A stretch of DNA of 58,649 bases, from assembly GCA_030650425.1 (NCBI GenBank), contig JAUSED010000001.1, positions 1-58,649 on the forward strand. The letters are read 5' to 3'. Under the pieces are notes generated by a model. The model had not been told where the DNA came from, made no database searches, and saw only the letters and a program-made list of their open reading frames with translations. Shown in pieces: positions 1 through 58,649 of this stretch (positions are counted from its first letter, which is position 1; each line of letters opens with the position of its first letter). A program made the position numbers and the translations under genes. This DNA is from Candidatus Omnitrophota bacterium. Lineage in GTDB: Bacteria; Omnitrophota; Gorgyraeia; Gygaellales; Profunditerraquicolaceae.

Positions 1-136
1 CGCGTCAGTGAACGGGGGCGATCCAAGGAATTTGTCATTGCGAGGAGCGCAACGACGAAGCAATCTCGTCGAGATTGCTTCGCTCACTTCGTTCGCTCGC
101 AATGACACGATGGGAATTTCCCCCATTGACTGACGC
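1..136. repeat. Composite palindromic element: inverted pair of REP-A units (GTCATTGCGAG..CGAAGCAATC) nested in an outer inverted repeat
   Basis: Forward unit 34-67, reverse-complement unit 71-106. Outer arms GCGTCAGTGAACGGGGG (2-18) and CCCCCATTGACTGACGC (120-136) are reverse complements at 15/17. The left end may be cut by the window edge. Confidence 0.8.
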
Positions 137-159
137 ATTACGTTACCGTGCCAAAATTG

Positions 160-188
160 TTGACAAGCGGCTTTGATTTTGTTATATT
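160..188 (+). promoter_or_regulatory. Sigma70-type promoter with extended -10
   Basis: TTGACA (160-165), 17-nt spacer, TGtTATATT (-10 at 183-188), about 38 nt upstream of the ATG at 226. Confidence 0.6.
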
Positions 189-225
189 GCTCAATGAAAG
201 GAGCATGAGTTTAATCTATTGAGCG

Positions 226-792
226 ATGATTAATCCATATCTTATCTCCACTAACCATCAGAAGGCCTTAAGGTTCTTCCTTCTTCATCCGGGGCAATCT
301 TTTTATGAGAGAGAGATTGCCCGAAAGGCAGGCTTAAGCCCAAGTTCGGCTCACTACGTTCTTGAGCGCCTGTATCGGGCAGGCGTGATTAACCGAAAGC
401 AGAATGGCCGGATGTATTTCTATTCTATTGATAAGACCAATCCTTATCTTAAAGAGTTCAAGGTCCTTGCCAATTTACTTTTACTTGAGCCTTTAGTAGA
501 AAGGCTGAAAAGGTTAACTCACAAAATAGTTCTTTTTGGCAGTTGGGCCCAAGGGGATGATACCGAAGATAGCGATATCGATCTCTTTATCGTTAGTTCT
601 GAAAAAGAAAAGGCGTTATCCGTAGTCAATAAATTCTCTTATTCTGCTGAGCTCTACAATCGCAAGCTCCAGCCAATCATCAGTTCACCAGAGGAGCTTT
701 TAAAAAAAGGCAAAGAGGAAAGGGTATTTCTTGAGCAGGTAGAAAAAGGTAAGGTTCTTTGGGAAAGAGAGATAAATGAGGATATTCTTTAA
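226..792 (+). CDS. MNT-type nucleotidyltransferase with N-terminal winged-helix domain (antitoxin-like partner of HEPN)
   Basis: NTase signature LFGSWAQGDDTEDSDIDLFIV (GS-x9-D-x-D). N-terminal MarR/ArsR-like wHTH (YEREIARKAGLSPSSAHYVLERL). Overlaps the next ORF by 17 nt. Confidence 0.75.
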   Translation: MINPYLISTNHQKALRFFLLHPGQSFYEREIARKAGLSPSSAHYVLERLYRAGVINRKQNGRMYFYSIDKTNPYLKEFKVLANLLLLEPLVERLKRLTHKIVLFGSWAQGDDTEDSDIDLFIVSSEKEKALSVVNKFSYSAELYNRKLQPIISSPEELLKKGKEERVFLEQVEKGKVLWEREINEDIL

Positions 793-1207
793 AGACTGTC
801 TGGAAAAAAAGAGGATCTTTCGCTTTGAGCCGGCAAAAAAATTGGTAGATTTTGAGCTTGAAGATGCCTATGGCGATCTTGGTTCGGCTGAGGAAGATTA
901 TGCAGGGTCTAACTTCAAATGGGCTACTATCAAAGGCTATTATTCTATGTTCCATTCTGCCCGGGCATTACTTTATTCTCGGGGGTATCGTGAAAAAGGC
1001 CATTACTGTCTTTACCTTGCGCTAAAGGTCTTCTTTGTCCAGGAGAAGAAGTTAGACCCTCAGTTAGCCGAAGACTTCAATAATTCTATAATCCTTCGTG
1101 AAGATGCTGACTACCGACGAAAGTTCTCCCGGGAAGGAGCTCAGGCAGTTATCGGCAGCGCAAAGAGGTTCCTTAAAGCCACAAAAGAGATACTTTTAAA
1201 AGAGTAG
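776..1207 (+). CDS. HEPN domain protein (toxin-like partner of MNT)
   Basis: HEPN-like helices (WATIKGYYSMFHSARALL; REDADYRRKF). Classic overlapping gene pair with an upstream minimal nucleotidyltransferase. Confidence 0.7.
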   Translation: MRIFFKDCLEKKRIFRFEPAKKLVDFELEDAYGDLGSAEEDYAGSNFKWATIKGYYSMFHSARALLYSRGYREKGHYCLYLALKVFFVQEKKLDPQLAEDFNNSIILREDADYRRKFSREGAQAVIGSAKRFLKATKEILLKE

Positions 1208-1261
1208 GGAGAAGATAAGAATGGTTCTATTTTCTTCCTTGTTTCTGCTATGAGTTCGTTC

Positions 1262-1290
1262 TTGACCCCGCAATCCCGCTAGTATATACT
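1262..1290 (+). promoter_or_regulatory. Sigma70-type promoter for the tRNA cluster
   Basis: TTGACC (1262-1267), 17 nt, TATACT (1285-1290), about 36 nt before tRNA-Cys. Confidence 0.55.
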
Positions 1291-1325
1291 ATTAAAAACT
1301 ATCTTTACTCCGGTATATTCTACCT

Positions 1326-1398
1326 GGCGCGGTAGCCAAGAGGCTAAGGCGACTGTCTGCAAAACAGTTATTCAGCGGTTCGATTCCGCTCCGCGCCT
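1326..1398 (+). tRNA. tRNA-Cys (GCA)
   Basis: Hand-folded cloverleaf: acceptor GGCGCGG/CCGCGCC, anticodon arm ACTGT-CTGCAAA-ACAGT, T-arm AGCGG-TTCGATT-CCGCT. CCA not encoded. Confidence 0.85.
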
Positions 1399-1420
1399 TT
1401 TGATAAATTAATAACAAATC

Positions 1421-1503
1421 GGGCAAGTGGTGGAATGGTTTACGCGACAGACTTAAAATCTGTTGGCCGCAAGGCCATGAGGGTCCGACTCCCTCCTTGC
1501 CCA
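1421..1503 (+). tRNA. tRNA-Leu (TAA), type II with long variable arm
   Basis: Acceptor GGGCAAG/CTTGCCC, anticodon arm ACAGA-CTTAAAA-TCTGT, variable arm GGCCGCAAGGCC, T-arm GAGGG-TCCGACT-CCCTC. Confidence 0.85.
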
Positions 1504-1516
1504 CTTAAAAATTAAT

Positions 1517-1590
1517 GGGCGGTTAGCTCAGTTGGTTAGAGTACCACATTGACATTGTGGTGGTCGGAGGTTCGAGCCCTCTACCGCCCA
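1517..1590 (+). tRNA. tRNA-Val (GAC)
   Basis: Acceptor GGGCGGT/ACCGCCC, D-arm AGCTCAGTTGGTTAGAG, anticodon arm CCACA-TTGACAT-TGTGG, T-arm GGAGG-TTCGAGC-CCTCT. Confidence 0.85.
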
Positions 1591-1603
1591 TTTTTTTAAA
1601 GAG

Positions 1604-2203
1604 ATGATTAGTAAAAAGCAACTTCAGCAATTGTATATTGACAAAAAACTCTCCATGATGGAAATCGCAGCAAAATTGGGGATTACTCATGCCACAATTT
1701 ACTATTGGCTTAAGAAATACAAGATAAAAAGAAGGTCATGGCGAGACAGCGCGTATGTTCAACATAATCCTGATGGAGACCATTTTAAAATAAAGAAGAA
1801 GTTGAGCGAGGGAGAAAAAGGATTATTAATGTGTGGCTTGATGTTATATTGCGGAGAAGGCAACAGAAGTAACAAGCACTCAATCCAACTTGCAAATTTA
1901 GACCATCGAATCCTAAAGGTTTTTATGGGGTTTTTAAGAAAGGTTTGCGGGATAAGTAAGAATAAGGTCAGTTTATATGTTCAGTTGTATAAAAAGTTTA
2001 ATAGAAACGAAGCCTTAGAATACTGGTCAAAAACTTTACTGATTCCTAAGTCACAGATCGGCATTTATCCCCATACGGATAAAAGAAGCAAATTTGCAGA
2101 GCAAAGGTCGAAATTCGGAATAGCGAGGATTCAATTTCACAATTACAAATTAAAAGATTGGATAGAAAGACAAGCGGATTATTATTTAGATAAATTTAGT
2201 TAG
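1604..2203 (+). CDS. HTH protein with LAGLIDADG-like (homing-endonuclease-like) core, immediately after the tRNA cluster
   Basis: N-terminal HTH (LSMMEIAAKLGITHATIYYWLKKY). The segment GLMLYCGEGNRSNKHSIQLANLDHRILKVFMGFLRK resembles a LAGLIDADG helix plus following strands. Assignment is by eye only. Confidence 0.4.
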   Translation: MISKKQLQQLYIDKKLSMMEIAAKLGITHATIYYWLKKYKIKRRSWRDSAYVQHNPDGDHFKIKKKLSEGEKGLLMCGLMLYCGEGNRSNKHSIQLANLDHRILKVFMGFLRKVCGISKNKVSLYVQLYKKFNRNEALEYWSKTLLIPKSQIGIYPHTDKRSKFAEQRSKFGIARIQFHNYKLKDWIERQADYYLDKFS

Positions 2204-2212
2204 GAAAGATGT

Positions 2213-2234
2213 AGCGGACGTTTAAACGTCCGCT
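2213..2234 (+). terminator. Perfect palindromic hairpin after the 1604-2203 gene
   Basis: AGCGGACGTTTAAACGTCCGCT. No strong T-tract follows, so terminator function is uncertain. Confidence 0.4.
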
Positions 2235-2243
2235 TAAATGCGT

Positions 2244-2275
2244 GATTGCTTCGTCCCTGTGGGGCCCGCAATGAC
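2244..2275. repeat. REP-A unit (reverse orientation)
   Basis: GATTGCTTCGTCCCTGTGGGGCCCGCAATGAC. It accounts for the spurious MLRPCGARND extension of the thrS ORF. Confidence 0.8.
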
Positions 2276-2287
2276 ATAAGTTTAACT

Positions 2288-4009
2288 ATGGATTTAGATA
2301 CCTTAAGACATTCTTGTGCGCATGTGATGGCGCAGGCAGTGAAAGAGCTTTGGGCGGAGGCAAAATTAGCCATTGGTCCATCCATAGAGGATGGATTCTA
2401 CTATGACTTTGATAAAAAAGAAGCGTTTAGCGATGAGGATTTAGTCAAGATCGAAAAACGGATGAGTGAAATTATTGCCAAAGACGAGCCGTTTATCAAG
2501 GAAGGGTTAGATAAAAAAGCAGCCTTGGATTTATTCCAAAAGTTAGGCGAGCCTTACAAAGTAGAATTAATCGAGGCCTTGCCTGATGGGGAAATCTCGG
2601 TTTATAAAACCGGGAAAAGTTTTCTGGATTTATGCCGCGGGCCGCATGTTGAATCTACGGGTAGAATCAAAGCCTTTAAATTACTTTCGGTTGCCGGAGC
2701 GTATTGGCACGGCATCGAAACTAATCCTATGCTGCAGCGGATTTACGGGACCTGTTTTGAAAGTAAAAAAGAGCTGGACGAGCATCTCAAGAATTTAGAA
2801 GAAGCAAAGTTACGCGACCATCGTAAATTGGGGCCGGCCTTAGAGCTCTTTGACATTTATCATGAGGAAGCAGGAGCTGGCCTGGTTTTTTATCATCCTA
2901 AAGGAGCGCTCTTACGCACGATTATCGAAGATTATGAGAAAAGAGAGCACCTCAAACGCGGGTATCAAATCGTGATTACTCCGCACATTATGCAGGCGGG
3001 GTTATGGAAGACCAGCGGCCACTATGATTACTATAAAGAGAATATGTACATCTTTAAAATAGATGAACAAGAATACGTTTTAAAACCAATGAACTGTCCT
3101 GGGCATATTTTAATTTACAAATCTAAGACGAGAAGCTACAAGGATTTACCGATCCGACTTTTTGAATTAGGCACAGTTTACCGCCATGAAAAAGCCGGTG
3201 TCTTACACGGATTGCTGCGCGTGCGCGGGTTTACTCAGGATGACGCGCACATTTTTTGTTTACCCGAACAGCTAAAACCCGAAATAAAATCCGTCATTGA
3301 TTTTGTTTTTGAGACGATGAAAGTCTTCGGGTTTAATCACACGAGTATCGAGTTAAGTACCCGGCCGGAAAAATCTATCGGTTCAGATGATGACTGGCAG
3401 CTGGCTACGCAGTCGCTGGAAGAAGCGCTTAAAGAAAAAGGCTTTAGCTATGATATCAATCAGGGCGACGGCGCTTTTTACGGCCCAAAGATCGATATAA
3501 AATTAAAAGATGCCTTGAAAAGATCATGGCAGTGCGCCACCATCCAATGTGACTTTGCCCTTCCCAAGAGGTTTAATTTATCCTATATTGATAATCAGGG
3601 AAAAGAACGCCAGCCGATTATGCTTCACCGGGTTTTATTGGGGAGCCTCGAGCGTTTTGTCGGCGCTTTAGTCGAGCATTACAATGGCGATTTACCTCTA
3701 TGGCTGGCTCCGGTTCAGGTGTTGGTCATTCCGATTAAAGATACGGTGATGAATTATGCCCGAGAGATCGAGAAAACGCTTCAAGCAAAAGATATCCGCG
3801 TCCAAGTAGACAGCCGCAACGAAACCTTAGATAAAAGAATCCGTAACGCCGAGATGAATAAGATTCCTTATTGTTTAGTTGTGGGCGAGCGCGAAGAAAA
3901 ATCTAAGGCAGTGGCGGTAAGGAAAAAAGGCCAAGGGAATATCGGCGCGATGAGTTTAGATGAATTTGTAAAAAAGGCAGGAGAGGAAATAGAGAAGAAA
4001 ACCGCTTAA
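2288..4009 (+). CDS. thrS: Threonyl-tRNA synthetase, lacking the N-terminal TGS domain
   Basis: Starts at MDLDTLRHSCAHVMAQAV (editing-domain HxxxH region). Class II motifs (FELGTVYRHE, GFTQDDAHIF). Start moved from 2246 to the ATG at 2288 because 2246-2287 is repeat sequence. Confidence 0.9.
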   Translation: MDLDTLRHSCAHVMAQAVKELWAEAKLAIGPSIEDGFYYDFDKKEAFSDEDLVKIEKRMSEIIAKDEPFIKEGLDKKAALDLFQKLGEPYKVELIEALPDGEISVYKTGKSFLDLCRGPHVESTGRIKAFKLLSVAGAYWHGIETNPMLQRIYGTCFESKKELDEHLKNLEEAKLRDHRKLGPALELFDIYHEEAGAGLVFYHPKGALLRTIIEDYEKREHLKRGYQIVITPHIMQAGLWKTSGHYDYYKENMYIFKIDEQEYVLKPMNCPGHILIYKSKTRSYKDLPIRLFELGTVYRHEKAGVLHGLLRVRGFTQDDAHIFCLPEQLKPEIKSVIDFVFETMKVFGFNHTSIELSTRPEKSIGSDDDWQLATQSLEEALKEKGFSYDINQGDGAFYGPKIDIKLKDALKRSWQCATIQCDFALPKRFNLSYIDNQGKERQPIMLHRVLLGSLERFVGALVEHYNGDLPLWLAPVQVLVIPIKDTVMNYAREIEKTLQAKDIRVQVDSRNETLDKRIRNAEMNKIPYCLVVGEREEKSKAVAVRKKGQGNIGAMSLDEFVKKAGEEIEKKTA

Positions 4010-4025
4010 TAACAAGAAAGGAGAG

Positions 4026-4541
4026 GTGGTTACTATAAAAAGATATATCCGCGTTAACGACAGGATCAAGGTCCCGCAGGTCAGGGTGGTCGGTTCGGAC
4101 AGCAGCCAACTGGGGGTAATGACGATACAAAGGGCCTTAGACTTGGCTAATCAGCAGGAGCTGGATTTAGTGGAGGTTGCTCCCTCCGCCAATCCGCCGG
4201 TCTGCCGCATCGTCGATTATAGTAAATTTAAATACGACGAAGAAAAAAAAGAGCGCGAGGCCAAGAAGCATCAGAAACAGGGTAAGTTGAAAGAGATCCG
4301 GCTCAAACCCAATATTGACGACCATGATTTTCAGACCAAGGTGAAACAGGCGGTGACTTTCTTAAAGAAAAAAGATAAAGTGAGGATCAATCTTTTCTTC
4401 CGCGGAAGGCAGATGGAACATATTGATATAGGAAGAAAGGTTTTAGATAAATTTATACAGGACGTGCAAAGCGACGGGCAGGTGGAGAAGCCGCCGATGA
4501 TGGAAGGCAGGATCATGTCTTTTGTGGTCGCGCCTAAATAA
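4026..4541 (+). CDS. infC: Translation initiation factor IF-3
   Basis: INDRIKVPQVRVVGSDSSQLGVM..ALDLANQQELDLVEV..NPPVCRIVDY. GTG start as in the track; the exact (atypical) start codon is uncertain. Confidence 0.9.
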   Translation: MVTIKRYIRVNDRIKVPQVRVVGSDSSQLGVMTIQRALDLANQQELDLVEVAPSANPPVCRIVDYSKFKYDEEKKEREAKKHQKQGKLKEIRLKPNIDDHDFQTKVKQAVTFLKKKDKVRINLFFRGRQMEHIDIGRKVLDKFIQDVQSDGQVEKPPMMEGRIMSFVVAPK

Positions 4542-4556
4542 TGAAAAGGGGAAAAG

Positions 4557-4757
4557 ATGGGAAAATTAAAGACGAAAAAAGGGGTAGCTAAGAGGTTTAA
4601 GCTGACCAAGAAGGGGAAGATTAAGTACTCCCGCGGAGGCAAGAGCCATCTGGCTTCCAGCAAGAAAATGAAAAGGATCAGGAAACTGAGGAAAAGAGAT
4701 ATCTTAGATAACAAAAAAGAAACGAAGTTTATTAAGAGGATGTTACCATACGGTTAA
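4557..4757 (+). CDS. rpmI: 50S ribosomal protein L35
   Basis: MGKLKTKKGVAKRFKLTKKGKIKYSRGGKSH. Sits in the conserved infC-rpmI-rplT order. Confidence 0.9.
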   Translation: MGKLKTKKGVAKRFKLTKKGKIKYSRGGKSHLASSKKMKRIRKLRKRDILDNKKETKFIKRMLPYG

Positions 4758-4770
4758 AAAGGAGTGATGC

Positions 4771-5118
4771 ATGGCAAAGATTAAACACAGCACAGCAACA
4801 CGCAGAAGGAAGAAGAGAGTATTAAAGAAGGCCAAGGGGTTTTTTGGAGACAGGAGTAAGCAGTTTCAACAGGCGCGCCGAGCGCTGTTGCACGCTCTAA
4901 AATACGCCTATCGCGACCGTAAAAATAAAAAAAGAGAGATCCGCTCGCTTTGGATCATCCGGATTAACGCTGCCTGTAGAGCCGAGGGGATTACTTACAA
5001 CGCGTTTATGAACGGCCTGAAAAAAGCCAAGATAAATCTCGACCGTAAAATCTTAGCGGATTTGGCGGTAAAAGAAAGCGCGGCTTTTAAGAAAATTGTG
5101 GGTCTGGTCAAAAAATAG
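4771..5118 (+). CDS. rplT: 50S ribosomal protein L20
   Basis: [57 protein letters not shown]. Confidence 0.9.
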
Positions 5119-5120
5119 AA

Positions 5121-5141
5121 CAAAGGTGACAGTCACCTTTG
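5121..5141 (+). terminator. Palindromic hairpin (GTGACAGTCAC family) between rplT and pheS
   Basis: CAAAGGTGACAGTCACCTTTG. The same core recurs at 48111-48151. Confidence 0.4.
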
Positions 5142-5150
5142 CCTTAATTT

Positions 5151-6188
5151 ATGGATATTCATGCTGTTTCCTCACAGATAGATTTAGATATTCAGCAGGT
5201 AGATTCTTTTGAGGCGCTGGAAGAATTCCGCCTGAGATATTTAGGCAGGAAAGGGATATTAGCCGAACTAACCAGCGTTATACCCTCCCTGTCTAAAGAA
5301 GAACGTGCCGTATTCGGCCAACAAGTTAATGCCTTAAAAAACAAACTCCTTTCTTTGGTTGAGGATAAGCAGAAATCTTTTAGCGTTAGCCCCGAAAAAA
5401 GAAGACGTACTTCTTCTGATTTGGGAATGCCGGGATTAGCGCAGGAATTAGGCCATCTCCACCCGCTAACCCAGATAACCGACGAGATCTGCGCCATCTT
5501 CAGCCGGATGGGCTTTACGATTGTCGAAGGCCCGGAGATAGAAACCGAGTATAATAATTTCACCGGATTAAATATCCCTCTAGAACATCCCTCTCGCGAG
5601 GCATTCGATACCTTTTATCTGAAAGAGAAAACAGAAGGCGGAAAACAGAAGACAGAAAAGCTGTTGTTACGTAGTCACACCTCGCCGGTGCAGGTGCGCG
5701 TGATGAAAAAGCATAAGCCTCCGTTAGCCATCGTTGTCCCGGGCCGGGTGTATCGGCCGGATGCGGTGGATGCGTCCCACTCTTTTATGTTTCACCAGAT
5801 AGAAGGATTTATGGTGGGTAAAGATATTAAATTTTCTGACCTTAAGGGCATCTTAGCGATGTTTGCCAAGGCGGTTTTTGGCGAGGAGATCAAGATGCGC
5901 TTTCGGCCTCATTTTTTTCCTTTTACCGAACCCTCGGCCGAAGTAGATATATCGTGTATCATTTGTAAAGGTCAAGGGTGTTCGGTTTGCGGCAGGAAAG
6001 GCTGGCTTGAGATTTTAGGTTCAGGGATGATTCATCCGAATGTCTTTAAACAAGTGGGGATTGATACTAAGCAGTATACCGGTTTTGCTTTCGGGATGGG
6101 CGTGGAAAGAATAGCTATGCTTAAATACGGGATTAATGATATCCGATTATTCTTTGAGAATGATTTAAGGTTTTTGAGGCAATTCTAA
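5151..6188 (+). CDS. pheS: Phenylalanyl-tRNA synthetase alpha subunit
   Basis: LLRSHTSPVQVR, FRPHFFPFTEPSAEVD, GFAFGMGVERIAMLKYGI. Confidence 0.92.
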   Translation: MDIHAVSSQIDLDIQQVDSFEALEEFRLRYLGRKGILAELTSVIPSLSKEERAVFGQQVNALKNKLLSLVEDKQKSFSVSPEKRRRTSSDLGMPGLAQELGHLHPLTQITDEICAIFSRMGFTIVEGPEIETEYNNFTGLNIPLEHPSREAFDTFYLKEKTEGGKQKTEKLLLRSHTSPVQVRVMKKHKPPLAIVVPGRVYRPDAVDASHSFMFHQIEGFMVGKDIKFSDLKGILAMFAKAVFGEEIKMRFRPHFFPFTEPSAEVDISCIICKGQGCSVCGRKGWLEILGSGMIHPNVFKQVGIDTKQYTGFAFGMGVERIAMLKYGINDIRLFFENDLRFLRQF

Positions 6189-6189
6189 A

Positions 6190-8223
6190 ATGCGCGTTAC
6201 TTATAATTGGTTAAAAGACTTTGTCGAGATTAAACTTCCGGCAAGAGAATTAGCCGATAAGCTGACCATGGCCGGGTTAGAGGTAGTCTCTCTTGAAGAA
6301 AAGGAAGGAGATTTTATCTTTGAGATTGAGATTACTTCCAATCGTCCGGATTGGTTAAGCGTCCTAGGGATAGCCAGAGAAGTAGCCGCGATTACCGGCG
6401 CAAAACTTAAATTAGGTGCCGCGAAAGAACCTAAGAGCCTAAACCCAAAAACCAAAAACCTAGGACCGAAGATCAATATCGAGAATAAAAACGACTGTTC
6501 TCTCTATACTGCCAGAATAATTAAGAATGTCAAAGTCGGGCCTTCACCTGAATGGATGCGTCAAAGGCTGGAATTAATCGGCTGCCGCAGCGTTAATAAT
6601 CTGGTTGATATCACGAATTATGTATTGTTTGAATTGGGCGAGCCTTTACACGCCTTTGATTTGGATAAACTCGATCCGGAAAAGATAGTTGTGCGCCGAG
6701 CCAAGCCAGGCGAGAAGTTGGCCACTATAGACGCGCAGGAAAGAAATTTGGCAAGTAATGTGTTGGTCATCGCTGATCAGCATAAAGTAGTGGCTCTTGC
6801 GGGAGTGATGGGAGGCAAGGAAACCGAGGTTAATGAAAAGACGAAGAATGTTTTATTGGAGGCAGCGGTATTTAATCCGCTTATCGTGCGGCGCTCCCGT
6901 CAGGCGCTCGCTTTACAAAGCGAATCCAGTTACAGATTTGAAAGAGGGGTGGATTTAGAGATGGTGCGCAAAACATCAGCACGGGCGCTGGAATTAATCA
7001 AGGAATATTGCGGAGGTGAAGAAGTTACTTTTGGGCTAAGCGGTTTAACCAAAGTGAAAGAAGCCAAGGTTGCTTTGGATGCGTCTTATGTTGCGAAAAT
7101 TCTAGGGATAAATTTAGCTCCAATCAAAATTAAACAGATGCTTACCCGGCTTGGATTCAAGATCCAACTAAAGTCAAAGAGTATTTTTAATGTAGGGGTG
7201 CCTTCGTTTCGGCAGGATGTCAAGCAGCAGGTGGATTTAATCGAGGAGGTTGCCAGGATCTTTGGTTATGCGCGCATTCCGGTTAGCCTGCCTTCGATCA
7301 GGCCTGATCTAACTCCAGAGAAGAGAAGGGGTTTAGTTTCAGAAATAAAGAATATGCTTATAGGTTTGGGGGTAAACGAGGCAATCACTTATAGCCTGAT
7401 AGATAGAAGAGGATTGAATAGTTTAGGGTTTTTGGTTAATGCTAAGCCCGTAGAGATTATGAACCCTTTAAGTCAAGAGCAGGAAGTCTTACGCCCGACG
7501 CTTATATTGGGGCTGGCGCGCGCAGCCGCTTTTAATCTTAATCAAAAACAAGATTATGTCGCTCTTTTCGAGATTGCCCATCTTTTCCGGCTAGAAGAAA
7601 AGCCAGCCGAAGAACTTGCTTTGGCAATTGCCTTAAGCGGCACAAAATCATTCCTAACCGAACAAGGCTTAGTTAGAGATGAGGCGAGCCTGCTCAATCT
7701 AAAAGGCGTAGTAGAGACTATTTTTAACCGGCTCGGAATTATTGATTATGATTTTATCAATCGAGGCGCTTCGGGTATCGATGTGTATGCTCATAATGAA
7801 AAGATAGGCGTAATGCTCGGTTTGAGCCCACAGACATTAAAAGAGTTGGATGTAAAAAACAGGGATCTGTTTCTGCTCGAGGTTTCTTTGGATAAGCTTT
7901 TTTCCTTCGCCAAGTTAAATAAAAGATTCATTCCTCTTCCCAAATACCCCGGGATCTTGCGGGATATCAGCTTTATTTTAAAAGAAGAGCTCTCAGTTAA
8001 AGATATACTGGCTCTGTTAAAGGAAAAAGGCCAGCCGCTTTTACGGAATGTTCTGGTTGCGGATTATTACAAGGGTAAGCAGATACCCGCGGGTTACAGG
8101 GGCTTGACTTTATCCTGCCTTTATGCTTCCAGCGAACGCACCCTGACTGAAAAAGAAATTCAACCTCTCCACGATGCACTTTGCGAGACGCTTAGTCAAA
8201 AGTTCGAAGTAAAGATTAGATAG
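6190..8223 (+). CDS. pheT: Phenylalanyl-tRNA synthetase beta subunit, short form lacking the N-terminal OB-fold tRNA-binding domain
   Basis: MRVTYNWLKDFV..LTMAGLEVVSLEE runs straight into the B3/4 region (FEIEITSNRPDWLSVLGIAREVAA). It is 677 aa, versus about 790-800 aa that I recall for typical bacterial PheT. Confidence 0.9.
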   Translation: MRVTYNWLKDFVEIKLPARELADKLTMAGLEVVSLEEKEGDFIFEIEITSNRPDWLSVLGIAREVAAITGAKLKLGAAKEPKSLNPKTKNLGPKINIENKNDCSLYTARIIKNVKVGPSPEWMRQRLELIGCRSVNNLVDITNYVLFELGEPLHAFDLDKLDPEKIVVRRAKPGEKLATIDAQERNLASNVLVIADQHKVVALAGVMGGKETEVNEKTKNVLLEAAVFNPLIVRRSRQALALQSESSYRFERGVDLEMVRKTSARALELIKEYCGGEEVTFGLSGLTKVKEAKVALDASYVAKILGINLAPIKIKQMLTRLGFKIQLKSKSIFNVGVPSFRQDVKQQVDLIEEVARIFGYARIPVSLPSIRPDLTPEKRRGLVSEIKNMLIGLGVNEAITYSLIDRRGLNSLGFLVNAKPVEIMNPLSQEQEVLRPTLILGLARAAAFNLNQKQDYVALFEIAHLFRLEEKPAEELALAIALSGTKSFLTEQGLVRDEASLLNLKGVVETIFNRLGIIDYDFINRGASGIDVYAHNEKIGVMLGLSPQTLKELDVKNRDLFLLEVSLDKLFSFAKLNKRFIPLPKYPGILRDISFILKEELSVKDILALLKEKGQPLLRNVLVADYYKGKQIPAGYRGLTLSCLYASSERTLTEKEIQPLHDALCETLSQKFEVKIR

Positions 8224-8226
8224 TGC

Positions 8227-8254
8227 TTGATTTTTAATCAGAATATGATATACT
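8227..8254 (+). promoter_or_regulatory. Strong sigma70-type promoter with extended -10, driving the structured RNA below
   Basis: TTGATT (8227-8232), 16 nt, TGaTATACT (-10 at 8249-8254). Confidence 0.6.
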
Positions 8255-8260
8255 TTTTAT

Positions 8261-8452
8261 ACAAGAAGGAAATAGCTCTTTTAGATATCCCTGCAGTGCT
8301 CGTTGGAACTTTGATAATTGTTGAACCAACATCAATTTCAAGGGAGCCCGTTATTCTTTAAGTGCCTTCGCGCACTCAAAGATAGGGCACCCACCTGAAA
8401 CCAAAACGGTTCAGACTATTCAGTCCAACGGCACAGGCGGGGATTTTTTTTT
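8261..8452 (+). ncRNA. Structured ncRNA of about 190 nt with 6S-RNA-like architecture (candidate ssrS)
   Basis: Hand fold gives a roughly 20-bp closing stem (8287-8309 with 8423-8444), a large asymmetric internal loop (about 26 nt / 22 nt) and an imperfect terminal rod (8336-8400) with apical hairpin AGTGC-CTTCGC-GCACT. It ends in a 9-T run (8444-8452). No covariance model was run. Confidence 0.45.
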
Positions 8453-8455
8453 AAG

Positions 8456-9754
8456 ATGGATTTATTTAGCGAAGATAAGAAAATAGACTTGCGTAAGCTA
8501 CCCTTAGCCGTGCGTATGCGGCCAAGGAGTTTGGATGAATTTAGCGGACAAACCCATATTTTAGGCAAGGGAAAGCTTTTGCGCCGGGCAATCGAGGCAG
8601 ACCGTTTAAGCTCCTTAGTTTTATTCGGCCCTCCGGGAGTAGGTAAGACTTCTCTGGCTTGGTGCATTGTTAATTTAACCCAAAGCCATTATGTAGCGCT
8701 TAATGCCACTACCTCCAATGTCGAAGAACTAAGGAAGGTTATCTCTAGCGCAAAACAAAAAGCAGCCAATACCTCCAAAAAAACCATCCTTTTTATCGAC
8801 GAGATCCATCGTTTTAACAAGGCCCAGCAGGACGTCCTCCTGCCGGATATCGAGTCCGGCAATCCCATATTAATTGGGGCCACAGTACACAACCCATTTT
8901 TTAGTATCGCCTCTCCGCTTTTATCGCGCTCGCTGGTCTGCGAATTGAAATTTTTAAAAGAGAAAGAAATACTGGCAATTTTAGATTCAGCCCTCAAAGA
9001 TAATGATCGCGGACTGGGAAAATTAAAGGTGAACGCGGATAAAAAGGCGTTGGAATTTTTGGCTAAAACCTGTGAAGGGGATGCCCGTCGGGCACTCAAT
9101 GCTTTGGAGGTCGGCATTTTAACCACGCCAAAACCCAAGGAAGGTTCGATCAATTTTAATCTGGAGGTAGCCGAGGAATCCATCCAGAAAAAAGCAGTGG
9201 TTTATGACCAGGATGAAGACGCGCATTATGATACTGCCTCGGCATTTATTAAATCTATGCGCGGCTCTGATCCGGACGCGGCTATTTATTGGATGGCTAA
9301 GATGCTTTATTCCGGCGAAGATCCGAGGTTTATCGCCCGCCGGGTGTGCATCCTGGCAGCCGAAGATGTCGGGAACGCGGATCCTTTGGCCTTAGTTTTA
9401 GCCAACGCGGCATTACAAATTTCAGAATTTGTGGGTATGCCTGAGGCGAGAATACCTTTAGCTCAGGCGGTGATCTATGTGGCCAGCGCGCCAAAATCCA
9501 ATGCCAGCTATTTAGCCATTGACAAAGCGCTTGCTGACATAGAAAATAAGAAAGTTCAGGAAGTCCCGGACCATCTTAAGGATACGACTGCTGATGCCGA
9601 GGCCTTGGGCCACGGTAAAGATTATAAATATGCTCATGATTACCCGGGGCATTACGTAAAACAAAAATATACCCGTAAGAAAGTCCGTTACTATGAGCCG
9701 ACGACAATTGGCTATGAAGCAAAAATTAAAGAACGCTTGGATAAAATAAAATGA
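8456..9754 (+). CDS. rarA: Replication-associated recombination protein A (AAA+ ATPase RarA/MgsA)
   Basis: [22 protein letters not shown], Walker [26 protein letters not shown], MgsA C-terminal region ([25 protein letters not shown]). Confidence 0.9.
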
Positions 9755-12700
9755 ATCTATTAACAATATTTTCGGTAATTGGGGGGAGTTTGGTGGCTTT
9801 TGCTTTGATTGTGGCATTTTTGCCTAATACTAAAAGTCCGGCTTCCAAGCCAAAAAAGAAACCTGCTCCTAACCCAAGGGATCCTATTGCCGACCTTAAG
9901 GATAGAAGGATCGCGGGACTGGAAGAAGAATTAAAAAGTTTAAGAAGCGAGCACGATAAGATTAAATCCGAACATAATGGGGGAAAGGCTAAGTTTCAAG
10001 AAGCGATAGACAAGCACGAACAGATGGAAGGAGAACTAAAACGCAGGCAGGATTGGGTGGCGGCGTCGGAAGAGATGCTCAATAAAGTTAAGGCAGAGAA
10101 TGCCGAGCTAAAGAATAAATTCACGGCTAAAGAAAAAGAGCTACAGGATGAATTTACCAAGAACGTCAACTCTGCGAGAGAAGCTAGGGAGTTAAGCGAT
10201 AAAATTAAGGCGCTGGATCAGTCCGTAAAAGAAAAGTCCGAACAAATAGAGATTCAGCGGCATCAAATAGAAAAAAATATTAAGGATATTAAGGCCCAAG
10301 AGGCCGTAATTACGGAATTTCAAAAGAAGGAAAAGATCAGCGAGTGGGTGCCTAAGGCCGAATTTAATAAATTAAACGAAGAATACACTGAGTTGGAAAA
10401 AGAATTTGAACAAAAAGATGAAAAATTACGGATTTTTAGCGAAGAGATTACGCATTTGAAAAAACAACTTACAGAAGGAGCAGCAGATTTAAATAAACCG
10501 GTTGTCGAAGAAAAACCTCAAGAAGAAATTGTCGAAGAGGGGCCTAAAAAAGAACCGGTGAAAGAGCAGCAGGCCCCTGAAATAATAATAGAGCAAAAGA
10601 CGGATGAACCTAAGTTAGAAGAAAAGCCTGAGGTTAAAGAAGAGCCGCCAGCTCAAGAAGAAGCAATAGCCAAAGAGGAACCCAAGCCCATACCTAGATA
10701 TCCGTTGGAGAAAACCCGCAACATCGGAATAATGGCGCATATCGACGCTGGCAAAACCACTACTACCGAGAGGATTCTTTTCTACACCGGTAAGTCGCAT
10801 AAAATAGGCGAGGTGCATGAAGGCGCGGCAATTATGGACTGGATGAAGCAGGAGCAGGAGCGCGGAATTACCATTACTTCTGCGGCGACCACTTGTTTTT
10901 GGAAAGATCATCGTATCAATATCATCGATACCCCCGGGCATATAGATTTTACGGTGGAGGTCGAGCGTTCCTTACGCGTTTTAGACGGAGCAGTAGCGGT
11001 TTTCTGCGCTGTCGGCGGGATCGAGCCGCAATCCGAGACAGTCTGGCATCAATCCAATAAATACAATGTTCCGAAGATCGGTTTTGTGAATAAGATGGAC
11101 CGCACCGGCGCGGATTTTTACGCGGTCTTAAAAGGGATCGATGAGGACTTGGGAGGCAACGCCATTCCCATCGAGATACCTTTGGGCGCCGAAGAAAATT
11201 TTAAGGGGGTAATTGATTTACTGGAAATGAAAGCTTATTTTTATGAAGAAGAATCGCAGGGCAAAGAATACCGTATCGAAGAAATTCCGGCGGATTATCT
11301 GGAGCAGGCCAAAAAATACCGGCATATGATGGTGGAGAAGGCGGTTAATTTTGACGAAGCTTTAATGAAAAAATATCTGGAACAAGGCGAAGGTTCAATT
11401 GAAGTCCAGGAATTAACTAAGGCTATCCGTCGGGGAACGGTGGCAAATAAAGCTGTGCCAGTACTCTGTGGGGCGGCTTTCAAGAATAAAGGGATTCAAA
11501 AACTGTTGGACGCGGTAAATATGTATCTACCTTCGCCTTTAGACCTGCCTCCCATTAACGGACACGATGTAGATGATAAGGATAAAGCTATTGGGCGGCA
11601 TGCGGATATCAATGAACCTTTCACAGGTTTAGCTTTTAAAATACAGGCTGATCCGCATATGGGGAAATTAGTTTATCTGCGGGTTTACTCCGGATTTTTA
11701 GTTACCGGAAGCTATGTTTTAAATTCCACTAAGAATAAAAGAGAGAGAGTGGCGCGGATAGTGCAGATGCACGCTAACCAGAGAGAGAATATTGAATACG
11801 CCTTTGCCGGAGATATTGTGGCAGTGGTGGGGTTGGGTGATACGGTCACCGGTGATACGCTTTGCGATCCGGCAAGCCCCATTCTTCTGGAAGCAATTAA
11901 GTTCCCTACCCCGGTCGTATCCTTAAGTATCGCGCCCAAGAGCCGCGCGGATCAGGATAAGCTCGGGAAAGGCCTGGCCAAGCTCACCGAAGAAGACCCG
12001 ACATTCTTAGTACATACCGACGAGGAAACTAAAGAAGTCGTTTTAACCGGAATGGGAGAGCTGCATTTAGAGATTGTCGTGGATAGACTAAAGACAGAAT
12101 TTGGAGTGGAGGCAATAGTTGGCCAGCCTAAAGTCGCTTATCGGGAAACCATACTGGAAAAAGCCGAAGGCGAAGGAAAATATATCAAGCAGTCCGGCGG
12201 GCGCGGGCAATACGGCCATGTTCGATTAAGATTAATCCCTGCTCAGTCAGGAGAAGGTTTTGAGTTTATCGACAGTATCAAAGGAGGGGCGATCCCGCGT
12301 TCATTTATTCCGGCAGTGGAAAAAGGGGTAATTGAGGCAATGCAAAACGGAGTGTATGCAGGATTCCCGGTGGTGGATTTGAAGGTGGAGTTATATGACG
12401 GCTCATTTCACGAAGTAGATTCTTCAGAACTAGCTTTTAAAATGGCCGGGATATTTGGTTTTAAAGAGGCATTTATGAAGGCTTCGCCGATTTTACTTGA
12501 ACCGTATATGTCTTTGGAAGTAGTGACACCGGAAGAATATATTAATGCCTGCATCGGTTATATCTGTTCGCGCCGGGGCAAGGTTCTTGGGATGACGGCC
12601 AAGGGTAAACAGGAAATCGTCTCAGCCGAAGCGCCTTTATCCGAAATGTTTGGTTACGCTACCGCCTTCCGCTCTCTTTCCAGCGGCAGGGCCAACGCTA

Positions 12701-12789
12701 CGATGGAATTCTCCAAATATCTGCAAGTCCCGCAGGAGATTACCCAGAAGCTCATCGAGGAAAAACAAAAGCAAAAGAAAGATTCGTGA
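9751..12789 (+). CDS. fusA: Elongation factor G family GTPase with an approx. 318-aa N-terminal extension (TM helix, coiled coil, P/E/K-rich linker)
   Basis: Residues from about 319 are canonical EF-G ([53 protein letters not shown]). Residues 1-25 are hydrophobic ([24 protein letters not shown]). Residues about 50-240 are heptad-like K/E-rich and about 250-315 are PE/K-rich. One uninterrupted frame; the ATG overlaps the rarA stop (ATGA). It is not in an rpsL-rpsG-fusA-tuf context, so it is probably a paralog. Confidence 0.75.
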
Positions 12790-14828
12790 AAAATATTGAT
12801 TACAAAAATGAATTGAATCCGGCGCAGCTGGCGGCTGTGGAATCAGTTGAGGGCGCGTATTTAGTGATTGCCGGCGCAGGAAGCGGCAAGACGCGCGTTT
12901 TAGTGCACCGGGTGGCTTATCTGGTGGAAAAAGGAATAAAACCGGAAGAGATCCTCCTGCTTACTTTTACCCGCAGGGCTTCTGAAGAGATGCTCCGTCG
13001 GGCAAGCTCACTTTTGGATGAGCGCTGCTCAAGGGTTTCTGGGGGTACCTTTCATGCCTTTGCCAACGCGACCTTAAGGAGATATGCTAAGGTATTAGGG
13101 CTCTCCAATAACTTTTCCATCCTTGATCAATCCGATGCCGAAGATACAATCAATCTTATCCGCACGCAGATGGGTTTTAACAAGACCGAAAAACGTTTCC
13201 CCCGGAAAAAAGCGATTCTGGAGGTAATCTCTAAAAGCGTGAATAAGTCCGCAAAATTAGAAGATGTTATCTATGATGAATATCCGCAATTTCTGGAATT
13301 TAGCGCAGAGATAAAAAAAATCCGCGAGGAATACTATAAATACAAACTTGCCAAGTCTCTTTTGGATTACGATGACCTTTTAGTTTACCTGAAAAAACTT
13401 TTAACTGATCATGAAGAAGCACACTTGTCACTTTCTCGGAAATACAAGTATATTATGGTCGATGAATATCAGGATACCAATAAATTACAGGCCTACATCG
13501 CTTGCTTACTGGCTTCCGAGCATAAAAATATTATGGTGGTTGGAGACGATGCCCAAAGCATTTACTCTTTTAGGGGCGCGAACTTTAGGAATATTATGGA
13601 TTTCCCGCAGCTATTTAAGAATACTAAAATTATTACTCTCGAGGAGAATTACCGCTCCACCCAACCTATTCTGAATCTGACCAATGAAGTAATCCGTATG
13701 GCCAAGGAAAAATTTGAAAAGAATCTTTACACCAAGAAAAAAGGGGAGAAGCAGCCGGTCTTTATTGACGCCGAGGATGAAAACGCTCAATCCCGCTATA
13801 TCGCGGATAAGATTTTGGAATTAAGGGAAGAGGGAGTAGAGTTAAAAGATATGGCGGTTTTGTTTCGCTCAGGCTGGCATTCTAATGATTTGGAAGTAGA
13901 GCTGGCTAGCCGCAATATCCCTTTTGTCAAATATGGCGGCCAGAAATTTGTCGAGGCAGCGCATATTAAAGACGTGATTTCCTACTTACGCATTGTCTAT
14001 AATACAGGCGATCAGGTGAGTTGGCTGCGCGCGCTGCTTTTAATTCCCGGCATCGGCCCAAAGAGCGCCGAAAAAATAATCAGTTCGTTTTCAGACGAGA
14101 AAAATAAAGCTGGCGCGGCAAGCGCCCTGAAAAAAGAAGAAGTAGTTAAGCTTCTTCATATCTTAAAAGAGATGGATCTTAGCCAACAAGAACCGGCTAA
14201 GATCATTGAAATATTTTTGGAATACTATCAGCCTTTGCTTAAAAACAAATATGATGATTTTCATAAGAGGATCAATGACTTAGATTCACTCTTACGCATT
14301 GCCTCACGCTATAAATCCCTAGAGCAATTTTTAACTGATATGGCCCTTGAGCCTCCGGAGCGCAGTCTGGCTGAGGCGGGCTTAAAAGATAAAGATGATT
14401 CCACGCTTACGCTTTCGACCATCCATTCTGCCAAGGGTTTGGAGTGGCATACGGTATTTCTGATTTATCTGGCTGAAGGCCATTTACCCTCTTATCTATC
14501 TCTGGAAGATGAAGAAGGGATCGAAGAAGAACGCCGGCTTTTCTACGTTGCTTCCACTCGGGCAAAAGAAAATCTATTTTTACTTAAGCCGCACCTTGAT
14601 CGCTCTCCTAGAAGTATGATGGACGGAGGCGGGCCGGTTTTGACACAGGTCTCGCGTTTCTTGGACGAAGGCAGGATTATGGATAAATTTGTGCGGGTAG
14701 AAGACACTGGGGATGAATTCGATGCTGGCTGCGATGAATTTACAGAAAAGCTAGGCCAGAAGGGCTCATCCGATAAAGAGTTTTTAAAAATGATGCAGGA
14801 GTATTTCCGCGATAAAGAAGATTATTAG
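12786..14828 (+). CDS. UvrD/PcrA/Rep-family ATP-dependent DNA helicase
   Basis: Walker [12 protein letters not shown], motif [34 protein letters not shown]. The GTG start overlaps the EF-G stop. Confidence 0.88.
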
Positions 14829-14848
14829 CCTATCCGCTTACTTTTTAC

Positions 14849-14877
14849 TTGCCCTGGCCTTTAAATAGTGGTAATAT
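14849..14877 (+). promoter_or_regulatory. Sigma70-type promoter placed for a leaderless or near-leaderless transcript
   Basis: TTGCCC (14849-14854), 17 nt, TGgTAATAT (-10 at 14872-14877). Only 6 nt separate the -10 from the ATG at 14884, and there is no Shine-Dalgarno. Confidence 0.45.
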
Positions 14878-14883
14878 TTTTAT

Positions 14884-15537
14884 ATGATTATTACAGAGTT
14901 AAAACCTGTTCAGGATATTGTAGATAGCTTAAAAGGCTATAGCAAAATCTTTCTGGTTGGCTGCGGTGAATGCGCAACTACCTGTAAGACAGGCGGTGAA
15001 CCGGAAATCCTCAAAATAAAACAGGATTTGGAAGCGCAGGGTAAAACAGTTTTAGGGTATTGCATACCCTCTGCTCCTTGCGTCAGCGCTAAATTAAAGA
15101 CCGAGTTGGCTAAAAATATGCCGGCTTTGCGGCAGGCAGAAGCAGTTTTGGTCTTGGCCTGCGGCTTAGGCATTCAGTCAGTTAAGGATAATGACAGATT
15201 TGATTTAGCGGTCTTTCCGGCGTGCAATACTATTTTTGGCGCGGTAATGGACGCCAAAGGGGATTTTTACGAAAAATGTTCTTTATGCGGAGAGTGCGTT
15301 TTGCATCTGACCGGCGGGATTTGCCCGATTACGCTTTGCGCCAAAGGCCTGCTTAACGGCCCCTGCGGCGGAATGAATAAAGGCAAGTGCGAGGTGGACA
15401 AGGATAAAGACTGCGCTTGGGTTTTGATTTACAAAGAATTAGAGAAGAAGAATAAATTAGAGTCTTTAAAAGAAATCCGGGCTCCCAAAGATTTTAAGAA
15501 ATCAGCTAAGCCGCATAAACTAATAATGAGTAAATAA
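14884..15537 (+). CDS. Methylenetetrahydrofolate reductase C-terminal-domain-like (MetV/MTHFR_C-like) Cys-rich protein
   Basis: Cys clusters GCGECATTC, CSLCGECV, and the LLNGPCGG motif that I associate with the MTHFR_C family. No metF is adjacent. Confidence 0.55.
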   Translation: MIITELKPVQDIVDSLKGYSKIFLVGCGECATTCKTGGEPEILKIKQDLEAQGKTVLGYCIPSAPCVSAKLKTELAKNMPALRQAEAVLVLACGLGIQSVKDNDRFDLAVFPACNTIFGAVMDAKGDFYEKCSLCGECVLHLTGGICPITLCAKGLLNGPCGGMNKGKCEVDKDKDCAWVLIYKELEKKNKLESLKEIRAPKDFKKSAKPHKLIMSK

Positions 15538-15538
15538 T

Positions 15539-15976
15539 ATGGCCGAACAATCACCTTATAGCGAAAAAGTTATGGACCATTTTATGCATCCCAGAAATAC
15601 GGGCGAGATTCCCGACGCAGATGGCATTGGAACAGTTGGGAACGCAATCTGTGGTGACGTAATGAAGATGTTCTTAAAAATAGAAAATGATGTAATCGTG
15701 GATGTCAAGTTTAAGACTTTCGGATGCGCAGCGGCACTGGCTACAAGCTCAATGGTTACAGAAATGGTTAAGGGCAAGCCTATCTCAGAAGCCTTGAAGA
15801 TTACCAATAAGGCAGTAGCGGAAGCGTTAGGCGGGCTTCCTCAAGTGAAGATGCATTGTTCGGTTTTAGCGGAAGAAGCTCTGCGTTCAGCGTTAAAGGA
15901 TTATTATACTAAGCAGGGTAAGCCTGTTCCTTTTGAATCCAAAGAGCATAAACATGAAGGCGAGACCTGTTTGTAA
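15539..15976 (+). CDS. NifU/IscU-type Fe-S cluster scaffold protein
   Basis: VMDHFMHPRNTGEI..GTVGNAICGDVMKMFL..FKTFGCAAALATSS..MHCSVLAEEAL (three conserved Cys). Confidence 0.85.
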   Translation: MAEQSPYSEKVMDHFMHPRNTGEIPDADGIGTVGNAICGDVMKMFLKIENDVIVDVKFKTFGCAAALATSSMVTEMVKGKPISEALKITNKAVAEALGGLPQVKMHCSVLAEEALRSALKDYYTKQGKPVPFESKEHKHEGETCL

Positions 15977-15984
15977 GGAAAACA

Positions 15985-16389
15985 ATGCTCCAGAAGAGTA
16001 ATAGAAGACAAATCATAAGGGCTAGCCAACTGGCCCTATTTTTATCGCTCCTCATATTAGTTGTTTTGTGTTTGCCTGCTATTTTCTACGCCCAAATGAA
16101 CGCAAGCGATAAATTTAGGATGCAGGAGCAGTTTGACAAGTTTAAAAATCAGGTGCAGAGCAATGCGCAGAACACGATGACTAATTCTCAAGAAATCGTC
16201 GAAGATAAAAAGATAGAAGCAGGGCAATATCAAGAGAGACAGGAAGAGGCTACTGAAGTTTTCGATAAACTCGCCAAAAGAAGCCAACGATCAGGTTTGA
16301 GCAGCACAATGCATATATATGGTTTTCCACTTTTGATCATCGCGGTCATCGGCATTGTACTTCTTGTACTCTGGCATCAGAATATATAG
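15985..16389 (+). CDS. Hypothetical membrane protein (N- and C-terminal TM helices, Q/E-rich middle)
   Basis: Hydrophobic LALFLSLLILVVLCLPAIFYA and FPLLIIAVIGIVLLVLW. No recognisable domain. Confidence 0.5.
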   Translation: MLQKSNRRQIIRASQLALFLSLLILVVLCLPAIFYAQMNASDKFRMQEQFDKFKNQVQSNAQNTMTNSQEIVEDKKIEAGQYQERQEEATEVFDKLAKRSQRSGLSSTMHIYGFPLLIIAVIGIVLLVLWHQNI

Positions 16390-16964
16390 TGAATAAAGGA
16401 AATATGGTAAAAGGTACGGGATTGACAAAGCAGGCATTACGTAGTAAAATTCTACTTAAGCTCAGTAATCAAAAAGAGGAGGATCGTCAACACAAGAGCG
16501 CATTAATCAGGAATAAACTTTTAAGGCAGAGAGTGTTTAAAAAAGCGAAGAGAGTGATGTTTTACATCGCCATGAAAGGCGAGGTGGATACGCGAGAAAT
16601 GATTAAAACAGCGAAAAGATTAGGTAAGATTATTGCCGTGCCGGTTTGTGTGAAAAATAGAGCGTCTTTAAGGCCAGCCATATTAGATAGCCACGCCCAT
16701 TTAAGGAAAGGTCCTTATGGAGTAGCGGAGCCAGTCATCAGCAGATTCATTAGGCCCGAGGATTTGGATTTGGTGATTACCCCGGGAGTTGCTTTTGACA
16801 AAAAAGGCAATCGCTTGGGACGAGGTAAAGGTTATTATGACCGTTTCCTCAGTAAAATCCCTAAGGATACTCCTTCCATCGGCTTGGCATTTAGTTTGCA
16901 AATCTTACCCGCTGTTCCCATTACCTCCCACGATGTAAGCGTCAAAAAAGTCCTCTTCGCCTAA
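16389..16964 (+). CDS. 5-formyltetrahydrofolate cyclo-ligase
   Basis: DLVITPGVAFDKKGNRLGRGKGYYDRFL is the MTHFS family signature. The start could be GTG 16389 or ATG 16404. Confidence 0.8.
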   Translation: MNKGNMVKGTGLTKQALRSKILLKLSNQKEEDRQHKSALIRNKLLRQRVFKKAKRVMFYIAMKGEVDTREMIKTAKRLGKIIAVPVCVKNRASLRPAILDSHAHLRKGPYGVAEPVISRFIRPEDLDLVITPGVAFDKKGNRLGRGKGYYDRFLSKIPKDTPSIGLAFSLQILPAVPITSHDVSVKKVLFA

Positions 16965-16974
16965 AACAATTATA

Positions 16975-17053
16975 GTCATTGCGAGCCCACAGGGCGAAGC
17001 AATCCCAAAAAGAGATTACTTCGTCACCGCCTGCGGCGGGGCCTCGTAATGAC
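16975..17053. repeat. REP-A inverted pair
   Basis: GTCATTGCGAGCCCACAGGGCGAAGCAATC .. GATTACTTCGTCACCGCCTGCGGCGGGGCCTCGTAATGAC. Confidence 0.8.
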
Positions 17054-17073
17054 AGTGTTTAAGGAGGCAATCT

Positions 17074-18630
17074 ATGTTAGCGACTATTTTTATATCTTTG
17101 GTAGTTGCCTGCGCGTCTATTGCGGCAGGTTACGCTTTAAGAAAACACGTAGCTGAGAAGAAGATTCAGGATGCCGAATCCAAGGCCCAGCATATTCTGG
17201 AACAGGCCAGAAAAGAGGCGCAAGATAAGCGCCGGGAAGTGGAACTGGAAGCAAAAGATTTATTGTACCGCGTACGCCAGGATTTTGAGCGCGAGACAAA
17301 AGACCGACGGCAGGAACTCTCCAATATGGAGAAAAGGCTCTCGCAAAAAGAAGAGAATATTGATCGCAGGCTCGACCTGCTGGAGAAGAAAGAGAAAGAA
17401 CTTGAGACAAAACACGAGAATATTAGAAAACAGGAAGAGGCGCTCAAGCTAAAAGATCTCCAGTTACACGCGCTGATTGCCGAAGAAAAAGAGAGATTGC
17501 AGAAGATTTCTACTCTTTCGGCAGAAGAGGCAAAACAGATTTTACTGAGCAGGATGAATGAAGAATTGAATAATGAAAAAGCAGTTTTGATTAAAAAGCA
17601 GGAGGAAGATATCCGTAGCATATCGGATAAGAAGGCCAGGGAAATCCTAAGTTTAGCTATCCAAAAATGCGCCGCGGAGCATACCGTAGAATCCACGGTA
17701 AGCGTGGTTACCCTGCCTAATGATGAAATGAAAGGCCGGGTTATCGGCCGTGAAGGAAGGAATATCCGCGCCCTAGAAATGGCTACGGGAGTAGATGTAA
17801 TTATTGATGATACTCCTGAAGCAGTGACCATTTCCGCGTTTGACGCTGTGCGTCGGGAGATTGCCCGCTTAAGCTTAGAGAAACTTCTTGCCGATGGAAG
17901 AATCCATCCGGGGAGAATCGAAGAGATCGTCGAAAAGACCAAAAAAGAGATGGATGAAAAGATTCGCGAAGAAGGAGAACGCGCGGCCTTCGAAGCAGGC
18001 GTGAATGGGCTGCATCCGGAGATCATCAAGCTGCTCGGCCGTCTAAAATACCGCACCAGTTTTGGCCAGAATGCCCTTCAGCATTCCAAAGAGACGTCTT
18101 TCTTGCTGGGAGCGATGGCTTCGGAGTTGGGCTTGGATTTTAAATTATCCCGCAGAATCGGCCTCTTGCACGACATAGGTAAGGCAGTCGACCATCAAGT
18201 TGAGGGAACGCACGCGAAACTCGGCGCGGAATTAGCCAAGAAATACGGAGAGGCTCCGGAAATAGTGAGCGCCATCGAGGCCCATCATGAAGAAACAGCC
18301 CCACAAAGTTTATACGCGGTTTTAGCAATAGCCGCAGACGCCATCAGCGCTGCCCGGCCGGGAGCGCGGCGCGAGACACTGGAGACCTATGTTAAACGTT
18401 TGGAAAAATTAGAGTCTATTGCCAACTTGTTTAAAGGAGTAGAAAAATCTTTTGCCATACAGGCAGGCCGCGAGATACGGGTGATTGTCCAGCCGGAGAA
18501 GATTAGTGACGCAGAAGCGGTGAATATGTCCAGAGAAATTCGCAAGAAAATAGAAGAAGGGATGGAGTATCCCGGACAGATTAAGGTTACGGTAATTAGA
18601 GAAACTCGGGCAATTGAATACGCAAAATGA
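17074..18630 (+). CDS. rny: Ribonuclease Y
   Basis: N-terminal TM helix, K/E-rich coiled coil, KH domain ([15 protein letters not shown]), HD domain ([15 protein letters not shown]). Confidence 0.92.
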
Positions 18631-19415
18631 AAATCCTATTTATTGGCGATATAGTCGGCAGCCCCGGCAGAAGAGCAATTAATAAGCTCCTCCCCGGGTT
18701 AAGAGAAGAGCATTCTCTGGATTTTGTGATTGCTAACGCCGAGAATGCCTCGGGTGGTTCCGGAATTATCCCCAAAGTAGCCGATGAATTATTTGCTTCC
18801 GGAGTGGATGTGCTTACTTCAGGGGACCATATCTGGAAAAGAAAAGAAATATTTGAGCTGATTAGCCGGGAGAAAAGAATTTTGCGGCCGATAAACTTTT
18901 CTACCGCAGCTCCGGGGAGGGGGAGCGAAATTTTTAAAACTAAATCCGGAGAGAAGATCGGAGTAATTAATGTCAATGGCCGCGTATTTATGGATCCCCT
19001 GGAGTGCCCATTTAAAACAACTTTGGCTGCCCAGAAAGAATTGATTCAGGAAACAAAAATAATCATTGTGGATATCCACGCGGAAGCTACCTCTGAGAAG
19101 ATAGCCTTAGGTTGGTATATGGATGGCAAGGTTTCGGCAGTTTTAGGGACGCATACCCATATCCAGACCGCGGATGAAAGGATCCTTCCTCAAGGCACAG
19201 CCTATCTAACGGATGCAGGTATGTGCGGGCCTTATGATTCGGTTATCGGAAGAAAAGTGGATAATGTTTTAGAGAGGTTTCTTACCGGCCTTCCGGTGAG
19301 ATTCGAAGTAGCGGAAGGTAATATTCAATTACACGGCGCAGTCTTGGATATTGATGAGGCGACGGGGAAGGCAAGGTCGATTACTAGGGTACAGAAGAAG
19401 CTTGTTGATGAATAA
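18627..19415 (+). CDS. ymdB: YmdB-family metallophosphoesterase (2',3'-cyclic-nucleotide phosphodiesterase-like)
   Basis: [51 protein letters not shown]. The conserved rny-ymdB pairing is present. Confidence 0.85.
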
Positions 19416-21234
19416 AACCAAAAACAGAATGAGAAAATTAAAATTTTACGTTTTAGGTTATAGTTTCGCATTTTACGTCTTAACTTTTGCGTTAAATTGT
19501 TTTGCGCAAATAACCGATGACCTCGAATTAACTTTAGACGTTACCTCCGCCACCGTTCCTCTCCCCAAAATTTTTAGGCCGAATATTGATTTAAGCGGGC
19601 GAGGCTTTAGCCCTGAGAATACCTGGCCGCAAAACCTCGCCTCCAAAGAATCACTGGACGCCTGGCAGAAAGATATCGGTTTTAACGGGCTTTACCGCAT
19701 CCAGTTTAATCTTTGGGAGATTACCCAGCTTAAAGAAGCAGGGGCTAAAGAAAAGATGCTGGCGAATTATGAAAGCGTGATTAAGAGTATCAACGATGCC
19801 GGAGGAACAGTCATTCTGAATATATTCGGGACACCCGTCGGCATGGGGAAGGTTTTAGATAAAAAGAGCAGCCCGTTAAATTTGGCGGCATTTAAGGATT
19901 TAATCAAGAGGACAATGCAAGATTTAAGCTGTGAAAAAAAGTATAATATTTGGTATGAAGTATGGAATGCCCCGGATTTAGAGAATTTCTTTTTAGGGAG
20001 AGATCCCGATTATCTTAACTTATACCGGACAGTCAGCGAGAGCGCGAAAGAATTAGAAGCTAAGTATAAAATACACTTACCGGTTGGCGCCCCGAGCGCG
20101 AGCTCATGGTTTGGCGGCATAGGGGGGAACACTATCCTCACCCCTGAAGAGAGCCTAACTTACAGATTAATCAAATTTTGTTATCAAAATCATTTAAATC
20201 TGGATTTTATATCTTGGCATGGATTTTCTACCGATCCTAAGGCGGAAAAAGAAAATACTATCTATGATAAGAACGTGATTAGCTTGGTGAGGGACTGGTT
20301 ATCCTATTTTAACTTTGATAAAAATATCCCTTTTGTCGTTAGTGAATGGAACTACGACCGCGATGCCAACCTTATTCCCGAGCGTAAAGAAAAATCTTAT
20401 ATCACATCCAGCTATATTCCAGCCCGGCTAAAAAATATGTATGAAGCCGGTCTGGGTAACCAGGTTTATTTTTGTTTAGAGGATTTTCAGAACAATAAAG
20501 AAGGGGTAACTAGAAATGTGGGCGTTTTTGGGAAAGCAAGTTACAACGCCTTTAGGATGCTCAAAGAGTTGGGTAAAGATATGTTCCTTGTTAAGCTTAA
20601 CGATGATTTTGCGGGTGTGCTTGCCACAAAATCAGAAGACTCAATCGTCATTCTGGTTTATAATTATATTGATCCTGAAATAGTCAAAAATACGCTCTCG
20701 AATAATATTGCCGGGTTGAATCCCGCGGAGAGTAAATTTCTGCTCGGAATTATTCGCTCCGATCAATTGTTTAAGATCGTTTCACAGCACGAAGAAGTAG
20801 GCACGCTGCCTACTACTAATAGAGTAAAATCTTTGTTAAAGAGCGTCGAAGCCTTGAATGATAAGGCGCAGCATTTCGCCTCCGCCAAACGCTCCCTCAA
20901 GATTAACCTGAAAGGCCTTAAAGGGGATTATCATTATACCCTTTTTACACTGGATTCATCCTGCAGCCTAAATTGCGCATTTAAGGCGGGCGTGGAAAAA
21001 GAAATCACCGCGGCGGATGCTTTTCAGGATGAGTTATCTTTAAATCCCTATTCGGTCAACCTGATTATCTTGAAGAAGAAACCGGAACCTTTGCCTAAGC
21101 CGCCTGAAGCCCCCCCGTTAGAAGAGCCTCAACCCAAGAGTGTTAAAGCGGATCTAGCTAAACCAGAACCGGCTAAATCAGAACCGGCCAAGCCTGAGGA
21201 GGCTGCTAAGGATGCCAATGCCGCTGGAAGATAA
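19408..21234 (+). CDS. Exported glycoside-hydrolase-like TIM-barrel protein (clan GH-A-like) with P/E/K-rich C-terminal tail
   Basis: Signal peptide (FYVLTFALNCFAQ); YNIWYEVWNAPD and FVVSEWNYD resemble the GH-A acid/base and nucleophile strands. Start set to the ATG at 19408, which overlaps the ymdB stop. Family assignment is by eye. Confidence 0.45.
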   Translation: MNKTKNRMRKLKFYVLGYSFAFYVLTFALNCFAQITDDLELTLDVTSATVPLPKIFRPNIDLSGRGFSPENTWPQNLASKESLDAWQKDIGFNGLYRIQFNLWEITQLKEAGAKEKMLANYESVIKSINDAGGTVILNIFGTPVGMGKVLDKKSSPLNLAAFKDLIKRTMQDLSCEKKYNIWYEVWNAPDLENFFLGRDPDYLNLYRTVSESAKELEAKYKIHLPVGAPSASSWFGGIGGNTILTPEESLTYRLIKFCYQNHLNLDFISWHGFSTDPKAEKENTIYDKNVISLVRDWLSYFNFDKNIPFVVSEWNYDRDANLIPERKEKSYITSSYIPARLKNMYEAGLGNQVYFCLEDFQNNKEGVTRNVGVFGKASYNAFRMLKELGKDMFLVKLNDDFAGVLATKSEDSIVILVYNYIDPEIVKNTLSNNIAGLNPAESKFLLGIIRSDQLFKIVSQHEEVGTLPTTNRVKSLLKSVEALNDKAQHFASAKRSLKINLKGLKGDYHYTLFTLDSSCSLNCAFKAGVEKEITAADAFQDELSLNPYSVNLIILKKKPEPLPKPPEAPPLEEPQPKSVKADLAKPEPAKSEPAKPEEAAKDANAAGR

Positions 21235-22444
21235 ACATATTTATACTGTTTCTCAAATTACTCAGGAGATCGGAGTTATTTTTGAGAATACCTTTGGCAA
21301 TGGGGTTTGGGTTGAAGGAGAAGTTTCTAATTTTAAGGCAGCTTCATCAGGGCACTTTTATTTTTCGCTTAAAGACAGCGCGGCGGTTCTCTCTGCCGCG
21401 ATGTTTAACCGCGCGAACCGGGAATTAAAGTTTCAGTTACAAGACGGGATTAAGGTAATTTGTTTCGGTAAGATCGATGTTTACGGAGCGCGCGGCCAAT
21501 ACCAGATGATCGTGGAAAAAATCGAGCCAAAAGGTATTGGCGCGCGGGCGTTAGCCTTTGAACAGCTAAAAGAAAAATTACTCAAAGAAGGGTTATTTGA
21601 TAGCGCTCACAAAAGGCCGCTTCCCTTTATGCCCTTTAGCGTGGGTGTGGTTACCTCCAGCAAAGGCGCGGCTATCCGGGATATCTTGGGGATTCTCAAG
21701 AAAGGCGCGCCTTGCGTGGATGTGGTTATCCGCTCCGCGCGTGTTCAGGGCGAAGGAGCAGCGCAGGAGATCGCCCAAGGCATCGAAGAATTGAACCAAT
21801 TTAATCAAGTTGATCTGATTATTGTCAGCCGAGGAGGAGGAAGTACGGAAGACCTCTGGGCATTTAATGAAGAGGTCGTAGCCCGGGCAGTCTATAATTC
21901 AAAAATCCCGGTAATTTCCGCGGTCGGGCATCAGATAAATATCAGCCTCTGTGATTTAGTAGCTGATCTTTTTGTGGAGACCCCCACAGCAGCAGCTAAA
22001 ATAATCGTGGATAAGAAAAATACTTTTTTAGCCGAGCTGGATAATCTAAGGCACGAAATGGTGTTTTCTATTTCAGAGACAATCAGCAGCCTTAAAAATA
22101 ATCTTACTGCTCTGCGCCATGCGCTGAAGAGTCCGCTCGACCGTTTACATGAAAAAGAACAATTACTCGACGATCTCTCCGCGGGATTAAGTCAGAATAT
22201 GCGCCAATTGATTGAGATTACCCGCGAAAGAGCGTCCTCGCTTATACACAGGCTTGGGGCGCTTAGCCCTCTGGCGGTTTTATCCCGCGGTTACAGTTTA
22301 AGCATGCTGATGAAGGATGAGTCAGTGATTAAAGACGCGCTTCGGATTAAGCCGGGGGATAGGGTAAAAACGATTTTAAGTAACGGCAGTTTCATAAGTT
22401 TAGTAGAGGAGGTTAGGCGGAATGAAAGAAAAACAGGTTTTTGA
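21212..22444 (+). CDS. xseA: Exodeoxyribonuclease VII large subunit
   Basis: YTVSQITQEIGVIFENTFGNGVWVEGEVSNFKAASSGHFYFSLKD, VVTSSKGAAIRDI, VSRGGGSTEDLWAFN. Confidence 0.9.
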   Translation: MPMPLEDKHIYTVSQITQEIGVIFENTFGNGVWVEGEVSNFKAASSGHFYFSLKDSAAVLSAAMFNRANRELKFQLQDGIKVICFGKIDVYGARGQYQMIVEKIEPKGIGARALAFEQLKEKLLKEGLFDSAHKRPLPFMPFSVGVVTSSKGAAIRDILGILKKGAPCVDVVIRSARVQGEGAAQEIAQGIEELNQFNQVDLIIVSRGGGSTEDLWAFNEEVVARAVYNSKIPVISAVGHQINISLCDLVADLFVETPTAAAKIIVDKKNTFLAELDNLRHEMVFSISETISSLKNNLTALRHALKSPLDRLHEKEQLLDDLSAGLSQNMRQLIEITRERASSLIHRLGALSPLAVLSRGYSLSMLMKDESVIKDALRIKPGDRVKTILSNGSFISLVEEVRRNERKTGF

Positions 22445-22661
22445 GGATGATTTGAAAAAACTGCAGAAGATCGTGGAAGAGCTATCTGGCGGAAAGCTTA
22501 CCTTGGGAGAAGCGCTTAAAAAATATGAAGAGGGGATCAATCTTGCCGAGAGCTGCTCTCAGACCTTACAAGAGGCAGAGCGCAAAGTAGAATCTCTGAT
22601 CAAGAAGGATGGAAGATACACGCTTAAAGAATTTGCAGAAGACGGAGAAGGGAAAGATTAG
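22422..22661 (+). CDS. xseB: Exodeoxyribonuclease VII small subunit
   Basis: FEDDLKKLQKIVEELSGGKLTLGEALKKYEEGINLAESCSQTLQEAERKV. Confidence 0.88.
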   Translation: MKEKQVFEDDLKKLQKIVEELSGGKLTLGEALKKYEEGINLAESCSQTLQEAERKVESLIKKDGRYTLKEFAEDGEGKD

Positions 22662-22663
22662 TT

Positions 22664-24517
22664 ATGTTATTGGATGGAATTAATTCACCGCAGGATCTAA
22701 AAAAACTTAAGGTTGAGGAATTACCGAAGCTTGCCGCAGAAATTAGGCAGAGGATGACCGAGGTGGTGGCGGTTAACGGAGGACACCTTGCTTCAAGCTT
22801 AGGCGCGGTAGAATTGATTATTGCCCTGCACTATTGTTTCAATACACCCACAGACAAGCTAATTTTTGATGTGGGGCATCAGGCTTATGCGCACAAAATA
22901 TTAACCGGAAGGAATAAAGAATTTTCTTCTTTAAGGACTTATCAGGGAATTTCCGGGTTTCCCTCCAGAGAGGAATCGCTCTTTGATTCTTTTACTACCG
23001 GGCATTCCTCAAACGCGGTATCTTTGGCCTTAGGGGTTGCCTGCGCCCGGGACAGGCTTCCGGCTGATGAACATTTTAAAGTCGCGGCGATCATCGGAGA
23101 CGGCTCCTTAAGCGGAGGACTGTGTTTTGAAGGTTTGAATAATGCCGGGCACTTAAAGAAAGATATTCTAGTTATTTTAAATACTAATGAGTTAAGTATC
23201 TCTCCCAATGTCGGAGCGATCAGCAATTATCTCAATAAAATTATATCCCTTCCGGTTTATAACCGTTTTAAAGAATCCTTGGAAAATTTTCTTGCTAAAC
23301 GCGGAAAGGGAGGAGAACGCCTTTTAAATTTGGCAGCTAAGTTTGAAGAAGGCCTTAAAGGTTTGTTTATTCCCGGGATGTTATTTGAGGAACTAGGTTT
23401 CCGTTATTTCGGGCCGCTGGACGGGCATAACTTGGAAGCGTTAATCCGTTCGCTTAAAAATATTATAGGCATCAAAGGCCCGCGCATCCTGCATGTGGTC
23501 ACTAAAAAGGGCAAGGGTTATTTTGCGGCGGAAAACGACCCGGTACGCTTTCATGGGACCGGGCCTTTTGATATCCAGACCGGCGCAAGCTTGGCTAAAT
23601 CCGCGGAGATCAGAACTTATACCGAAGTCTTCAGCGAAAAGTTAGTAGAATTAGCCGCTAAGGATAAAAGAATCGTGGCGATTACCGCGGCGATGCCGGA
23701 AGGGGCAGGCATGGTTAAGTTCCATAATGCTTTTCCCGATAGATTTTTTGATGTGGGTATTGCCGAGGCGCACGCAGTTTGTTTTAGCGCCGGATTAGCT
23801 AAGGGAGGGCTTAAGCCGGTGATTGCCGTTTATTCTACTTTCCTGCAGAGGGCCTACGACCAGATTATTGAAGATGTGGCCTTGCAGGATTTACCGGTTA
23901 TATTTTGTATTGATCGCGCCGGTATTGTCGGAGAAGACGGCGCCACGCATCAGGGGATTTTTGATATCAGTTTTTTGAACACCGTTCCGAACCTTGTGAT
24001 AATGGCGCCTAAGGACGCTCCAGAGTTGGAAAAGATGCTTGAGTTTAGCCTTAGCGCTAACACGCCTATAGCAATAAGATACCCTAAGGGCGGGATAGAA
24101 AACCTGAAAGATGCGGGACAGAGTATTGAATTGGGGAAGGCAGAGGTTTTAACTGAAGGAAAGGATTTTGCGCTTATTGCTTTAGGCAGTATGGTTAGCC
24201 CAGCACAAGAGGCAGGGCGGTTGCTTGAACAAGAAAACTTATCCGGATTGGTCATTAACGCGCGTTTTGCCAAGCCTCTAGACCAAGATTTTTTTACTGC
24301 CCTAGCCAAAAAGGTAAAATTTATTTTTACAGCCGAAGAGGGGATTATCAACGGAGGATTTGGCAGCTCGGTTGAGAATATCTTGGCTAAGCCGGTTGTA
24401 AAAATCGGGTTACCCGACGTATTTATCAGCCATGGCAAAAGAGACCTGTTACTGGAAAAATACGGATTGACCGCCAGGCAAATCGCGGATAAAATTAAAT
24501 CGATATGCCTGAGATAG
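22664..24517 (+). CDS. dxs: 1-deoxy-D-xylulose-5-phosphate synthase
   Basis: GGHLASSLGAVELIIALHY, DVGHQAYAHKILTGR, IIGDGSLSGG, GIAEAHAV, DRAGIVGEDGATHQG. Confidence 0.93.
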   Translation: MLLDGINSPQDLKKLKVEELPKLAAEIRQRMTEVVAVNGGHLASSLGAVELIIALHYCFNTPTDKLIFDVGHQAYAHKILTGRNKEFSSLRTYQGISGFPSREESLFDSFTTGHSSNAVSLALGVACARDRLPADEHFKVAAIIGDGSLSGGLCFEGLNNAGHLKKDILVILNTNELSISPNVGAISNYLNKIISLPVYNRFKESLENFLAKRGKGGERLLNLAAKFEEGLKGLFIPGMLFEELGFRYFGPLDGHNLEALIRSLKNIIGIKGPRILHVVTKKGKGYFAAENDPVRFHGTGPFDIQTGASLAKSAEIRTYTEVFSEKLVELAAKDKRIVAITAAMPEGAGMVKFHNAFPDRFFDVGIAEAHAVCFSAGLAKGGLKPVIAVYSTFLQRAYDQIIEDVALQDLPVIFCIDRAGIVGEDGATHQGIFDISFLNTVPNLVIMAPKDAPELEKMLEFSLSANTPIAIRYPKGGIENLKDAGQSIELGKAEVLTEGKDFALIALGSMVSPAQEAGRLLEQENLSGLVINARFAKPLDQDFFTALAKKVKFIFTAEEGIINGGFGSSVENILAKPVVKIGLPDVFISHGKRDLLLEKYGLTARQIADKIKSICLR

Positions 24518-24708
24518 CCATTAATAAAGATAAATGTAAAGGGTGCTTCTTATGTGTCAGTGTCTGTCCGCAAGGTTTCATCATTGCCGAAGATGAACTG
24601 AATATACGCGGGATAAAGCCGGTGAAATTTAAACCCGGAGGTAAATGCACAGGATGCGCGATGTGCGCGCTTATCTGCCCGGATTGTTGTATTGAAGTAT
24701 ATAGATGA
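24505..24708 (+). CDS. 2x[4Fe-4S] ferredoxin (delta subunit of 2-oxoacid:ferredoxin oxidoreductase)
   Basis: CKGCFLCVSVCP and CTGCAMCALICP motifs. Lies directly upstream of the alpha/beta/gamma subunits. Confidence 0.85.
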   Translation: MPEIAINKDKCKGCFLCVSVCPQGFIIAEDELNIRGIKPVKFKPGGKCTGCAMCALICPDCCIEVYR

Positions 24709-24716
24709 GTAGTGCA

Positions 24717-24749
24717 GTAGGGACTGTCCCCGAAGGGGACTGTCCCTAC
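24717..24749. repeat. Palindromic hairpin (GGGACTGTCCC family)
   Basis: GTAGGGACTGTCCCCGAAGGGGACTGTCCCTAC, between the ferredoxin and the alpha subunit. Confidence 0.7.
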
Positions 24750-24763
24750 TAAGCGAGATAAGT

Positions 24764-25843
24764 ATGGATAGCGAGAAACGCCAAAAAGAGAGTAGGGTTA
24801 AGCTTCTCATAACCGGTAACGAAGCGATTGCCGAATCCGCTATTCAGGCGGGTTGCCGGTTTTACGCCGGATACCCGATTACTCCGCAAAATGAGCTCAC
24901 TGCTTATATGGCTCATCATATGCAGGATAGAGGCGGAGTTTTTATTCAGGCAGAGGCAGAGACCGCGGCAATCAATATGGTTTATGGCGCTTCAGCTGCG
25001 GGCGCCCGGGCGATGACCTCTTCCTCTAGTCCCGGGATAAGCTTAAAGCAGGAAGGGATTTCTTATTTAGCCGGAGCAGAGTTGCCCTCAGTGATCGTTA
25101 ATATCATGCGCGGCGGCCCGGGGCTGGGGAATATCGCTCCTGCGCAATCCGATTATTTTCAGGCCACGCGTTCAGGCGGCCATGGTGATTATCATTGTCT
25201 AGTTTTAGCTCCCTCAACCGTACAGGAGTGCTACGATTTAACCGCTTTAGCCTTTGAGCTTAGCGATAAATACCGCGTTCCCGCGATCATCCTTGGTGAC
25301 GGTATGCTTGGCCAGATGATGGAACCGATTGTAGTAACCAAGTTTAGAGCCCCAAGCCTCAAGCAATCAAATAAACCGTGGGCTTTGACCGGTTGTAAAG
25401 ATAGAAAGGCCAATGTCGTGAAATCTTTTTATCTTAAAGAAGGAGACTTGGAGAAGTTTAATCTTAAATTACAAAGTAAGTATCAAAAGATACAGCGAGA
25501 AGAAGAGCGTTGGGAAGAGTTATTCTTAAACGACGTAAAAATAGTTTTAGTTGCTTATGGCAGTATGGCCAGGATCGCTAAAGGCGCGGTAAAGGCCTTA
25601 CGAGAGAAAGGGAAGAAGGTTGGCTTGATCCGCCCGATATCGCTCTGGCCTTTCCCTAAAAAAGCATTCGCCAAGATAAGAAAACAATATTTAGTCATTG
25701 AAATGTCTTATGGCCAAATGCTCGAAGATGTGCAGTTAGCGGTTAATGGCCAAGCAGGGATTGAATTTTTAGGCCGCTCCGGAGGAGGGGTTCCTTCGGA
25801 AGCAGAAATTATTGCTAAGGTAAATAAAATATACCATGGATAA
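24764..25843 (+). CDS. 2-oxoacid:ferredoxin oxidoreductase, alpha subunit
   Basis: [62 protein letters not shown]. Substrate (2-oxoglutarate or another 2-oxoacid) cannot be told from sequence by eye. Confidence 0.85.
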
Positions 25844-26564
25844 AATATACGCTCACCCTAAATCCTTAAGAGACGTTTCCACGCATTACTGCCCGGGTTG
25901 CGGGCATGGCTTGGCGCATCGGCTGATTACCGAGGTAGTGGATGAATTGGGGATAAGGGAGAAGGTTATTGGAGTGGCTCCGGTTGGCTGTGCCGTAGTC
26001 GCCTACGAGTATTGGGATTTTGACTGTTCGGAAGCCGCGCATGGACGGGCATTGGCCGTGGCTACAGGGATCAAAAGGGTAAGGCCGGAAAATATCGTTT
26101 TTACTTATCAAGGAGATGGAGATCTGGCAGCTATCGGGACCAATGAGACCATACATGCGGCTAACCGCGGGGAGAATCTTTCTGTTTTTTTCATCAATAA
26201 TGCTGTCTACGGAATGACCGGCGGACAGATGGCCCCTACTACCTTATTAAATCAGAAGACCTCCACTACTCCCGACGGTAGATGCGCGCAGCTCCAAGGG
26301 TTCCCGCTGAAGATTTCTGAGATGCTCGCGCTCTTACCCGGGGTTAAATATATTGAGCGGGTTTCGCTGCATTCTCCGCAGGAGATCATTAAAACCAAGA
26401 AGGCGATGAAAAAGGCATTGATCAATCAGATGGAGGGAATAGGTTTTTCTTTGGTTGAGATTTTATCGCCGTGCCCGACTTACTGGGGATTGTCTCCTAA
26501 GCCGGCATTAGACTGGATCAAGAATACGATGGTTAAAGAATTTCCTTTAGGGGTAATTAAATAA
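25836..26564 (+). CDS. 2-oxoacid:ferredoxin oxidoreductase, beta (TPP-binding) subunit
   Basis: [44 protein letters not shown]. Confidence 0.85.
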
Positions 26565-27086
26565 ATGACCGAACGCCTGATTATCGCCGGAAGCGGCGGA
26601 CAGGGAATTATGCTTCTAGGAAAAGTGTTAGCCGAGGCAGCCCTGCTGAGCAATAAATTTGTTACCTGGCTTCCTGCTTATGGGCCGGAAGTGCGCGGAG
26701 GGGCCGCGCATTGCATGGTGATCATCTCGGATGATGAAATCGGCTCACCTTATATCGATCAAGCGGATACATTGATCATTATGAACCAACTCTCTTTGGC
26801 TAAATTTATCAACCGCCGAAAAGATAACGGCTTGATGATTATTAATAGTTCTCTTGCTGAATCAGGCAAACTGGCTAAGGCGATAACAGGGAAATTTACG
26901 GATATCGCCATAGGCTTAGGCAATATCAAAGTGGCGAATATGGCGGCTTTGGGGATGTACCTGGCGCATAAAAAAATAATCAGCCTGAAAAATATCGAAA
27001 AAGCTATGCGCAAGATGGCGCCCAAAGATAAGCCGGAATTATTAAAGGTTAATCTGGAGGCATTGAAGAAGGGGATGGAAATATAA
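26565..27086 (+). CDS. 2-oxoacid:ferredoxin oxidoreductase, gamma subunit
   Basis: IIAGSGGQGIMLLGKVLAEAA..YGPEVRGGAAHCMVIIS. Confidence 0.85.
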   Translation: MTERLIIAGSGGQGIMLLGKVLAEAALLSNKFVTWLPAYGPEVRGGAAHCMVIISDDEIGSPYIDQADTLIIMNQLSLAKFINRRKDNGLMIINSSLAESGKLAKAITGKFTDIAIGLGNIKVANMAALGMYLAHKKIISLKNIEKAMRKMAPKDKPELLKVNLEALKKGMEI

Positions 27087-27088
27087 AA

Positions 27089-28399
27089 ATGGTGAGAGTA
27101 AGGTTTGCTCCCAGCCCGACGGGAAATCTGCATATCGGAGGGGCGCGCACAGCTTTATTTAACTGGCTTTATGTCCGCGCTAAAGGCGGTAAATTTATCT
27201 TGAGGATAGAGGATACGGATAAGCTTCGTTCTGCTCCGGAATTCGTGGATGAAATCTTAAATAGCTTGACCTGGCTGGGGTTTAGCTGGGATGAAATTTA
27301 TTACCAGAGTAAAAGGTTTGATCTTTATCACGAATACGCTCAAAAATTGCTTAAAGAAGGAAAGGCCTATACCCAGAAGCTGGAAGGTAAGCTCGGTGAG
27401 GCAATTATTTATAAAGTTACGCCGGGCACAATCATTATCGATGATTTAATCCGCGGTAAGATCCAATTCGATACTTCCTTGATTAAAGACCAGGTGCTCA
27501 TCAAATCCGATGGTACTCCCACCTATAATTTTGCCTGCGTAGTGGATGACGCGGATATGCAAATCACCCATGTGATCAGAGGCGATGACCATATCTCCAA
27601 TACCCCTAAGCAGGTACTTTTGTATGAGGCCTTGGGCTTTAAGCTCCCGCAATTCGCTCACCTCCCTTTGATTATGGGGATGGAAGGGGGGAGGCTCTCT
27701 AAAAGAACCGGAGCTACCGCAATCAGTGACTATCGTAAGATGGGTTACCTTGCGCCGGCGCTGGTAAATTATCTCTTACTATTAAGCTGGGCTCCCGGGA
27801 ATGATGTCGAGCTGATTGATATAAATGAGGCGGTGAAATTATTCGACGTTACTCAGGTGAATAAGACTGCCGCTACTTTTGACCTGAAGAAGCTTAACTG
27901 GATGAATAACCAATACTTAAAAAACGCGGACCCGGAAAAGCTTGCCGACACATTAATCCCTATGCTTGTTGAGAAAAATTATATTCATCCGGATAGTTTT
28001 GACAGGAATTATCTAGTTAGCCTAGTAAAGTTATTCCAGCCGCGCCTGACGACAATCGCCGATTTTCCTGATTGGGCGGATTTTTTCTTCGTTCAGGAAC
28101 TTAAAATCGAACCCGAGGCCGAAAAGAAATTTCTATCCCAAGACTTATCCCGCGAATTCAAACTCTTCATAGAAAAGCTTGATAAACTGGGAAAATTTGA
28201 TATCCTTAATATAGAGGAAGGATTTCGTGATTTAGTCAAAGAACTGAATCTTGAAGCAAAAACCCTGATTCATCCGATCAGGGTCGCCTTAACCGGTAAA
28301 ACCATCGGCCCAGGGCTCTTTGAGGTTATCTATTGCTTGGGAAAAGAGCGTACGCAAGCAAGGCTGAGTCGCTGGATAAGAGGAGGGAGCAATGCTTAA
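27089..28399 (+). CDS. gltX: Glutamyl-tRNA synthetase (short form)
   Basis: RFAPSPTGNLHIGGARTALFNWLY (HIGH), RIEDTD, GGRLSKRTG (KMSKS). Confidence 0.9.
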   Translation: MVRVRFAPSPTGNLHIGGARTALFNWLYVRAKGGKFILRIEDTDKLRSAPEFVDEILNSLTWLGFSWDEIYYQSKRFDLYHEYAQKLLKEGKAYTQKLEGKLGEAIIYKVTPGTIIIDDLIRGKIQFDTSLIKDQVLIKSDGTPTYNFACVVDDADMQITHVIRGDDHISNTPKQVLLYEALGFKLPQFAHLPLIMGMEGGRLSKRTGATAISDYRKMGYLAPALVNYLLLLSWAPGNDVELIDINEAVKLFDVTQVNKTAATFDLKKLNWMNNQYLKNADPEKLADTLIPMLVEKNYIHPDSFDRNYLVSLVKLFQPRLTTIADFPDWADFFFVQELKIEPEAEKKFLSQDLSREFKLFIEKLDKLGKFDILNIEEGFRDLVKELNLEAKTLIHPIRVALTGKTIGPGLFEVIYCLGKERTQARLSRWIRGGSNA

Positions 28400-28580
28400 A
28401 AAAATATTTTTGTCAGGCGCGCTTCTAGTTTTTATTTTTTTGGCGAACGGTTGCGGGACACTGTATAAAGGACTGCAAGGCGGAGCACGGGGCATGGAAG
28501 AAGGGGCCAAAGAAGACTGGGCTTGGTTGACTAAAGCCACCCAAAATTCCGACGACTGGATAAAAAGTAATCTTTGGTAG
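28392..28580 (+). CDS. Small lipoprotein
   Basis: Signal peptide with lipobox FLANG-C. No homology recognised. Confidence 0.5.
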   Translation: MLKKIFLSGALLVFIFLANGCGTLYKGLQGGARGMEEGAKEDWAWLTKATQNSDDWIKSNLW

Positions 28581-28616
28581 AGAGGTAGGAAATCTTATTC
28601 TACTTAGCCATATTGA

Positions 28617-28640
28617 GCCGGGTTAATCCCGGCCTTCTTC
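28617..28640 (+). terminator. Intrinsic terminator
   Basis: GCCGGG-TTAAT-CCCGGC followed by the T-rich tract CTTCTTCTTT. Confidence 0.55.
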
Positions 28641-28669
28641 TTTACAGCTTTTCTAAAATCGGATATAAT
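28641..28669 (+). promoter_or_regulatory. Sigma70-type promoter for tRNA-Gln
   Basis: TTTACA (28641-28646), 17 nt, TATAAT (28664-28669). Confidence 0.55.
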
Positions 28670-28686
28670 TAATCAATCTATAAATT

Positions 28687-28760
28687 TGCCCTGTCGTCTA
28701 ATGGTAGGACACAAGATTCTGGATCTTGTTATCATGGTTCGAGTCCATGCGGGGCAGCCA
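28687..28760 (+). tRNA. tRNA-Gln (CTG), CCA encoded
   Basis: Acceptor TGCCCTG/CGGGGCA, anticodon arm CAAGA-TTCTGGA-TCTTG, T-arm CATGG-TTCGAGT-CCATG, then GCCA. Confidence 0.85.
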
Positions 28761-28774
28761 ACTAAAGGAGAAGC

Positions 28775-29110
28775 ATGAACGTAAAGAGTATAATCTTTCT
28801 GATTTTCGCTTTTATGATCATCTCCCCGGCTTTAGCAGATGACAGCGATGATAAAACCATCTCCGGAACAGTAACTTCCCTGGATTGGGTAAAATCAACT
28901 TTGGCCGTGCGTTACGCTGACCCTTATACCGGGAATACGGATGAGATTACTCTCAAGATTACCGGCGATTCCGAGCTTACGCGGGGCTCGGACTCCATTT
29001 CAGCTTCTGATATTGAGCAGGGAGACCCGCTTATGGTCACCTATTACCGCGATGATGCAAGCGGCCTGAAAATAAGGCGCCTTACCGATTTAAACGATGC
29101 CAATAGATAG
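28775..29110 (+). CDS. Small secreted hypothetical protein
   Basis: Signal peptide IIFLIFAFMIISPALA-DD. Beta-rich mature part. Confidence 0.5.
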   Translation: MNVKSIIFLIFAFMIISPALADDSDDKTISGTVTSLDWVKSTLAVRYADPYTGNTDEITLKITGDSELTRGSDSISASDIEQGDPLMVTYYRDDASGLKIRRLTDLNDANR

Positions 29111-29130
29111 GCATTACCCCGTCTAATTAT

Positions 29131-30267
29131 ATGGAAGCCTTAAGCGCTTTATGGACCTTTCCGGCGATTATTTTAGCCGCCCTGCTTATTTCTTGGGGGG
29201 CGGAATGCGGGCAATTTTTTATTTCGCAAGGTTTAGCCTTAGCTGTCTTGGCTTGGGTGCAAACCCTTCCCGAATTTGCGGTGGAAGGAGTAATCGCCCT
29301 GTCAGCGGCTAAAGATCCCTCCAAGCTCCACCTTATCACTGCTAACTATACAGGTTCTTTAAGATTATTCGTCGGCTTAGGCTGGCCAATGGTTTATTTC
29401 ACCGCCTACTTCTTTAGGAGGATGAAAGCCGGAGGTAAAGGGCCGTGGAGCATAAAATTGGATGACGAACATTCCGTAGCCGTGCTTTCGCTTCTTCCGG
29501 CCTTACTTTATTTCTTAGTTATTTATTTTAAAGGCACACTAAATATTCTTGATGGGATTATTTTAAGCGCCATTTATTTTAGCTATCTTTATCTTCTGTC
29601 GAAGATACCTCCTCATGATCAAGAGGAAATTGAGGATTTAGGCCGCATACCTAAATTTGTGATGCGCAAGAGATACCCGTTGAATGTCATTTGGATAGCG
29701 ATTTTTTTCTTCTTGGGCGCTGTTATCCTATATTTCTCCGCGCATCCTTTTCTTAACTCCATGCTTGCTTTAGCTGTTAGTTTCGGCATCTCACAGTTTG
29801 TTTTTGTGCAGTGGGTAGCGCCTTTCTTAAGCGAATTTCCCGAGAAGCTTTCAGCTTTTTATTGGGCCAGAAAAGTGAATAAGGCCTCGATGGCGCTGGT
29901 TAATTTTGTCTCTTCTTCTATTAATCAATGGACTATCCTTGTGGCGCTCATTCCGTTTATTTATTCTTTCGGGATGGGAAGGGTTGCTGCCGTTGTCTTT
30001 GACGAACATCAAAAAGTAGAGATACTGTTGACGATTATCCAGTCCTATTTAGGTTTCTTGTTTTTGGTGAGCATGGATTTTAAATTTTTTGAAGCCGCCG
30101 CGTTATTTTTACTATGGCTGGCGCAATTTCTGGTTCCCGGCATACGCCAGGAAATTATCTGGGTTTACGGCGCTTGGGCTTTAATCGAAACTCTGCGTCT
30201 GATAAAAGGCCTTAAGCAAAGAAACGCGTTCAGGGTTTTCCTCCAGTTGGCTAAGAAACATTTGTAG
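29131..30267 (+). CDS. Multi-pass membrane protein, possibly a CaCA-family cation antiporter
   Basis: About 10 hydrophobic segments. WVQTLPEFAVEGV and SSSINQWTILVAL loosely resemble the two alpha-repeats (GxSxPE / GSNxxN). Weak assignment. Confidence 0.35.
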   Translation: MEALSALWTFPAIILAALLISWGAECGQFFISQGLALAVLAWVQTLPEFAVEGVIALSAAKDPSKLHLITANYTGSLRLFVGLGWPMVYFTAYFFRRMKAGGKGPWSIKLDDEHSVAVLSLLPALLYFLVIYFKGTLNILDGIILSAIYFSYLYLLSKIPPHDQEEIEDLGRIPKFVMRKRYPLNVIWIAIFFFLGAVILYFSAHPFLNSMLALAVSFGISQFVFVQWVAPFLSEFPEKLSAFYWARKVNKASMALVNFVSSSINQWTILVALIPFIYSFGMGRVAAVVFDEHQKVEILLTIIQSYLGFLFLVSMDFKFFEAAALFLLWLAQFLVPGIRQEIIWVYGAWALIETLRLIKGLKQRNAFRVFLQLAKKHL

Positions 30268-30285
30268 AAAAAAAGGAAAAAAAGT

Positions 30286-30311
30286 GACCGTTTCTATTTA
30301 TAGAAACGGTC
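30286..30311 (+). terminator. Palindromic hairpin after the membrane-protein gene (GACCGTTTC family)
   Basis: GACCGTTTCTA-TTTA-TAGAAACGGTC. One arm is repeated, inverted, at 30586-30599. Confidence 0.45.
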
Positions 30312-30327
30312 CCAAGTTTTTATGTCC

Positions 30328-30356
30328 TTGATAATTTAGTCGGCTGTTGTTATAAT
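30328..30356 (+). promoter_or_regulatory. Sigma70-type promoter with extended -10 for tRNA-Leu
   Basis: TTGATA (30328-30333), 17 nt, TGtTATAAT (-10 at 30351-30356). Confidence 0.6.
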
Positions 30357-30382
30357 CACAGTTGATTGATAGATTAGATTAC

Positions 30383-30463
30383 GCGCGGGTGGTGGAATGG
30401 CAGACACGCAAGCATGAGGGGCTTGTGCCGCAAGGCTTGGGGGTTCAACTCCCCCCTCGCGCA
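30383..30463 (+). tRNA. tRNA-Leu (GAG), type II
   Basis: Acceptor GCGCGGG/CTCGCGC, anticodon arm CAAGC-ATGAGGG-GCTTG, variable arm, T-arm GGGGG-TTCAACT-CCCCC. Confidence 0.8.
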
Positions 30464-30482
30464 CTAATTAAAACAGGGCGTT

Positions 30483-30577
30483 CAGGGGACACTTTCCGTC
30501 AGGGCTCTAATGAAAGCCTCAAAAGGAAAGTGTCCCCTTCAGGCTAAGTAAACGCGTGTAGGAAAATGTCCCCTACT
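30483..30577. repeat. REP-B element (GGGGACACTTTCC ... GGAAAGTGTCCCC palindrome plus tail)
   Basis: The 30483-30538 core is about 54/56 identical to the reverse complement of 52260-52316. The tail 30543-30577 matches the reverse complement of 46407-46440. Confidence 0.85.
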
Positions 30578-30634
30578 ATGAAAAAATAGAAACGGTCACT
30601 TTTTTTCTTTTTTGCTTCTGTCATTTTTGGAAGC

Positions 30635-31570
30635 CTATCTATCTTCCACTCGCCTGTCTTTTACGTAGTTGCTTCTTTCAAGGCTCTTGGCATAGGCTTT
30701 AAGCTCTGCGCCTATTTCGCCGATCTGCCCCACGTGGGTAATTTTACGGAATTCATTCGTGACTATGCCGATAGAGATGGAGATCAGCGGGATTTTCTGC
30801 TCGAGCCCCTGCCGGTCTTTACCTAGTATATAGCCATTTTTTCTATCCTTCTCGTTATAAAAGGAGGGGACAAGGTTTTCAAAATCCATAATTATCTTTC
30901 GGCATAATATATCGATTTTATCAAGAGTTGTAATGATCACAAAATCATCGCCGCCGATGTGGCCGACAAAATCATCGTGGTTTCCGTTTTCTTGCGTGGC
31001 GCGGATAAGCAGCCGGGCGGTTTCACGGATTACTTCGTCCCCGTGCTCAAAACCGTATTTATCATTGTAAGACTTAAATTTATCCAAGTCCAGGTAACCT
31101 ATGGCAAATAAGGATTGTTCTTCTATGCGTTTGGAGAGTTCTTTTAAAATCGAAACGTTTCCGGGAAGACGGGTCAGGGGGTTTGCCTCAAGGTCGCGTT
31201 CGGTATGCCGTAAAATCATACGGATGTGCGCCATTAATTCTTTCGGTTCAAAAGGCTTGACCACATAGTCGTCTGCCCCGGCGTCAATACCGTCAACCTT
31301 ATCTTTAATCTCGCCTTTGCCGGTAACCATAATAATCGGTAAATGCCTCAAAAGCAGGTCATTTTTTATCCTTCGGCACACCTCGCGGCCGTCGACTTTG
31401 GGAATCTTATAATCCAGCAAGATAAGATCCGGTTGATTATCGTGGATGACTTTTAAAGCCTCTTCTCCGTCACCGGCTTCCAGTATCTCGTAGTTTTCTT
31501 CGGAGAGAGTAAGCTTTAATACATCCCGGATATCCGGATCGTCGTCAACAATGAGTATTTTTATTCCCAT
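30635..31570 (-). CDS. Response regulator: REC domain plus GGDEF-family domain with a GGDDF motif
   Basis: REC: ILIVDDDPDIRD..DLILLDYKIPKVDG..MVTGKG. GGDEF domain: LTRLPGN..YLDLDKFKSYNDKYGFEHGDEVI..GHIGGDDFVII. Confidence 0.85.
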   Translation of the reverse strand: MGIKILIVDDDPDIRDVLKLTLSEENYEILEAGDGEEALKVIHDNQPDLILLDYKIPKVDGREVCRRIKNDLLLRHLPIIMVTGKGEIKDKVDGIDAGADDYVVKPFEPKELMAHIRMILRHTERDLEANPLTRLPGNVSILKELSKRIEEQSLFAIGYLDLDKFKSYNDKYGFEHGDEVIRETARLLIRATQENGNHDDFVGHIGGDDFVIITTLDKIDILCRKIIMDFENLVPSFYNEKDRKNGYILGKDRQGLEQKIPLISISIGIVTNEFRKITHVGQIGEIGAELKAYAKSLERSNYVKDRRVEDR

Positions 31571-31576
31571 AGATAT

Positions 31577-33049
31577 TTAGGTTACTGCCGGCAGGGCGAA
31601 GCTAAAAGTTGAGCCTGCGCCGGGCGCGCTGGTTACCCAGATTTTTCCGGAGTGGGCCTCAATAATATGTTTTACCAGGGCTAATCCTAAACCCGTTCCT
31701 TTAACCTCTTGATTTATCGTGTTATCTACCCGGTAAAATTCGTCGAATATAGCCTGGTGCGCCTCTTCGGGAATGCCGCATCCAGTATCAATTACATCCA
31801 CTTGTACCATTTTATCTGTTTTTAGGCTGCGTATAGTTATTTTACCTTCAGGCGGGGTGAATTTCATCGCGTTCCCGATAAGGTTGATCAATACGCGCTC
31901 GATTTGCGTACAATCAGCCAAAACCGAGTTCGCCTCAGGGTTGATTCCAATATTTAAATATAACTTCCTTTCTTTTAATTGTCCAGCTAATAAATCTTCT
32001 ACCTTAGCGGCTATTTCTTTCAGGCCGCAGATTTCCGTGCGCATGGCCACCTTTCCTGATTCGATACGGGATATGTCTAGCAGTTCATTGACCATATGCA
32101 CAAGCTCGTCGCTATGCCGGTTAATTTTTTCCAGGCGTTCATGCACCTCTTTGGGTAAATCGCCTAATTTTCCGGTGAGCAGTATCGCCGCGTAACCCTT
32201 GATAGAGGTAAGAGGAGTTCTTAACTCATGTGAAACACTGGAGACGAAGTTAGTCTTATTCTCGCTTATCTTTTTAACTTCTTCCAGCGCCGTGGTTAAT
32301 TCCCGGGTCCTTTCGCTTACCTTTTTCTCCAGTTCCTGCTGGCTGCGCCATATCTTTTCAAATAGGCGGGCATTTTCCAAAGACTGAGCCAGCTGCGTAG
32401 CCAGTATTTTAAGCAGTTCTTCATCTCCCTCGGTAACCTGCGTTTCTATATTTTGTGTCCCGGCAAAAATCAATCCTTTATTAACCTGTTGGGGCGCAAG
32501 AGGAGAGATGATAAAAGAACTTACCTTAAAAACCTCATTTAATTGCTCGGGGCTGATTAAATTATTGGATGCCGAGATAGAGGAGAGTGTCCTTTCGCCC
32601 ATGATAAAATTAGCGCAGCGCTCTTTGTTGCTGTTCATGAAAGATGCTATGGGCTTGATTTCTTCTTCCGCGTATCCTATGCTGAAACGCAGAGTAAATT
32701 GTTTTTTCTCGTCGTCCCAGAGAAAACCGAAGGCCTTTTCAAATCCTAATTCTCCCAAATATTCCGGCTGGATGCGTTTAAAGATCTGCTCTTCCTCGAG
32801 GGTCATGCTGATGATGTGGGATAATTTCTGAATCGCATATAACCCCGAAATTTTCTTATCTAACTCCTCCTGTATTTTATTGAGCTCCATATCCGTGCGC
32901 ACGATCAGCTTAGCCTGTTCATCCATATCATCTAGGGATTTCTTCAGCTTGTCGGTTTGCGCGCGCAATTGATCCATTCCCTTCATCTTATAGATAAGCA
33001 TCAGGGAGAGCGGTATGGTGGTTAAGGCGTAGATTAAAAAAATAAGCAT
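31577..33049 (-). CDS. Sensor histidine kinase (TM, coiled coil, GAF-like, HisKA, HATPase_c)
   Basis: H-box SHELRTPLTSIKGYA, N-box LINLIGNAMKFT, G-boxes DTGCGIP and GTGLGLALVKHI. Confidence 0.88.
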   Translation of the reverse strand: MLIFLIYALTTIPLSLMLIYKMKGMDQLRAQTDKLKKSLDDMDEQAKLIVRTDMELNKIQEELDKKISGLYAIQKLSHIISMTLEEEQIFKRIQPEYLGELGFEKAFGFLWDDEKKQFTLRFSIGYAEEEIKPIASFMNSNKERCANFIMGERTLSSISASNNLISPEQLNEVFKVSSFIISPLAPQQVNKGLIFAGTQNIETQVTEGDEELLKILATQLAQSLENARLFEKIWRSQQELEKKVSERTRELTTALEEVKKISENKTNFVSSVSHELRTPLTSIKGYAAILLTGKLGDLPKEVHERLEKINRHSDELVHMVNELLDISRIESGKVAMRTEICGLKEIAAKVEDLLAGQLKERKLYLNIGINPEANSVLADCTQIERVLINLIGNAMKFTPPEGKITIRSLKTDKMVQVDVIDTGCGIPEEAHQAIFDEFYRVDNTINQEVKGTGLGLALVKHIIEAHSGKIWVTSAPGAGSTFSFALPAVT

Positions 33050-33051
33050 GT

Positions 33052-34242
33052 TTATTCCGCGATGGCTAACACCACAATCGAATTATTATGAAAATAACTT
33101 TTTCCTAAATTACTGTAATTGGTGGAAGCCAGAGGCGCTTGTTCCGCGGATGTGTAGATGCCGGCCAAAGGCACCTCTTCTCCCAATGCCGCCTGCACAA
33201 TTTTAATCTCTTGTCCTGCCAGCCTTCCCAATAGAGCATACCTCGATGAAGAATTTAATACAAGAGCAAATTTAACTTTTTTCCCCCGTAGGTTATTCAT
33301 TGCTGTTTGGGCCGCCTGCCTTGCGCTGGAGAGACAGGCTTCCTTTGAACTAATCATCAGCCTGATGGAGCGCCCTTCCGGAGTTTCTCCCCGGAAAATA
33401 AGAGAGCCGTCATTTTTTATTGAGGAAACACTTCTTAATAGGTATTCTTTTTTTTCAGAGACAGCTATACCCAGCGGATAAAATACCGAGATGCGCTTTA
33501 ATTCTCTTTTTAATTCGGGGATTTCTTTAGCGAAATATTCTTTATAGAGATTGACTGCCGCTACTCCGTCTATTTCATTTACCGTATCGAGCCCTGCCCG
33601 GGTAATTTGGCGGGGTTTCCCTAGCGGCTGCCAACCATGTTCTATCCCTAAGCCAAAATTTAGTTTCCCTCCCCAGAGTATGCCGCAAGCCGCGTCATTT
33701 AATAACTCAGAGCCGCAATATACGCTATTTTCTTGATGCTCAGCAGCCTTTGGCAGAGAGCCCCCTACCAAAGGAAAACTGCTCCCCAATTTTTCCTGCA
33801 TCCCTGTGACAAGGTTTGAGGAGCCCGCTGTATCGGTAGAGGAGAATACGACGCTTAAGTTGCGGTGGACATCCTTGCATCCGTATAAGAGTTTTTCTCC
33901 TAACTCTTCTCCGGCGGCAAACGCGGTTTTTACAGCTATGTCCTTAACGCAGGCAGCGTTAAAATAAGCGCCTTCGCCGAGGCTAAAAAGTATAAGCATC
34001 AGGCCGTGTCTCAGGGGCCCAAGGCTGGAGATGATGCTTGTACTGCTGGCGCCAAGGAGGGGGATGGGGCCGATTAGCCGCGCGGTTGTTTGTAATACCA
34101 GCGGATGGCTAAATTCTAGGGTAGTGAAAAGGAGGGCAAAGTCAATATTCGGCGCGTTTATAGAGATCTTGGCTTTCTCAACAGCTTCTTTAGCTGCTTT
34201 GATGTAGTCTAGCTCTATGCTCACGCCGATTCCTACTCGCAT
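33052..34242 (-). CDS. FIST-domain signal-sensing protein
   Basis: FIST_N/FIST_C-like pattern (PNIDFALLFTTLEFS..PLLGASSTSII..FPLVGGS..). Start moved from GTG 34260 to ATG 34242 because 34250-34278 reads as its promoter. Confidence 0.7.
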   Translation of the reverse strand: MRVGIGVSIELDYIKAAKEAVEKAKISINAPNIDFALLFTTLEFSHPLVLQTTARLIGPIPLLGASSTSIISSLGPLRHGLMLILFSLGEGAYFNAACVKDIAVKTAFAAGEELGEKLLYGCKDVHRNLSVVFSSTDTAGSSNLVTGMQEKLGSSFPLVGGSLPKAAEHQENSVYCGSELLNDAACGILWGGKLNFGLGIEHGWQPLGKPRQITRAGLDTVNEIDGVAAVNLYKEYFAKEIPELKRELKRISVFYPLGIAVSEKKEYLLRSVSSIKNDGSLIFRGETPEGRSIRLMISSKEACLSSARQAAQTAMNNLRGKKVKFALVLNSSSRYALLGRLAGQEIKIVQAALGEEVPLAGIYTSAEQAPLASTNYSNLGKSYFHNNSIVVLAIAE

Positions 34243-34249
34243 GTTTTGT

Positions 34250-34278
34250 ATTATAAACACTTTATCCTATAGGGTCAA
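34250..34278 (-). promoter_or_regulatory. Sigma70-type promoter placed for a leaderless FIST-HK-RR transcript
   Basis: On the minus strand: TTGACC (34278-34273), 17 nt, TATAAT (34255-34250), then 7 nt to the ATG at 34242. Confidence 0.5.
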
Positions 34279-34327
34279 TAAAATTATTGACTAAATTGTT
34301 TCCTATAGTAGAATACTTTAGAATCTG

Positions 34328-34358
34328 GGGACCGTTTCCCCTAAAGGGAAACGGTCCC
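34328..34358. repeat. Palindromic hairpin (GGGACCGTTTCCC family) just upstream of tRNA-Glu
   Basis: GGGACCGTTTCCCCTAAAGGGAAACGGTCCC. Confidence 0.7.
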
Positions 34359-34373
34359 TGGTTACCTGGTTAT

Positions 34374-34448
34374 GGCCCCATCGTCTAGCCTGGTCTAGGA
34401 CGTCAGCTTCTCAGGCTGTAAACACCGGTTCAAATCCGGTTGGGGCTA
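34374..34448 (+). tRNA. tRNA-Glu (CTC)
   Basis: Acceptor GGCCCCA/TGGGGCT, D-arm TCGTCTAGCCTGGTCTAGGAC, anticodon loop TTCTCAG, T-arm ACCGG-TTCAAAT-CCGGT. Confidence 0.8.
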
Positions 34449-34523
34449 TTTGAATAAAAAATTCTCTTGATATTCAACGTAGTTTATGATAAGTTTTATA
34501 ATAACCTTATTAAAGGAGGATTA

Positions 34524-34766
34524 ATGCGCGAACACTTGGGTTTTTTAAAGACATCCAGCATAGTAGTAAAAATCGCCGCCTGGATTTTTTTATTTTTCGG
34601 AGTAGTAGGCGGGTTATCGATTATTTTTGGGGCTGTAGCCGGCAATCCCCGCTGGATGGGCGCCGTAGTCTTGGTAGTTTATACGTTTTTTTTCTTTTTT
34701 CTTTTTCTTCTTGCCAAGATCGCCGATCTATTGATTCGTATAATCAACGAGATCAAGAAAGAATAA
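34524..34766 (+). CDS. Small two-TM membrane protein
   Basis: Start set to the ATG at 34524, preceded by AAAGGAGGA. Hydrophobic IAAWIFLFFGVVGGLSIIFGAV and VVLVVYTFFFFFLFLLA. Confidence 0.5.
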   Translation: MREHLGFLKTSSIVVKIAAWIFLFFGVVGGLSIIFGAVAGNPRWMGAVVLVVYTFFFFFLFLLAKIADLLIRIINEIKKE

Positions 34767-34769
34767 AGA

Positions 34770-34800
34770 GATTGCTTCGCCCCGCGGGGCTCGCAATGAC
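34770..34800. repeat. REP-A unit (reverse orientation)
   Basis: GATTGCTTCGCCCCGCGGGGCTCGCAATGAC. It generates the spurious MLRPAGLAM extension of the next ORF. Confidence 0.8.
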
Positions 34801-34819
34801 TAAATTAAGGAGGTACAAA

Positions 34820-35728
34820 GTGAGGCGTAATATTATACTCTGCATAGGTTTGAGTTTATTGCTTAGCGTTGTTTTAGGATGCGGGAAGTTGGGCATTCCG
34901 GCCGGCCGCAAGCTGGAGGTAAAACTTTCCCCGCAGGCTGCCCAGCCAAAAGGCCCGATCGTCGCTAAGGTGAATAATATTTCCATAGGCTTGGATGATT
35001 TTAATCAGGAAGTGGATATCTATAACGCCAATGTTCCTCCTGAAAAGCCGGAGCTTAAGCTTGCTACGCGCGAGCAGAAGATTAATTATCTCAAAAATGA
35101 AATAGTGCGCAGGACGCTTTTGTATCAGGACGCTTTGGATAAAGGGTTGGATAGGAATGAAGATGTAGTTAGGGCTTTGGAAAAGACCAAAATGGACCTT
35201 TTGGTATTGCAGTTGATTAAAGATGTCACGCAAAAGGTAGATGTGTCTTCCAAGGAGATCGAAGATTATTACAATACTTACAAAGAACAATTGAAAGAGC
35301 CGGAAGAGAGGCAGCTTCGCGAAATCGTGCTTACCAGCGAACAGGATGCCAAGGATATATTGATCCAGCTCTTGCAGGGAGGGGATTTTGCCACTTTAGC
35401 CAAGGATCGTTCGCGTTCAGCCAGCGCCAAAGACGGAGGTGATCTGGGTTTTATCAAGAAAGGGGTAAAGTCGGCGCAGTTTGACGCTGTAGCTTTCTCC
35501 GACTCATTGGAGATCGGTAAGATCAGCAGTATTTTTAAGGCCCCTGACGGATATTATATCATCAAACTGGAAGCCAAGCGCGGCGGAAAACAAAAGCCGC
35601 TCTCCGAGATGTGGGATGATATTAAGCGCGGGTTGACTTTCTTAAAACAACAACAGATGGTCGAAGATCTAATCGGTAAACTTTCTCGCGAAGCCAAAAT
35701 TGAAATCAACGAAGGGGAGATTAAATAG
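34820..35728 (+). CDS. PpiC/parvulin-type peptidyl-prolyl isomerase lipoprotein (SurA/PrsA-like), first gene of the Tad-like operon
   Basis: GTG 34820 lies 6 nt after AAGGAGG. Lipobox LLSVVLG-C. Parvulin domain (REIVLTSEQDAKDIL..GGDLGFIKKG..APDGYYIIKLE). The stop overlaps the cpaB start. Confidence 0.8.
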   Translation: MRRNIILCIGLSLLLSVVLGCGKLGIPAGRKLEVKLSPQAAQPKGPIVAKVNNISIGLDDFNQEVDIYNANVPPEKPELKLATREQKINYLKNEIVRRTLLYQDALDKGLDRNEDVVRALEKTKMDLLVLQLIKDVTQKVDVSSKEIEDYYNTYKEQLKEPEERQLREIVLTSEQDAKDILIQLLQGGDFATLAKDRSRSASAKDGGDLGFIKKGVKSAQFDAVAFSDSLEIGKISSIFKAPDGYYIIKLEAKRGGKQKPLSEMWDDIKRGLTFLKQQQMVEDLIGKLSREAKIEINEGEIK

Positions 35729-36636
35729 TGCCAATAGAAAAACAAAAACTTATTCTTATCAGCGGTATAGCTTTAGGGTTGGTGGTGGTAGTGATGGTGA
35801 AGATGTATTTAGACCAGCAGCAGCAAGCTGTCCGGGAACAGGCAAAGAAGGCGATTGCCAATATGCAGGTTAATCAAACCGCAGTCTTAATCGCCAAACA
35901 GGATATCCCTAAGGGCAGCATGATAGAATCAGCTCCTTTGGATACCTCGGTTGTGCCGAATAAATTTGTTCAGCCGCAAGCAGTTACCTCATTAAGCAGG
36001 ATTTCCGGGATGATTACCGTCGCGGATATCTCCCAAGGTGAACAAGTAACCCTGACCAAGCTGGCTACTTCTAAGCAGGCTGGAGGAGATCTGGCGGGGC
36101 TCACTCCCGCGGGTAAAAGGGCGATCTCTATCGCGGTGGATAATCTTTCTTCTTTGGCGGGGATGATCAAGCCGGGTGATTATGTAGATGTTATTGCTAC
36201 GCTGCAGATTCCGATGCAAAATGCCGAAGGACAGCAGGGAAGCCAGATCGCGGTACTCTCATTATTCCAGAATGTTTTGGTTTTGGCAATGGGGCAAAAT
36301 ACCGGCGGCCCGGTGGCCAGCCGCGGCAGGGGAGAAACTGTCGAAACCACCGGAGGCGGAGTAGCGCCGCTGGTTACTTTAGCTTTAACCCCTCAAGAAG
36401 CAAGTTTTGCGGCTTTTGTTCAGGAGCAGGGGAAAATTCGTTTTACCCTGCGCTCTCCGGCGGATGCTAAAATTGAACCAATTACACCGGCCAACCTAAA
36501 TACACTTTTTCAATATATTATGCCGCAGCAGCAGGCTCAGGCCGTAAGTCAAGAAACTCAGGAAGAAGAACCTAAGATTGAAACAATTGAAATCTACCGG
36601 GGAGCAAGCAAAGAGAGAATCCCCCTGTCTAAATGA
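35728..36636 (+). CDS. cpaB: Flp pilus assembly protein CpaB/RcpC
   Basis: N-terminal TM, SAF-like domain (VLIAKQDIPKGSMIE), RcpC region (GKRAISIAVDNLSSLAGMIKPGDYVDVIATL). Confidence 0.85.
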   Translation: MPIEKQKLILISGIALGLVVVVMVKMYLDQQQQAVREQAKKAIANMQVNQTAVLIAKQDIPKGSMIESAPLDTSVVPNKFVQPQAVTSLSRISGMITVADISQGEQVTLTKLATSKQAGGDLAGLTPAGKRAISIAVDNLSSLAGMIKPGDYVDVIATLQIPMQNAEGQQGSQIAVLSLFQNVLVLAMGQNTGGPVASRGRGETVETTGGGVAPLVTLALTPQEASFAAFVQEQGKIRFTLRSPADAKIEPITPANLNTLFQYIMPQQQAQAVSQETQEEEPKIETIEIYRGASKERIPLSK

Positions 36637-38267
36637 GAGCGAGGAAAATGCGCAAATTATTTACTCTATTGACTTTTATCATCGCGTCGGTTGCAGTCAT
36701 TCCTTTTAAAGTTTATTCGATTGATGATGCTGCTGAAGAAGTAAGATGTTATGTCGGCGAGGTTAAAATACTGCCGGTAAGCAGGCCCCTGCGCGTGTCT
36801 ATAGGCAATCCTGCCATAGCCGATGTGGTTGATATTACCAAGTCCGAGGCAACGATTAATCCGAAAACCCCCGGTACCACTACCTTTACTGTTTGGGATA
36901 ATTTGGGAGAACAGTCTTACCGGATTAAGGTATTTGCCGAGGACACCAACGAAATCAAGCGCCGGATAGATAATATGCTGGCCAAGCTTAACCTGCCTAA
37001 CGTTACCACCAAAGCAGAAGACGAGGAAGATAAAGTTGTGCTTTTAGGGACGGTTAAATCAAATAAAGATAAAGAGAGGATCGCGATTGTTCTGGGAGCG
37101 CTTAAAGACAAGACCGTTGATCTGGTTATCGTAAAAGAGGAAGAGACAAGCTTAGAGATTGATGTGCAGGTGGTGGAGGTGGATAGCGGATATCAAAATA
37201 CATTGGGCTTTACTTGGCCGGGCTCGGTTACTTTTACCGAGATTGGCTCTGCCGCGCTTTCTGCCGGAGGGACAACTTGGGGGAAGGTTTTTCATACGGC
37301 TAATATTGGCCGTCAGGTAAGCGGGGTAGCTGCTCCGTTCACTTTAAAATTGGATGCTTTAGTGCAAGAAGGCAAGGCGCGTATTCTTTCGCGGCCGCGG
37401 CTTTCCTGTCAGAGCGGCAAAGAAGCTAAGTTGGTTGTGGGAGGGGAAGTGCCGGTTTTAAGCGGCGTAGTCACTCCGGGCACAACCACTCCTACTTCAG
37501 TTGGTTTAACCACTGGAGGGTCAGTTCAATATAAGGAGTTTGGGATTATCCTGAACATTAATCCCACATTGGAAGATCTTAACCGTATTCATCTTAATCT
37601 CGACGTACAGGTTAGCGAGTTAGGGGATCAGGTTTCCACGACCTTTGCCTTAGCCTATAAAATGACCAAGCGCACTGCCACTACCGAGCTTTTCCTTAAT
37701 GACGGAGAGACGATGGTCATCGGCGGTTTAATCAAGAAGAAGAACAAAGAACAGGTAAGAAGGGTGCCGTGGCTATCCGAAATCCCGGTTTTGGGCGCCA
37801 TCTTCAGGCAGAAAACTACTCAGCAGGGCTGGACTTCCGATGCCGATAATATCAATGATACGGAATTATTTATTACGCTTACCCCAAGGGTGGTTGCTCA
37901 AGCCAAGCCCAAGGAAGAAATAAGGGCTAATTCCGTCGATACTACTGTCAATACTGCCGGTGAAACAAACAGGCAGGACCCGGTATTAATTTATTCCAAG
38001 ATAGTCCAGAAAAAGATTGTGGAAAAGCTTTCCTATCCGGCCCAAGCCAAAGAAGCAGGATTTCAAGGCACGGTTAAATTAAGCCTCAAGCTTTCTTATC
38101 GAGGAGAATTACTGGATGCAAAAATAAAAGAATCTTCCGCGCACCAACTCCTTGATGACGACGCCTTAAACACGGCGCAAAAAATTTCACCTTATCCTCC
38201 GTTTCCTCCCGCAATAAAAGAAAACGATATCTGGGTAGATATCCCGATCATTTACCGACTGGAATAA
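36633..38267 (+). CDS. cpaC: Tad secretin CpaC/RcpA fused to a C-terminal TonB_C-like domain
   Basis: Pilus-formation N-domain (VGEVKILPVSRPLRVSIGNPAIADVV..TPGTTTFTVWD), BON-like region, secretin core (ILSRPRLSCQSGKEAKLVVGGEVPV..ELFITLTPRVV). The last approx. 90 aa resemble TonB_C (LSYPAQAKEAGFQGTVKLSLKLSYRGELLDAKIKESSAHQLLDDDALNTAQKISPYPPFP). Confidence 0.8.
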   Translation: MRARKMRKLFTLLTFIIASVAVIPFKVYSIDDAAEEVRCYVGEVKILPVSRPLRVSIGNPAIADVVDITKSEATINPKTPGTTTFTVWDNLGEQSYRIKVFAEDTNEIKRRIDNMLAKLNLPNVTTKAEDEEDKVVLLGTVKSNKDKERIAIVLGALKDKTVDLVIVKEEETSLEIDVQVVEVDSGYQNTLGFTWPGSVTFTEIGSAALSAGGTTWGKVFHTANIGRQVSGVAAPFTLKLDALVQEGKARILSRPRLSCQSGKEAKLVVGGEVPVLSGVVTPGTTTPTSVGLTTGGSVQYKEFGIILNINPTLEDLNRIHLNLDVQVSELGDQVSTTFALAYKMTKRTATTELFLNDGETMVIGGLIKKKNKEQVRRVPWLSEIPVLGAIFRQKTTQQGWTSDADNINDTELFITLTPRVVAQAKPKEEIRANSVDTTVNTAGETNRQDPVLIYSKIVQKKIVEKLSYPAQAKEAGFQGTVKLSLKLSYRGELLDAKIKESSAHQLLDDDALNTAQKISPYPPFPPAIKENDIWVDIPIIYRLE

Positions 38268-38268
38268 G

Positions 38269-40425
38269 ATGGCCAAAAGAGTAGTTATATTTAGCACTAA
38301 AGGCGGAGCAGGCAAGACGCTGATTGCCGCTAATTTAGCCGTTGCCCTCGGCGCTGAAGGAAAAAATGCCTGCGTGGTTGATTTAGACGCGCATGTAGTC
38401 GGCGATATGGCGCATATGCTTAATCTTAATCCGCAAAAGTCTATTGTCGATCTTATGGGTTTTTTGCAAAGGGCGCCGCAACAGACCAAGAAAGCGGATT
38501 TTGTGATCAAGACCAACCTCTATAACGTAGATTTTCTGCCGGGGATCTTAAGGCCGCAGCAGGCAGCTTATCTTTATCCGGAGAAGATTAGCAGCGTGTT
38601 CGCGTTTTTGGATAAAGATTATGATTATATCGTTGTTGATGCCGGCGAAAGTTTTAATAATGTTTTTCTTTCTACTTTAAACCAGGCCAATCTGATGCTG
38701 CTGGTAGTTACCCCGGATGTGCTTTCGGTATATCAGGCTAAATGGATGCTCGATACTTTACAGTTGCTGCATTTTCCCCTCAGCATGATTAAGGTTGTAT
38801 TGAACAGGTCAGGTTCCCTCTCGAGTATCAGCTGGCAGGAGATCCGCAATAATCTTCCGCTGGATATAATCGAAAAGATCCCTTCCGACGGAAGGGCGGT
38901 CAATCAGGCGATCAATCAGGGAGTGCCGGTGGTGATTGACTCGCCTCGCTCTAAGGTCGCCCAGTCGATTTTAGGATTGGCACGTACCTTATCCACGGGG
39001 AAAAATTTATTTGTGGATCGAAGAAACCTCGACGAGATTACCTTAAAAGATGCGGTTCTGGAAAAGCCGGCCCAATTTTGGCAGGAGCAGAAGCTGTCGG
39101 AAACGGTGATTGAGCCGGATGGAGAGGATAAGGATGAGATCTCAATCCTTAAGCGCCGCATACACAGCCGGCTTATCGACGGATTAAATATCAAGAAGTT
39201 AAACCTTAATGTTTTTAGCGATCATAAGAAGGCTAGGGAGTTAAGGGATAAAGCAGAAGTGCTGGTGGCTAATCTGCTGGTGGAAGAAGCCGGAAGTTTT
39301 ATTCCTTCCCAGGAAATAAGAAAAAAACTGATTAAGGAGATTCTCGATGAAGCCTTAGCCTTGGGCCCATTAGAAGACCTTTTGTCCGACCCCGATATTA
39401 CCGATATTATGGTCAATAATAAAGATGAAATTTTTGTTGAACGGCACGGTAAAATTGAACTAACCAGCAAGAAATTCATCTCCAATGAACAAGTACGCAC
39501 GATTATCGAGCGGATCATCGCTCCCATTGGAAGGCGCATTGATGAATCTGTGCCAATGGTAGACGCCCGCCTTGCTGACGGTTCGCGCGTAAACGCGATT
39601 ATCCCTCCTTTATCTTTAACCGGCCCCACGCTGACCATCAGGAAATTCCGCAAGGACAGATATAAGACCATTGACTTGATTAAATTTAATTCACTTACTC
39701 CGGAGATCGCGGATTTTATCAAGGCCTGCGTATTATGCCGTAAGAATATGATTGTTTCGGGAGGCACTGGTTCCGGAAAAACCACTGTGCTCAACGCCCT
39801 CTCGGAGTATATCCCTAATGATGAGAGGATTATCACTCTGGAAGATGCCGCGGAATTAAAGTTGAATCAGGCGCATTGGGTAAGGCTGGAATCTCGTCCG
39901 GCCAACATCGAAGGCAAGGGCGCGATTGCCATCAGAGACCTTTTCCGCAATACCCTGCGTATGCGCCCGGATAGGATCATCGTCGGAGAATGCCGCGGCA
40001 CTGAGTCTTTAGATATGCTCCAGGCGATGAATACCGGCCACGACGGTTCAATGACCACGATCCACGCCAATTCTACTTACGATGTCTTATCCCGGCTTGA
40101 TTCGATGATCCTTATGTCCGGAGTAGAGCTTCCGGTAAGGGCTATCCGTGAGATGATCGCATCCGCGGTTGATATCATTGTGCATACGGCCCGCCTCTCC
40201 GACGGATCCCGTAAGATCATGGCTGTTTCCGAGATTGGCGGAATGAAGGATGAATTGCACATTACGCTTAATGATATATTTATTTTCAAGCAGACCGGAG
40301 TGGATACTCAAGGCAAGGTGCAGGGATATTTTACCGCTACCGGTTATAAGCCTTCTTTCTTGGACGAAATTCGGGTGCGCGGGCTGGCGATTTCTGAAGA
40401 GATCTTTAAACCCTCCAAGCCATAA
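38269..40425 (+). CDS. Fused CpaE/TadZ-like ParA/MinD ATPase and CpaF/TadA secretion ATPase
   Basis: N-terminal part: [24 protein letters not shown] (deviant Walker A). C-terminal part: [71 protein letters not shown]. Confidence 0.85.
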
Positions 40426-40432
40426 AATTTTT

Positions 40433-40777
40433 ATGCGCTTAATTAATCAAACCAAGAATACTATTTTAGCCGAAACTGTTTATTTTGCCGATACTCCTTG
40501 CAAAAGGATCAAAGGATTATTAGGAAGGAAGAATTTCGCTAGCGGAGAAGCCTTAATTATTAAACCCTGTAATGCAGTGCATACCTTTTTTATGCGTTTT
40601 CCCATTGATCTATTGTTTGTAGACAAAACCAACAAAGTGCTCAAGGTAATCTCAAATCTTACACCCTTTCGTCTAAGCCCCGTTTACTTTAGAAGCTGTC
40701 TGGTAGTTGAATTGCCAGCCGGGAGAGCAAAATCCACCTTTACTAGCCAAGGCGACCAGTTAGTTTTTTCCCCTTGA
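40433..40777 (+). CDS. DUF192 (COG1430) family protein
   Basis: ADTPCKRIKGLLGRK..ALIIKPCNAVHTFFMRFPIDLLFVDKTNKV..VVELPAG. The track ORF start (40250) lies inside cpaF in another frame; the ATG at 40433 is used instead. Confidence 0.7.
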   Translation: MRLINQTKNTILAETVYFADTPCKRIKGLLGRKNFASGEALIIKPCNAVHTFFMRFPIDLLFVDKTNKVLKVISNLTPFRLSPVYFRSCLVVELPAGRAKSTFTSQGDQLVFSP

Positions 40778-40852
40778 AATGTCCAATCTAATCCACCTTG
40801 ACAAATCTAGGATCTGTGCTAAGCTAGGATTGAGCTTAGAAATGTCCAATCT
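40777..40852 (+). promoter_or_regulatory. Two copies of the 13-nt motif AAATGTCCAATCT bracketing the promoter of the HTH gene
   Basis: Exact copies at 40777-40789 and 40840-40852. The promoter at 40798-40825 lies between them. Confidence 0.7.
40798..40825 (+). promoter_or_regulatory. Sigma70-type promoter with extended -10
   Basis: TTGACA (40798-40803), 16 nt, TGcTAAGCT (-10 at 40820-40825). Confidence 0.5.
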
Positions 40853-40861
40853 GGAGAACAT

Positions 40862-42820
40862 ATGGGCGCAATCCATAAACTAACATCAGAAGTAAAAGAT
40901 TTTGTCTTAGCGCAAAAGAACTGCAATTCTGCTTTAAGCTGCCGTAAGCTTACTGCCTTAGTCTTGGATAACTTTAAGCTAGAGTTATCCAAATCCAGTG
41001 TGAATGCTATTATCAAAGAAGCAGGGTTAAGCGCGCCTGTGGGGAGGACGCCTAAGAAGAGGCGGCACCGCATAGTGATGCCTAATTTGCCTTTATTGCT
41101 GGATGGATTGGTTAAAGAAGTTTCCAATGACCAGGCAGTGACAGCTCCGTTTATTGATCCATTACTAAAAAAGGCTCAAGAGGAGGCTGAGCAAAAAGCT
41201 AAGCTGGAGGCGCAACAGGAGGAAAAACTTGCGCAAGAAGAGGCTAAACGTAAAACCGAAGAAGAAGCTGCCAAAAAAGCACAAGAAGAGGCGGAGAAAG
41301 AAGCGCTCCGTCGGCAGGAAGAAGAGAGATTAGCCCAGCAGGCCCAAGAAGAAGCCAGGCAAAAAACGCAAGAAGAAGAAATCAGGCGTGCGGCAGAAGA
41401 AGAAGCTGCCAAAAAAGCCGAGGAAGAGAAATGGCTAAGGTTAGCTAAAGAAGAAGCTGATAAAAAAGCTCAAGAAGAAGCGGAAAAAGAAGCGCTCCTT
41501 CGGCAAGAGGGGATGCAGGCCTTGGGTAGCTTAGGTATGGATAGGTTTCCTGAACTGGAAAATACCGGTATAATCTTACTTAGGGCCGCGGATTCTATTA
41601 TTGGGGTAAGTAAATTAATCGTCTCGACGCTTAAGAGCAGGCTTCCCAAACTAGAAGGTAATTTTGAGGGTGTGGTAGAGAATATTATTTATCTTCCTTT
41701 GTTACAGGGGAAAATAGAAAATAGCCTTATAGATAAAGTTTCCGGCGCCTTGGATGAAATAGAAAATATAAAAGTGATGAATTTAGACATTTCGCGGATG
41801 ATAACTTTAGGCCTGCGTGAGGTCCGCTGCGTAAAAGTCATTTTATCCGACGGGTCTAATCTATATCTGGACGCTCAGTTATATTCAGTCTGGTCTTCGC
41901 CGCACGTCCCTTATGACTTTGCTTCTCCTGTCCACGATCTTAAAAGGCGGGTGAATAAATATTTTAACACGGATTCTCCGCTGATCCTTTTTAACGCCCC
42001 GGGTTACGATATTCCTTCTCTGGAATTCCTCAATTTTATGTCTAGCTTTGAAGCTAAAGGAGCGAATATCACTAATCTGGTTTTTTACGGAAACAAATTG
42101 GAAGAGTTGGAAGTTTTGCCCATAGTTCAGGCTAAGAAGCGTTCCTTTATCTTCGCGATATGGCCATGGCAGTTTACCGAGTGCCGTAAGGTTAAAAGTT
42201 TAGGCGAATTCCGGCGTTTTCATCTCGAGGAGGAGAATAAAGATCTATATATAGCGGATATAACCATGGAATTACGGCATATCGGCGCAGGCAAACAGGT
42301 GACCCTATACGGATGCGCGGTAAAACTAAGCCTTACCGAGAAGACCCGCATGGTTGTCCTCAGTAATTTTATTCCCCAAGATAAAAGCTCGGAGGAATTA
42401 ATCACCGCGTATCTTAACCGCTGGCCTAATCCGGATGAGGCTTTTCAGGACTATAGCCGTAAAATCGAGCTTTTTACTTATACTGCCAATTCCCAGCGTT
42501 ATTTTAGCGCAGAAAACCTCAATTTAGGACTGGACCAAGTTTCCAATGCCAGGGACCTATTTAAGGATTATTTAACGGCCTTAGATGCTTATGTGCGTTG
42601 GCATCTTCTGCCAAATGGATACGAAGATAAGGAGTTTAGCTTAACCCGAGAGCGGTTTTATGATTTAGGAACACAGCTAGCGAAAAGCAGCGAAAGCTGT
42701 ACAGCAAGTTTTATTTTACCTTCGGGTTACTCTTTTGGAAAGGACCTAACATATCTTTGCCACCGGGTGAATGAGAGGGAAGTTGTTTTGGAAGGAAAGC
42801 GCTTTCTCCTGCGGCCTTAA
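40862..42820 (+). CDS. HTH protein with E/A/K-rich coiled-coil repeat region and a large C-terminal domain carrying degenerate DDE-transposase-like signatures
   Basis: N-terminus: LSCRKLTALVLDNFKLELSKSSVNAIIKEAGL then GRTPKKRRH (transposase-style HTH). Residues about 105-215: AQEEAEKEALRRQEEE-type repeats. C-terminus: VILSDGSNLYLD, LFNAPGYDIPSLEFLNF, and AYLNRWPNPDEAFQDYSRK, which resembles the Y-x2-R-W..E..F..K tail of IS4-like transposases. By eye only. Confidence 0.45.
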   Translation: MGAIHKLTSEVKDFVLAQKNCNSALSCRKLTALVLDNFKLELSKSSVNAIIKEAGLSAPVGRTPKKRRHRIVMPNLPLLLDGLVKEVSNDQAVTAPFIDPLLKKAQEEAEQKAKLEAQQEEKLAQEEAKRKTEEEAAKKAQEEAEKEALRRQEEERLAQQAQEEARQKTQEEEIRRAAEEEAAKKAEEEKWLRLAKEEADKKAQEEAEKEALLRQEGMQALGSLGMDRFPELENTGIILLRAADSIIGVSKLIVSTLKSRLPKLEGNFEGVVENIIYLPLLQGKIENSLIDKVSGALDEIENIKVMNLDISRMITLGLREVRCVKVILSDGSNLYLDAQLYSVWSSPHVPYDFASPVHDLKRRVNKYFNTDSPLILFNAPGYDIPSLEFLNFMSSFEAKGANITNLVFYGNKLEELEVLPIVQAKKRSFIFAIWPWQFTECRKVKSLGEFRRFHLEEENKDLYIADITMELRHIGAGKQVTLYGCAVKLSLTEKTRMVVLSNFIPQDKSSEELITAYLNRWPNPDEAFQDYSRKIELFTYTANSQRYFSAENLNLGLDQVSNARDLFKDYLTALDAYVRWHLLPNGYEDKEFSLTRERFYDLGTQLAKSSESCTASFILPSGYSFGKDLTYLCHRVNEREVVLEGKRFLLRP

Positions 42821-42825
42821 GAGGA

Positions 42826-42854
42826 TTGACGAGTATTGAGCAAAGTGTTATATT
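42826..42854 (+). promoter_or_regulatory. Sigma70-type promoter with extended -10 for the pilin array
   Basis: TTGACG (42826-42831), 17 nt, TGtTATATT (-10 at 42849-42854). Confidence 0.6.
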
Positions 42855-42871
42855 TTAATAGAGGTATTATT

Positions 42872-43051
42872 ATGGAGGGAAAGAAAGGGGAAAGCCGCGG
42901 TTATCTTAATGGCCAGAGCTTAGTAGAGTATTTTATCCTTTTTGCTATTCTGGCGGGTTTATCTTTGTTTCTGCTTTCGCCGCAAAATCCTAAAAATATT
43001 CCGGCTATGTTTAGCAGTTATGTTTCAACAGCCACGGAAAAAATGAAATGA
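42872..43051 (+). CDS. Flp-type prepilin-like protein 1
   Basis: G/QSLVEY followed by the hydrophobic helix FILFAILAGLSLFLL. Start moved to the ATG at 42872 because the track start lies inside the promoter. Confidence 0.65.
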   Translation: MEGKKGESRGYLNGQSLVEYFILFAILAGLSLFLLSPQNPKNIPAMFSSYVSTATEKMK

Positions 43052-43245
43052 AGATAGATAATAACAAGGCCCAGAACGTGTTAGAATATACGATGCTGAT
43101 CATTATCGCTGCCGCGGCATTGGTAGCGATGACTACCTATATTATGCGTTCGATGAACGCCCGGATTATGCAGACGAATGACGAACTGAATTATTACCGG
43201 CTGGAAGATACAGCTAAAGCAGATGTGGCGAGTCAAATAAAATAA
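43048..43245 (+). CDS. Flp-type prepilin-like protein 2
   Basis: A/QNVLEY then TMLIIIAAAALVAMTTYI. Overlaps the stop of pilin 1. Confidence 0.6.
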   Translation: MKIDNNKAQNVLEYTMLIIIAAAALVAMTTYIMRSMNARIMQTNDELNYYRLEDTAKADVASQIK

Positions 43246-43259
43246 CGGGAGGAAACGAG

Positions 43260-43430
43260 ATGAAAAGATTAAACAGAGGGCAGAGCACGTTAGAGTATGT
43301 GATTATTTTGGCTGCCGTGGTCGGCGCCATCATTCTTGTCGCGACTACAGTGCTTAAACCAAAGCTTCAGACCTCTTACACTGATCTTACCGGTAAGATG
43401 CAAGACAAGGTAAAAGAGGTTAATTTTTAA
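43260..43430 (+). CDS. Flp-type prepilin 3 (56 aa, absent from the ORF track); candidate major pilin
   Basis: My translation: MKRLNRGQSTLEYVIILAAVVGAIILVATTVLKPKLQTSYTDLTGKMQDKVKEVNF. GGGAGG lies 8 nt upstream. Canonical G/XXXXEY and classic Flp size. Confidence 0.8.
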   Translation: MKRLNRGQSTLEYVIILAAVVGAIILVATTVLKPKLQTSYTDLTGKMQDKVKEVNF

Positions 43431-43444
43431 TAGAGGAGGAGAAA

Positions 43445-43783
43445 ATGTGGAAAATAAATAAGAAAGGCCAGAGCACCGCGGAATACGCCATCGTTATAGG
43501 TTTGGTTGTTGCCGCGATAGTGGCGATGCAAATCTATGTCAAGCGCGGATTGCAGGGTAAGGTTAAGGACGCGGTAGATTATAAGGATGCAGGTGACACG
43601 GTTACAGGCACGACCACGCAATATGAGCCTTATTATTCCAGTTCTACGATGACTTCTACTAGGGCAGCATCGGAGAAGGCCGAGGTTACTACCGGCGGCG
43701 GAGTGACTAGAACAATCTCAGGGGAAGATATTTCTACGCGCACCGGCAGCCAGACAATCGGGGCGGCGCAGTCGAGCAAGTAA
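43445..43783 (+). CDS. Extended Flp-type prepilin paralog 4 (T/S-rich tail)
   Basis: KGQSTAEYAIVIGLVVAAIVAMQIYVKRGLQGKVKD. Strong RBS GAGGAGGAG. Confidence 0.75.
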   Translation: MWKINKKGQSTAEYAIVIGLVVAAIVAMQIYVKRGLQGKVKDAVDYKDAGDTVTGTTTQYEPYYSSSTMTSTRAASEKAEVTTGGGVTRTISGEDISTRTGSQTIGAAQSSK

Positions 43784-43799
43784 GTTAAGGAGGAGAGTT

Positions 43800-44105
43800 A
43801 TGTCTAAACGAAATTTACGCGGACAAAGCACGTTGGAGTATGTAATTTTAGCCGGGTTCGTGGTAGCGGCGCTGATTGCCATGGGTGTGTATATGAAGAG
43901 GGGTTTTCAGGGCAGGTTAAGGGAATCTACAGATCAGGTTGGGCAGCAATATTCTGCCGAGCATACTACTTCAACCTACACTACGAGGACCGATGTAGCG
44001 CAAACCGAAACGTTGAATGCCTCAGGCATCACTACGACTAATATTACCAAAAATACGCAGAGTAGAACCGGCAGTGAAAAAGTCGAAGGTTTAAGTGCGA
44101 AATAA
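43800..44105 (+). CDS. Extended Flp-type prepilin paralog 5
   Basis: RGQSTLEYVILAGFVVAALIAMGVYMKRGFQGRLRE. RBS AAGGAGGAG. Confidence 0.75.
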   Translation: MSKRNLRGQSTLEYVILAGFVVAALIAMGVYMKRGFQGRLRESTDQVGQQYSAEHTTSTYTTRTDVAQTETLNASGITTTNITKNTQSRTGSEKVEGLSAK

Positions 44106-44118
44106 TCAGGCGGTAAAG

Positions 44119-44472
44119 ATGCGCCGGGGACAATCCACCTTAGAATATATCTTTTTTATCGCTATGCTGGCAGCCGCGTTGATCGCGATGTTGGTTTATA
44201 TGAAACGCGGGTTTGAGGGAAACTGGCGGCAGCTTTCAGAGCAGGTTGGCGCTGGAAGCTATGACCCAAAAAACACCACGATCAACAATACGGAAACCAA
44301 GCACACCGAAGCCAAGGTTACCTCTTCTTCTACCAGCACAGTTACTTTTGGCGCTGACGGCAGCTCAACCACCATTGATACCAGCGCGAATACTGAAACT
44401 GGCAGAGCTACCGTGGATCGCTCAACAAGCGAGAGCGTGGGAAATTTGTCCGGCGACACTTGGCACAATTAA
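44119..44472 (+). CDS. Extended Flp-type prepilin paralog 6
   Basis: MRRGQSTLEYIFFIAMLAAALIAMLVYMKRGFEGNWRQ. The ATG at 44119 is preferred over the GTG at 44095. Confidence 0.7.
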   Translation: MRRGQSTLEYIFFIAMLAAALIAMLVYMKRGFEGNWRQLSEQVGAGSYDPKNTTINNTETKHTEAKVTSSSTSTVTFGADGSSTTIDTSANTETGRATVDRSTSESVGNLSGDTWHN

Positions 44473-44473
44473 A

Positions 44474-44809
44474 ATGAGAAGCATGTTTACCAAAAAAGGG
44501 CAGAATCTGACCGAGATAGCCTTACTTATTGGCATAGTAGGGTTAGTTTTAATCGGAATGGAGGTGTATGCCCGGCGTGGAATTCAGGGCAAAGTTAAAG
44601 ACCTTACCGATAACATGCTCGGTAAGGAGCAGGCAACTTATCAACAGGATACCTCAGGCTTGGCAGTGAATACGTCGGAGAGTTCATTTGTTTCTAGTTC
44701 AACAGCGACAATCTCTGAAAGGCCGGGTGGTTCAAAAGCAGTGTTCATTCCTAATGAACACTCAGAGACGAGCTATACCTATGAAAGCAGCAGTTCCTTA
44801 GCCAAGTAG
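44474..44809 (+). CDS. Extended Flp-type prepilin paralog 7
   Basis: KGQNLTEIALLIGIVGLVLIGMEVYARRGIQGKVKD. This is the 3' part of track ORF 44213-44809; the upstream part overlaps paralog 6 out of frame. Confidence 0.7.
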   Translation: MRSMFTKKGQNLTEIALLIGIVGLVLIGMEVYARRGIQGKVKDLTDNMLGKEQATYQQDTSGLAVNTSESSFVSSSTATISERPGGSKAVFIPNEHSETSYTYESSSSLAK

Positions 44810-44821
44810 CGAGGTAAAAAA

Positions 44822-45481
44822 ATGTTAGTCAACAGGAAGGCCCAGACGATCACGGAGTTGGCGGTATTAGGCTCGTTGATTATTGTGGCTTTTGCTTTCT
44901 TAATTAATTACAGCGAAAAAATTAACCGTCAGCAGGCTTATCTCCAGCAAACCTTTCGGCTGGCGTTAAAGGAAGCCAAGAATGCCAATAATTCCGCGTC
45001 TTATAATAAGGTTGTCTTTAACCGGATGCCCAATGTATCTAATCCGATGGAGCTGGGCCAAGTGCAGTCTTTTAGTAATAGTTCTAATGTTTTGTGGGCA
45101 GATGGAAAGAACAGGAATCCCGACGGCACGCCAAAGGATGGTGTATCCAAATACCAGCTTAATGAGGCCTCTGCGATAGATGTGCCGATAACCAAAAGCC
45201 AAAACCCGCCGGCTAGCGGAACAACTGCAACCAGTACGAATACTTTTACTAACACCGTAAATACCACGACTACTTTTGTGAAAAATGAAACTCCCGGTGG
45301 AATAATTACTACCACCAAGACCCTCAATGCCACAGATACCTTAGATGCCACTGTAACCGTTGGCACTAACCCACAGACTTTTACGCATAAGTTAGGGGGT
45401 GGTTCTCTAGAGGAAGGAGGAGGAGGTAAGTATTATCCGGACAATTCAAAGACTTTGGAGCGCACAAGGAGTATGCAATAA
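44822..45481 (+). CDS. TadE/TadF-like pseudopilin
   Basis: RKAQTITELAVLGSLIIVAFAFLI N-terminus. T/N-rich C-terminal part. Confidence 0.55.
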   Translation: MLVNRKAQTITELAVLGSLIIVAFAFLINYSEKINRQQAYLQQTFRLALKEAKNANNSASYNKVVFNRMPNVSNPMELGQVQSFSNSSNVLWADGKNRNPDGTPKDGVSKYQLNEASAIDVPITKSQNPPASGTTATSTNTFTNTVNTTTTFVKNETPGGIITTTKTLNATDTLDATVTVGTNPQTFTHKLGGGSLEEGGGGKYYPDNSKTLERTRSMQ

Positions 45482-46395
45482 TGCGGGCAATGACGCGAGG
45501 CCAGGCAACGCTGGAATTTACGCTAGTCTTTATAGTAATGGCAGTGTTGCTGATAGGTTTACTGAGTTTGTGGAAGTGGTCTAGCGATAACATTGTTAAG
45601 CGTCAGCTAAGCTATAATGCCAGCCGAGCGCAGGAAGGTTCGCGTTCGGCTGGTTTATCGCAAGGTACCGCCGCGCTCCCTGCGTTGACAGATAAAGATA
45701 AACAGTCTCTCTTAGATACTCTGCAAGCGGAGTCTGATTCTTTCCCATCGTTGTCTTTAGATCAGCTAACTGCTGATTTAGAAAGGACGGATAAGGCTAT
45801 CCAAGATCTGCAAGCCAGCCTGTCTACTCTGGTAGGCTTCAGGGATGGTTGGCAAAAGGATTTTGAAGATGCCCAACAGGCAGAGGCGGACAGCCAACAA
45901 AAAATCGATGCCTTAAAGGCTCAGATAGCCTCGCTTGAAGAGCAAAAACTAAATCCGCAAACAGCAGGTTATGATGAATCCGGGCAGCTGATCTATGTAG
46001 ATTATGACGGGCAAATTAATGCGTTGAATCAAGAAATAGCCAAAACCCAAAACGGCTATTACACTATTGAAACCACCTCTTGGAATGAGAGTGGTCCTAC
46101 AACGGTCGCTACTTATGACTACTCTAATACGCAATGGATGAGTAGATTTGGCACAAGGGAGGAATGGGCCAAGGATTATTCGATCTACCATCAGTACGGG
46201 GCTTCCGAAGGAAGCGCTACCGGGCTGTATGCCAATTATACTCCCGGCCTGCTTGACTGGCAGGCAAGGAAAGATTACGCCCAGCAGCAAAGAGATACTT
46301 TTCAATCTAGCGTAACTAGCACCGCAAGCGTCTTATCTGGGATGCAAGATATGCAGAGTAAGCTTCAGAAAGCGAAGGAGAGTAAGTCCCAGTAA
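45481..46395 (+). CDS. TadE-like pseudopilin with coiled-coil extension
   Basis: RGQATLEFTLVFIVMAVLLIGLL (TadE-type motif), followed by a Q/E/A-rich coiled coil. Confidence 0.6.
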   Translation: MRAMTRGQATLEFTLVFIVMAVLLIGLLSLWKWSSDNIVKRQLSYNASRAQEGSRSAGLSQGTAALPALTDKDKQSLLDTLQAESDSFPSLSLDQLTADLERTDKAIQDLQASLSTLVGFRDGWQKDFEDAQQAEADSQQKIDALKAQIASLEEQKLNPQTAGYDESGQLIYVDYDGQINALNQEIAKTQNGYYTIETTSWNESGPTTVATYDYSNTQWMSRFGTREEWAKDYSIYHQYGASEGSATGLYANYTPGLLDWQARKDYAQQQRDTFQSSVTSTASVLSGMQDMQSKLQKAKESKSQ

Positions 46396-46406
46396 TAGGG
46401 GATAGT

Positions 46407-46460
46407 AGTAGGGGACATTTTCCTACACGCGTTTACTAGCTGTTGGAAAGTGTCCCCTAC
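46407..46460. repeat. REP-B-related element between the pseudopilin genes
   Basis: AGTAGGGGACATTTTCCTACACGCGTTTACTAGC..GGAAAGTGTCCCCTAC. Confidence 0.8.
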
Positions 46461-46485
46461 TTGCCCTACTTGAAACGGAGGCAAT

Positions 46486-48102
46486 TTGTTTTTTTTCTGG
46501 TTCACAAAAAATAAGCAGTTTAGCCAAAGAAGCAATCTCTCAGGCCAGATTGTTCCTTTTTTGCTGGTGGTTTTAGTCATTCTGCTGGTTGCTGCTGTTG
46601 CTACTATTAACATTGGCAGGGTTTCTTTGGATAAGACCTGCTCGGCAAATGCCGCGGATGCCGGCGCGCTTGCCGCTGCTTCGGCCTGGGCCTCGGCGTT
46701 TAATACGCTCACCGAAATCAACGGGGATCCGACACCAGGAGGCTTGGAGTATAGTTATGATCTGAATTATTCTGCTTATACCCTACTTAAGGCTGAGGCA
46801 GACCAACATTTAAAAGAAGCAATGAAGAAGGCTGAAGAAGCCAGCGCATACGCAGCCGCAGCGCTTGGGAGTGGGAGCGTATTGCCGGGAAGCGTATTAC
46901 CAGAAAAAGATCTGCCAGATTGTATCTCTATTTGGTATAGAGGTATAGCAGCTGCTACTGCGGATAGCCTGGGTGCTTTGGCTGCCCTTGACGCTTCTAT
47001 CGCAACGAAGGCTTTTGGTATGACTATTCAATATATGCAGTCACTGACAGATTCTTTTTATGAGCAGCAACAGAAGACTTTTTGCGATGCAGTAGCCTTT
47101 ATGGACAGTTCTTATATTGACGCCCGCAAAACCGGGCTAACTTATGCTTTTAATAACAGCTGTATACCGAATAAGCTTTCCGAGAGCCAAACTGACGCGT
47201 TTAGCATTTGGGGGGGTTCAGAAACCGCTTATGGCAAGGAGGGCGACTCTTTTTTTGGAACTGAGTATAAGCTTGATGATGAAGGCAGGTATACCAGAAA
47301 ATGCGAATGGAAGGATAAATTAAACCAAACGCATATTGTTAATGCCAAACTGGATTTACCCAAAATAACCTCTTATGAACTTCAGCATACTCAGGGTAAT
47401 TATTCGCAGATCAGCGCTCTATTAGACGATTTGATCAGCGATTCGCAGTCAATTTCCGACAAGTTAAATAGTACTGCGGGTGTCTTGGGCGCAACAGCAG
47501 CCGCGTATATAGCTACTTTTGTAGCTAGTATAGTTGCCTTTGCAGCTTCTTTTTGTAAAGATTCATATCCATATAATTGTTTTCCTGCATGGATGGCTGC
47601 GTGTAAAGTGACTTGGTGGTTGTATGATGGCGCGCATTTATCCCAAAGCGTTATAGTCGCTGGGCTTACAATTATTCTTGGAGTTGTGGCAGCAGTTTCC
47701 TTGGGTTCACTAAAATCCGATAATAATACAGCCTATGATTATTGGGGTCCGGATGGGAACCAATCCCTTGCCACTTGTCTTACCTGCGCGCCTTGTAAGA
47801 GTGACGCGCCTGAGCATTGTAAACCTTGCTGGGAGGCGAAAGACCTGATGATTAAGAAGATTAACGACGTAATCTTAACTAAAGACGCAAGCTGGCCTAC
47901 CAAAGACTGGACTACTCTTTGCACAACAACCCAGAAGCATCCCGGAACAAGCTCAGGTATTATTTTGGCTACTGAATATCCGGAGATAACCAGCAGCAGC
48001 CGGGCGAAATTTGATGTTGGAAATAGGGATGCTGGAGATGAGGGTAGAGACGTGGGTGACTATAACGATACTTATGACGCGAGCATAGTGCATACGAACT
48101 AG
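46486..48102 (+). CDS. TadG-like protein (Tad_N-type N-terminus, Cys-rich C-terminal region)
   Basis: SGQIVPFLLVVLVILLVAAVATINIGRVSLDKTCSANAADAGALAAASA matches the TadG N-terminal pattern. TTG start 5 nt after GGAGG. C-terminal CLTCAPCKSDAPEHCKPC. Confidence 0.6.
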   Translation: MFFFWFTKNKQFSQRSNLSGQIVPFLLVVLVILLVAAVATINIGRVSLDKTCSANAADAGALAAASAWASAFNTLTEINGDPTPGGLEYSYDLNYSAYTLLKAEADQHLKEAMKKAEEASAYAAAALGSGSVLPGSVLPEKDLPDCISIWYRGIAAATADSLGALAALDASIATKAFGMTIQYMQSLTDSFYEQQQKTFCDAVAFMDSSYIDARKTGLTYAFNNSCIPNKLSESQTDAFSIWGGSETAYGKEGDSFFGTEYKLDDEGRYTRKCEWKDKLNQTHIVNAKLDLPKITSYELQHTQGNYSQISALLDDLISDSQSISDKLNSTAGVLGATAAAYIATFVASIVAFAASFCKDSYPYNCFPAWMAACKVTWWLYDGAHLSQSVIVAGLTIILGVVAAVSLGSLKSDNNTAYDYWGPDGNQSLATCLTCAPCKSDAPEHCKPCWEAKDLMIKKINDVILTKDASWPTKDWTTLCTTTQKHPGTSSGIILATEYPEITSSSRAKFDVGNRDAGDEGRDVGDYNDTYDASIVHTN

Positions 48103-48110
48103 TGAAAAAA

Positions 48111-48151
48111 GAAAAGGTGACAGTCACGCATTTCGTGACTGTCACCTTTTC
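48111..48151 (+). terminator. Long palindromic hairpin (about 17-bp stem)
   Basis: GAAAAGGTGACAGTCACG-CATT-CGTGACTGTCACCTTTTC. Confidence 0.5.
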
Positions 48152-48167
48152 CTGAAAAGGAGATGCG

Positions 48168-48938
48168 ATGAAAAAAATTATCTGCACAATTTTATTTTTT
48201 GCATTTGTGTCTTTTGGTTCCTTAACTTGGGCCGCTGAATCAGACTTACCTTTGCCCGCTAACGCTGTCAAGACTACGGAACAGAGTATGAATATTGGGC
48301 CTATTCCAAGCGTTACGCAAACTTACGAAACCTCTCTGAATAACAACGATAAGATAAGCGCATTTTATAGTAAGGCGTTAGCGCGCCTTGGTTGGCGTGA
48401 AGAAAGCAGAGGGTTTTTCTTAAAAGATGATTATATGGTTCTGATTGTCGTTTTTCCGCGTAAGGGCAAAGATATCAAGACGCGGTTTTCTATCACCACC
48501 AGTAGGATACCGACTAAAGAAGAAATATTGGCGCAGCGCAAAACTAAACCGGACAAGTTAGATTTTATGCCGATTTATCCCGGGAGTGAACAGGTTTTTC
48601 TTTGGGATATGCCGACAGGTCTTTCCGCTTCCTACGAAACAAAAAGCGATATAAAAGATGTGGTTTTCTTTTACAAATCTGGTATGCTTAATTATGGCTG
48701 GAGCTTGAGCAGTGAAGCGCCGATAACTACAGAAGCAGTTAATTGTCCGGAGTGCCTTAAAGCGCTGGTTCAGCTTCCTAAAGATGCGATTAAGCCTGTT
48801 ACCCCGGATACCTCTAGTAAAGCGAGCCTCATCTTTCGCAAAGGGAGCGGAGAGAGCTGTACCATAAGGCTTTATCAGAGTATGGATAAAACCACAATTT
48901 TAGTCACTTATAATGCGAATAAAAAAATTAACCTATAA
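48168..48938 (+). CDS. Exported hypothetical protein with an internal two-module duplication
   Basis: Signal peptide FFAFVSFGSLTWA-AE. Repeated pattern (..ISAFYSKALARLGWREES.. and ..VVFFYKSGMLNYGWSLSSE..). Confidence 0.5.
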   Translation: MKKIICTILFFAFVSFGSLTWAAESDLPLPANAVKTTEQSMNIGPIPSVTQTYETSLNNNDKISAFYSKALARLGWREESRGFFLKDDYMVLIVVFPRKGKDIKTRFSITTSRIPTKEEILAQRKTKPDKLDFMPIYPGSEQVFLWDMPTGLSASYETKSDIKDVVFFYKSGMLNYGWSLSSEAPITTEAVNCPECLKALVQLPKDAIKPVTPDTSSKASLIFRKGSGESCTIRLYQSMDKTTILVTYNANKKINL

Positions 48939-49206
48939 TGAAAAAGGGGACGGTTCTATTTTCAAGATTGGTAGGGGAGGTTTAAACCTCCCCTACCCTA
49001 GAAAAATAGAACCGTCTCATTTTTTCGCTAAAGCTCAGTCGATTCTAGAATATATAACCATCATTGCCGTGATTGCCGCTGTGTTTATCGCGATGGGAGC
49101 GTATTATAAAAGGAGCCTGCAGGCCCGTTACCGTCAAGCGGGGGATGTCTTAGGCGGCGGAGAACAATATACTCCTGTTGCTAACGCGCCGACATTAGGT
49201 AAGTAA
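48913..49206 (+). CDS. Flp-type prepilin paralog 8 with a palindromic repeat inside its leader-coding region (start uncertain; possible pseudogene)
   Basis: AKAQSILEYITIIAVIAAVFIAMGAYYKRSLQARYRQ is clearly paralogous to pilins 4-7. The only in-frame canonical start upstream is the ATG at 48913, so the leader would read through repeat 48947-49017. Confidence 0.5.
   Translation: MRIKKLTYNEKGDGSIFKIGRGGLNLPYPRKIEPSHFFAKAQSILEYITIIAVIAAVFIAMGAYYKRSLQARYRQAGDVLGGGEQYTPVANAPTLGK
48947..49017. repeat. Nested palindromic element
   Basis: GGGACGGTTCTATTTT..GTAGGGGAGGTTTAAACCTCCCCTAC..AAAATAGAACCGTCTC. Confidence 0.8.
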
Positions 49207-49214
49207 AACAAAAG

Positions 49215-50060
49215 ATGATTATAATAATTAGTCTTTTCATTATCCTTTCCGTAGTTTTAATTGCCTGGAGCGCCTTTCCTCTCTTTTTGAAGCCGATAGA
49301 AAGCTGGCGGCAGGAAAAAGAAGCCAAGGTCGCTCAACAGATGGATCAGATGTTTTATGATAAGAGCCCCAAGGCGATTGTCCGGCTCTATTTTATTCTT
49401 CCGATTCTCTTTGGCGCGGCAGGATATTTTATTCTCCAGTCTTATATCCCAGTGGTTATCGGGATTGTTTTAGGTCTAGCCATACCTAACTTAATCTTAA
49501 AGATACGTTTAGCCCGCCGGAAACAGAAATTTAATGATCAGCTTTTGGATACTATTACCATGCTCTCCAGCTGTTTAAAAGGCGGTTTAAGTCTTTTACA
49601 GGGATTTGAGGTTTTGGTAGAAGAGATGCCCGCGCCGATGAATCAGGAACTTGGCTTATTGCTTAAGGAGAACAAAATGGGTGTGCCCTTTGAAGAGAGC
49701 TTGGTTCGCTTAAATAAAAGGATGGATATCGAAGAACTGGGGTTGGTAGTCAACGCGCTCTTAGTTTCCCGGGAGACCGGCGGAGAGCTGACCAAGGTCT
49801 TTAGCCGCCTGACCACGACGATTAGGGATAACCGTAAGCTCAAAGAAAGCATTAAGACCTTGACTATGCAGGGAAGATTACAGGGCGCGATTATGTCGCT
49901 CCTTCCGATTTTGTTTGTTATTTGGGTACTTTCAGTGGACAAGCATCATTTTGATATCATGCTGACCAGCGATATAGGCAGGATGCTTTTGGTGTTGGCG
50001 GTGGTATTACAGGTGGTGGGGATGTTTTTAATCCGTAAATTTAGCATAATCAAGATTTAA
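49215..50060 (+). CDS. tadB: Tad inner-membrane platform protein TadB (T2SS-F family)
   Basis: QLLDTITMLSSCLKGGLSLLQGFEVLVEEMPAPMNQELGLL, with flanking TM segments. Confidence 0.8.
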   Translation: MIIIISLFIILSVVLIAWSAFPLFLKPIESWRQEKEAKVAQQMDQMFYDKSPKAIVRLYFILPILFGAAGYFILQSYIPVVIGIVLGLAIPNLILKIRLARRKQKFNDQLLDTITMLSSCLKGGLSLLQGFEVLVEEMPAPMNQELGLLLKENKMGVPFEESLVRLNKRMDIEELGLVVNALLVSRETGGELTKVFSRLTTTIRDNRKLKESIKTLTMQGRLQGAIMSLLPILFVIWVLSVDKHHFDIMLTSDIGRMLLVLAVVLQVVGMFLIRKFSIIKI

Positions 50061-50062
50061 AT

Positions 50063-50920
50063 ATGGATATACTGATTTATCTTTTAATCATTCTGGCGTT
50101 GGGCCTGATTGTTTGGAGTTTAGTCCTCTCCCAACAAGGCAGGAGCACGCGTCTTCCCCCGTTAAACGTTAACCTTAAGCGGACCAGGCCGCATATTCTT
50201 TTATCAAGCATTCTTCCGACGAGAGGTTTGCTTGAGAAAACAGGTATCTTTGCCAGAATAAAAAGAAAAATCGACGCGGGGCATTTAAATATCAGCCCGG
50301 AGGGATTCTTTAATTTAAAAATATTGATTATGGCGGTTTTAGCCGCGCTTACGCCGGTTGCCTTGGGCAAGGTTGATCCCATATATATATTGGTTGCTTT
50401 AGTTATCGGGTATATCGCCCCGGAATTTTATCTAAGACAAAGGATTGCCAAACGTAAGTATCAAATCGTCCGTCGGCTTCCGGAGACAGTGGATCTTTTA
50501 GGCCTTTGCATCGAAGCCGGCCTGGATTTTTCCAGTGCCGTCAGGTGGGTGATTGATAAGACCCCTCCAACTCCCATTAATGAGGAGTTTAGCCTTGTTT
50601 TAGAAGAGATCAAATGGGGTAAGCCGCGCATTCAAGCCTTAAAAGACATGTCCAGCAGGCTAGATATACCTGAAGTAAGTTCTTTTGTGCAAACGATTAT
50701 TCAGGCTGAGCGGATGGGTTCTCCGGTTGCCGAGGTCTTTACTATTCTTTCCGAGGATGTCCGGCTGCAAAGGTTTCACCGCGGAGAAAGAATCGCGCTA
50801 CAGGCGCCGATCAAGATACTCCTGCCGCTTATTTTCTTCATTATGCCGGTAATCGGTATCATTATCGGCGGCCCGATCTTCCTGCAATTCACCATGGGCA
50901 AAATGATCCCCGGTTTCTAA
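50063..50920 (+). CDS. tadC: Tad inner-membrane platform protein TadC (T2SS-F family)
   Basis: RRLPETVDLLGLCIEAGLDFSSAVRWV..IKWGKPRIQALKDM, with TM segments at both ends. Confidence 0.8.
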   Translation: MDILIYLLIILALGLIVWSLVLSQQGRSTRLPPLNVNLKRTRPHILLSSILPTRGLLEKTGIFARIKRKIDAGHLNISPEGFFNLKILIMAVLAALTPVALGKVDPIYILVALVIGYIAPEFYLRQRIAKRKYQIVRRLPETVDLLGLCIEAGLDFSSAVRWVIDKTPPTPINEEFSLVLEEIKWGKPRIQALKDMSSRLDIPEVSSFVQTIIQAERMGSPVAEVFTILSEDVRLQRFHRGERIALQAPIKILLPLIFFIMPVIGIIIGGPIFLQFTMGKMIPGF

Positions 50921-50922
50921 TT

Positions 50923-51005
50923 CCCGTGTAGGGGACACTTTCCGTCAGGGTTCTTACTAAACTACTAAAGGAAAGTGTCCCCTACACGCGGGAAACTGTC
51001 CCCCC
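50923..51005. repeat. REP-B element
   Basis: CCCGTGTAGGGGACACTTTCCGTCAGGG...GGAAAGTGTCCCCTACACGCGGG plus GAAACTGTCCCCC. Confidence 0.85.
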
Positions 51006-51028
51006 TGCCTATCTGGTTATTATTTAAT

Positions 51029-51056
51029 TTGGTATTTGTGATAATATTGCTATAAT
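51029..51056 (+). promoter_or_regulatory. Sigma70-type promoter with extended -10, near-leaderless for the porin gene
   Basis: TTGGTA (51029-51034), 16 nt, TGcTATAAT (-10 at 51051-51056). 9 nt to the ATG at 51066, no SD. Confidence 0.45.
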
Positions 51057-51065
51057 ACTGATTTA

Positions 51066-52235
51066 ATGATTACCCGTTGGATTATTCGCTCAAGCCTTTC
51101 TTTAATAATCCTAGCTCTATCTTCCCCTTCATTATCTGCCGCACCCACAGCCTTAGAAATAGCCGCGCAATTTAATAAATCCAGAGAAGGTTTTGCCAAT
51201 AAATACGGGACGCGGTTTGCCTTTCTTTTTAATTACACCCAGCAGCTCATTTTGAAAAGCAGCTCAGAAAAAGGAAAGAGCGGCGGCGTTGGGTATGGGA
51301 ACTTAGAGTTGGCCCAGAGGCTTTGGCAGGGCGCGGAGTTATTCGCGGAATTTGAAGTGGACCGGGGTAAAGGAGTGGATAAGTTTTTGCCTACCTTCTC
51401 GGGCTTGAATGACAACTCAGGGGAGGATGCCAATCTTTACCTCCCTGTTTTATATATGGACCAAAAACTTTTTGATGAGAAAATATTAATCGGCGCCGGA
51501 AAATTGGATTTATCCTATTGGTTTGATGGTAATGAAGCGGCGAACTCCGCGGATACACAATTTCTATCCAGCGCTTTAGTGAATAGTTTAACTCTTCCTT
51601 TTCCGTCCAAGGGAATAGGCGCGATGGCAAGCTTCGAGCCCTGCGAGTGGGTCTATTTTCAGACAGGGGTAGCTACAGCCAAGGCAAAGTCCACTAAAAC
51701 AGGATTACCTGACGCTTTTAATAGCGCGTTTGTTCTTAATGAATTGGGTTTTACCCCGAAGATTGGGAAATTGCAAGGGAACTACCGTTTTATTTTTAAT
51801 CTCAATCATGAAAAGTTAGAATACGTTAATAAGAGCGATGAAAGCAAAAAAAATGATTTTGGTTTCGCTGTAAGTTTTGATCAGGCGATTACTAAGCGCA
51901 TAACTTTATTTTTGCGCTATGGTTTGGCTGATCCGAAAGTAAGAGACATTGAACATTACTGGTCCTGCGGAGGCCAGCTATCCCAACCTATACCCGGCCG
52001 TAAACTTGACATTCTGGGAATAGGCATAGCCCAATCTATTTTTGGCGATGATTTTCGCGAAGCAAACGGAGAAGATACAGCCAGCCGCGAAACTATTTAC
52101 GAAGCCTACTACAGTTACAATGTAAATGACGCCATCGCCCTAACCCCGAGTATCCAGATAGTCACTGATCCCAATGGCGATAAAACAGCCGAAACTGCAA
52201 TTGTCTGCGGCCTTAGATTTCTTCTTAGTTTTTAG
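51066..52235 (+). CDS. OprB-like carbohydrate-selective porin
   Basis: Signal peptide. LWQGAELFAEFEV..NLYLPVLYMDQKLFDEKILIGAGKLDLSYWFD..DTQFLSSALVNS follows the OprB family pattern as I remember it. C-terminal F (..RFLLSF). Confidence 0.55.
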   Translation: MITRWIIRSSLSLIILALSSPSLSAAPTALEIAAQFNKSREGFANKYGTRFAFLFNYTQQLILKSSSEKGKSGGVGYGNLELAQRLWQGAELFAEFEVDRGKGVDKFLPTFSGLNDNSGEDANLYLPVLYMDQKLFDEKILIGAGKLDLSYWFDGNEAANSADTQFLSSALVNSLTLPFPSKGIGAMASFEPCEWVYFQTGVATAKAKSTKTGLPDAFNSAFVLNELGFTPKIGKLQGNYRFIFNLNHEKLEYVNKSDESKKNDFGFAVSFDQAITKRITLFLRYGLADPKVRDIEHYWSCGGQLSQPIPGRKLDILGIGIAQSIFGDDFREANGEDTASRETIYEAYYSYNVNDAIALTPSIQIVTDPNGDKTAETAIVCGLRFLLSF

Positions 52236-52241
52236 CCAAAA

Positions 52242-52361
52242 TAATGTCCAATCTCGCTCAGGGGACACTTTCCTTTTGAGGCTTTTATTAGAGTCCTGAC
52301 GGAAAGTGTCCCCTACTGTTGAGCACAGAAATGTCCAATCTGCCTAATAAATGTCCAATCT
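52242..52361 (+). promoter_or_regulatory. Three copies of the 13-nt motif (T/A)AATGTCCAATCT
   Basis: 52242-52254 (TAATGTCCAATCT), 52329-52341 and 52349-52361 (both AAATGTCCAATCT). Confidence 0.7.
52259..52316. repeat. REP-B element (inverted relative to 30483-30538)
   Basis: CAGGGGACACTTTCCTTTTGAGGCTTTTATTAGAGTCCTGACGGAAAGTGTCCCCTAC. Confidence 0.85.
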
Positions 52362-52407
52362 GGATACTCTTGTAAAATGCACTACTTCGGGCCTTCCTCA
52401 GAATGTA

Positions 52408-52515
52408 AAAGGGGACACTTACCTTTGCGTCAGAAAGGGACATTTTCCTTTTGAAGTTCTAGTGAGAGCCATGACGGAAAGTGTCCCTTTCTGCAGAGGT
52501 TGGAAAGTGTCCCCT
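52408..52515. repeat. Cluster of degenerate REP-B units
   Basis: AAAGGGGACACTTACC..AGGGACATTTTCCTTTTGAAG..GACGGAAAGTGTCCC..TGGAAAGTGTCCCCTG. Confidence 0.75.
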
Positions 52516-52575
52516 GACTGCTTGAGCGCCTTTTTCCTGATAAGAAAGCGCTACCAAAATGACCTCATTTTCTAC

Positions 52576-52603
52576 TTGACAGCGACGAGCTACGTGTTAT
52601 ACT
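52576..52603 (+). promoter_or_regulatory. Strong sigma70-type promoter with extended -10, about 290 nt upstream of the giant ORF
   Basis: TTGACA (52576-52581), 16 nt, TGtTATACT (-10 at 52598-52603). Confidence 0.6.
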
Positions 52604-52892
52604 TAGAATGTAATCGATGGAAAGGAACGAAATGGCAAACCCAGAGCAATCTGGAGGCGCAAAGCCACGGGTCCTCGATAATTTAAAGCAACGATTTTCA
52701 CAGGATAGCCGGGCTGCCGAATTACCGACGAGGAATTTGACAGTTCGGTTTTTTATTTGTAAGTTTAGTAAGGCATTTTACAAACTCTTTATAAAACAAA
52801 TATGAAAGATTCTCACACGCAATTTGAAAAAGTGCTGGGGGTAAGGGGGAGATTATATTCAATTTCTTTTTCATATAGTAATATAAAATAAA

Positions 52893-55800
52893 ATGATAAA
52901 GCCTAAGATTCAGACAGAAGACAGGGTAGCTGCCAAAAAAGAATCCAAGGAAAAGTTCCATTCCAGCTTTAAGACTTGGATCCGTGTGGTGGCTTTTATC
53001 GTAGCCGCGGTCTTCTTGCCCGAGCAAGTGGCCCAAGCCGTAGAGTATGACTGGCGCGTGCTCTGGAATAAGCCAGCCATCGGCCTTCCTTCCAACAACG
53101 TTTTTAGCCCGAATTACCTTAAAAATGTCCAATCTGTGAATATTCCTCAAGCAGTAAAAAGTATCCTCAAAGATATAGCTAATAAGCCCATAACCGCCAT
53201 CAAAATTTCAGATAATCTGACCATCAATTTGAATAAGCCCTTGAAAATGTCCAATCAGAGGATAGATGAGCTTTATAATTGGCTCTTAGGCAAACCTTGC
53301 GGTTCCAAGGCACTTTATGACTATTTGAATTACAAGGGAATTCAGGTTGAAGAGCAGGACATTGCGGTTTTAGCCCTGACTATAGATATTTTGAATGATG
53401 TGGTCAAGCCGGAAGGTAACCCTAAAGTAATTAAAAATTCCCTTTATGCCTTGTCCAGGACTTCAGCATTCTTCGGCGCCAAGCTTTATCCTGTATCATT
53501 GCGTGATTGCTTCGTCGGGCTTCGCCCTCCTCGCAATGACGAATCCGGTGTCATTGCGAGCGAGCCCACAGGCGAGCGAAGCAATCTCTTAAGCAGCCTA
53601 GTTCCTTTCATCGCTCACCTCAACGGCGACCACTATGTTTTAGTAACCCGTATAAGCGAAGATAAAATTTATTTTAGCGATCAGCACAGAGAAGAGTTTT
53701 TACCCATAGATAAATTTCTTAAAGAATTCTCCGGTTATGCTTTAGTTACTTCCAAAGATTTACCGCCAATTTCGGATAACGAAGCTAAAACTATTTTAGG
53801 CGCAAAATCCGATTACTCCTCTGATTGGCATCCTTCCGCGTCTAACGCCCAGATGCAGGCATATTCCAATAAGACGATGGAGAGCTTGCATAGTGAAATC
53901 AAAGCTATGCGCACCCATGCCGAACATCAATTTATCAAGGATATTACTATCAGCGTAGGAAGTTCCTTTGCTATGGCTGCTATATCCAGCTATGCCAAGC
54001 CTTGGTTTAACACCAAATCTACCGGAGTCGGCTCTAAGGTTTTAGGTTTAGGCCCTACTGCCAGATGGGCGATCACCGGAGCGGTTGCCGGAACTGCGGT
54101 ACACGGCCTGACCACCGGGCAATGGTTTAAAGGCAATTGGTATCTTTACACTGCTGGAGGTGCGGCAGCAGGAGCGGCAGTGCCTTCTGTAGCGCAAGCT
54201 TGGAATACACAGGGTTCATGGCTTTCTCCGGTTAGGAAAGCCACTGATTCTTTTAAGAGTTCTATTAATGGTGCTTTTGGAGGAACGCCTGATCTTGCGC
54301 AATCACCTTGGGAATTTCCGCGCCCGAGCCTTGGCACAACGGCACAACTGGATGTTACAGCCCCGGGTTTATTTAGTAACCTCGGGGGTGTGGGCCATGG
54401 TATGTTTAATGCCGGAGTAGTTACGCTCACCTCGAATATATTTTCATTAGCCGGAATGAAGCCACAACAAACAGAGTTACTTTCCGCATTTACTAGCGGC
54501 GCATTATTGGGGATGGTCGGCGGGCTGGGAAATATGACCAATGGCCTGCAATGGTATCAGGCAGGCATCAGCGGAGGCCTTTCTAATTTAACCAGCACTT
54601 ATGTTACTAGCTTAGCCACAGAGCAATTAAGCATCAAGAGCCCTGCTCTGGCTAAGTTTATTGGTGATACCGCAGGCCTAGCTACCAGTGTCCTTGTTAA
54701 TGGGGCCTTCTATTCTCTGAATGGCCAGTCCATAGATATGGCCAGTCCTAAAATTAAAATTGGTTTACCAGCTGATTTAGGAACCGGTGATAAGATCTTG
54801 AAGGCAGGCATTGGAACCTATGGCGAGTATATCTGGAATAATAGCTGGCGAGGGTGGACTGCAAGTTTAGTTGGCAACGGAGTAGCCGAGATAATTACCC
54901 GGAATCCTAAGCTTATCGGCCTAACGGCTAAAGACCTTGAGACTATGCCCTATGCCAGCGCTATCGGACAGGGGATTACCAGCGGTTTTGGTTCAGCATT
55001 TAAAAATGATACGTTCATCCAGAGTATTTCTAAGGGCCTATTAACCAGCGCCTTGACCATCGGTGAAGCCAAGATAGAAGCTGATATGCTCAAACATAAC
55101 CCCCGGATGACCCCGGTTATGTCCGCGTATTTAATTGATGCCGGCACCGCCGCATTCAGAGGTTTTATGGAAGGTTTTCTTTCTCCTACGGTAACCGAAA
55201 GTATCCGCAATCAGAAATTAGATATCAACAACCAGACCTTTGAACCCGATTCCGCGGCCATAGGGTTTTTTACGCGCACTTTTAACGCGTTAGAAACGGA
55301 TGGTTTAAACGCTTCTAGTTTTGGATATACAGGCCGTGAGCTAAGCGCGTTTGGAGAAATATCCTATATGCATACTTTGACTGCTACTTTTGGGCCGACG
55401 ACTCCAGAGATACTTAGGCAGCAAATGGCTAAGGGTGCGTTTCAGGGAACAGCAGTAGGTGAAGGTTCTACGGTAAATGTAGCCTTAAGCGATGGCACGT
55501 TGGTGCCGCTTACGCTTTCTGATGCTTCCAAGTCAAATCTAAATGGTTCTACCATAATTCCTTTCATGGGGACACAGCCGCGCAAAGATCTTACGTACAC
55601 AGATATAGGCGGTAATAAATGGACGAGTAACGGTGACGGCACATATGCATTACAATCCGTGAAGAAGCAAGAGGGGAGTTTTATCGCCGGATGGGCCCAG
55701 ATCGCCCATGATAGTTACCAGTCTGGCGCGGTAAGAAATATGGTAGGGACAATCGCGGTTATACCTGCTGCCCGCGAATTCTTACATTTGCCGGTTAGCT

Positions 55801-58649
55801 TTATGACGCATTACAAAGACGCCAAGGGAGATATTCAAGATGGAAGTTTGGTATTAGAGAGAACTAATTTTACCGATAAATTAGCTACAACCAGCCTGCG
55901 GACTTTAAGTATATCGGATAACTTCGGTAATCCCGTATTTAGTCAGACTACCCAGAATCAGAGGGTTATTGATGAGGGCAAGATTAAATCCTTCTCCGCG
56001 ATCAGCGCTAACTATTGGGCTAAAGGAGAGGGTTTTATAAGCAGGACGGAAAATTTCTATTATGACAAGAATACCAAACAATTTATGTCCAATAGCTTGG
56101 TGACTACTCAAGCGGGGACGACTACTGTAAACGGTTTAGCCGGCACGACTTTTAGCAAAGATTATCAGAGTGAGTTACAGCTTAGCGCTCAATTTTTACA
56201 AGCCAACGGTATTTCCACCTCTGTTGGCGACGGGAAGATCTATTTACCCGGTAAACCAATGCAAGGAGTTCAACTGTTGGTAGGAGGAACACTGCTGCTT
56301 TCTCCGCAAGATGGAAAATTGCAATCCAGCGTGGTAGTGAATAATGATAATGGAAAACTAAAGGTTAGCGGCTGGGCGTATCATTCGGATAATCCATATT
56401 TTAATAATATCGGCGTTAATGGAGTAAGCTATACCAATAAGAATTTAGCCGATGCCGAGAAAGCATTACAATCTGGTAACACTGGATCTGGTAAATCCAA
56501 AGATGCGGATAGCGATGATTCATCCGGCGGCAGTTATAATGTTACCAAAGATAGCAACACGCTCATTTTTAATTTAAATCGCGACAAAGATGCCGCGCGT
56601 ATTACTCCTGATGGCGGTCTTGTGATGGGAGAGGGTGATAGAGTACGTTATGATAGTGGCACGCTTACTGGTATAGGCAGCAATGTAGGCAATCAAGCAT
56701 TTAAAATATCGGCTGATGCAGACAATGGAGAGGCAATAATTGGCGCCTTGGGGGTAGGGAGAACAGGCAAGGGGGTAGGGCTTATTCCTCTTACCGGTAG
56801 ATGGGATATTAGTAGTTCTGGACAAACAAATATTAATAATGGCCAGACTGTGTTTACGGGGAATCAAGTCTCCGTATTAAATAATATTCCACTTATAAAG
56901 GATTCATCCGCAGGATTTATAATCGAACATGCTAAATTGTTTGGTTCTGGCTATCAAGGTAGTTATGTTGTTTCAGCTATTGCACAGGGAGAATATTTAT
57001 TAACCTTAACCAATAATGGTGAGAGCTGGGTCCCGCACTGGCAAGACAAGGGTTTAATTACCTCTATAGATTTGACTACCAAAGAAAGCCAGAGTAATCC
57101 AATTGATTTGATCGATAGGGCGAAAAACGGTACGGCTGAGGCTTTGGCCAGCCGGATGACCTATTTCTCTCAGGTAATGCCTAATGGAGCTAATACGAAT
57201 GAAAAAGATGCTGAAGCCGAACAGCATAACCTACCTGCTGCGCAACCCGGATCAGCAAATTCTACTACACCGATTACAAAATGGAATACAGGGGAAAGCG
57301 GAGCTGGCTTTGAATCTGTTTCCACTAATGGTATACAGCACGCCTTTGATTTAAATGGATTAGCGCTGAATCCGACGGCTGCTAACAGCGTAAATGTTTC
57401 ATCGATGTTTAATAACGCGGAACATACGTTCGTGAATAATTATGCGAAAAGCGCGTTTACTTCCGGCGTGCAGCTGGATGATAAGGGTAATGTAACGGGG
57501 CGAATGATTGCCGCTATCCCGCTTAACGAAGGCTCATTAGCCGGTAAAACAGTTCAATTAAATGATCACGGATTTGTTATTACAGGTGGATTTAAGTCGG
57601 GGTGGAGAAGTATAAATGCAAACGGGTCGTTCTTTAAAACTTTGATAGGTGACGATAAAGATAATGTTGCTTTAGACAAAGCTGGGCTAGAGAACGTTAG
57701 CTTCTGGGTGGCAAATGGTGGAGCAAAATTCTTGAATTTCAGCATCGGCGTATTAACATTAGAGGGAAACAAGTATACCAAAAATAATGGCTTAGTTTTT
57801 GGAGTGGCAGAGAACGTTCAAGGCGGGGCTGCTCCATATCTTGCTGTGGTTCCAGACAATCCTTTGATTTTGACTCAAACCAAAAAACCATCGACTGTAC
57901 TTGACGAAAATCTCGATAATCAATTAAGCGGAGATAGAGCAAATGAATTATTGGGGCGCCAAGAGATTGTTAATAAATTACCCACAGAGTATAACGCAGC
58001 TAAAGATGAAGGGTATAAAGTTCTTCAGGAAACCTTTGCTAAAACTTATGCTCCTAATTCGACCTTAAATCTTTATTTAAATCCTAATAATGGTGTAATT
58101 TACGCAGACGGTACTCAGCGAGTCAATGTATTGATATCTAACTTAAATTCTACCAACGCAGCACTTTCAGGAGATTTCCGTAACACTACATTTGGGATGA
58201 ATTCTTTCGGAAGAAAGGATTATATTGCTACTACAGTATTTTTAGATGATAAACAGAATGTATCTTTTACCAAAGGTATCTTTAAGAACGACTCCGCAGG
58301 CGGCGTAGTGCAGACGGATTATTTAGGCAGGGTTACTACTGATAAAGCAGGGATATATGTAGGTAATCCCAAGAATCGCGTAGATGCCGCCTTGCAGTCA
58401 GCGAAAAGAAGTGAAATAGGTAGAGTAGTTGATTCAACCGTTATCCTTAAAGATTACTATTATAAAGCAGTAATAGGCAAAGAAGGCGCGATTGAGAAGA
58501 TCCTCGAAGGTAAAGCCGGTCAGCTGGTGATAGACGGTAAGAACGCTTTAAGCCAAGGTGACCATGACTTATCCAGCGGCATACTCAAGACCGTAACCGG
58601 GGAAACGCTCTCCTTAATCGCCTCTCCTGCTAAATTAAATAATCTTGAA
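52893..58649 (+). CDS. 5' part of a giant ORF (at least 1919 codons, no stop before the window end): N-terminal membrane anchor, C39-like cysteine peptidase domain, Gly/Ala-rich hydrophobic region, long T/N/G-rich beta-type region
   Basis: I read the frame from the ATG at 52893 codon by codon to 58649 (5757 nt = 1919 codons) and saw no in-frame stop. It is missing from the ORF track, presumably because no stop is reached, and only short antisense ORFs are listed there. TM: WIRVVAFIVAAVFLPEQVAQA. C39-like: GKPCGSKALYDYL (Cys at 53298-53300) ... VPFIAHLNGDHYVLVTRI (His at 53631-53633). Confidence 0.8.
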   Translation, partial: MIKPKIQTEDRVAAKKESKEKFHSSFKTWIRVVAFIVAAVFLPEQVAQAVEYDWRVLWNKPAIGLPSNNVFSPNYLKNVQSVNIPQAVKSILKDIANKPITAIKISDNLTINLNKPLKMSNQRIDELYNWLLGKPCGSKALYDYLNYKGIQVEEQDIAVLALTIDILNDVVKPEGNPKVIKNSLYALSRTSAFFGAKLYPVSLRDCFVGLRPPRNDESGVIASEPTGERSNLLSSLVPFIAHLNGDHYVLVTRISEDKIYFSDQHREEFLPIDKFLKEFSGYALVTSKDLPPISDNEAKTILGAKSDYSSDWHPSASNAQMQAYSNKTMESLHSEIKAMRTHAEHQFIKDITISVGSSFAMAAISSYAKPWFNTKSTGVGSKVLGLGPTARWAITGAVAGTAVHGLTTGQWFKGNWYLYTAGGAAAGAAVPSVAQAWNTQGSWLSPVRKATDSFKSSINGAFGGTPDLAQSPWEFPRPSLGTTAQLDVTAPGLFSNLGGVGHGMFNAGVVTLTSNIFSLAGMKPQQTELLSAFTSGALLGMVGGLGNMTNGLQWYQAGISGGLSNLTSTYVTSLATEQLSIKSPALAKFIGDTAGLATSVLVNGAFYSLNGQSIDMASPKIKIGLPADLGTGDKILKAGIGTYGEYIWNNSWRGWTASLVGNGVAEIITRNPKLIGLTAKDLETMPYASAIGQGITSGFGSAFKNDTFIQSISKGLLTSALTIGEAKIEADMLKHNPRMTPVMSAYLIDAGTAAFRGFMEGFLSPTVTESIRNQKLDINNQTFEPDSAAIGFFTRTFNALETDGLNASSFGYTGRELSAFGEISYMHTLTATFGPTTPEILRQQMAKGAFQGTAVGEGSTVNVALSDGTLVPLTLSDASKSNLNGSTIIPFMGTQPRKDLTYTDIGGNKWTSNGDGTYALQSVKKQEGSFIAGWAQIAHDSYQSGAVRNMVGTIAVIPAAREFLHLPVSFMTHYKDAKGDIQDGSLVLERTNFTDKLATTSLRTLSISDNFGNPVFSQTTQNQRVIDEGKIKSFSAISANYWAKGEGFISRTENFYYDKNTKQFMSNSLVTTQAGTTTVNGLAGTTFSKDYQSELQLSAQFLQANGISTSVGDGKIYLPGKPMQGVQLLVGGTLLLSPQDGKLQSSVVVNNDNGKLKVSGWAYHSDNPYFNNIGVNGVSYTNKNLADAEKALQSGNTGSGKSKDADSDDSSGGSYNVTKDSNTLIFNLNRDKDAARITPDGGLVMGEGDRVRYDSGTLTGIGSNVGNQAFKISADADNGEAIIGALGVGRTGKGVGLIPLTGRWDISSSGQTNINNGQTVFTGNQVSVLNNIPLIKDSSAGFIIEHAKLFGSGYQGSYVVSAIAQGEYLLTLTNNGESWVPHWQDKGLITSIDLTTKESQSNPIDLIDRAKNGTAEALASRMTYFSQVMPNGANTNEKDAEAEQHNLPAAQPGSANSTTPITKWNTGESGAGFESVSTNGIQHAFDLNGLALNPTAANSVNVSSMFNNAEHTFVNNYAKSAFTSGVQLDDKGNVTGRMIAAIPLNEGSLAGKTVQLNDHGFVITGGFKSGWRSINANGSFFKTLIGDDKDNVALDKAGLENVSFWVANGGAKFLNFSIGVLTLEGNKYTKNNGLVFGVAENVQGGAAPYLAVVPDNPLILTQTKKPSTVLDENLDNQLSGDRANELLGRQEIVNKLPTEYNAAKDEGYKVLQETFAKTYAPNSTLNLYLNPNNGVIYADGTQRVNVLISNLNSTNAALSGDFRNTTFGMNSFGRKDYIATTVFLDDKQNVSFTKGIFKNDSAGGVVQTDYLGRVTTDKAGIYVGNPKNRVDAALQSAKRSEIGRVVDSTVILKDYYYKAVIGKEGAIEKILEGKAGQLVIDGKNALSQGDHDLSSGILKTVTGETLSLIASPAKLNNLE
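53123..53257 (+). promoter_or_regulatory. Two copies of the 13-nt motif inside the giant ORF, in two different reading frames
   Basis: 53123-53135 AAATGTCCAATCT (read as K-N-V-Q-S). 53245-53257 AAATGTCCAATCA (read as K-M-S-N-Q), with flanking CCCTTGAAA shared with the copy at 40771-40789. Confidence 0.65.
53493..53588. repeat. REP-A inverted pair inserted in frame inside the C39-like domain of the giant ORF
   Basis: GTATCATTGCGTGATTGCTTCGTCGGGCTTCGCCCTCCTCGCAATGAC-GAATCCGGT-GTCATTGCGAGCGAGCCCACAGGCGAGCGAAGCAATCTC. 96 nt = 32 codons (VSLRDCFVGLRPPRNDESGVIASEPTGERSNL), no stop. Confidence 0.85.

What the first reader, a model, noticed from the sequence alone, without database searches (positions are those of the whole stretch)
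9751..12789. EF-G fused to a membrane anchor and a roughly 300-aa coiled-coil / PE-rich tether
A single 1012-codon frame encodes a hydrophobic N-terminal helix ([24 protein letters not shown]). Next come a basic P/K patch, about 190 aa of heptad-like K/E-rich sequence, and a P/E/K-rich spacer. A complete EF-G follows (G1-G4 motifs, GGRGQYGHV in domain IV). The ATG overlaps the rarA stop and the 3' end overlaps the UvrD-like start, so the three genes look translationally coupled. The gene is not in the rpsL-rpsG-fusA-tuf context and is probably a paralog. I know of no described membrane-tethered EF-G, so this could localise ribosome recycling, rescue or translocation to the membrane. The only conceivable internal start is TTG at 10705, and it lacks a properly spaced SD.
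Basis: partly seen in the sequence, partly recalled or inferred. Interest (0 to 1): 0.62.

Follow-up and report, generated by a model that had tools for sequence, protein, structure and literature searches.

The report
Membrane-tethered second EF-G of Omnitrophota
This gene of an ultra-small Omnitrophota bacterium joins a complete, normal-looking ribosome translocation factor (EF-G) to a membrane anchor, a long coiled-coil stalk and a floppy acidic leash; I found no published description of this layout, its function is unknown, and the cell can do without it.

Summary
ORF 9751-12789 (+) encodes 1012 aa: a TM helix, a basic patch, a 195-aa helical stalk, a 75-aa E/P/K leash and a full EF-G (TIGR00484, 1060 bits; all GTPase and domain IV motifs intact). 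The 4-nt overlaps with rarA and the uvrD-like gene are real.

The genome also has a canonical 700-aa fusA in rpsL-rpsG-fusA-tuf and a third EF-G-like gene, so this is an extra copy. The fusion is kept in frame in 165 protein clusters. Its stalk domain occurs in 90 of 401 Omnitrophota genomes sampled. There is no conserved internal start.

The 'tether' is not filler. It is a conserved protein family of its own, with an exact 3.50-residue heptad period, 7-residue indels and invariant off-core Trp/Phe/His. It exists as a stand-alone membrane protein in related genomes. Free copies of the EF-G paralog also exist, so this is a fusion of two independent genes. The EF-G part was lost at least twice while the stalk gene was kept, so the tethered factor is dispensable.

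Best reading: an active EF-G held on a roughly 28-nm stalk under the inner membrane. Its physiological role is unproven. No publication was found. This scan has reported the same design at least 14 times in other Omnitrophota genomes.

The parts
8456..9754 (+). rarA (MgsA-type AAA+ ATPase); its stop TGA overlaps the ATG of the long EF-G gene (ATGA)
   Evidence: The rarA-long EF-G adjacency is kept in family f1 and in distant relatives.
9751..9822 (+). aa 1-24: N-terminal transmembrane anchor, predicted N-out/C-in
   Evidence: The best 19-residue Kyte-Doolittle window is 2.57 here and 2.0-3.15 in 19 orthologs. The N flank has 0 K/R in 18 of 19 orthologs (1 in L020) and the C flank has 3-8 K/R. 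AF2 predicts helix 2-22. All 37 fused forms that I reconstructed from the N-terminus start this way.
9823..9891 (+). aa 25-47: basic P/K-rich disordered segment next to the membrane
   Evidence: Sequence [20 protein letters not shown]. AF2 pLDDT is below 50 for aa 25-48. Sequence conservation is low but the charge is conserved.
9892..10338 (+). aa 48-196: unbroken coiled-coil helix, about 21 heptads and about 22 nm, carrying conserved motifs around W102, KEKELQxEF(135)TKNV and H171
   Evidence: AF2 predicts a single helix 48-196. The family hydrophobicity profile peaks at a period of exactly 3.50 (power 100; median 3.4; 3.4 at period 3.6). Indels are 7 aa long. W102, E128 and H171 are invariant in 79 sequences.
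10339..10353 (+). aa 197-201: SEWVP, a helix break with invariant S197 and W199; the heptad register shifts here
10354..10476 (+). aa 202-242: second stalk helix (about 6 nm) and the most conserved part of the extension ([18 protein letters not shown])
   Evidence: Mean column conservation is 0.90 for aa 201-220, the same as in the EF-G part. K202, F205, L208, E211, E216 and E232 are invariant. AF2 predicts helix 202-242.
10477..10698 (+). aa 243-316: disordered acidic E/P/K/A/V-rich leash of variable length
   Evidence: Length is 52-120 aa across 79 homologs. Composition is E 25%, P 16%, K 12%, A 10%, V 8%. Conservation is 0.32. pLDDT is below 50.
10699..12789 (+). aa 317-1012 plus stop: complete five-domain EF-G (G domain aa 321-595, II 623-706, III 718-791, IV 793-912, V 915-1000)
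   Evidence: Motifs [43 protein letters not shown] and GSFHEVDS are present. Foldseek best hits are ribosome-bound and free EF-G structures, E 3e-86, about 690 aligned columns, 49-57% identity.
12786..14828 (+). UvrD/Rep-type helicase gene; its GTG start overlaps the EF-G stop

Best explanation
The gene makes one polypeptide. A single N-terminal helix spans the inner membrane with the N-terminus outside. The rest of the protein is cytoplasmic: a short basic segment, a parallel coiled-coil stalk of about 28 nm (probably a dimer or trimer), a disordered acidic leash of about 75 residues, and a catalytically competent EF-G.

The protein arose when a pre-existing membrane-anchored stalk protein fused to a pre-existing free second EF-G. 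The tethered EF-G most likely works like ordinary EF-G, with GTP-dependent translocation and perhaps RRF-dependent recycling. It would act only on ribosomes within reach of the stalk, roughly 25-60 nm under the membrane. Two or three EF-G heads per stalk are expected. It supplements the soluble canonical EF-G encoded in the str operon and is not essential.

Shown here: the architecture, its conservation, the paralogy, the fusion history and the repeated loss of the EF-G part. Inferred: topology, oligomeric state, catalytic activity and any benefit of tethering. My confidence is about 0.9 for the architecture and evolutionary history and about 0.35 for the functional part. The single figure given is a compromise between the two.
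For: - One conserved frame: open frames of 993-1158 aa in 37 genomes. All 120 listed of the 165 clusters matched through aa 1-316 carry EF-G Pfam domains.
- Purifying selection on every segment. dN is 0.13-0.27 for the stalk core and 0.05-0.12 for EF-G, with dS saturated.
- The fused EF-G evolves about as slowly as the canonical one: 67-91% against 65-92% identity over the same genome pairs.
- Only 6 mild clade-specific substitutions separate it from canonical EF-G, and all G motifs and domain IV tip loops are intact.
- It scores above the EF-G equivalog cut-off and has the EF-G fold.
- The positive-inside pattern holds in all 19 orthologs checked.
- Exact 3.50 periodicity and heptad-sized indels in the stalk.
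- No conserved internal start.
- A canonical fusA is present in the str operon.
- Fusion history: the stalk exists alone in 12 genomes fetched, each with no second EF-G nearby; five of them were searched genome-wide and hold only the canonical copy. Free paralogs occur in G039 and G063. The fused EF-Gs form one clade with the free paralogs at its base.
Against: - There are no expression, proteomic or biochemical data.
- The EF-G part was deleted at least twice while the stalk was kept: once in genus g35, where synteny is intact and a cyclophilin gene abuts the stalk gene, and once in G097. The tethered factor is therefore dispensable, and the stalk has a function of its own.
- Omnitrophota cells are about 0.2 um across (PMC10066038). 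By my estimate, a tether of 30-60 nm reaches most of such a cytoplasm, so 'localisation' may restrict little.
- G5 reads GAAF instead of GSAF throughout the fused clade.
- Weak promoter-like matches lie inside the extension at 10558-10586 and 10706-10733, so a shorter product cannot be excluded.
- Gene neighbours (pheST, rarA, cyclophilin, uvrD) give no hint of a membrane function.
Confidence: 0.55

Rival explanations
1. Stalk-centred scaffold. The membrane-anchored coiled coil is the primary functional unit and binds an unknown partner through its invariant surface Trp, Phe and His residues. The EF-G moiety serves mainly as a ribosome-docking handle that brings ribosomes or polysomes to that scaffold. 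This would be a covalent bacterial counterpart of kinectin or p180 at the ER, rather than a way of adding translocase capacity.
For: - The stalk persists without EF-G in 12 genomes, and its conserved motifs are kept there.
- Invariant W102, F135, H171 and W199 fall at g, e and f heptad positions, not in the a/d core.
- Stalk length is fixed apart from heptad-sized indels.
- The stalk domain is found in no context other than alone or fused to EF-G among 1.84 billion representative proteins.
- Kinectin anchors the eEF1B complex to the ER (PMC13231004) and p180 promotes polysome assembly on the ER (PMC3326322).
Against: - A pure docking handle would not need the full catalytic set, yet every GTPase motif and both domain IV tip loops are kept at canonical-level conservation.
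- No partner has been identified.
- Neighbours of stand-alone stalk genes are not conserved.
- There is no homology to kinectin, p180 or any Pfam or PDB family.
Confidence: 0.2
2. Reservoir or release. The anchor stores an inactive or spare EF-G at the membrane. A soluble EF-G is produced when needed, either by proteolysis in the disordered leash or by internal initiation. This is comparable to the reported membrane storage of LepA in E. coli (from my own knowledge).
For: - The leash is long, disordered and variable, so it is accessible to proteases.
- Weak promoter-like sites lie at 10558-10586 and 10706-10733.
- Free versions of the same paralog exist in G039 and G063, so a soluble form is viable.
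Against: - No start codon is conserved at the EF-G boundary. TTG occurs in 4 of 20 orthologs, and the only conserved ATG lies inside the first beta-strand of the G domain.
- No conserved cleavage motif is visible in the leash; conservation is 0.32 and its length varies from 52 to 120 aa.
- The promoter-like count in the region is close to the shuffled expectation: 19 against 11.7, sd 3.1.
Confidence: 0.12
3. Exported or periplasmic orientation (TolA/TonB-like, N-in/C-out), with the EF-G fold used outside the cytoplasm.
For: The order of parts resembles TolA and TonB: an N-terminal anchor, then a helical K/E-rich region, then a Pro-rich spacer, then a C-terminal domain (from my own knowledge).
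Against: - There is no basic residue before the hydrophobic helix in 18 of 19 orthologs (one in L020) and 3-8 K/R residues after it.
- There are no ribosomes or GTP in the periplasm, yet all GTPase and ribosome-contact motifs are conserved.
- There are no TolA or TonB Pfam hits.
Confidence: 0.02
4. Artefact. A misassembly, frameshift or read-through has joined a small membrane-protein gene to fusA.
For: Both modules do exist as separate genes in some genomes.
Against: The same in-frame junction is present in independent assemblies from JGI, ENA, NCBI and Logan, including contigs of 0.3-1.2 Mb, and in 37 genomes read directly. The junction region is under purifying selection.
Confidence: 0.01

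Closest known systems
Canonical bacterial EF-G (FusA, EFG I subfamily; NCBIfam TIGR00484; e.g. T. thermophilus, E. coli and S. aureus structures 4V90, 7N2V, 8P2F)
   Same: It has the same five domains, all G1-G5 and domain IV tip motifs, and 49-57% identity to solved EF-Gs over about 690 residues. It scores far above the equivalog cut-off.
   Different: It carries a 316-aa N-terminal extension (TM helix, coiled coil and leash). It lies outside the str operon. It coexists with a canonical copy. G5 reads GAAF instead of GSAF. Atkinson's survey of translational GTPases has no occurrence of 'membrane', 'transmembrane', 'coiled' or 'N-terminal extension' (PMC4342817).
Two-EF-G systems with divided labour: P. 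aeruginosa EF-G1A/EF-G1B (PMC3832671), spdEFG1/2 and mtEFG1/2 (PMC3150367), Bacteroides EF-G2 (PMC6989115)
   Same: There is a second EF-G gene away from the str operon alongside a canonical one. As in P. aeruginosa, both copies are EFG I-type.
   Different: Those paralogs are soluble. Here the paralog shows almost no divergence at functional sites (6 mild substitutions), and its distinguishing feature is a physical tether. It does not reach the EF-G2 model cut-offs (NF009377 518.8 against 890; NF058620 497 against 1000).
Kinectin (KTN1) anchoring the eEF1B complex to the ER, and the coiled-coil protein p180 (RRBP1) promoting polysome assembly on the ER (PMC13231004, PMC12768868, PMC3326322)
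   Same: An N-terminally anchored long coiled-coil membrane protein holds part of the elongation machinery or ribosomes at a membrane. p180 also has a basic region next to the anchor.
   Different: These are eukaryotic and bind their partners non-covalently. They act on the eEF1B exchange factor or on ribosomes, not on the translocase. No sequence homology was detected. The resemblance is an analogy, not family membership.
Bacterial N-terminally anchored coiled-coil proteins: RNase Y N-terminal region, EzrA, ATP synthase subunit b, TolA domain II (from my own knowledge)
   Same: A single N-terminal TM helix is followed by a long helical K/E-rich rod. RNase Y, EzrA and AtpF also have a cytoplasmic rod.
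   Different: No Pfam, NCBIfam or PDB match to any of them was found; only sub-threshold coiled-coil noise such as SMC, keratin and Lpp. The stalk has its own motifs: EW(V)xK, KEKELxxEF(S/T)KNV and SEWV(P/S)KxE(F/Y)xxL.

Membership tests
EF-G (TIGR00484 equivalog, EFG I) | Whole-protein score above the curated cut-off | tested here: met
   1060.6 bits against a cut-off of 659.4, covering model positions 5-690 of 691.
EF-G (TIGR00484 equivalog, EFG I) | Five-domain architecture (G with G', II, III, IV, V) | tested here: met
   Pfam GTP_EFTU, EF-G_D2, EFG_III, EFG_IV and EFG_C all score above their cut-offs. The AF2 model matches EF-G structures with E 3e-86.
EF-G (TIGR00484 equivalog, EFG I) | GTPase motifs G1-G5, the catalytic His of switch II, and the domain IV tip loops | tested here: met
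   [35 protein letters not shown] and GSFHEVDS are present. G5 is GAAFKNKG, a Ser-to-Ala change conserved in the fused clade.
EF-G (TIGR00484 equivalog, EFG I) | Gene in the str operon (rpsL-rpsG-fusA-tuf) | tested here: not met
   The gene lies between rarA and a uvrD-like gene. The str-operon position is occupied by the canonical 700-aa copy on contig C3. This is a contextual feature, not a requirement of the protein family.
EF-G (TIGR00484 equivalog, EFG I) | Ribosome-dependent GTPase, translocation and RRF-dependent recycling activity | not testable with these tools
   This needs biochemistry.
EF-G2 / EFG II (NF009377, NF058620) | Score above the curated cut-off | tested here: not met
   518.8 against 890, and 497.1 against 1000.
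Tetracycline ribosomal protection proteins (NF012153) | Score above the curated cut-off | tested here: not met
   379 against 775.
Signal-anchor (N-out/C-in) single-pass membrane protein | A hydrophobic stretch of at least 19 aa at the N-terminus, with basic residues only on the C-terminal flank | tested here: met
   Kyte-Doolittle maxima are 2.0-3.15. The N flank has 0 K/R in 18 of 19 orthologs (1 in L020) and the C flank has 3-8 K/R. No dedicated topology predictor was available, and the experimental topology was not tested.
Parallel coiled coil | Continuous heptad (3.5-residue) hydrophobic periodicity, with indels in multiples of seven | tested here: met
   Power is 100 at period 3.50, against 3.4 at period 3.6 and a median of 3.4, over aa 50-196. 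Three sequences carry 7-aa insertions at one site. The profile search hits only keratin, GCN4, Lpp and tropomyosin. Oligomeric state and strand orientation are not testable here.
TolA / TonB | Family C-terminal domain, N-in topology, and association with ExbBD or TolQR | tested here: not met
   There are no TolA or TonB Pfam hits even at E up to 10. The charge pattern predicts the opposite topology.
Kinectin / p180 (ER translation-machinery anchors) | Sequence homology to KTN1 or RRBP1 | tested here: not met
   No Pfam or PDB match was found. The comparison is a functional analogy only.

The most novel reading that the evidence does not exclude
In these 0.2-um cells, the stalk family is a membrane-anchored oligomeric 'ruler'. 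It would organise a cortical translation zone by holding EF-G heads, and through them polysomes, about 25-30 nm beneath the inner membrane. That would be an independently evolved, covalent bacterial counterpart of the kinectin/p180 system of the rough ER. It might be linked to co-translational export of the very long surface proteins typical of the phylum.
Probability: 0.1. Interest if true: 0.85.

Novelty: new variant of a known kind. Interest (0 to 1): 0.58.

Why it matters
EF-G is one of the most conserved and best-studied proteins. It is treated as a freely diffusing factor that visits a ribosome once per codon. A natural, widely conserved EF-G that is covalently fixed to a membrane stalk challenges that assumption.

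The fusion also offers an experimental handle. The stalk, leash and factor can be expressed separately in laboratory strains. That would allow direct tests of whether tethering changes translocation or recycling kinetics, and whether it recruits ribosomes to membranes.

It also defines a new stalk protein family restricted to Omnitrophota, with invariant surface residues and no known partner. The fusion links that family to translation by 'Rosetta-stone' logic.

On the practical side, some public records start the protein at an internal Met and so hide the anchor (P0052 and P0120). Domain-architecture surveys that rely on those records would miss it.

Tried and rejected
- Homology of the extension: Pfam at E up to 10, NCBIfam, and PDB searches by sequence and by profile gave only sub-threshold coiled-coil noise.
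- Other contexts for the stalk domain: a scan of 1.84 billion representative proteins gave 85 hits. Apart from fragments that start inside the stalk and a few frameshift-like tails, they begin with a TM helix, and every one long enough runs into the EF-G G domain. Most short hits are contig-end fragments.
- Functional hints from neighbours of stand-alone stalk genes: the neighbours are a response regulator and HtpX-like protease (read by eye from the translations), and radical SAM, beta-CASP, EPSP synthase, TPR, aminotransferase, Fpg, a deacetylase and a nitroreductase by Pfam. Nothing is shared among them.
- Neighbours of the fused gene: pheS-pheT-rarA-[gene]-(cyclophilin)-uvrD is conserved, but these are housekeeping genes.
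- Internal start at 10705: rejected as a conserved feature.
- Origin of the paralog: the fused EF-G is 57.8% identical to E. coli EF-G and 54.3% to its own canonical sister. With E. coli as the only outgroup, I cannot separate an old duplication from an ancient transfer.
- Ancestral state of the deep stand-alone stalks (G031, G026, G030, G352, G027): the stalk tree is unresolved there, with long branches.
- Functional divergence between the paralogs: only 6 conservative clade-specific sites and two 1-aa indels were found, so there is no sign of sub-functionalisation.
- An earlier report's claim that the design 'arose at least twice' was not reproduced. My 37 fused EF-G domains form one clade.
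Full report
**Observation.** One search lists a single ORF at 9751..12789 (+) of 1012 aa.
- Its ATG overlaps the rarA stop (rarA is 8456..9754).
- Its stop overlaps the GTG start of a UvrD-type helicase gene (12786..14828).
- Pfam finds the five EF-G domains at aa 321-1000 and nothing in aa 1-316.
- The NCBIfam EF-G equivalog TIGR00484 scores 1060.6 bits against a cut-off of 659.4. The EF-G2 and Tet-protection models stay far below their cut-offs.

**Is it the only EF-G?** No. The genome has 1.8 Mb in 12 contigs and is 94% complete.
- It carries a canonical 700-aa fusA in rpoC-rpsL-rpsG-fusA-tuf on contig C3 (1050 bits).
- It carries a third, 651-aa EF-G-like gene on C8.
- The long gene is therefore an extra paralog.

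**Is the fusion real and conserved?**
- In 40 relatives, the best match lies in open frames of 1006-1137 aa in about 20 genomes.
- Searching 5.8 billion proteins with aa 1-316 alone returned 165 clusters. All 120 listed carry EF-G Pfam domains and almost all are about 1000 aa long. They are named only 'elongation factor G', and come from JGI, ENA, NCBI and Logan assemblies, including contigs of 0.3-1.2 Mb.
- Every one of the 37 fused forms that I reconstructed from the N-terminus begins with a hydrophobic helix.
- The Leu codon at 10705 is a start-type codon in only 4 of 20 orthologs. The only conserved ATG lies inside the first G-domain strand.
- dN is 0.13-0.27 in the stalk core and 0.05-0.12 in EF-G, with dS saturated.
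- An assembly artefact or two read-through genes can be excluded.

**Anatomy of the extension.** An alignment of 79 homologs (A1) and an AlphaFold2 model (mean pLDDT 72.6) give six parts.
- TM helix, aa 2-22.
- Disordered basic patch, aa 23-47.
- One unbroken helix, aa 48-196.
- A break at S197-E-W-V-P201.
- A second helix, aa 202-242.
- A disordered leash, aa 243-318, followed by the EF-G fold.

The best Foldseek hits for the model are EF-G structures (E 3e-86).

The N flank of the TM helix has no K/R in 18 of 19 orthologs (one in L020), and the C flank has 3-8. By the positive-inside rule this puts the N-terminus outside and the rest in the cytoplasm.

The family-averaged hydrophobicity of aa 50-196 peaks at exactly 3.50 residues. 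Power is 100, against 3.4 at period 3.6 and a median of 3.4. The only indels are 7 aa long. This is a canonical coiled coil of about 21 heptads. At 0.1485 nm per residue it is about 22 nm long, plus about 6 nm for the second helix (my inference).

The leash is 52-120 aa long and rich in E, P, K, A and V.

**The stalk is a protein family, not a spacer.**
- Residues 95-240 have a mean column conservation of 0.71. Residues 201-220 reach 0.90, the same as the EF-G part.
- W102, E128, H171, S197, W199, K202, F205, L208, E211, E216 and E232 are invariant in 79 sequences.
- W102, F135, H171 and W199 fall at g, e and f heptad positions rather than in the a/d core. That suggests a binding surface (my inference).
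- No Pfam, NCBIfam or PDB family matches.
- In 1.84 billion representative proteins the domain has only 85 hits. All but a few fragments and frameshift-like tails begin with a TM helix, and those long enough run into EF-G.

**Distribution and history.** Of 401 Omnitrophota genomes sampled, 90 carry the stalk domain. The counts are 57 of 59 in the window's family and 15 of 17 in family f32, with scattered members of about ten other families. Three states exist.
1. Fused. This is the common state.
2. Stalk alone, 220-370 aa, with no EF-G within 5 kb. It occurs in six species of genus g35 and in G097, G031, G026, G030, G352 and G027. The five of these genomes that were searched genome-wide (G167, G312, G198, G031, G026) hold only the canonical EF-G.
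3. Paralog alone. G039 has a 697-aa protein beginning MARTIELEK..., and G063 has an unfused paralog as well. G039 also has an interrupted stand-alone stalk gene on another contig.

In genus g35 the synteny pheT-rarA-stalk-cyclophilin-uvrD is intact. Fused relatives have pheT-rarA-long EF-G-cyclophilin-uvrD. The EF-G-coding part was therefore excised in place.

An EF-G tree of 64 sequences rooted on E. coli separates two groups.
- A canonical Omnitrophota clade (SH-aLRT 99).
- A paralog clade (SH-aLRT 100). Within it, all 37 fused sequences form one clade (SH-aLRT 82) and the two free paralogs sit at the base.

A stalk tree nests the g35 stand-alone group and G097 inside fused lineages, which means at least two secondary losses of the EF-G part. 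The deeper stand-alone forms are unresolved.

The simplest history is a free second EF-G and a free stalk gene, then one fusion, then vertical spread with repeated loss of the factor part. The origin of the paralog itself is open. It is 57.8% identical to E. coli EF-G and 54.3% to its own canonical sister.

**Is the tethered EF-G functional?**
- All G motifs, the switch II His and both domain IV tip loops are present. G5 reads GAAF rather than GSAF.
- Only six conservative substitutions and two 1-aa indels distinguish the fused clade from the canonical clade.
- Its evolutionary rate matches that of canonical EF-G.
- This argues for a working translocase, not a degenerate ribosome-binding relic.

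**Mechanism.** The best-supported reading is an active EF-G held on an oligomeric stalk of about 28 nm plus a flexible leash under the inner membrane. It would serve ribosomes within reach and supplement the soluble factor.

Two facts limit the stronger claim that it localises translation.
- The factor part is dispensable, because it has been lost repeatedly.
- Omnitrophota cells are about 0.2 um across (PMC10066038). By my estimate a 30-60-nm tether sweeps most of such a cytoplasm.

The persistence of the stalk alone makes a stalk-centred scaffold model a serious rival. A reservoir-and-release model cannot be excluded without protein data.

**Comparison with what is known.**
- The protein part is a member of EF-G (EFG I).
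- Two-EF-G systems are known in P. aeruginosa (PMC3832671), in the spd and mitochondrial EF-G pairs (PMC3150367) and in Bacteroides (PMC6989115), but all of those factors are soluble.
- Atkinson's survey of translational GTPases has no occurrence of 'membrane', 'transmembrane', 'coiled' or 'N-terminal extension' (PMC4342817).
- The Omnitrophota papers I checked do not mention the fusion.
- The nearest functional analogues are eukaryotic. Kinectin anchors eEF1B to the ER (PMC13231004) and p180 organises ER polysomes (PMC3326322). Both act non-covalently and neither is homologous.

**Earlier scan results.** This scan has already reported the same design at least 14 times on other Omnitrophota genomes.
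- I independently confirmed the loss of the factor part with retention of the stalk. That claim was previously marked unchecked.
- I confirmed that some NCBI records start at an internal Met (MLNKVKAEN), which trims off the anchor.
- I did not reproduce a claim that the design arose twice.

**Verdict.** This is a real, conserved and apparently unpublished architecture: a new variant of a known factor plus a new stalk family. Its function is open.

Noticed in passing
G000 contig C8:32217-34163 (-) (locus L003:1468-3423): A third EF-G-family gene of 651 aa. It scores above the NF009381 subfamily cut-off (838 bits) but just below TIGR00484 (638.6 against 659.4). The matches split into two stretches, which suggests a shortened G domain. 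It is about 42% identical to the long EF-G, and a similar gene is present in nearly every relative searched.
   Followed up: partly
L028:4307-5862 (G312), and likewise L027, L029-L031, L040 (genus g35): In six species the EF-G-coding part of the long gene is gone. The remaining stalk-plus-leash ORF (293-345 aa) overlaps or abuts a signal-peptide cyclophilin gene, and the pheT-rarA ... uvrD synteny is unchanged. This is a clean in-place excision of a whole EF-G.
   Followed up: yes
Proteins P0052 and P0120 (NCBI MAG records, 'Candidatus Omnitrophica bacterium'): Public annotation starts these orthologs at an internal Met (MLNKVKAEN, equivalent to M109 here). This removes the TM helix and the first third of the stalk, so the membrane anchor is invisible in those records.
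   Followed up: partly
L022 (G013:C86:7904-10999): The long EF-G ortholog of G013 carries one in-frame TAG between the stalk and the EF-G part. This could be a recent pseudogene or split, a sequencing error or recoding. I did not examine it.
   Followed up: no
window 10558-10586 and 10706-10733 (+): Two weak sigma-70-like matches (9 of 12; the first has an extended -10 TG) lie inside the leash and at the start of the EF-G part. The total count of such sites in the region is barely above the shuffled expectation.
   Followed up: no
L039:2826-4919 (G039) and L077 (G063:C6:21178-23250): Free, unfused copies of the same EF-G paralog (66-68% identical to the fused one). G039's starts with an ordinary EF-G N-terminus ([14 protein letters not shown]); G063's N-terminus was not read. 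G039's gene sits after two radical-SAM-like genes.
   Followed up: partly
window 10051-10068 and 10339-10359: The stalk contains the short motif (D/E)WVxKxE twice, about 97 residues apart: [11 protein letters not shown] and [10 protein letters not shown]. This could be an internal repeat or two copies of one binding site.
   Followed up: no

Follow-up and report, generated by a model that had tools for sequence, protein, structure and literature searches.

The window, by which we mean the whole stretch of 58,649 nucleotides of Candidatus Omnitrophota DNA analysed here, carries all its large ORFs from about position 34500 to its end on the plus strand. A preliminary description of this DNA had placed every gene of the island on that strand and had assigned the island to the Tad family of pilus machines, and both statements hold, the second in Pfam HMM searches of the window ORFs. 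The following genes and one promoter-like site were found, from the start of the island to the end of the window:

34524–34766, plus strand: conserved 80-aa membrane ORF ahead of the island (translation; an 80-aa ORF lies in the same place in the related loci L085, L087 and L090)
34796–35728, plus strand: parvulin/SurA-like PPIase lipoprotein (Rotamase_2, 1.1e-15; LGC lipobox in the translation), its start now corrected to the ATG at 34796
35728–36636, plus strand: RcpC/CpaB (PF16976, 8.9e-24)
36633–38267, plus strand: secretin (RcpA/CpaC-like) with a C-terminal TonB_C domain (T2SS-T3SS_pil_N, PF13629; Secretin, PF00263, 2.7e-38; TonB_C, 3.9e-16)
38269–40425, plus strand: ParA/MinD-like (CpaE/TadZ-like) domain fused to a CpaF/TadA ATPase (ParA/AAA_31; T2SSE, PF00437, 1.4e-61, residues 365–643)
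40448–40777, plus strand: DUF192 protein (PF02643, 3.7e-18)
40862–42820, plus strand: conserved 652-aa protein with a putative N-terminal HTH, a variable coiled coil and a conserved C-terminal domain of about 430 aa
42872–44809, plus strand: seven small pilin-like genes with a class-III / Flp-type signal (G/A-QxxxE-Y; motif scan)
44822–45481 and 45481–46395, plus strand: two TadE-sized pseudopilin-like genes (signal motif; TadE, PF07811, below cut-off)
46486–48102, plus strand: TadG-like protein (Tad, PF13400, 5.9e-8; 33.3 bits, cut-off 22.3)
48168–48938, plus strand: exported protein (homologues bear the AF_1845 family)
48913–49206, plus strand: eighth pilin-like gene (signal motif)
49215–50060, plus strand: TadB (T2SSF, PF00482, 2e-16)
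50063–50920, plus strand: TadC (T2SSF, PF00482, 3.6e-16)
51029–51056, plus strand: promoter-like site of the porin (promoter scan)
51066–52235, plus strand: OprB-family porin (PF04966, 7.5e-35; 121.4 bits, cut-off 22.9; residues 87–389)
52893–58649, plus strand: 5' part of a giant gene (N-terminal signal/anchor, C39 peptidase domain, variable region), which continues past the end of the window

By their Pfam matches, these genes comprise the Tad core, namely a T2SSE ATPase, two T2SSF proteins, a secretin and RcpC/CpaB. The island had been called non-canonical, a view that does not survive comparison with the rest of the lineage. The secretin–TonB_C fusion is found in >100 Omnitrophota protein clusters, homologues of the CpaE–CpaF fusion, of about 719 aa and with 71–90% identity, are likewise found in >100 Omnitrophota clusters, and both the multiplicity of pilins and the rotamase have already been published. 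Thus, in Omnitrophota a Tad-like machine normally has both fusions and an expanded set of pilins, and none of these traits is an oddity. Moreover, the order of the machine genes is maintained across the phylum in the related Omnitrophota loci.

A scan for [GA]QxxxE[YFLI] with a hydrophobic stretch recovers ten ORFs, of which seven are small, two are TadE-sized and one is the eighth small ORF at 48913–49206, exactly the prepilin tally given before. Pfam profiles detect few of them: Class_IIIsignal passes only for 43260–43430 (1.6e-5, 25.1 bits versus a cut-off of 23.7), Flp_Fap stays below its cut-off for the small pilin-like ORFs (14.9 versus 32.2 bits), and the TadE match (PF07811) is sub-threshold (E 0.0068, 17 bits versus a cut-off of 22.9). 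As previously stated, the window lacks a prepilin peptidase, since no A24 match (PF01478, TadV/CpaA) was obtained with Pfam among its ORFs of at least 120 aa; the gene tables of the related islands examined likewise contain none. The enzyme may be encoded elsewhere in the genome.

Homologues of the 652-aa protein occur in many related loci. Searches of Pfam, NCBIfam and the PDB, including phmmer against the PDB and a nine-sequence profile against the PDB, returned no match for it beyond low-complexity coiled coil. Thus, of the label 'HTH/coiled-coil' under which the protein was first described, the coiled coil stands, and the HTH comes down to weak HTH_33/HTH_32 matches (E ~0.008) in three out of nine homologues; no match to a DNA-binding domain was significant.

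The porin scores above the Pfam cut-off over its barrel, in agreement with the OprB family. It had been regarded as part of a coupled unit with the island and the giant gene, a notion that is not supported: only 4 of 55 loci have a porin separating TadC from the giant gene, and the porin of the window is flanked by REP-like GGGGACACTTTCC hairpins and has its own promoter-like site. As judged from these sequence features, it is a lineage-specific insert. An exact-protein look-up with the porin retrieved only a 1.3-kb Logan contig.

The frame of the giant gene is open from 52887 to 58649 and encodes 1919 aa from the ATG at 52893 to the window end, in keeping with the earlier figure of at least 1919 aa; homologous giant ORFs remain open for at least 3580 aa, to the ends of their loci. 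The 1919-aa part contains a single strong hydrophobic segment. The leader is of the Sec type, a signal or an anchor in which a hydrophobic core is followed by AQA, and bears no pilin-type signal. The first 60 residues, which include the signal/anchor, are unusually well conserved, being 55–74% identical between giant proteins, with many invariant positions. The ORF also matches Peptidase_C39 (PF03412, 3.9e-7, 30.4 bits versus 22), and 16 aligned giant-protein sequences all have Cys116 and His227 (alignment numbering). A predicted model of the domain has a mean pLDDT of 70, with values >80 over the domain core, and its best Foldseek matches are 6mpz, 7n87, 3b79 and PCAT1 (E 9e-5, target TM-score 0.62–0.68). 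As modelled, the domain combines a papain-like fold with catalytic-type Cys and His residues, which is what defines Peptidase C39. Since it is placed after the signal/anchor, it is probably extracytoplasmic. We also considered whether the C39 domain could replace the absent prepilin peptidase. This was rejected, because the last residues of the pilin leaders are R/K/N-G or K-A and not Gly-Gly, and it is further disfavoured by the probable location of the domain on the outer side of the membrane.

The preliminary description had proposed that the adjacency of Tad genes and giant gene be checked in related genomes, and there it is kept. Of 55 related Omnitrophota loci, 40 have both TadB and TadC ahead of the giant gene and in the same orientation, at a median distance of about 2 kb from its N-terminus, and five further loci have other Tad parts upstream. 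At the remaining ten (~18%), Tad genes are absent within 10 kb. Independent genomic-context look-ups concur with this synteny. Some of the giant genes at the ten loci are extra paralogues in the same genome. The association itself is not new. It is explicitly described by West-Roberts et al., 2023, who report the same arrangement (rotamase, rcpC, gspD/E/F, genes with class-III signals and an N-terminal C39 domain) and term the locus T2SS-like. Their giant ORF has many transmembrane regions, a SecA-DEAD-like domain and >10,000 aa; PilZ genes lie downstream of giant genes, and GGDEF domains occur inside them (West-Roberts et al., 2023). Moreover, T2SS/T4P/Tad flanks have been reported at 13 of 14 giant genes (bioRxiv 10.64898/2026.06.07.730766), and Tad complexes in Velamenicoccia (Seymour et al., 2023; PMC10066038).

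Three predicted control elements were found ahead of the giant gene:

52576–52603, plus strand: sigma70-like promoter, TTGACA-N16-TATACT with TG directly ahead of the −10 element (promoter scan; 29-locus alignment)
52625–52722, plus strand: c-di-GMP-I-type aptamer (Rfam RF03167, c-di-GMP-I-GGC, clan CL00126; 59.5 bits, E 1.5e-11)
52706–52765, plus strand: intrinsic terminator hairpin and U-run, whose 5' arm overlaps the 3' strand of aptamer helix P2 (MFE fold, RNAalifold and pair counts)

The promoter is the best promoter-like site of the scan (11 of 12 matches) and forms a conserved block in the 29-locus alignment. The aptamer scores barely above the RF03167 gathering score (59.5 versus 59 bits) and belongs to a variant class for which, to our knowledge, the ligand is not established, so that the identity of its ligand is not certain. 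All seven related loci tested reach the gathering score as well (59.6–64.6 bits), and the predicted helices are strongly maintained: 98.9% of the cells are paired, seven pairs are changed on both sides, none of 500 shuffles reaches the observed values, and slid registers are only 28–45% paired. In about 75 of 80 related loci, a custom covariance model built in this analysis locates the aptamer ahead of the giant gene, always on the plus strand and with 55–136 bits. The terminator is the minimum-free-energy fold and is 98.7% paired, compared to 12–56% in slid registers; at its pair 113–149, 13 sequences have U-A and 11 have C-G. At the related locus L041, a canonical c-di-GMP-I riboswitch is also found inside the Tad island.

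With its conserved predicted promoter, aptamer and overlapping terminator, the giant gene is predicted to form its own transcription unit and not to be the mere last gene of the island operon. The overlap of aptamer and terminator predicts an ON switch. Binding of c-di-GMP or of a related cyclic dinucleotide would stabilise aptamer helix P2, the stabilised P2 would block the terminator, and transcription would then enter the giant gene. In Vibrio, Clostridioides and Geobacter, c-di-GMP-I riboswitches govern large surface proteins as well as pili and adhesins, and the predator Bdellovibrio expresses one such riboswitch at a high level. In the literature searched, no c-di-GMP-I riboswitch was found ahead of an Omnitrophota gene of >10 kb. 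The words 'riboswitch' and 'promoter' are absent from the text of the West-Roberts et al., 2023 preprint, so the unit of promoter, riboswitch and terminator is not described there.

A second putative control feature is a short box, present both in the island and at the giant gene:

40777–40789 and 40840–40852, plus strand: two TGTCCA boxes flanking the TTGACA promoter-like site of the 652-aa gene
52242, 52329 and 52349 (span 52242–52361), plus strand: three TGTCCA boxes upstream of the giant-gene promoter
53123–53135 and 53245–53257, plus strand: two further TGTCCA boxes, which fall within the giant coding sequence in different reading frames

The window contains seven copies of AAATGTCCAATCT (five exact, two with one mismatch), all on the plus strand, whereas 0.09 are expected; seven copies were reached in none of 100 shuffles. 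The motif is also conserved in relatives, and the earlier claim that the island-internal promoter and the 5' region of the giant gene share a motif is thereby confirmed. At the 652-aa gene, where the box at 40840–40852 abuts the GGAG ribosome-binding site, the two-box layout is identical in L085, L087 and L073, and hence in four lineages including that of the window. The position of the box cluster ahead of the giant gene is conserved in 61 of 73 loci, each with at least two copies, and box density is 5.63 per kb on the plus strand, compared to 0.38 per kb on the minus strand and a background of 0.18 per kb. As far as sequence comparison can tell, AAATGTCCAATCT is a phylum-wide, plus strand-specific TGTCCA direct-repeat box. 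The possibility that the boxes are components of the REP-like GGGGACACTTTCC hairpins was rejected, as these hairpins are seen in the window only and the boxes in most of the 80 loci.

We suggest that the boxes would be operators of one DNA-binding protein, most economically of the 652-aa protein itself, and that such shared operators would link expression of the island with that of the giant gene. At the giant promoter, the boxes lie about 190–330 bp upstream of the −35 element (240–380 nt ahead of the riboswitch). Such a distance is large for a simple activator and makes a plain class-I mode of activation doubtful there. Alternatively, the boxes might act at the RNA level, as sites for an RNA-binding protein or an sRNA or as processing or stability signals at the 3' end of the upstream transcript and in 5' UTRs. 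Their strict strand bias (164 copies on the plus and 11 on the minus strand) makes such a role possible, and it would fit the box of the 652-aa gene that follows the promoter-like site and adjoins the ribosome-binding site in four lineages, the many clusters that begin 10–50 nt after the stop codon of TadC or the porin, and the copies within the giant coding sequence. However, the copies are spaced by about 20–22 and 30–31 bp, which are whole helical turns as is typical of proteins bound to one face of the DNA. Moreover, the first box at the 652-aa gene lies upstream of the −35 element and so outside the transcript of that gene, and a conserved RNA structure was not seen around the boxes. On these grounds, an RNA-level role appears rather unlikely, and operators for a DNA-binding protein remain our preferred reading.

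The second box inside the giant coding sequence, at 53245–53257, could be a side-effect of the coding of K-M-S-N-Q. This is partly rejected by codon usage: all 26 loci with xMSNQ encode the serine of the box by TCC, and no other column of 4- to 6-fold degeneracy keeps a single codon throughout, the other conserved Ser, Leu, Pro, Gly and Ala columns showing 33–96% codon identity. Since the sequences are related, this evidence is suggestive rather than proof.

As to joint function, we propose that the giant protein, which is Sec-targeted, would act together with the pilus machine at the cell surface, in attachment to or attack on other cells. The neighbourhood might instead be incidental, so that Tad island, porin and giant gene have no function in common. 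This would suit the porin, an insert found at 4 of 55 loci, as well as the REP-like hairpins between the units and the presence of a promoter-like site for each unit. It does not suit the Tad-then-giant order, which persists although the giant N-termini of the loci that keep it are only 53–72% identical and their outer flanks differ; nor does it account for boxes common to the island and the giant gene or for the c-di-GMP riboswitch inside the Tad island of some genomes. Incidental adjacency is thus already disfavoured, and we consider it highly improbable.

A more specific link, and the strongest reading offered in the preliminary description, would be export, in which the Tad-like/T2SS-like machine is a dedicated exporter or display apparatus. 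Its pseudopilus, assembled from the many pilin-like proteins, would push those parts of the giant protein that are extracytoplasmic out through the secretin. The conserved Tad–giant synteny, ten pilin/pseudopilin-like genes reminiscent of a T2SS pseudopilin set, the presence of a secretin, the published T2SS-like naming of the locus (West-Roberts et al., 2023) and the 55–74% identity of the giant N-terminal 60 residues, which would fit specific recognition, would all agree with it. However, the giant protein carries an ordinary Sec-type signal or anchor and not a pilin-type signal, about 18% of the giant-gene loci have no nearby Tad genes, and the machine and the giant gene are separate predicted transcription units. 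Moreover, secretion of a substrate of >10,000 aa is not known for any Tad system. Export through the machine is therefore doubtful in our view, and we retain the broader proposal of joint action at the cell surface.

Signalling genes are found on the other side of the island, in a divergent operon:

30635–31570, minus strand: REC and GGDEF-like protein (Response_reg, 1.4e-32; GGDEF, 2.5e-15, covering profile positions 5–89 of 161 only)
31577–33049, minus strand: histidine kinase (HisKA, 7e-20; HATPase_c, 7.4e-30)
33052–34260, minus strand: FIST sensor-domain protein, encoded by the first gene of the operon (FIST, 1.5e-26; FIST_C, 1.4e-21)

The operon is found in four of five lineages examined; it adjoins the island in L085/86, L087/88 and L090 and is absent in L089. 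The active-site motif of the REC and GGDEF-like protein, aligned to GGEEF of PleD, is GGDDF and invariant in three homologues. Because it departs from GG[DE]EF, we do not class the protein as an active cyclase, and it may not make c-di-GMP. Combining these elements, one can envisage a single second-messenger circuit. The FIST, histidine kinase and REC-'GGDDF' module would make a cyclic (di)nucleotide, the variant riboswitch in the giant leader, and elsewhere a second riboswitch before the pilin genes, would sense it, and TGTCCA operators together with the 652-aa protein would couple the promoters. Should the variant pocket and the GGDDF enzyme rely on a non-canonical ligand, the circuit would amount to a private signal that deploys proteins of >10,000 aa on prey contact. 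We offer this circuit as speculation and consider it improbable in its entirety.

Taken as a whole, the locus is probably of ordinary Omnitrophota type, with a Tad-like machine (type IVc pilus / T2SS-like) directly upstream of a giant gene that starts with a C39 domain and has a predicted control region of its own. The giant gene's own promoter and c-di-GMP-type riboswitch, the TGTCCA boxes and the divergent FIST operon appear to be unreported in the literature searched. Omnitrophota giant genes are among the largest known, and their function and control are not understood. The locus of the window adds no new type, yet it reveals a conserved control region of boxes, promoter, riboswitch and terminator, which makes the switching of giant genes approachable without a cultured organism, through a 150-nt RNA, a 13-bp DNA box and metatranscriptomes.

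Finally, we compared the locus with known systems. Like the bacteriocin exporters of the PCAT/AMS type (LahT, PCAT1, ComA), the giant protein has a predicted C39 fold with invariant Cys and His; unlike in these, no ABC transporter is attached to the domain, which is placed after a signal/anchor. With c-di-GMP-I (GEMM-I) riboswitches the window aptamer shares the P1a/P1b hairpin and P2, the conserved nucleotides and a predicted terminator-based platform, but its best match is the variant RF03167 and not the canonical RF01051. Compared to the canonical Tad/Flp systems (Aggregatibacter tad, Caulobacter cpa), the island has in common the CpaF/TadA ATPase, TadB/C, the RcpA/CpaC secretin, RcpC/CpaB, the ParA-like CpaE/TadZ domain, a G/XXXXEY-type signal motif in its pilin-like ORFs and a TadG-like protein. 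It differs in its CpaE–CpaF fusion, in the TonB_C domain of its secretin, in having eight small pilin genes and in including DUF192 and the 652-aa protein. In addition, no prepilin peptidase was found in the island or window, and no TadD/RcpB homologue was seen. The closest counterpart is the locus of West-Roberts et al., 2023, whose parts list, by Pfam matches and signal-motif scan set against the published text, is present directly upstream of the giant gene of the window: gspD/E/F homologues, rcpC, the Rotamase_2 PPIase and many small class-III-signal genes, followed directly by a giant gene with C39 near its N-terminal signal peptide. Relative to that locus, an OprB porin separating TadC from the giant gene is a trait of the window's sub-lineage, and the promoter, riboswitch and terminator, the TGTCCA boxes and the divergent FIST, histidine kinase and REC-GGDEF operon go beyond what was described.

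Every long ORF from ~34.5 kb to the end of the window lies on the + strand. Pfam searches agree with the gene list that the preliminary description had given for this stretch, as follows.

Genes of the Tad-like island and the neighbouring porin gene, assigned by Pfam
34796-35728, + strand, parvulin/SurA-like lipoprotein
Island, + strand, RcpC/CpaB
Island, + strand, secretin with a pilus N-domain and a C-terminal TonB_C domain
Island, + strand, ParA/MinD-like domain fused to a T2SSE ATPase
Island, + strand, DUF192 protein
Island, + strand, TadG-like protein
Island, + strand, TadB and TadC, two T2SSF proteins
Between TadC and the giant gene, + strand, OprB porin

A class-III/Flp-type signal ([GA]-Q-x-x-x-E-[YFLI]) ahead of a hydrophobic stretch is found in ten ORFs: seven small ones, two TadE-sized ones and an eighth small one immediately 5' of TadB. 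The Flp_Fap and TadE Pfam models score these pilin-like and TadE-sized ORFs below their own cut-offs. The 652-aa protein (40862-42820), a putative HTH protein, matches no family or PDB entry significantly; weak matches to HTH_33/HTH_32 are found in its homologues only. The two gene fusions had been regarded as unusual, yet both are the norm: ParA plus T2SSE occurs in >100 protein clusters of ~719 aa, and Secretin plus TonB_C in >100 clusters of ~530-545 aa. The longer pilin-like proteins (43445-44809) share a C-terminal motif, [ST]-R-[TA]-G-[ST]-[EQ]-x-[VI]-[GE] (e.g., STRTGSQTIG and QSRTGSEKVEG), also present in a distant relative (L070 2152-3540), which might serve in sorting, cross-linking or processing. 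Moreover, a perfect 20-bp-stem hairpin between the genes of the TadG-like and the exported protein (48109-48153) could serve to terminate transcription within the island or to affect mRNA stability.

The 1-30 kb part of the window encodes housekeeping functions (aminoacyl-tRNA synthetases, IF3, RNase Y, DXS, PFOR, 6S RNA and tRNAs) and no A24 prepilin peptidase. Its 6S RNA gene (8285-8447, + strand; Rfam RF00013, 75.2 bits) sits between the genes for the PheRS beta-subunit and an MgsA-like ATPase. A nucleotidyltransferase/HEPN pair of the MNT-HEPN toxin-antitoxin type is found at the window start beside a tRNA cluster (226-1207, + strand), and an EF-G-family GTPase of 1012 aa (9751-12789, + strand) has a ~320-aa N-terminal extension without Pfam match.

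A scan with an alignment of the giant-protein N-terminus, using one genome per species, yielded 80 loci from records mostly named Omnitrophota, although some are named otherwise (e.g., 'uncultured Planctomycetales'). Synteny was counted by tblastn with the window's island proteins in the 55 loci whose upstream sequence covers 4 kb or more. In 40 of them the giant gene is preceded on the same strand by TadB and TadC, at a median of ~2 kb from the giant N-terminus, and these two are usually accompanied by the exported, TadG-like, TadE-like and 652-aa proteins in the same order as in the window. Five further loci have other Tad parts upstream and ten have none; at least one of these ten is a second giant paralogue (L069), the other copy in that genome (L012) being Tad-linked. 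Two independent gene-context look-ups agree with the Tad-giant adjacency. The preliminary observation is correct, and the linkage is conserved. A porin between TadC and the giant gene, however, is found in the four closest relatives only and is a local insert. The conserved linkage and a common motif support the idea that island and giant gene form one module.

Hairpin-forming, REP-like inverted repeats (GGGGACACTTTCC / GGAAAGTGTCCCC; 16 matches at up to 2 mismatches vs ~1 expected) occupy intergenic gaps at 30485-30573, 46411-46457, 50931-51003, 52261-52313 and 52411-52514. They flank the porin and also lie between the TGTCCA boxes and the promoter of the giant gene. In the related locus L004, the gap between TadC and the giant gene contains an IS200/Y1-transposase-like fragment.

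From 52887 to the last base the final reading frame has no stop codon, with 1919 codons counted from the ATG at 52893, and Pfam detects a Peptidase_C39 domain in it. Homologues with a named source are nearly all from Omnitrophota/Omnitrophica, and most are entitled 'cysteine peptidase family C39 domain-containing protein, partial'. Conservation is limited to the first ~300 residues (53-74% identity), which comprise a basic start, one hydrophobic helix ending in AQA and a domain with an invariant Cys and His. The structure of this domain, predicted from a 16-sequence alignment, has a core with pLDDT >80 and best matches the double-glycine peptidase (C39) domains of LahT, PCAT1 and ComA (target TM-score 0.62-0.68, E 9e-5). 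Some 35 related loci reach 10 kb downstream, and in none of them has the ORF closed by the end of the locus (≥3580 aa), so these sequences give no sign that the window's giant gene would stop just beyond the window. In L002 (10001-25631, on a 2.15-Mb contig), the genes called 3' of a 1876-aa C39 protein (491, 653, 1079, 389 and >2758 aa) overlap end to end, which looks like one giant gene split by frameshifts in a long-read assembly.

The region 5' of the giant gene contains one strongly conserved block in a 29-locus alignment. It opens with TTGACA-N16-TATACT (52576-52603), with a TG immediately 5' of the -10 hexamer, which ranks first among the promoter-like sites of a 13-kb scan. Directly 3' of it lies a c-di-GMP-I-type aptamer (52625-52722; Rfam RF03167, 'c-di-GMP-I-GGC'), which scores 59.5 bits (gathering score 59, E 1.5e-11); the seven related loci that were tested against Rfam all reach the gathering score too (59.6-64.6 bits). 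This variant class is not known to have an assigned ligand. Pairing in the aptamer helices is 98.9% in a 25-sequence alignment, with seven pairs changed on both sides, whereas 0 of 500 shuffles attain these figures and slid registers reach 28-45%. A covariance model that we made from this alignment detects the element in ~75 of the 80 loci (55-136 bits), always on the + strand just 5' of the giant gene, including loci without Tad genes.

At minimum free energy the leader folds into a long hairpin (52706-52750) with a U-run on its 3' side. The 3' strand of aptamer helix P2 doubles as the 5' arm of this hairpin, and the terminator helix is 98.7% paired across the alignment, compared to 12-56% in slid registers; one pair varies between U-A (13 sequences) and C-G (11). 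Ligand binding would keep P2 closed, the terminator could then not form and transcription would proceed into the giant gene, from which we infer an ON switch. Judged by its leader, the giant gene is predicted to be a riboswitch-controlled unit of its own. In some genomes (L041 8593, L045 8108, L067 2550 and L078 6285) riboswitch and boxes lie 1.5-7 kb 5' of the C39 N-terminus, and the other genes that consequently lie in between probably form a riboswitch-controlled operon. A possible 27-codon upstream ORF (ATG 52803 to TAA 52884), in frame with the giant gene, ends 6 nt 5' of its start codon; a conserved GGGGTAAGGGG block (~52842-52855) lies ~40 nt 5' of that codon, and no Shine-Dalgarno sequence directly precedes it.

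The motif reported as common to island and giant gene, AAATGTCCAATCT, has seven copies in the window, all on the + strand, where 0.09 are expected, and at up to 2 mismatches it is found again in most of the 80 loci. Its TGTCCA core typically occurs as two to three direct copies ~20-31 bp apart, 240-380 nt 5' of the riboswitch, with at least two copies in 61 of 73 loci. L085, L087 and L073 share a second site with the window: just 3' of the stop codon of DUF192 comes one box, then a promoter-like TTGACA site and finally a further box, which is directly continuous with the GGAG ribosome-binding site of the 652-aa gene. Thus, the boxes are a genuine cis-element shared by island and giant gene. 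Two copies lie within the giant coding sequence, one of them encoding K-M-S-N-Q. The serine codon of this xMSNQ motif is TCC in 26/26 loci, the sole conserved 4- to 6-fold degenerate column with complete codon identity, which suggests that this box is under selection at the nucleotide level. We infer that the boxes are operators of one DNA-binding protein, the obvious candidate being the 652-aa protein through autoregulation. The main alternative is that they act at the RNA level, because their strand bias is strict: near the riboswitch their density is 5.63/kb on the + strand vs 0.38/kb on the - strand, and elsewhere on the + strand it is 0.18/kb.

Diverging from the island on the - strand are the genes for a FIST sensor protein, a histidine kinase and a receiver-GGDEF-like protein. 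This three-gene operon also adjoins the island in lineages at 76% and 66% secretin identity to the window. In a 55% lineage the FIST and histidine-kinase pair is found beside the island, separated by an insert, and the locus ends inside the kinase gene; in a 60% lineage nothing comparable lies beside the island. The outer flanks of the island vary among these lineages. At its active site the GGDEF-like protein has the motif GGDDF, not GG[DE]EF, and this form is conserved, so cyclase activity should not be assumed. Moreover, L041 has a canonical c-di-GMP-I riboswitch (RF01051, 39.4 bits vs 35) within its Tad island, 3' of the 652-aa gene, and L070 has a weak riboswitch copy 5' of the first pilin gene. 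Together with the PilZ genes after giant genes and the GGDEF domains inside them (West-Roberts et al., bioRxiv 2023), the FIST operon and the in-island riboswitches point to putative cyclic-dinucleotide control of both island and giant gene.

The arrangement had been called non-canonical, but it is a known feature of Omnitrophota and its traits are standard for the lineage. A secretion locus with gspD/E/F homologues, rcpC, a Rotamase_2 PPIase and small class-III-signal genes directly 5' of giant genes is kept throughout the phylum, and in full-length giant genes C39 domains are found close to the N-terminal signal peptide (West-Roberts et al., bioRxiv 2023). Both giant ORFs and Tad complexes have been described in the phylum (Seymour et al., 2023; PMC10066038), and 13 of 14 giant genes are flanked by secretion or pilus genes (bioRxiv 10.64898/2026.06.07.730766, 2026). 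In the literature searched we found no paper that ties a riboswitch to these genes, and the words 'riboswitch' and 'promoter' are both absent from the text of West-Roberts et al. (bioRxiv 2023). Compared to these accounts, what our analysis adds is the phylum-wide regulatory anatomy, consisting of boxes, promoter, riboswitch, terminator and a neighbouring signalling operon, which appears to be undescribed and is directly testable in vitro.

Follow-up and report, generated by a model that had tools for sequence, protein, structure and literature searches.

We find that a 13-base motif, AAATGTCCAATCT (hereafter, the box), is a DNA signal conserved across Omnitrophota, in which it marks the promoter of a helix-turn-helix (HTH) gene of the Tad pilus locus, which we call X, as well as the control region and first codons of the neighboring giant gene for a surface protein. 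From its occurrence at these places, we take the box to be, most likely, a site to which a shared regulator binds. Specifically, the sequence comparisons lead us to favor, at somewhat better than an even chance, the box as an operator of ∼13 bp for a DNA-binding regulator shared by the X and giant-gene units, with the X protein the most likely binder. The sequences show that the boxes exist, where they lie, that they are conserved, and that they are constrained at the nucleotide level; that a protein binds them as DNA, which protein this is, and in which direction it regulates are inferred. Omnitrophota are uncultivated, probably predatory or parasitic nanobacteria with Tad pili and giant ORFs as hallmark features; the giant-ORF protein of V. 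archaeovorus has 39,678 aa, and the function and control of such ORFs are described as poorly understood (PMC10066038). In the portions of the Omnitrophota literature consulted, including PMC10066038, no regulatory element is described at these loci. We searched the literature for the motif, and for IS4-type proteins domesticated as regulators in bacteria, without finding anything relevant, and the motif appears not to have been described before. The box is the first concrete regulatory link proposed between the Tad locus and the giant genes, and it comes with a 13-bp site that is defined, a candidate regulator that can be named, and, on the same gene, a c-di-GMP riboswitch as second input.

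The window, that is, the whole 58,649-nt (58.6-kb) stretch of DNA analyzed, was scanned for the box. The scan bore out the five exact and two one-mismatch copies on a single strand that were reported in an initial annotation of this DNA. The exact copies start at 40777, 40840, 52329, 52349, and 53123, and those with one mismatch at 52242 (TAAT..) and 53245 (..TCA). All seven are on the + strand within 40777-53257 (Table 1), and the 58.6 kb contain no further match to AAATGTCCAATCT at two or fewer mismatches. Shuffled windows gave a mean of 2.0 matches and a maximum of 6, with none of 100 shuffles reaching 7; these shuffles, together with the conservation described below, rule out chance or a composition artifact as the source of the boxes. 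The 9-mer core ATGTCCAAT occurs eight times versus 0.46 expected in the window, and the eighth copy, a weak match at 56085 that had been suspected of arising by chance, is compatible with chance. The consensus of the box is W-A-W-T-GTCCA-A-T-C-T-(G/A), ∼13 bp and asymmetric. The upstream sequence CCCTTGAAA, previously described as shared between copies, is real; we regard the sharing as coincidental because the sequence is shifted by one base with respect to the box and is not conserved in relatives.

Table 1. Boxes and associated features of the window, in order of position
Feature	Position	Strand	Description
Upstream box of X promoter	40777..40789	+	Exact copy; overlap with the DUF192 stop codon; 8 nt between its end and the -35
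X promoter	40798..40825	+	TTGACA (40798-40803), 16-nt spacer, TAAGCT (40820-40825); TG before TAAGCT
Downstream box of X promoter	40840..40852	+	Exact copy; ∼15 nt after the -10, followed by GGAG (ribosome-binding site) and ATG at 40862
Gene X, 652 aa	40862..42820	+	Encodes the candidate box-binding protein; in synteny within the Tad locus
Array box 1	52242..52254	+	TAATGTCCAATCT; ortholog of the first box in relatives' three-box arrays
REP-like hairpin	52257..52317		GGGGACACTTTCC...GGAAAGTGTCCCC, repeat families D3, D5, D6, and I20; between array boxes 1 and 2
Array box 2	52329..52341	+	Exact copy
Array box 3	52349..52361	+	Exact copy, 20 nt after box 2
Giant-gene promoter	52576..52603	+	TTGACA-16-TATACT, 11/12 consensus matches; preceded by TG and the conserved GAAAGCG(C/T)TACCAAAA
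c-di-GMP-I-GGC riboswitch aptamer, giant-gene leader	52625..52722	+	Rfam RF03167, 59.5 bits vs. gathering score of 59
Giant ORF, 5' part	52893..58649	+	Open to the window end; signal-anchor, Peptidase_C39-like domain (Pfam PF03412)
Coding box 1	53123..53135	+	Exact copy; read K-N-V-Q-S; only in this lineage and L005
Coding box 2	53245..53257	+	AAATGTCCAATCA; read K-M-S-N-Q, ∼350 nt into the giant ORF

The same box was present in the same four classes of site in ∼100 related Omnitrophota loci: just 5' of the -35 of the gene X promoter (class 1); just 3' of that promoter and adjoining the ribosome-binding site, in nearly every species (class 2); in a three-box direct array ∼150-250 bp 5' of the giant-gene promoter (class 3); and in the first ∼360 nt of the giant ORF (class 4). 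The exact core TGTCCAATC has 38 copies in 298 kb from 12 loci, all of them on the + strand and 37 of them within these four classes. At 80 species-level genome loci there were 100 matches on the + strand and 12 on the - strand, with 4.7 expected per strand. Relaxed boxes pile up in the 500 nt before the X start (-500 to 0; 106 +, 5 -) and again at +9.5 to +12.5 kb from it (80 +, 7 -), with 0-2 per 500-nt bin elsewhere, and boxes are confined to these two zones in 1.2 Mb of compared loci. Thus, the comparison with relatives that the initial annotation had proposed shows the motif positions to be kept at orthologous sites, and in place of the dispersed repeat, or the absence from relatives, that would have spoken against a function, we found boxes at four orthologous site classes. 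REP/REPIN or MITE elements were rejected as the identity of the box given its asymmetry and its limitation to two zones, as were att sites or direct repeats bounding an island, since there are at least seven copies, gene order is identical in all relatives, and there are no empty sites. The two ends of the system also co-drift: L145 and L149 have GTCCAAACT at the X promoter and ATGTCCAAACA in the giant gene, where it costs an N-to-K change.

At gene X, the copies at 40777 and 40840 do flank a promoter, as had been claimed, with TTGACA-16-TAAGCT between them. This promoter falls below the consensus-scan threshold in the window and was read from the sequence; at its position, ∼60 related species have TTGACA-N17-TATAnT, in the arrangement box-N3-10-TTGACA-N17-TATAnT-N∼12-box-GGAGG-N5-ATG. 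An equivalent of the upstream box is found 3-10 nt 5' of TTGACA in ∼40 related species, and at the downstream box AAATGTCCAA(T/A)CTGGAGG is invariant in nearly all of ∼75 loci. Four species (L182, L189, L193, and L206) have inverted boxes inside the -35/-10 spacer. Boxes accordingly bracket or overlap core promoter elements: 5' of the -35, at ∼+5 to +20, and, in the four species, in the spacer. Around these promoter-proximal boxes, the flanking sequence diverges between relatives. A small ORF was considered and rejected here. The box contains ATG, and the ATGs at 40779 and 40842 are in frame (MSNL...); with box spacings of 52, 53, 54, or 63 nt in relatives, the boxes do not keep a common reading frame.

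The three copies said to lie 5' of the giant-gene promoter are indeed followed by TTGACA-16-TATACT, read at 52576-52603. Box 2 and box 3 are separated by 20-22 nt in relatives. The spacing of box 1 and box 2 is 87 nt in the window vs. 28-31 nt in relatives, and on this comparison the hairpin between them is an insertion that stretches an ancestral spacing of ∼31 nt and is not part of the box system; the GGGGACACTTTCC hairpins of the window make up a separate REP-like family. All relatives keep the giant-gene promoter, ∼48 metagenome contigs have it 190-312 nt 3' of array box 1, and a c-di-GMP riboswitch (RF03167 or RF01051) occupies the same place in the leader in seven of seven relatives, with a terminator hairpin 3' of it in L007 and L008. 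In these two loci the arrays lie in divergent intergenic regions, 5' of the only strong + strand promoter.

Some other large exoprotein genes, too, have a three-box array 5' of them: in L253 and L247 this is a TpsA gene, and in L260 it is an ORF of at least 3053 aa. This fits a regulon, as far as can be judged from the sequences. A scan of a public collection with a single-box 14-mer gave at least 120 chance matches; an array pattern with ∼20 specified bases, used instead of single boxes, gave 117 matches, more than half of which are unrelated satellite repeats.

Within the giant ORF, whose orthologs have 3256-8441 aa or more, coding box 2 is present in every relative that has this region. Relatives other than L005 lack coding box 1 and have TCGTCCAATCTGAC instead, which lies 39 nt 5' of coding box 2 and is read in a different frame. 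Among distinct sequences of coding box 2, Ser is encoded by TCC in 34 of 34 and Asn by AAT in 31 of 31, and the neighboring Pro, Lys, Ile, and Glu codons vary freely. The two intragenic copies had been described as read in different frames, which their translations (K-N-V-Q-S and K-M-S-N-Q) substantiate, and as conserved at the nucleic-acid and not the protein level. The frozen TCC and AAT codons and the boxes in different frames strongly confirm the latter claim, and the same two observations exclude protein-level conservation of the coding copy.

Box spacings peak at 21, 30-31, 52-54, and 63-64 nt and fit multiples of 10.5, in a tally whose orthologous sites are not independent observations; the coding-box spacings of 39 and 122 nt are out of helical phase. 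The array spacings, the inverted spacer copies, and the divergent-intergenic arrays point to a site that a protein would bind at the DNA level. The sense orientation in all four site classes would also be predicted by a mechanism acting on RNA or on the non-template strand, and we weighed both. At the RNA level, an RNA-binding protein or a small RNA would recognize the box in single-stranded form, in the 5' UTR of X and in the mRNA of the giant gene, and so control how these messages are translated or how stable they are. In favor of this, almost every copy has the sense orientation, and coding boxes are necessarily in mRNA. The downstream X box constitutes most of a 5' UTR of ∼30 nt and abuts the ribosome-binding site in every species, and UCCA..UGGA can form a 4-bp hairpin with part of that site; the fixed distance between the two could reflect translational, not transcriptional, control. 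However, the box 5' of the -35 in ∼40 species is outside the X transcript, inverted boxes occur in the promoter spacer of four species, and the arrays lie 150-250 bp 5' of the giant-gene promoter, in L007 and L008 within divergent intergenic regions that have no strong upstream promoter. Moreover, the copies have no structure in common (z-scores of -0.9 to +0.9), and no Rfam family matches the box, the only match nearby being the c-di-GMP riboswitch. These data disfavor the RNA-level signal that the initial annotation had listed among its candidate roles, and we consider it unlikely.

A mechanism acting on the non-template strand is, in our view, very unlikely. Here the non-template strand of a paused elongation complex would present the box, which would recruit a specialized NusG/RfaH-type factor and so enable RNA polymerase to get through the very long Tad operon and the giant ORF. 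Like the ops/JUMPStart element of RfaH, the box is a short (∼12 nt), highly conserved, orientation-dependent element of very long surface-structure units, in strict sense orientation and located in the leader or first few hundred nucleotides. Unlike ops, many boxes are 5' of promoters, as the upstream boxes and three-box arrays illustrate, and the arrays are tandem and, judged by their spacing, helically phased, which ops elements are not known to be. In addition, the box does not resemble GGCGGTAGnnTG, and no NusG paralog was found in the 58.6-kb window or in the related loci.

We return to an operator for a shared regulator, the candidate role that the comparative data favor, with the product of 40862-42820, as first put forward in the initial annotation, as its predicted binder. 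X is the only HTH protein in the locus and is always encoded directly behind the box pair; it is single copy per contig and always located between the DUF192 and Flp pilin genes, and the family is specific to Omnitrophota. The protein consists of an N-terminal three-helix HTH (residues 9-53) with a PVGRTPKKRR arm, an E/K/R-rich helix of ∼120 residues, and a 420-residue alpha/beta domain. No Pfam family matched X above threshold, and homology searches against solved structures and protein families gave only low-complexity matches to the E/K-rich helix (TolA and similar). Among 37 members of the family there are weak matches to HTH_32 (16 members), HTH_33 (6 members), and HTH_Tnp_Tc3_2 (2 members). 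With AF2, pLDDT is 81 over the full length of X and 92 over its C-terminal domain. In Foldseek searches the HTH matched the Pax6 paired domain, and the only fold family matched by the C-terminal domain was Tn5 transposase, with E values of 4e-4 and 8e-4 and probabilities of 0.95 and 0.84, but TM scores of 0.19-0.26. The HTH is of the transposase or paired type, HTHs of which bind asymmetric sites. Helix 3 (SKSSIN) and the GR-KK arm vary no more than the GTCCA core of the box does.

Covariation between helix 3 residues of X and box variants was looked for and not found; because no covariation links the two, an unlinked DNA-binding protein could be the binder. The boxes would then be operators for a regulator encoded elsewhere, with X only one of its targets. 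Consistent with this, L253, L260, and L328 have arrays at loci with no X gene nearby, and X has a large non-HTH domain. Against it, the most invariant box sits on X's own promoter in every species, a classic signature of autoregulation, and the Pfam search and the related loci show no other DNA-binding gene conserved in the locus; the output domain of the neighboring response regulator is GGDEF. We therefore deem a regulator encoded elsewhere improbable.

The transposase-like features of X also raise the possibility that the boxes are working sites for a still-active DDE enzyme, which would excise, invert, or in some other way rearrange the DNA between box sets and thereby switch giant-gene or pilus expression. 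Of the acidic residues of X, D337, D383, and E536 do not vary and D330, E526, and D530 hardly vary; the invariant three are compatible with a DDE triad, with no Pfam DDE family matching and the low TM scores given above. Transposases of the IS1, IS911, IS30, and Tn5 families bind ends that overlap the transposase promoter, and Tn7 and Mu have subterminal direct repeats. Similarly, X pairs a transposase-type HTH with short asymmetric sites that bracket its own promoter, the sites are multiple direct repeats, as is typical of some transposon ends, and its C-terminal domain has a weak, tentative match to the Tn5 fold. However, all boxes are direct repeats without inverted terminal repeats, and there is no minus-strand enrichment after the X stop codon and no inverted partner box 3' of X, where bins from +2000 to +3500 do not rise above background. 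Across ∼90 loci the genes keep one order and the boxes one orientation, and no rearranged variant was seen; chromosomal position is fixed in at least 80 species, and a second, distant gene would be regulated. X is not mobile, because it is single copy and syntenic. We thus regard active recombination as highly improbable. As a description of the current state, the "transposase-end relics" of the initial annotation are not supported, given the lack of an inverted partner and of mobility and the synteny fixed in 80 species; as a description of origin they may hold, given the HTH type and the weak Tn5-like fold.

With X as the regulator, the following mechanism may be envisaged. Its homeodomain-like HTH with a basic minor-groove arm would fit one asymmetric box with an A/T-rich 5' flank, and the long ER/K helix would tether this HTH to a perhaps Tn5-like domain, with multimerization possible. 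At the X promoter, where the upstream and downstream boxes are ∼5 or 6 helical turns apart, bound protein could clamp or occlude the core promoter and would therefore autoregulate X. At the giant gene, a three-box array at ∼3 + 2 helical turns, 150-250 bp 5' of the riboswitch-controlled promoter, and one or two coding boxes ∼600 bp downstream could allow cooperative binding or looping, such that box-bound protein would set giant-gene transcription alongside the c-di-GMP signal. We also considered a more elaborate model, which we think has little likelihood as a whole. In it, X would be a domesticated Tn5/IS4-like transposase whose former end-binding HTH reads boxes derived from transposon ends. 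Through the ER/K helix and a synapsis-competent C-terminal domain, it would bridge its own promoter and the giant-gene region ∼11.5 kb away, coupling expression of the Tad pilus and giant adhesin with c-di-GMP, and it might possibly keep DNA-cleavage chemistry. Bacteria would then have an architectural regulator derived from a transposase.

The arrangement resembles the multi-operator autoregulated repressor systems lac (O1/O2/O3), gal, and deo, in which several copies of one short site lie 5' of, on, and 3' of a promoter, an auxiliary site is inside coding sequence (lac O2, at +401), and the spacing suits cooperative binding or looping. In contrast to those operators, the boxes are direct repeats of an asymmetric, non-palindromic unit, their putative regulator falls outside the known repressor families, and the target is a giant ORF also under a c-di-GMP riboswitch. 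OmpR/PhoB-type boxes, such as the pho box (CTGTCAT-N4-CTGTCAT), are likewise asymmetric, TGTC-containing direct repeats 5' of promoters on one helix face, but the box period is 21 and 30-31 nt and not 11, and the locus has no DNA-binding response regulator. Transposon-derived regulators include the TnpB-derived TldR repressors of flagellin genes and, in eukaryotes, the transposase-derived FHY3/FAR1 and Pax paired domain. As in these, a transposon-derived DNA-binding module would control host surface-structure genes, and the X HTH superposes on the Pax6 paired domain; TldR is RNA guided, whereas X would read DNA directly. To our knowledge, no IS4/Tn5-like DDE protein domesticated as a bacterial regulator has been described. 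Should X prove to bind the boxes, bacteria would thereby have recruited a transposase-like protein to regulate transcription, which would be unusual.

Two minor observations concern the boxes themselves. The reverse complement of the box contains TGGACA, which is -35-like and gives rise to antisense promoter-like matches at boxes; these we regard as incidental. Finally, L328 also has boxes inside yidC and parB, which are specific to one lineage.

The window comes from the chromosome of an Omnitrophota bacterium and includes housekeeping genes, tRNAs and a 6S RNA. A pattern search of its 58.6 kb reproduced exactly the five perfect copies of the 13-nt box AAATGTCCAATCT and the two one-mismatch copies reported in the initial annotation, all on the + strand, and revealed no further copy even when two mismatches were allowed. 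Seven or more matches were found in 0 of 100 dinucleotide-preserving shuffles of the window, and for the 9-mer core ATGTCCAAT eight matches compare with 0.46 expected; the eighth core match is compatible with chance. The copies are restricted to two zones, namely the surroundings of the promoter of X, a helix-turn-helix (HTH) protein encoded within a Tad/Flp pilus locus, and the gap before a giant ORF together with its first 365 nt.

Features of the window discussed in the text
Feature	Position (strand)	Remarks
Nucleotidyltransferase/HEPN gene pair	226-1207	toxin-antitoxin-like module; window start
6S RNA	8285-8447	between pheT and MgsA-like AAA+ gene; RF00013, 75 bits
EF-G-like protein	9751-12789	1012 aa; ~320-residue N-terminal extension ahead of GTPase domain
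FIST/histidine kinase/response-regulator-GGDEF module	30635-34260 (-)	HisKA/HATPase kinase; GGDEF is the output domain; adjoins Tad locus; same position in related loci L002 and L004
Tad/Flp pilus locus		includes RcpC, secretin and CpaE-CpaF fusion ATPase
Tad ATPase	38269-40425	718-aa fusion of ParA/MinD-like (CpaE/TadZ-type) domain and T2SSE (CpaF) ATPase; fusion kept in relatives
DUF192 gene	40250-40777	
X	40862-42820 (+)	652 aa; unannotated
Flp/TadE-like pilin genes (several), then TadB, TadC		after X
OprB porin	51066-52235	
Box, exact copies	40777, 40840, 52329, 52349, 53123 (+)	AAATGTCCAATCT
Box, one-mismatch copies	52242, 53245 (+)	
Eighth core match	56085	ATGTCCAAT
REP-like hairpins	46407-46461, 50925-50988, 52257-52317, 52407-52518	intergenic
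Giant-gene promoter	52576-52603	TTGACA-16-TATACT; region 52540-52765
c-di-GMP-I-GGC riboswitch	52625-52722	after giant-gene promoter; RF03167, 59.5 bits
Giant ORF	52893 to window end (+)	runs off window; Peptidase_C39-like domain

The X family, which has no Pfam family, is almost exclusively found in Omnitrophota and occupies the same Tad-locus position in every case. Related loci were gathered by exact-protein look-ups of X and TadC homologues (11 independent loci), by a profile scan (80 species-level genome loci) and by an array-pattern scan (117 metagenome stretches). The first 12 loci together with the window (298 kb) contain 38 instances of the exact core TGTCCAATC, always on the gene strand, and 37 of them fall within four site classes. 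The 80 genome loci (1.22 Mb) have 100 core matches along the gene strand against 12 on the opposite one, where 4.7 per strand would be expected. Relaxed boxes number 106 on the + strand and 5 on the - strand between -500 and 0 from the X start, and 80 and 7, respectively, between +9.5 and +12.5 kb, with 0-2 per strand in any other 500-nt bin. Thus, the box is not a dispersed repeat and is conserved at orthologous sites in related loci, contrary to both outcomes that the initial annotation had named as refuting.

At the X promoter, the downstream box, AAATGTCCAA(T/A)CTGGAGG-N5-ATG, is essentially invariant in ~75 loci, while the remaining intergenic region diverges. The upstream box, (T/C)GTCCAATCT, lies 3-10 nt ahead of a conserved TTGACA-N17-TATAnT promoter in ~40 species, and the two boxes are separated by 52-54 or 63-64 nt. 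In four species (L182, L189, L193 and L206), an inverted box, ATTGGACAT, is located within the -35/-10 spacer of this promoter.

Ahead of the giant gene, relatives harbor an array of three direct boxes with the consensus TTGTCCAWTCT, spaced 28-31 and then 20-22 nt apart. Downstream of the array, ~48 metagenome contigs have the conserved promoter element AAGCGTTACCAAAA/TTGACA-16-TATACT at +190 to +312, a c-di-GMP riboswitch core ~110 nt further on and a coding box at ~+880 to +980. The promoter is strongly conserved, with GAAAGCG(C/T)TACCAAAA preceding the -35 element, and the arrangement of promoter and c-di-GMP-I or c-di-GMP-I-GGC riboswitch is present in 7/7 relatives; two of them, L007 and L008, have a terminator hairpin after the aptamer. 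This arrangement places the giant gene under c-di-GMP control. In the window, array boxes 1 and 2 are separated by 87 nt because a REP-like hairpin has been inserted into the ancestral spacing of ~31 nt. This hairpin belongs to a second, intergenic repeat family, GGGGACA(C/T)TTTCC...GGAAAGTGTCCCC, whose members look like REP elements; relatives have Y1_Tnp (RAYT-like) genes nearby (L006 11017-11211 and L008 124-609). In L011 (~11030-11400, the same contig region as L174), tandem ~37-nt units resembling GGGAATGGTCGTTTGGTAGCCTTCCTCATAAGGGGTA fill the space between array and giant-gene promoter.

Within the giant ORF, every relative has a coding box, ATG TCC AAT CA(G/A), ~331-355 nt from the start. 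Most have a second, TCG TCC AAT CTG AC, 39 nt upstream of the first; in the window and L005 the second box is instead 122 nt upstream and in a different frame. A search of all loci with the protein pattern KP[LIVM]x[MLIV][STA][NKDSQ]Q..., any codon being allowed, yielded 34 distinct nucleotide versions. Inside the box, serine is encoded by TCC in 34/34 and asparagine by AAT in 31/31, the remaining three versions having AAA (lysine). The flanking codons vary: proline is CCT in 15, CCA in 10, CCC in 7 and CCG in 2; lysine is AAG in 22 and AAA in 12; isoleucine is ATT in 20, ATA in 10 and ATC in 4; and glutamate is GAG in 18 and GAA in 16. This codon test and the differing frames confirm the earlier proposal that conservation acts on the nucleic acid and not on the protein. 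In L145 and L149, the two genomes with a drifted X-promoter box (GTCCAAACT) in which the giant gene is visible, the coding box has become ATGTCCAAACA, with an Asn-to-Lys change. This parallel drift, a single evolutionary event, suggests that one trans-acting reader may serve both sites. The box is almost certainly a functional nucleic-acid element.

The box probably acts as a protein-binding site on duplex DNA, since boxes lie upstream of the -35 element in ~40 species, inverted boxes occur in the X promoter spacer, and spacings in arrays and promoters cluster at 21, 30-31, 52-54 and 63-64 nt, near multiples of 10.5. Moreover, L007 and L008 have an oppositely oriented gene ahead of the array, and their sole strong same-strand promoter is downstream of the array. 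These same placements make it unlikely that the box works at the RNA level, for example in translational control, although the near-universal sense orientation and the fixed distance at which the X downstream box abuts the ribosome-binding site would fit such a role. Four folded box copies also shared no common RNA structure (z -0.9 to +0.9), and an Rfam search of the window returned no family at the boxes. The sense orientation would equally suit an ops-like mechanism reading the non-template strand, which we regard as very improbable. A transposon end was rejected, as the boxes are without inverted repeats or mobility and synteny is fixed; a REP element, a structured RNA and an ops element were also rejected.

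By domain annotation, X is the sole protein of the locus with a DNA-binding domain. Its AlphaFold2 model (mean pLDDT 81; 92, with a pTM of 0.91, for the C-terminal 428 residues) comprises a three-helix HTH (residues 9-53) with a basic arm, PVGRTPKKRR, behind it, then a disordered linker, an E/K/R-rich helix of ~120 residues labelled "TolA" in some databases, and a 420-residue alpha/beta domain. In fold comparison, the HTH matched the Pax6 paired domain, superposing over 53 residues with a probability of 0.99, and weak HTH_32, HTH_33 and HTH_Tnp_Tc3_2 matches were obtained for 16, 6 and 2 of 37 family members, respectively. For the large domain, Tn5 transposase was the single fold family recovered (E 4e-4 and 8e-4; probability 0.95 and 0.84), but TM-scores of just 0.19-0.26 keep a Tn5/IS4 origin tentative. 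The box logo, W-A-W-T-GTCCA-A-T-C-T-(G/A), is asymmetric and shows no conservation farther 3' in arrays, and some sites are extended into the palindrome GTCCANNCTGGAC. The most invariant box is always on the X promoter, the locus offers no other candidate, and a monomeric transposase-type HTH with a minor-groove arm suits the asymmetry and the A/T-rich flank of the box; on these grounds X is a candidate binder of the boxes, its own promoter boxes included, at what we judge to be even chances. Helix 3 (SKSSIN), the GR-KK arm and the GTCCA core are all invariant across ~70 species, leaving no X-box covariation to exploit. X is a fixed Tad-locus component in at least 80 Omnitrophota species, and is present twice in two genomes, bin S2.101 (L142, L204) and ERP119705_co15_217 (L155, L178).

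We lean slightly toward a model in which the X promoter and the giant gene share a regulator. X or another regulator would sit on the boxes bracketing the sigma-70-type promoter of X, resulting in autoregulation, and the same protein would occupy the three-box array and the one or two boxes in the giant ORF, where cooperative binding or looping could set the level of giant-gene transcription, by either repression or activation. The riboswitch gates the giant gene independently of the regulator, and the adjacent FIST/kinase/GGDEF module plausibly supplies the c-di-GMP that it senses. Multi-operator autoregulated circuits are alike, including an auxiliary operator inside coding sequence, and many transposases similarly bind end sequences overlapping their own promoter. 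We found no description of the box or the X family in the literature searched. In this model, the boxes would form a conserved operator system whose regulator is unusual and possibly transposase-derived and which has left a codon-level imprint on the giant gene.

The array-pattern scan also uncovered three-box arrays upstream of a gene for a TPS-domain (two-partner secretion) exoprotein located by a ShlB-type transporter (L253 11196-11260 and L247 2868-2990) and upstream of a different LysM- and HEAT-domain ORF of at least 3053 aa (L260 9325-9385, minus strand), which suggests a regulon centered on very large proteins that are secreted or surface-located. In one Omnitrophota lineage (L328 607-685 and 2934-2998), boxes that it shares only with its closest relatives lie inside the coding sequences of yidC and, at the 5' end, parB. 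These include perfect palindromes, ATGTCCAGACTGGACAT, and encode an inserted SRLD(I/N) peptide, an insertion restricted to the closest ParB relatives.

Follow-up and report, generated by a model that had tools for sequence, protein, structure and literature searches.

What does a C39-like peptidase do at the front of a giant protein, and how is the production of such a protein controlled? The question is raised by the window analysed here, a complete contig of 58,649 nucleotides that ends inside a very long open reading frame headed by such a domain. The Omnitrophota that bear giant genes are tiny, predatory organisms that are uncultured or grow only in enrichments, and the conserved front end of this gene gives two handles that can be tested in vitro or in E. 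coli, with no need to culture the organism itself. The best overall explanation, to which we assign a probability of roughly 60%, is that the frame is the 5' end of a giant gene controlled by an ON riboswitch, whose product would be exported through Sec and cleave itself after G303-A304, freeing the body. A protease beside its own candidate cut site and a c-di-GMP riboswitch upstream suggest testable ways in which the giant protein is processed and switched on. All features described below are located on the forward strand.

The open frame and its class

The earlier note had reported a frame open for at least 1,919 codons from the ATG at 52893, with a TAA upstream, and computational translation of 52884-58649 confirms it: 1,919 sense codons (52893..58649) run to the window edge with zero in-frame stops, the end of the contig cuts the ORF off, and the TAA at 52884 bounds the frame on its 5' side, two codons before the Met. 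The peptides cited in that note are found in the translated ORF. As the window is the whole contig, the part of the ORF downstream of 58649 lies outside it. This is not a chance open frame, because its N-terminal module is encoded at at least 138 loci in species-representative GTDB genomes, its ATG aligns with the start codons of close relatives, the relatives are open as well and a regulatory leader is found directly upstream. The ORFs of 69 of the 73 parsed relatives stay open through to the end of the retrieved DNA and the remaining four stop at 1,704-3,558 amino acids (aa); relatives reach at least 5,208 aa in a truncated record, and others exceed 15,000 codons. All 35 first-pass homologues are from Omnitrophota and carry the annotation 'C39 domain-containing, partial'; the named homologues all belong to Candidatus Omnitrophota/Omnitrophica, as do nearly all of the 80 retrieved loci. 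A profile search with the head alone, run for the length distribution, matched mainly short contig-edge fragments. Heads that seemed to stand alone on long contigs were rejected as a category, since they belong to giant genes with an in-frame interruption.

The ORF represents the 5' end of a C39-headed giant gene of the Omnitrophota, a class in which a conserved 'head' cassette precedes a hypervariable body. Giant genes are a recently recognised oddity of this phylum. The C39-headed class and its upstream Tad/T2SS-like locus have been described (West-Roberts et al. 2023, bioRxiv 10.1101/2023.11.21.568195), as has a PF03412 architecture cluster of giant proteins (bioRxiv 10.64898/2026.06.07.730766); the present locus is a further member and as such adds nothing to the catalogue. 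The size criterion for a giant gene is an ORF of at least about 20 kb or 7,000 aa, of which only 1,919 codons are present here. As in the 'Archaeovorin'-type giant proteins of the same phylum, where N-terminal C39 domains adjoin signal peptides (West-Roberts et al. 2023), the N-terminus carries a signal peptide and then a C39 domain, no other known domain is present in the first kilobases, and a secretion locus with more than ten genes (Rotamase_2 PPIase, RcpC, secretin, GspE/F-like proteins and pilins with class III signals) lies upstream. The size of those proteins, their transmembrane (TM)-rich regions and SecA-DEAD domains, and the downstream pilZ genes would lie beyond the 1,919 codons covered here; neither a divergent SecA-DEAD domain nor numerous TM regions were detected in the first 1,919 aa by Pfam and a hydrophobicity scan. 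The earlier note named neither this class nor the riboswitch and Tad-like locus described below.

The C39 head

Judged from its sequence and predicted fold, the head domain (aa 50-292, 53040..53768) is a C39 papain-like cysteine peptidase of predicted activity, with C136 (53298-53300), H247 (53631-53633) and D263 (53679-53681) as proposed catalytic residues. The assignment draws on Pfam, a profile match to 6MPZ, AlphaFold2 and Foldseek, and agrees with the earlier proposal of a C39-like domain with a Cys in GKPCGSKAL and a His in GDHYVLV, which contain C136 and H247, respectively. The Pfam model Peptidase_C39 (PF03412), suggested in that note as a check, scores above threshold with 30.4 bits against a cut-off of 22, the match being limited to the His half (aa 226-288, profile positions 65-130 of 133). 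Neither C136 nor H247 varies among 36 proteins, and across 73 loci the Cys is present in 72 and the His in all; at the Asp position most loci have D and a minority have E, N, S, Q or K.

In the profile match to LahT (6MPZ), dHyvlv is set against NHFVVL and sd against ND, with a His-Asp spacing of 16 residues in both. Alignment of the catalytic dyad, on which the C39 assignment had been made to depend, is obtained: the His and the Cys are aligned and D263 too falls on the LahT Asp, although the alignment of the Cys region stays below threshold. The AlphaFold2 model of the head (pLDDT 80) has 6MPZ, 3B79, 4RY2, 7N87, 5XE9 and 3K8U as its top Foldseek matches (probability 1.00, TMt 0.65-0.73), so that LahT, PCAT1 and ComA are among its closest folds. 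A whole-protein phmmer search against PDB sequences gave zero matches, and an NCBIfam search of the giant ORF returned just a meaningless 12-bit match to a peptidase-ABC model.

A leader-like motif and candidate cut site

Directly after the C39 fold, every relative carries a motif of the double-glycine leader type. Here it spans I293 to A304 (53769..53804) and reads ISDNEAKTILGA followed by K, the candidate scissile bond lying between A304 and K305. C39 enzymes cut after GG, GA or GS; LahT requires L/I/V/M/A at positions -4, -7 and -12 of its substrate leader, and the strict double-glycine leader consensus is LSX2ELX2IXGG. Position by position, the register of the motif equals that of double-glycine leaders, the substrates of C39 peptidases. 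L/I/V at -12, I/V at -4, G at -2 and A/S at -1 are each found in 36/36 proteins, E/Q at -8 in 35, Ala at -7 in 33 and S/T at -11 in 28, and the same pattern recurs in 72/73 independent loci. The motif conforms to the LahT rule and matches the strict consensus at Leu -12, Ser -11 and Glu -8 (as L/I/V, S/T and E/Q); its Ala at -7 is allowed by LahT but falls outside the [MLV] of the BACII-alpha formula and the usual Leu/Met/Val of bacteriocin leaders. Of the 36 proteins, 29 have a consensus-like pattern at this site. The 65,862 residues of truncated family proteins contain it at no other place, and no other PSSM match among them reaches 12 bits. A giant protein chopped at many sites was rejected, as these residues hold no second motif.

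The motif also marks a boundary. Past the site, conservation drops over 20 residues from 0.7-0.88 to about 0.1, and similarity among family members stops at the motif. The last residues of the canonical C39 fold are FSGYAL, which in the alignment coincide with the end of the LahT150 chain; the motif is therefore an appended element. AlphaFold2 gives the linker and motif a pLDDT of 93-94, with a helix at -9 to -4, and its confidence drops below 50 starting exactly at K305. From these features we infer self-cleavage of the giant protein after G303-A304. The suggestion of autoprocessing in the earlier note is thereby given a concrete candidate site, so that what was a vague proposition of processing by C39 can be put to the test with mutants. 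Double-glycine leaders stand at the N-terminus of small exported peptides, whereas the motif here is internal to a giant protein (aa 293-304) and C-terminal to the protease. A leader-like cut site in giant proteins is mentioned neither in West-Roberts 2023 nor in bioRxiv 10.64898/2026.06.07.730766.

Alternatively, the head might act in trans on proteins of the cell or its prey, with the motif as an uncut autoinhibitory pseudo-substrate or a structural latch. The conserved catalytic residues agree with this, West-Roberts et al. (2023) leave open that C39 'may cleave other protein substrates', and the confident docking of the motif in the model suits an uncleaved latch as well as a substrate. 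However, a scissile site calls for just such invariant small residues at -2/-1 and such an exact leader register, homology ends precisely where head and body would part as separate functional units, the 65,862 residues of family proteins offer no other leader-like motif, and neither a small double-glycine peptide gene nor a PCAT was seen in the window. Action in trans is accordingly considered unlikely, if still worth keeping in mind, and cleavage in the giant protein itself is preferred.

Predicted signal peptide and variable body

The N-terminus (aa 1-49, 52893..53039) has the layout of a signal peptide, with a basic n-region, an h-region (I30-L42), a c-region (PEQVAQA) and a predicted cut between A49 and V50. 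It is unusually conserved (0.8-0.88), and the charge bias of the sequence is N-in. The hydrophobic segment that the earlier note took for a TM/signal-anchor is real: it spans W29-A49 and is the sole segment of the giant ORF with membrane-grade hydrophobicity (13-mer, -0.72 kcal/mol). Yet since its core has just 11-13 residues and is followed by PEQVAQA, it looks more like a cleavable Sec signal peptide than a stable anchor. A class III (prepilin) signal was rejected, the sequence having no motif of G followed by xxxxE/Y, and so was a Tat signal, as the twin arginine is absent from it.

The variable body (aa 305-1919+, 53805..58649) shows mosaic matches to other family members and has no known domain, TM-grade segment or internal repeat. 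Pfam found nothing in its residues up to aa 1919, and thus none of the downstream domains, SecA-DEAD among them, that the earlier note had proposed to look for; in relatives of 3,000-3,357 aa it found C39 alone or nothing. Small-residue-rich helices are predicted for aa ~350-850 (53940-55442), followed by mixed beta structure, in a model of modest confidence: for aa 394-1023 the AlphaFold2 pLDDT is 59 with poor agreement between models, and Foldseek gave no fold match (best E 0.79).

A different reading of this body, both parts of which had been entertained in the earlier note, would have it cross the membrane several times and then continue as a beta-solenoid or repeat adhesin, with an N-terminal TM helix anchoring the whole. 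The G/A/S/T-rich block (aa ~350-800) is indeed hydrophobic and rich in small residues, small-xxx-small motifs are 2-3 times more frequent in aa 351-800 than elsewhere in the body, beta-strands are predicted in the modelled part from about aa 850 onward only, and many TM regions have been reported across the class of Omnitrophota giant proteins (West-Roberts et al. 2023, bioRxiv 10.1101/2023.11.21.568195). Against it, no 19-residue window of the Gly-rich block lies below +4.7 kcal/mol on the Hessa scale, where the true TM segments of a relative, used as a positive control, give 0.6-2.8 kcal/mol; there is no TM-grade window after the signal peptide, and the first one in the closest long relative comes only at aa 4370. 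With Kyte-Doolittle and Hessa scans in accord, the transmembrane reading of the block was rejected, and the block is tentatively taken to form long helices, as modelled, that are not TM-grade. The solenoid or internal-repeat body was likewise discarded, as self-BLAST came back empty, and adhesin and solenoid domains (Pfam) and fold matches are wanting. Taken as a whole, a membrane-embedded adhesin is improbable, and an exported body of variable sequence remains the preferred view.

Comparison with known C39 peptidases

The head shares with the C39 domains of PCAT/AMS transporters (LahT 6MPZ, PCAT1 4RY2/6V9Z, ComA 3K8U) the fold, the Cys/His/Asp set and the His-Asp spacing, and the neighbouring motif has the features of their substrates, namely a helix bearing hydrophobic residues at -4, -7 and -12, together with G at -2 and A/S at -1. 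In contrast to these enzymes, the head is not fused to an ABC transporter: no TMD or NBD was found in the 1,919 aa or in relatives of at least 3,000 aa. A further subdomain is added at its N-terminus, a variable insert occupies aa ~201-236, and its 'leader' comes after the protease in the chain of the same giant protein. Whereas PCAT C39 domains are cytoplasmic and act on small peptides, the head here follows a signal peptide and is therefore predicted to be periplasmic.

A further difference concerns the oxyanion hole. To our knowledge, C39-like domains such as that of HlyB are without the catalytic Cys. In C39 peptidases the oxyanion-hole Gln stands a few residues before the Cys in a Q-C-H motif (PMC13642728); near C136, where it would be expected some 6 residues ahead of the Cys, no such Gln is identifiable, position -6 being an invariant Trp and -7 variable (N/D/E/Q/A/S/H). 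A structural equivalent may exist in the head. The missing Gln, the HlyB precedent cited by West-Roberts et al. (2023) and the presence of the C39-like domain 3B79 among the top fold matches would suit a non-catalytic domain serving as tether or chaperone for the unfolded giant chain while it is exported, as in HlyB. Such a role is very improbable, however, given the invariance of the Cys and His in 36 proteins, their near-universal presence across the 73 loci and an Asp (occasionally Glu, Asn or Ser) at the expected spacing, and the head is treated here as a predicted active peptidase.

Promoter, riboswitch and terminator

A sigma-70-type promoter dedicated to the giant gene is located at 52576..52603 (TTGACA, 16 nt, TATACT, with TG before the -10 element; 11/12 matches). 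Equivalent promoters with at least 10 of 12 matches lie no more than 80 nt upstream of 70 of 76 aptamers, compared with 5 of 76 after shuffling. The 5' leader that follows contains a c-di-GMP-I-GGC riboswitch aptamer (52625..52722; Rfam RF03167, clan CL00126). Its score in the window is marginal, 59.5 bits (E 2e-13) against a gathering score of 59, a surplus of 0.5 bit; in all seven relatives tested RF03167 scores 61.3-67.5 bits. Our own covariance model gave 79 matches in 83 sources, all on the gene strand, and the riboswitch precedes the giant gene in 51 of 59 assessable loci. In the aptamer alignment, which was fitted to the covariance model and hence leans towards the structure, 97.7% of cells are paired and 11 pairs show compensatory changes, with 170 cells changed on both sides; none of 500 shuffles reaches the observed values and slid controls collapse. 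An 'orf111' (52351-52686) was rejected as a gene: it covers repeats, promoter and riboswitch, and its 'homology' is that of conserved RNA and DNA.

The expression platform (52707..52758) comprises an intrinsic terminator hairpin (52707-52748, about -18 kcal/mol) and a U-run (52749-52758), and the 5' arm of the terminator is the 3' strand of the aptamer. An equivalent overlapping hairpin with U-run was found in 41 of 45 analysable aptamers. Because the aptamer and terminator folds are predicted to be mutually exclusive, the riboswitch is probably an ON switch for the giant gene. Adhesin and pilus genes are typical targets of c-di-GMP-I riboswitches. In common with c-di-GMP-I (GEMM-I), the present element has an aptamer above the gathering threshold, strong covariation, a 5' leader position and a terminator-type expression platform; it differs in being the GGC variant, for which c-di-GMP is a candidate ligand (none is documented for RF03167 in the literature searched), and in its location before giant genes. 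In that literature, c-di-GMP-I-GGC has not been reported before giant genes or in Omnitrophota, and West-Roberts 2023 and bioRxiv 10.64898/2026.06.07.730766 make no mention of a c-di-GMP riboswitch. The conserved riboswitch-terminator leader would tie expression of the giant protein directly to its predicted ligand, cyclic-di-GMP, in keeping with the pilZ genes and GGDEF domains previously recorded near and within giant genes. Together, head, riboswitch and motif make a precise marker for fragmented giant genes in metagenomes. The idea that the long frame is an artefact of assembly or gene calling, prompted by its ending at the contig edge and by the stops that break the giant genes of some relatives, deserves practically no credence when at least 3,600 open codons follow the same head in dozens of independent assemblies and when start, promoter, riboswitch and terminator are all conserved.

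Proposed mechanism and analogous systems

High c-di-GMP would stabilise the aptamer, prevent formation of the terminator and allow transcription of the giant gene. The nascent protein would be threaded through Sec, which would place the head on the periplasmic side, where it could bind the adjoining leader-like helix and cut after G303-A304, in cis or between molecules, detaching the constant head from the variable body. The freed body would then be displayed on the surface or exported, probably via the adjacent Tad/T2SS-like secretin machinery, an export route that we infer from gene neighbourhood, and the displayed body would serve the role in prey contact proposed for giant proteins. A bolder version, to which we give slightly less than even odds, regards the head as a self-removing export cassette, that is, a periplasmic C39 peptidase working in cis on a fused double-glycine leader, with the gene gated by a cyclic-dinucleotide riboswitch. 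If true, action in cis would be a first for a C39 peptidase; the level of c-di-GMP would set when Omnitrophota make giant predatory proteins and self-cleavage would set their release, and the constant head with a breakpoint at the cut site would be a platform for swapping hypervariable bodies.

The LapA/LapG/LapD system of Pseudomonas fluorescens and its relatives (bioRxiv 10.1101/198937; PMC10990149) similarly combines a giant surface protein, an N-terminal-proximal cut by a periplasmic cysteine protease and control by c-di-GMP. The likeness is one of analogy only, not homology: LapG is a separate protease of another family, whereas the C39 head is built in; c-di-GMP acts through the protein LapD there and would act through RNA here; and Lap uses type I secretion, with cleavage freeing the adhesin from the cell at low c-di-GMP. 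A constant peptidase joined to variable, recombining cargo is also seen with the releasing peptidases of polymorphic toxins and of MARTX/large clostridial toxins, for which autoproteolysis has been proposed to free the toxin cargo during or after export (Zhang et al. 2012, PMC3482391). Unlike the C39 head, those peptidases are HINT, ZU5, PrsW, caspase-like or other papain-like domains, and the C39-related domains of that survey appear among the toxin domains (Tox-PLC39) rather than as releasing heads at the N-terminus; the giant ORF here showed no toxin domain.

The neighbouring secretion locus

Upstream of the giant gene, Pfam matches delineate a Tad/T2SS-like secretion-pilus locus (34772..50920) whose gene content matches the secretion locus of West-Roberts 2023 (bioRxiv 10.1101/2023.11.21.568195). 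It encodes, in order, a Rotamase_2 PPIase (34772-35728), RcpC (35728-36636), a secretin with a TonB_C tail (36633-38267), a TadZ-TadA fusion ATPase (38269-40425), an unknown 652-aa protein (40862-42820), six Flp-type pilins (42836-44472) whose N-termini have G followed by QSTLEY, TadE-like (45481-46395) and TadG-like (46486-48102) proteins, TadB (49215-50060) and TadC (50063-50920). The Tad/Flp set is thus represented by RcpC, secretin, TadZ/TadA, TadB, TadC, Flp pilins and TadE/G pseudopilins. In the Pfam scan of the locus genes, none matched Peptidase_A24 (the dedicated prepilin peptidase TadV/CpaA). Processing of the Flp pilins by C39 was rejected because their -2 residue is R/K/N, not G. 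Of 45 loci, 37 have TadC ahead of the head gene and 34 have TadB there. Between this locus and the promoter lies a gene for a carbohydrate-selective porin of the OprB family (51066..52235; Pfam OprB, E 7.5e-35); its adjacency is not conserved, as a porin of this kind is upstream in only 4 of the 45 loci, though it is present in the closest relative.

Open frame and class membership

Translation of 52884–58649 gives a TAA, two codons, a methionine and then 1,919 sense codons that continue to the very end of the window. The giant open frame that the earlier note had read by eye from the ATG at 52893 to the window edge is therefore free of stops, and the peptides it quoted are encoded where it placed them. 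The only record of the protein is on a contig of 58,649 nt, and the window thus covers this contig completely. The protein harbours two cysteines only, C136 and C206, and searches of NCBIfam and of PDB sequences with the whole protein returned nothing useful. All 35 proteins retrieved in a first homologue search belong to Candidatus Omnitrophota: most are annotated as 'cysteine peptidase family C39 domain-containing protein, partial', their lengths range from 1,064 to 3,357 aa and they are usually truncated at contig ends. Only the first ∼15–23% of the query is common to it and most of these homologues. This N-terminal module, the head, is encoded at 138 loci in GTDB (one genome per species), 80 of which were retrieved. 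Nearly all of the latter are from Omnitrophota, the few other labels most probably reflecting mislabelling or mis-binning. Two copies of the module occur in several genomes; pairs of head-bearing genes in one Omnitrophota genome are L034/L051, L037/L054, L041/L052 and L008/L076.

Among the 73 ORFs parsed, 69 reach the end of the retrieved DNA (at least ∼3,600 aa for loci with 10 kb of it), and four stop at 1,704–3,558 aa. The nearest relative for which a long record exists spans at least 5,208 aa and is still truncated. On a 307-kb contig (locus L084) a single in-frame TAA (11441–11443), ∼180 codons past the motif discussed below, splits the head ORF from a 14,858-aa ORF in the same frame, which therefore indicates a gene exceeding 15,000 codons. 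At another head-bearing locus, L011, several stops (11075–11305) separate the head from a 2,377-aa ORF in the same frame. The stops in these two loci could represent sequencing errors, decay or recoding.

The query ORF almost certainly belongs to a giant-gene class already described in two preprints. According to West-Roberts et al. (bioRxiv 10.1101/2023.11.21.568195), C39-class giant genes lie behind a secretion system with over 10 subunits, among them gspD/E/F-like genes, rcpC, a Rotamase_2 PPIase and small class-III-signal genes. A PF03412 architecture cluster with Tad/T2SS flanks has been described among Omnitrophota long proteins (2026 preprint, bioRxiv 10.64898/2026.06.07.730766). The present analysis adds one specific processing hypothesis and one regulatory hypothesis, both testable.

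The upstream Tad/T2SS-like locus

The locus preceding the giant gene encodes a Rotamase_2 PPIase (34772–35728), RcpC (35728–36636) and two unusual fusions: a secretin with a C-terminal TonB_C domain (36633–38267) and a ParA/TadZ-like ATPase joined to a TadA (T2SSE) ATPase in a single 718-aa protein (38269–40425). These are followed by the gene for a 652-aa protein (40862–42820, + strand) with no Pfam match and a long Glu/Lys/Ala-rich coiled-coil-like stretch; 13 of 45 related loci conserve it in that place. Six tandem small Flp-type pilin genes with G|QSTLEY-like N-termini and processing sites (42836–44472), TadE-like (45481–46395) and TadG-like (46486–48102) genes, two T2SSF genes (TadB/C, 49215–50920) and an OprB porin gene (51066–52235) complete the array. 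Where the upstream DNA is long enough (45 relatives), TadC lies upstream of the head gene in 37 and TadB in 34, OprB in only four. The locus genes that were scanned include no Peptidase_A24 prepilin peptidase. Elsewhere the window carries chromosomal housekeeping genes, with none for a PCAT transporter.

Signal sequence and C39 head

The protein begins with a basic n-region and an 11–13-residue hydrophobic core (I30–L42), its sole membrane-grade segment, followed by PEQVAQA. The hydrophobic segment that had been taken for a membrane anchor is thus present; its short core and the PEQVAQA stretch point instead to a cleavable Sec signal peptide with a predicted cut between A49 and V50, which would place all downstream residues outside the cytoplasm. 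Core, PEQVAQA c-region and the adjoining VEYDWRVLW (aa 21–58, window 52893–53066) show a conservation of 0.8–0.88, far above that usual for signal peptides, and aa 51–65 are unstructured in the AlphaFold2 model despite their high conservation. The stretch might serve in recognition by a partner, for instance the Tad-like machinery or a dedicated peptidase.

The C39 domain proposed in the earlier note is borne out by profile and fold. Pfam Peptidase_C39 scores 30.4 bits (cut-off 22) over aa 226–288 only, the His-containing half, and the head profile matches 6MPZ, the LahT 'double glycine motif protease'. In this alignment dHyvlv corresponds to NHFVVL and sd to ND at an identical 16-residue spacing, pCGskal is paired with ECGAASL below threshold, and the end of the LahT chain coincides with the end of FSGYAL. 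Among PDB structures, the model of aa 51–324 (AlphaFold2, pLDDT 80, pTM 0.75) comes closest to LahT together with its leader, a C39-like domain, PCAT1 and ComA. C136 and H247 are invariant in the family; an oxyanion Gln is not identifiable in the head.

A candidate self-cleavage site

Directly behind the C39 fold the family carries the motif [LIV]-[ST]-x-x-[EQ]-A-K-x-[IV]-[LMK]-G-[AS], which in the query reads I293-SDNEAKTIL-G303-A304, with K305 next. Across 36 proteins L/I/V at −12, I/V at −4, G at −2 and A/S at −1 are invariant (36/36 each), and E/Q at −8, A at −7 and S/T at −11 occur in 35, 33 and 28, respectively; the motif is present in 72 of 73 independent loci. According to the literature C39 peptidases cleave after GG, GA or GS, LahT recognizes L/I/V/M/A at −4, −7 and −12 on a helix, and the classical double-glycine leader consensus is LSX2ELX2IXGG. 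The head motif shares this register and deviates only at −7 (Ala for Leu) and −1 (Ala for Gly), both within the accepted residue sets. At the motif site 29 of 36 proteins show a consensus-like pattern, which does not recur anywhere in 65,862 residues of family proteins; a PSSM likewise detected no second site in them. Conservation drops off within 20 residues past the motif. In the head model linker and motif have a pLDDT of 93–94, residues −9 to −4 form a helix, and a stretch below 50 starts exactly at K305. We infer, with a probability of roughly 0.6, that the head cleaves itself between A304 and K305. The candidate cut-site motif is a new element.

The body beyond this site is variable: a search of 1.84 billion representative proteins yields just 11 relatives of aa 305–1504. 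Patches of it match other family members at differing positions, and the body is therefore a mosaic. Its model (shallow alignment, pLDDT 59) shows long helices at aa ∼493–848 and strands from ∼aa 850. The membrane segments earlier suggested for a Gly-rich block find no support in these helices or in a body devoid of TM-grade windows; neither does the beta-solenoid reading, as no Pfam domain, internal repeat or fold match was found.

Leader RNA and promoter

Between the OprB gene and the ATG lie a near-consensus promoter (52576–52603, + strand) and a c-di-GMP-I-GGC riboswitch (RF03167; 52625–52722, + strand) whose score of 59.5 bits (E 2e-13) is above the gathering score of 59. This threshold is exceeded in all seven relatives tested, and a covariance model built from these riboswitches gave 79 hits in 83 sources, every one on the gene strand. 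The alignment displays 97.7% pairing and 11 compensatory pairs, and in 51 of 59 assessable loci no more than 700 nt separate the riboswitch from the signal-peptide codons downstream. The riboswitch is very probably genuine. The 3' strand of the aptamer also forms the 5' arm of a hairpin of −18 kcal/mol, after which comes UUUUUUAUUU; this overlap is kept in 41 of 45 aptamers, and the promoter is kept at 70 of 76 aptamers versus 5 of 76 shuffled controls. Since the aptamer shares this strand with the terminator, ligand binding should prevent termination, and the predicted riboswitch should be an ON switch.

Promoter, riboswitch and overlapping intrinsic terminator (52576–52758, + strand) make up the giant gene's 5' leader, and the same arrangement precedes the same gene in most Omnitrophota relatives. 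A few loci (L017, L018, L042 and L079) have a second riboswitch copy further upstream. Neither giant-gene preprint mentions the riboswitch (bioRxiv 10.1101/2023.11.21.568195; bioRxiv 10.64898/2026.06.07.730766); one of them describes pilZ genes downstream of the giants and GGDEF domains inside them. A literature search found no report tying a riboswitch to giant genes, and the leader RNA is a new element. A 111-codon ORF (52351–52686) was rejected as an artefact: it overlaps repeats, promoter and riboswitch, and its tblastn 'homologues' reflect conserved non-coding sequence rather than protein.

Other features of the window

A dispersed palindromic intergenic element (AGGGGACACTTTCC, ∼27 nt, GGAAAGTGTCCCCT) occurs at 52258–52517, 30485–30573, 46411–46457 and 50931–51003, with two full units just upstream of the giant-gene promoter. 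Its 13-mer is found 16 times against 0.96 expected, and the element looks REP- or MITE-like. A 6S (SsrS) RNA (8285–8447, + strand, 75.2 bits) lies between a pheT-like gene and an MgsA-like ATPase gene. In a 1,012-aa EF-G-like protein (9751–12789, + strand) the GTPase domain begins only at aa 321, behind a ∼320-aa N-terminal extension without Pfam match.
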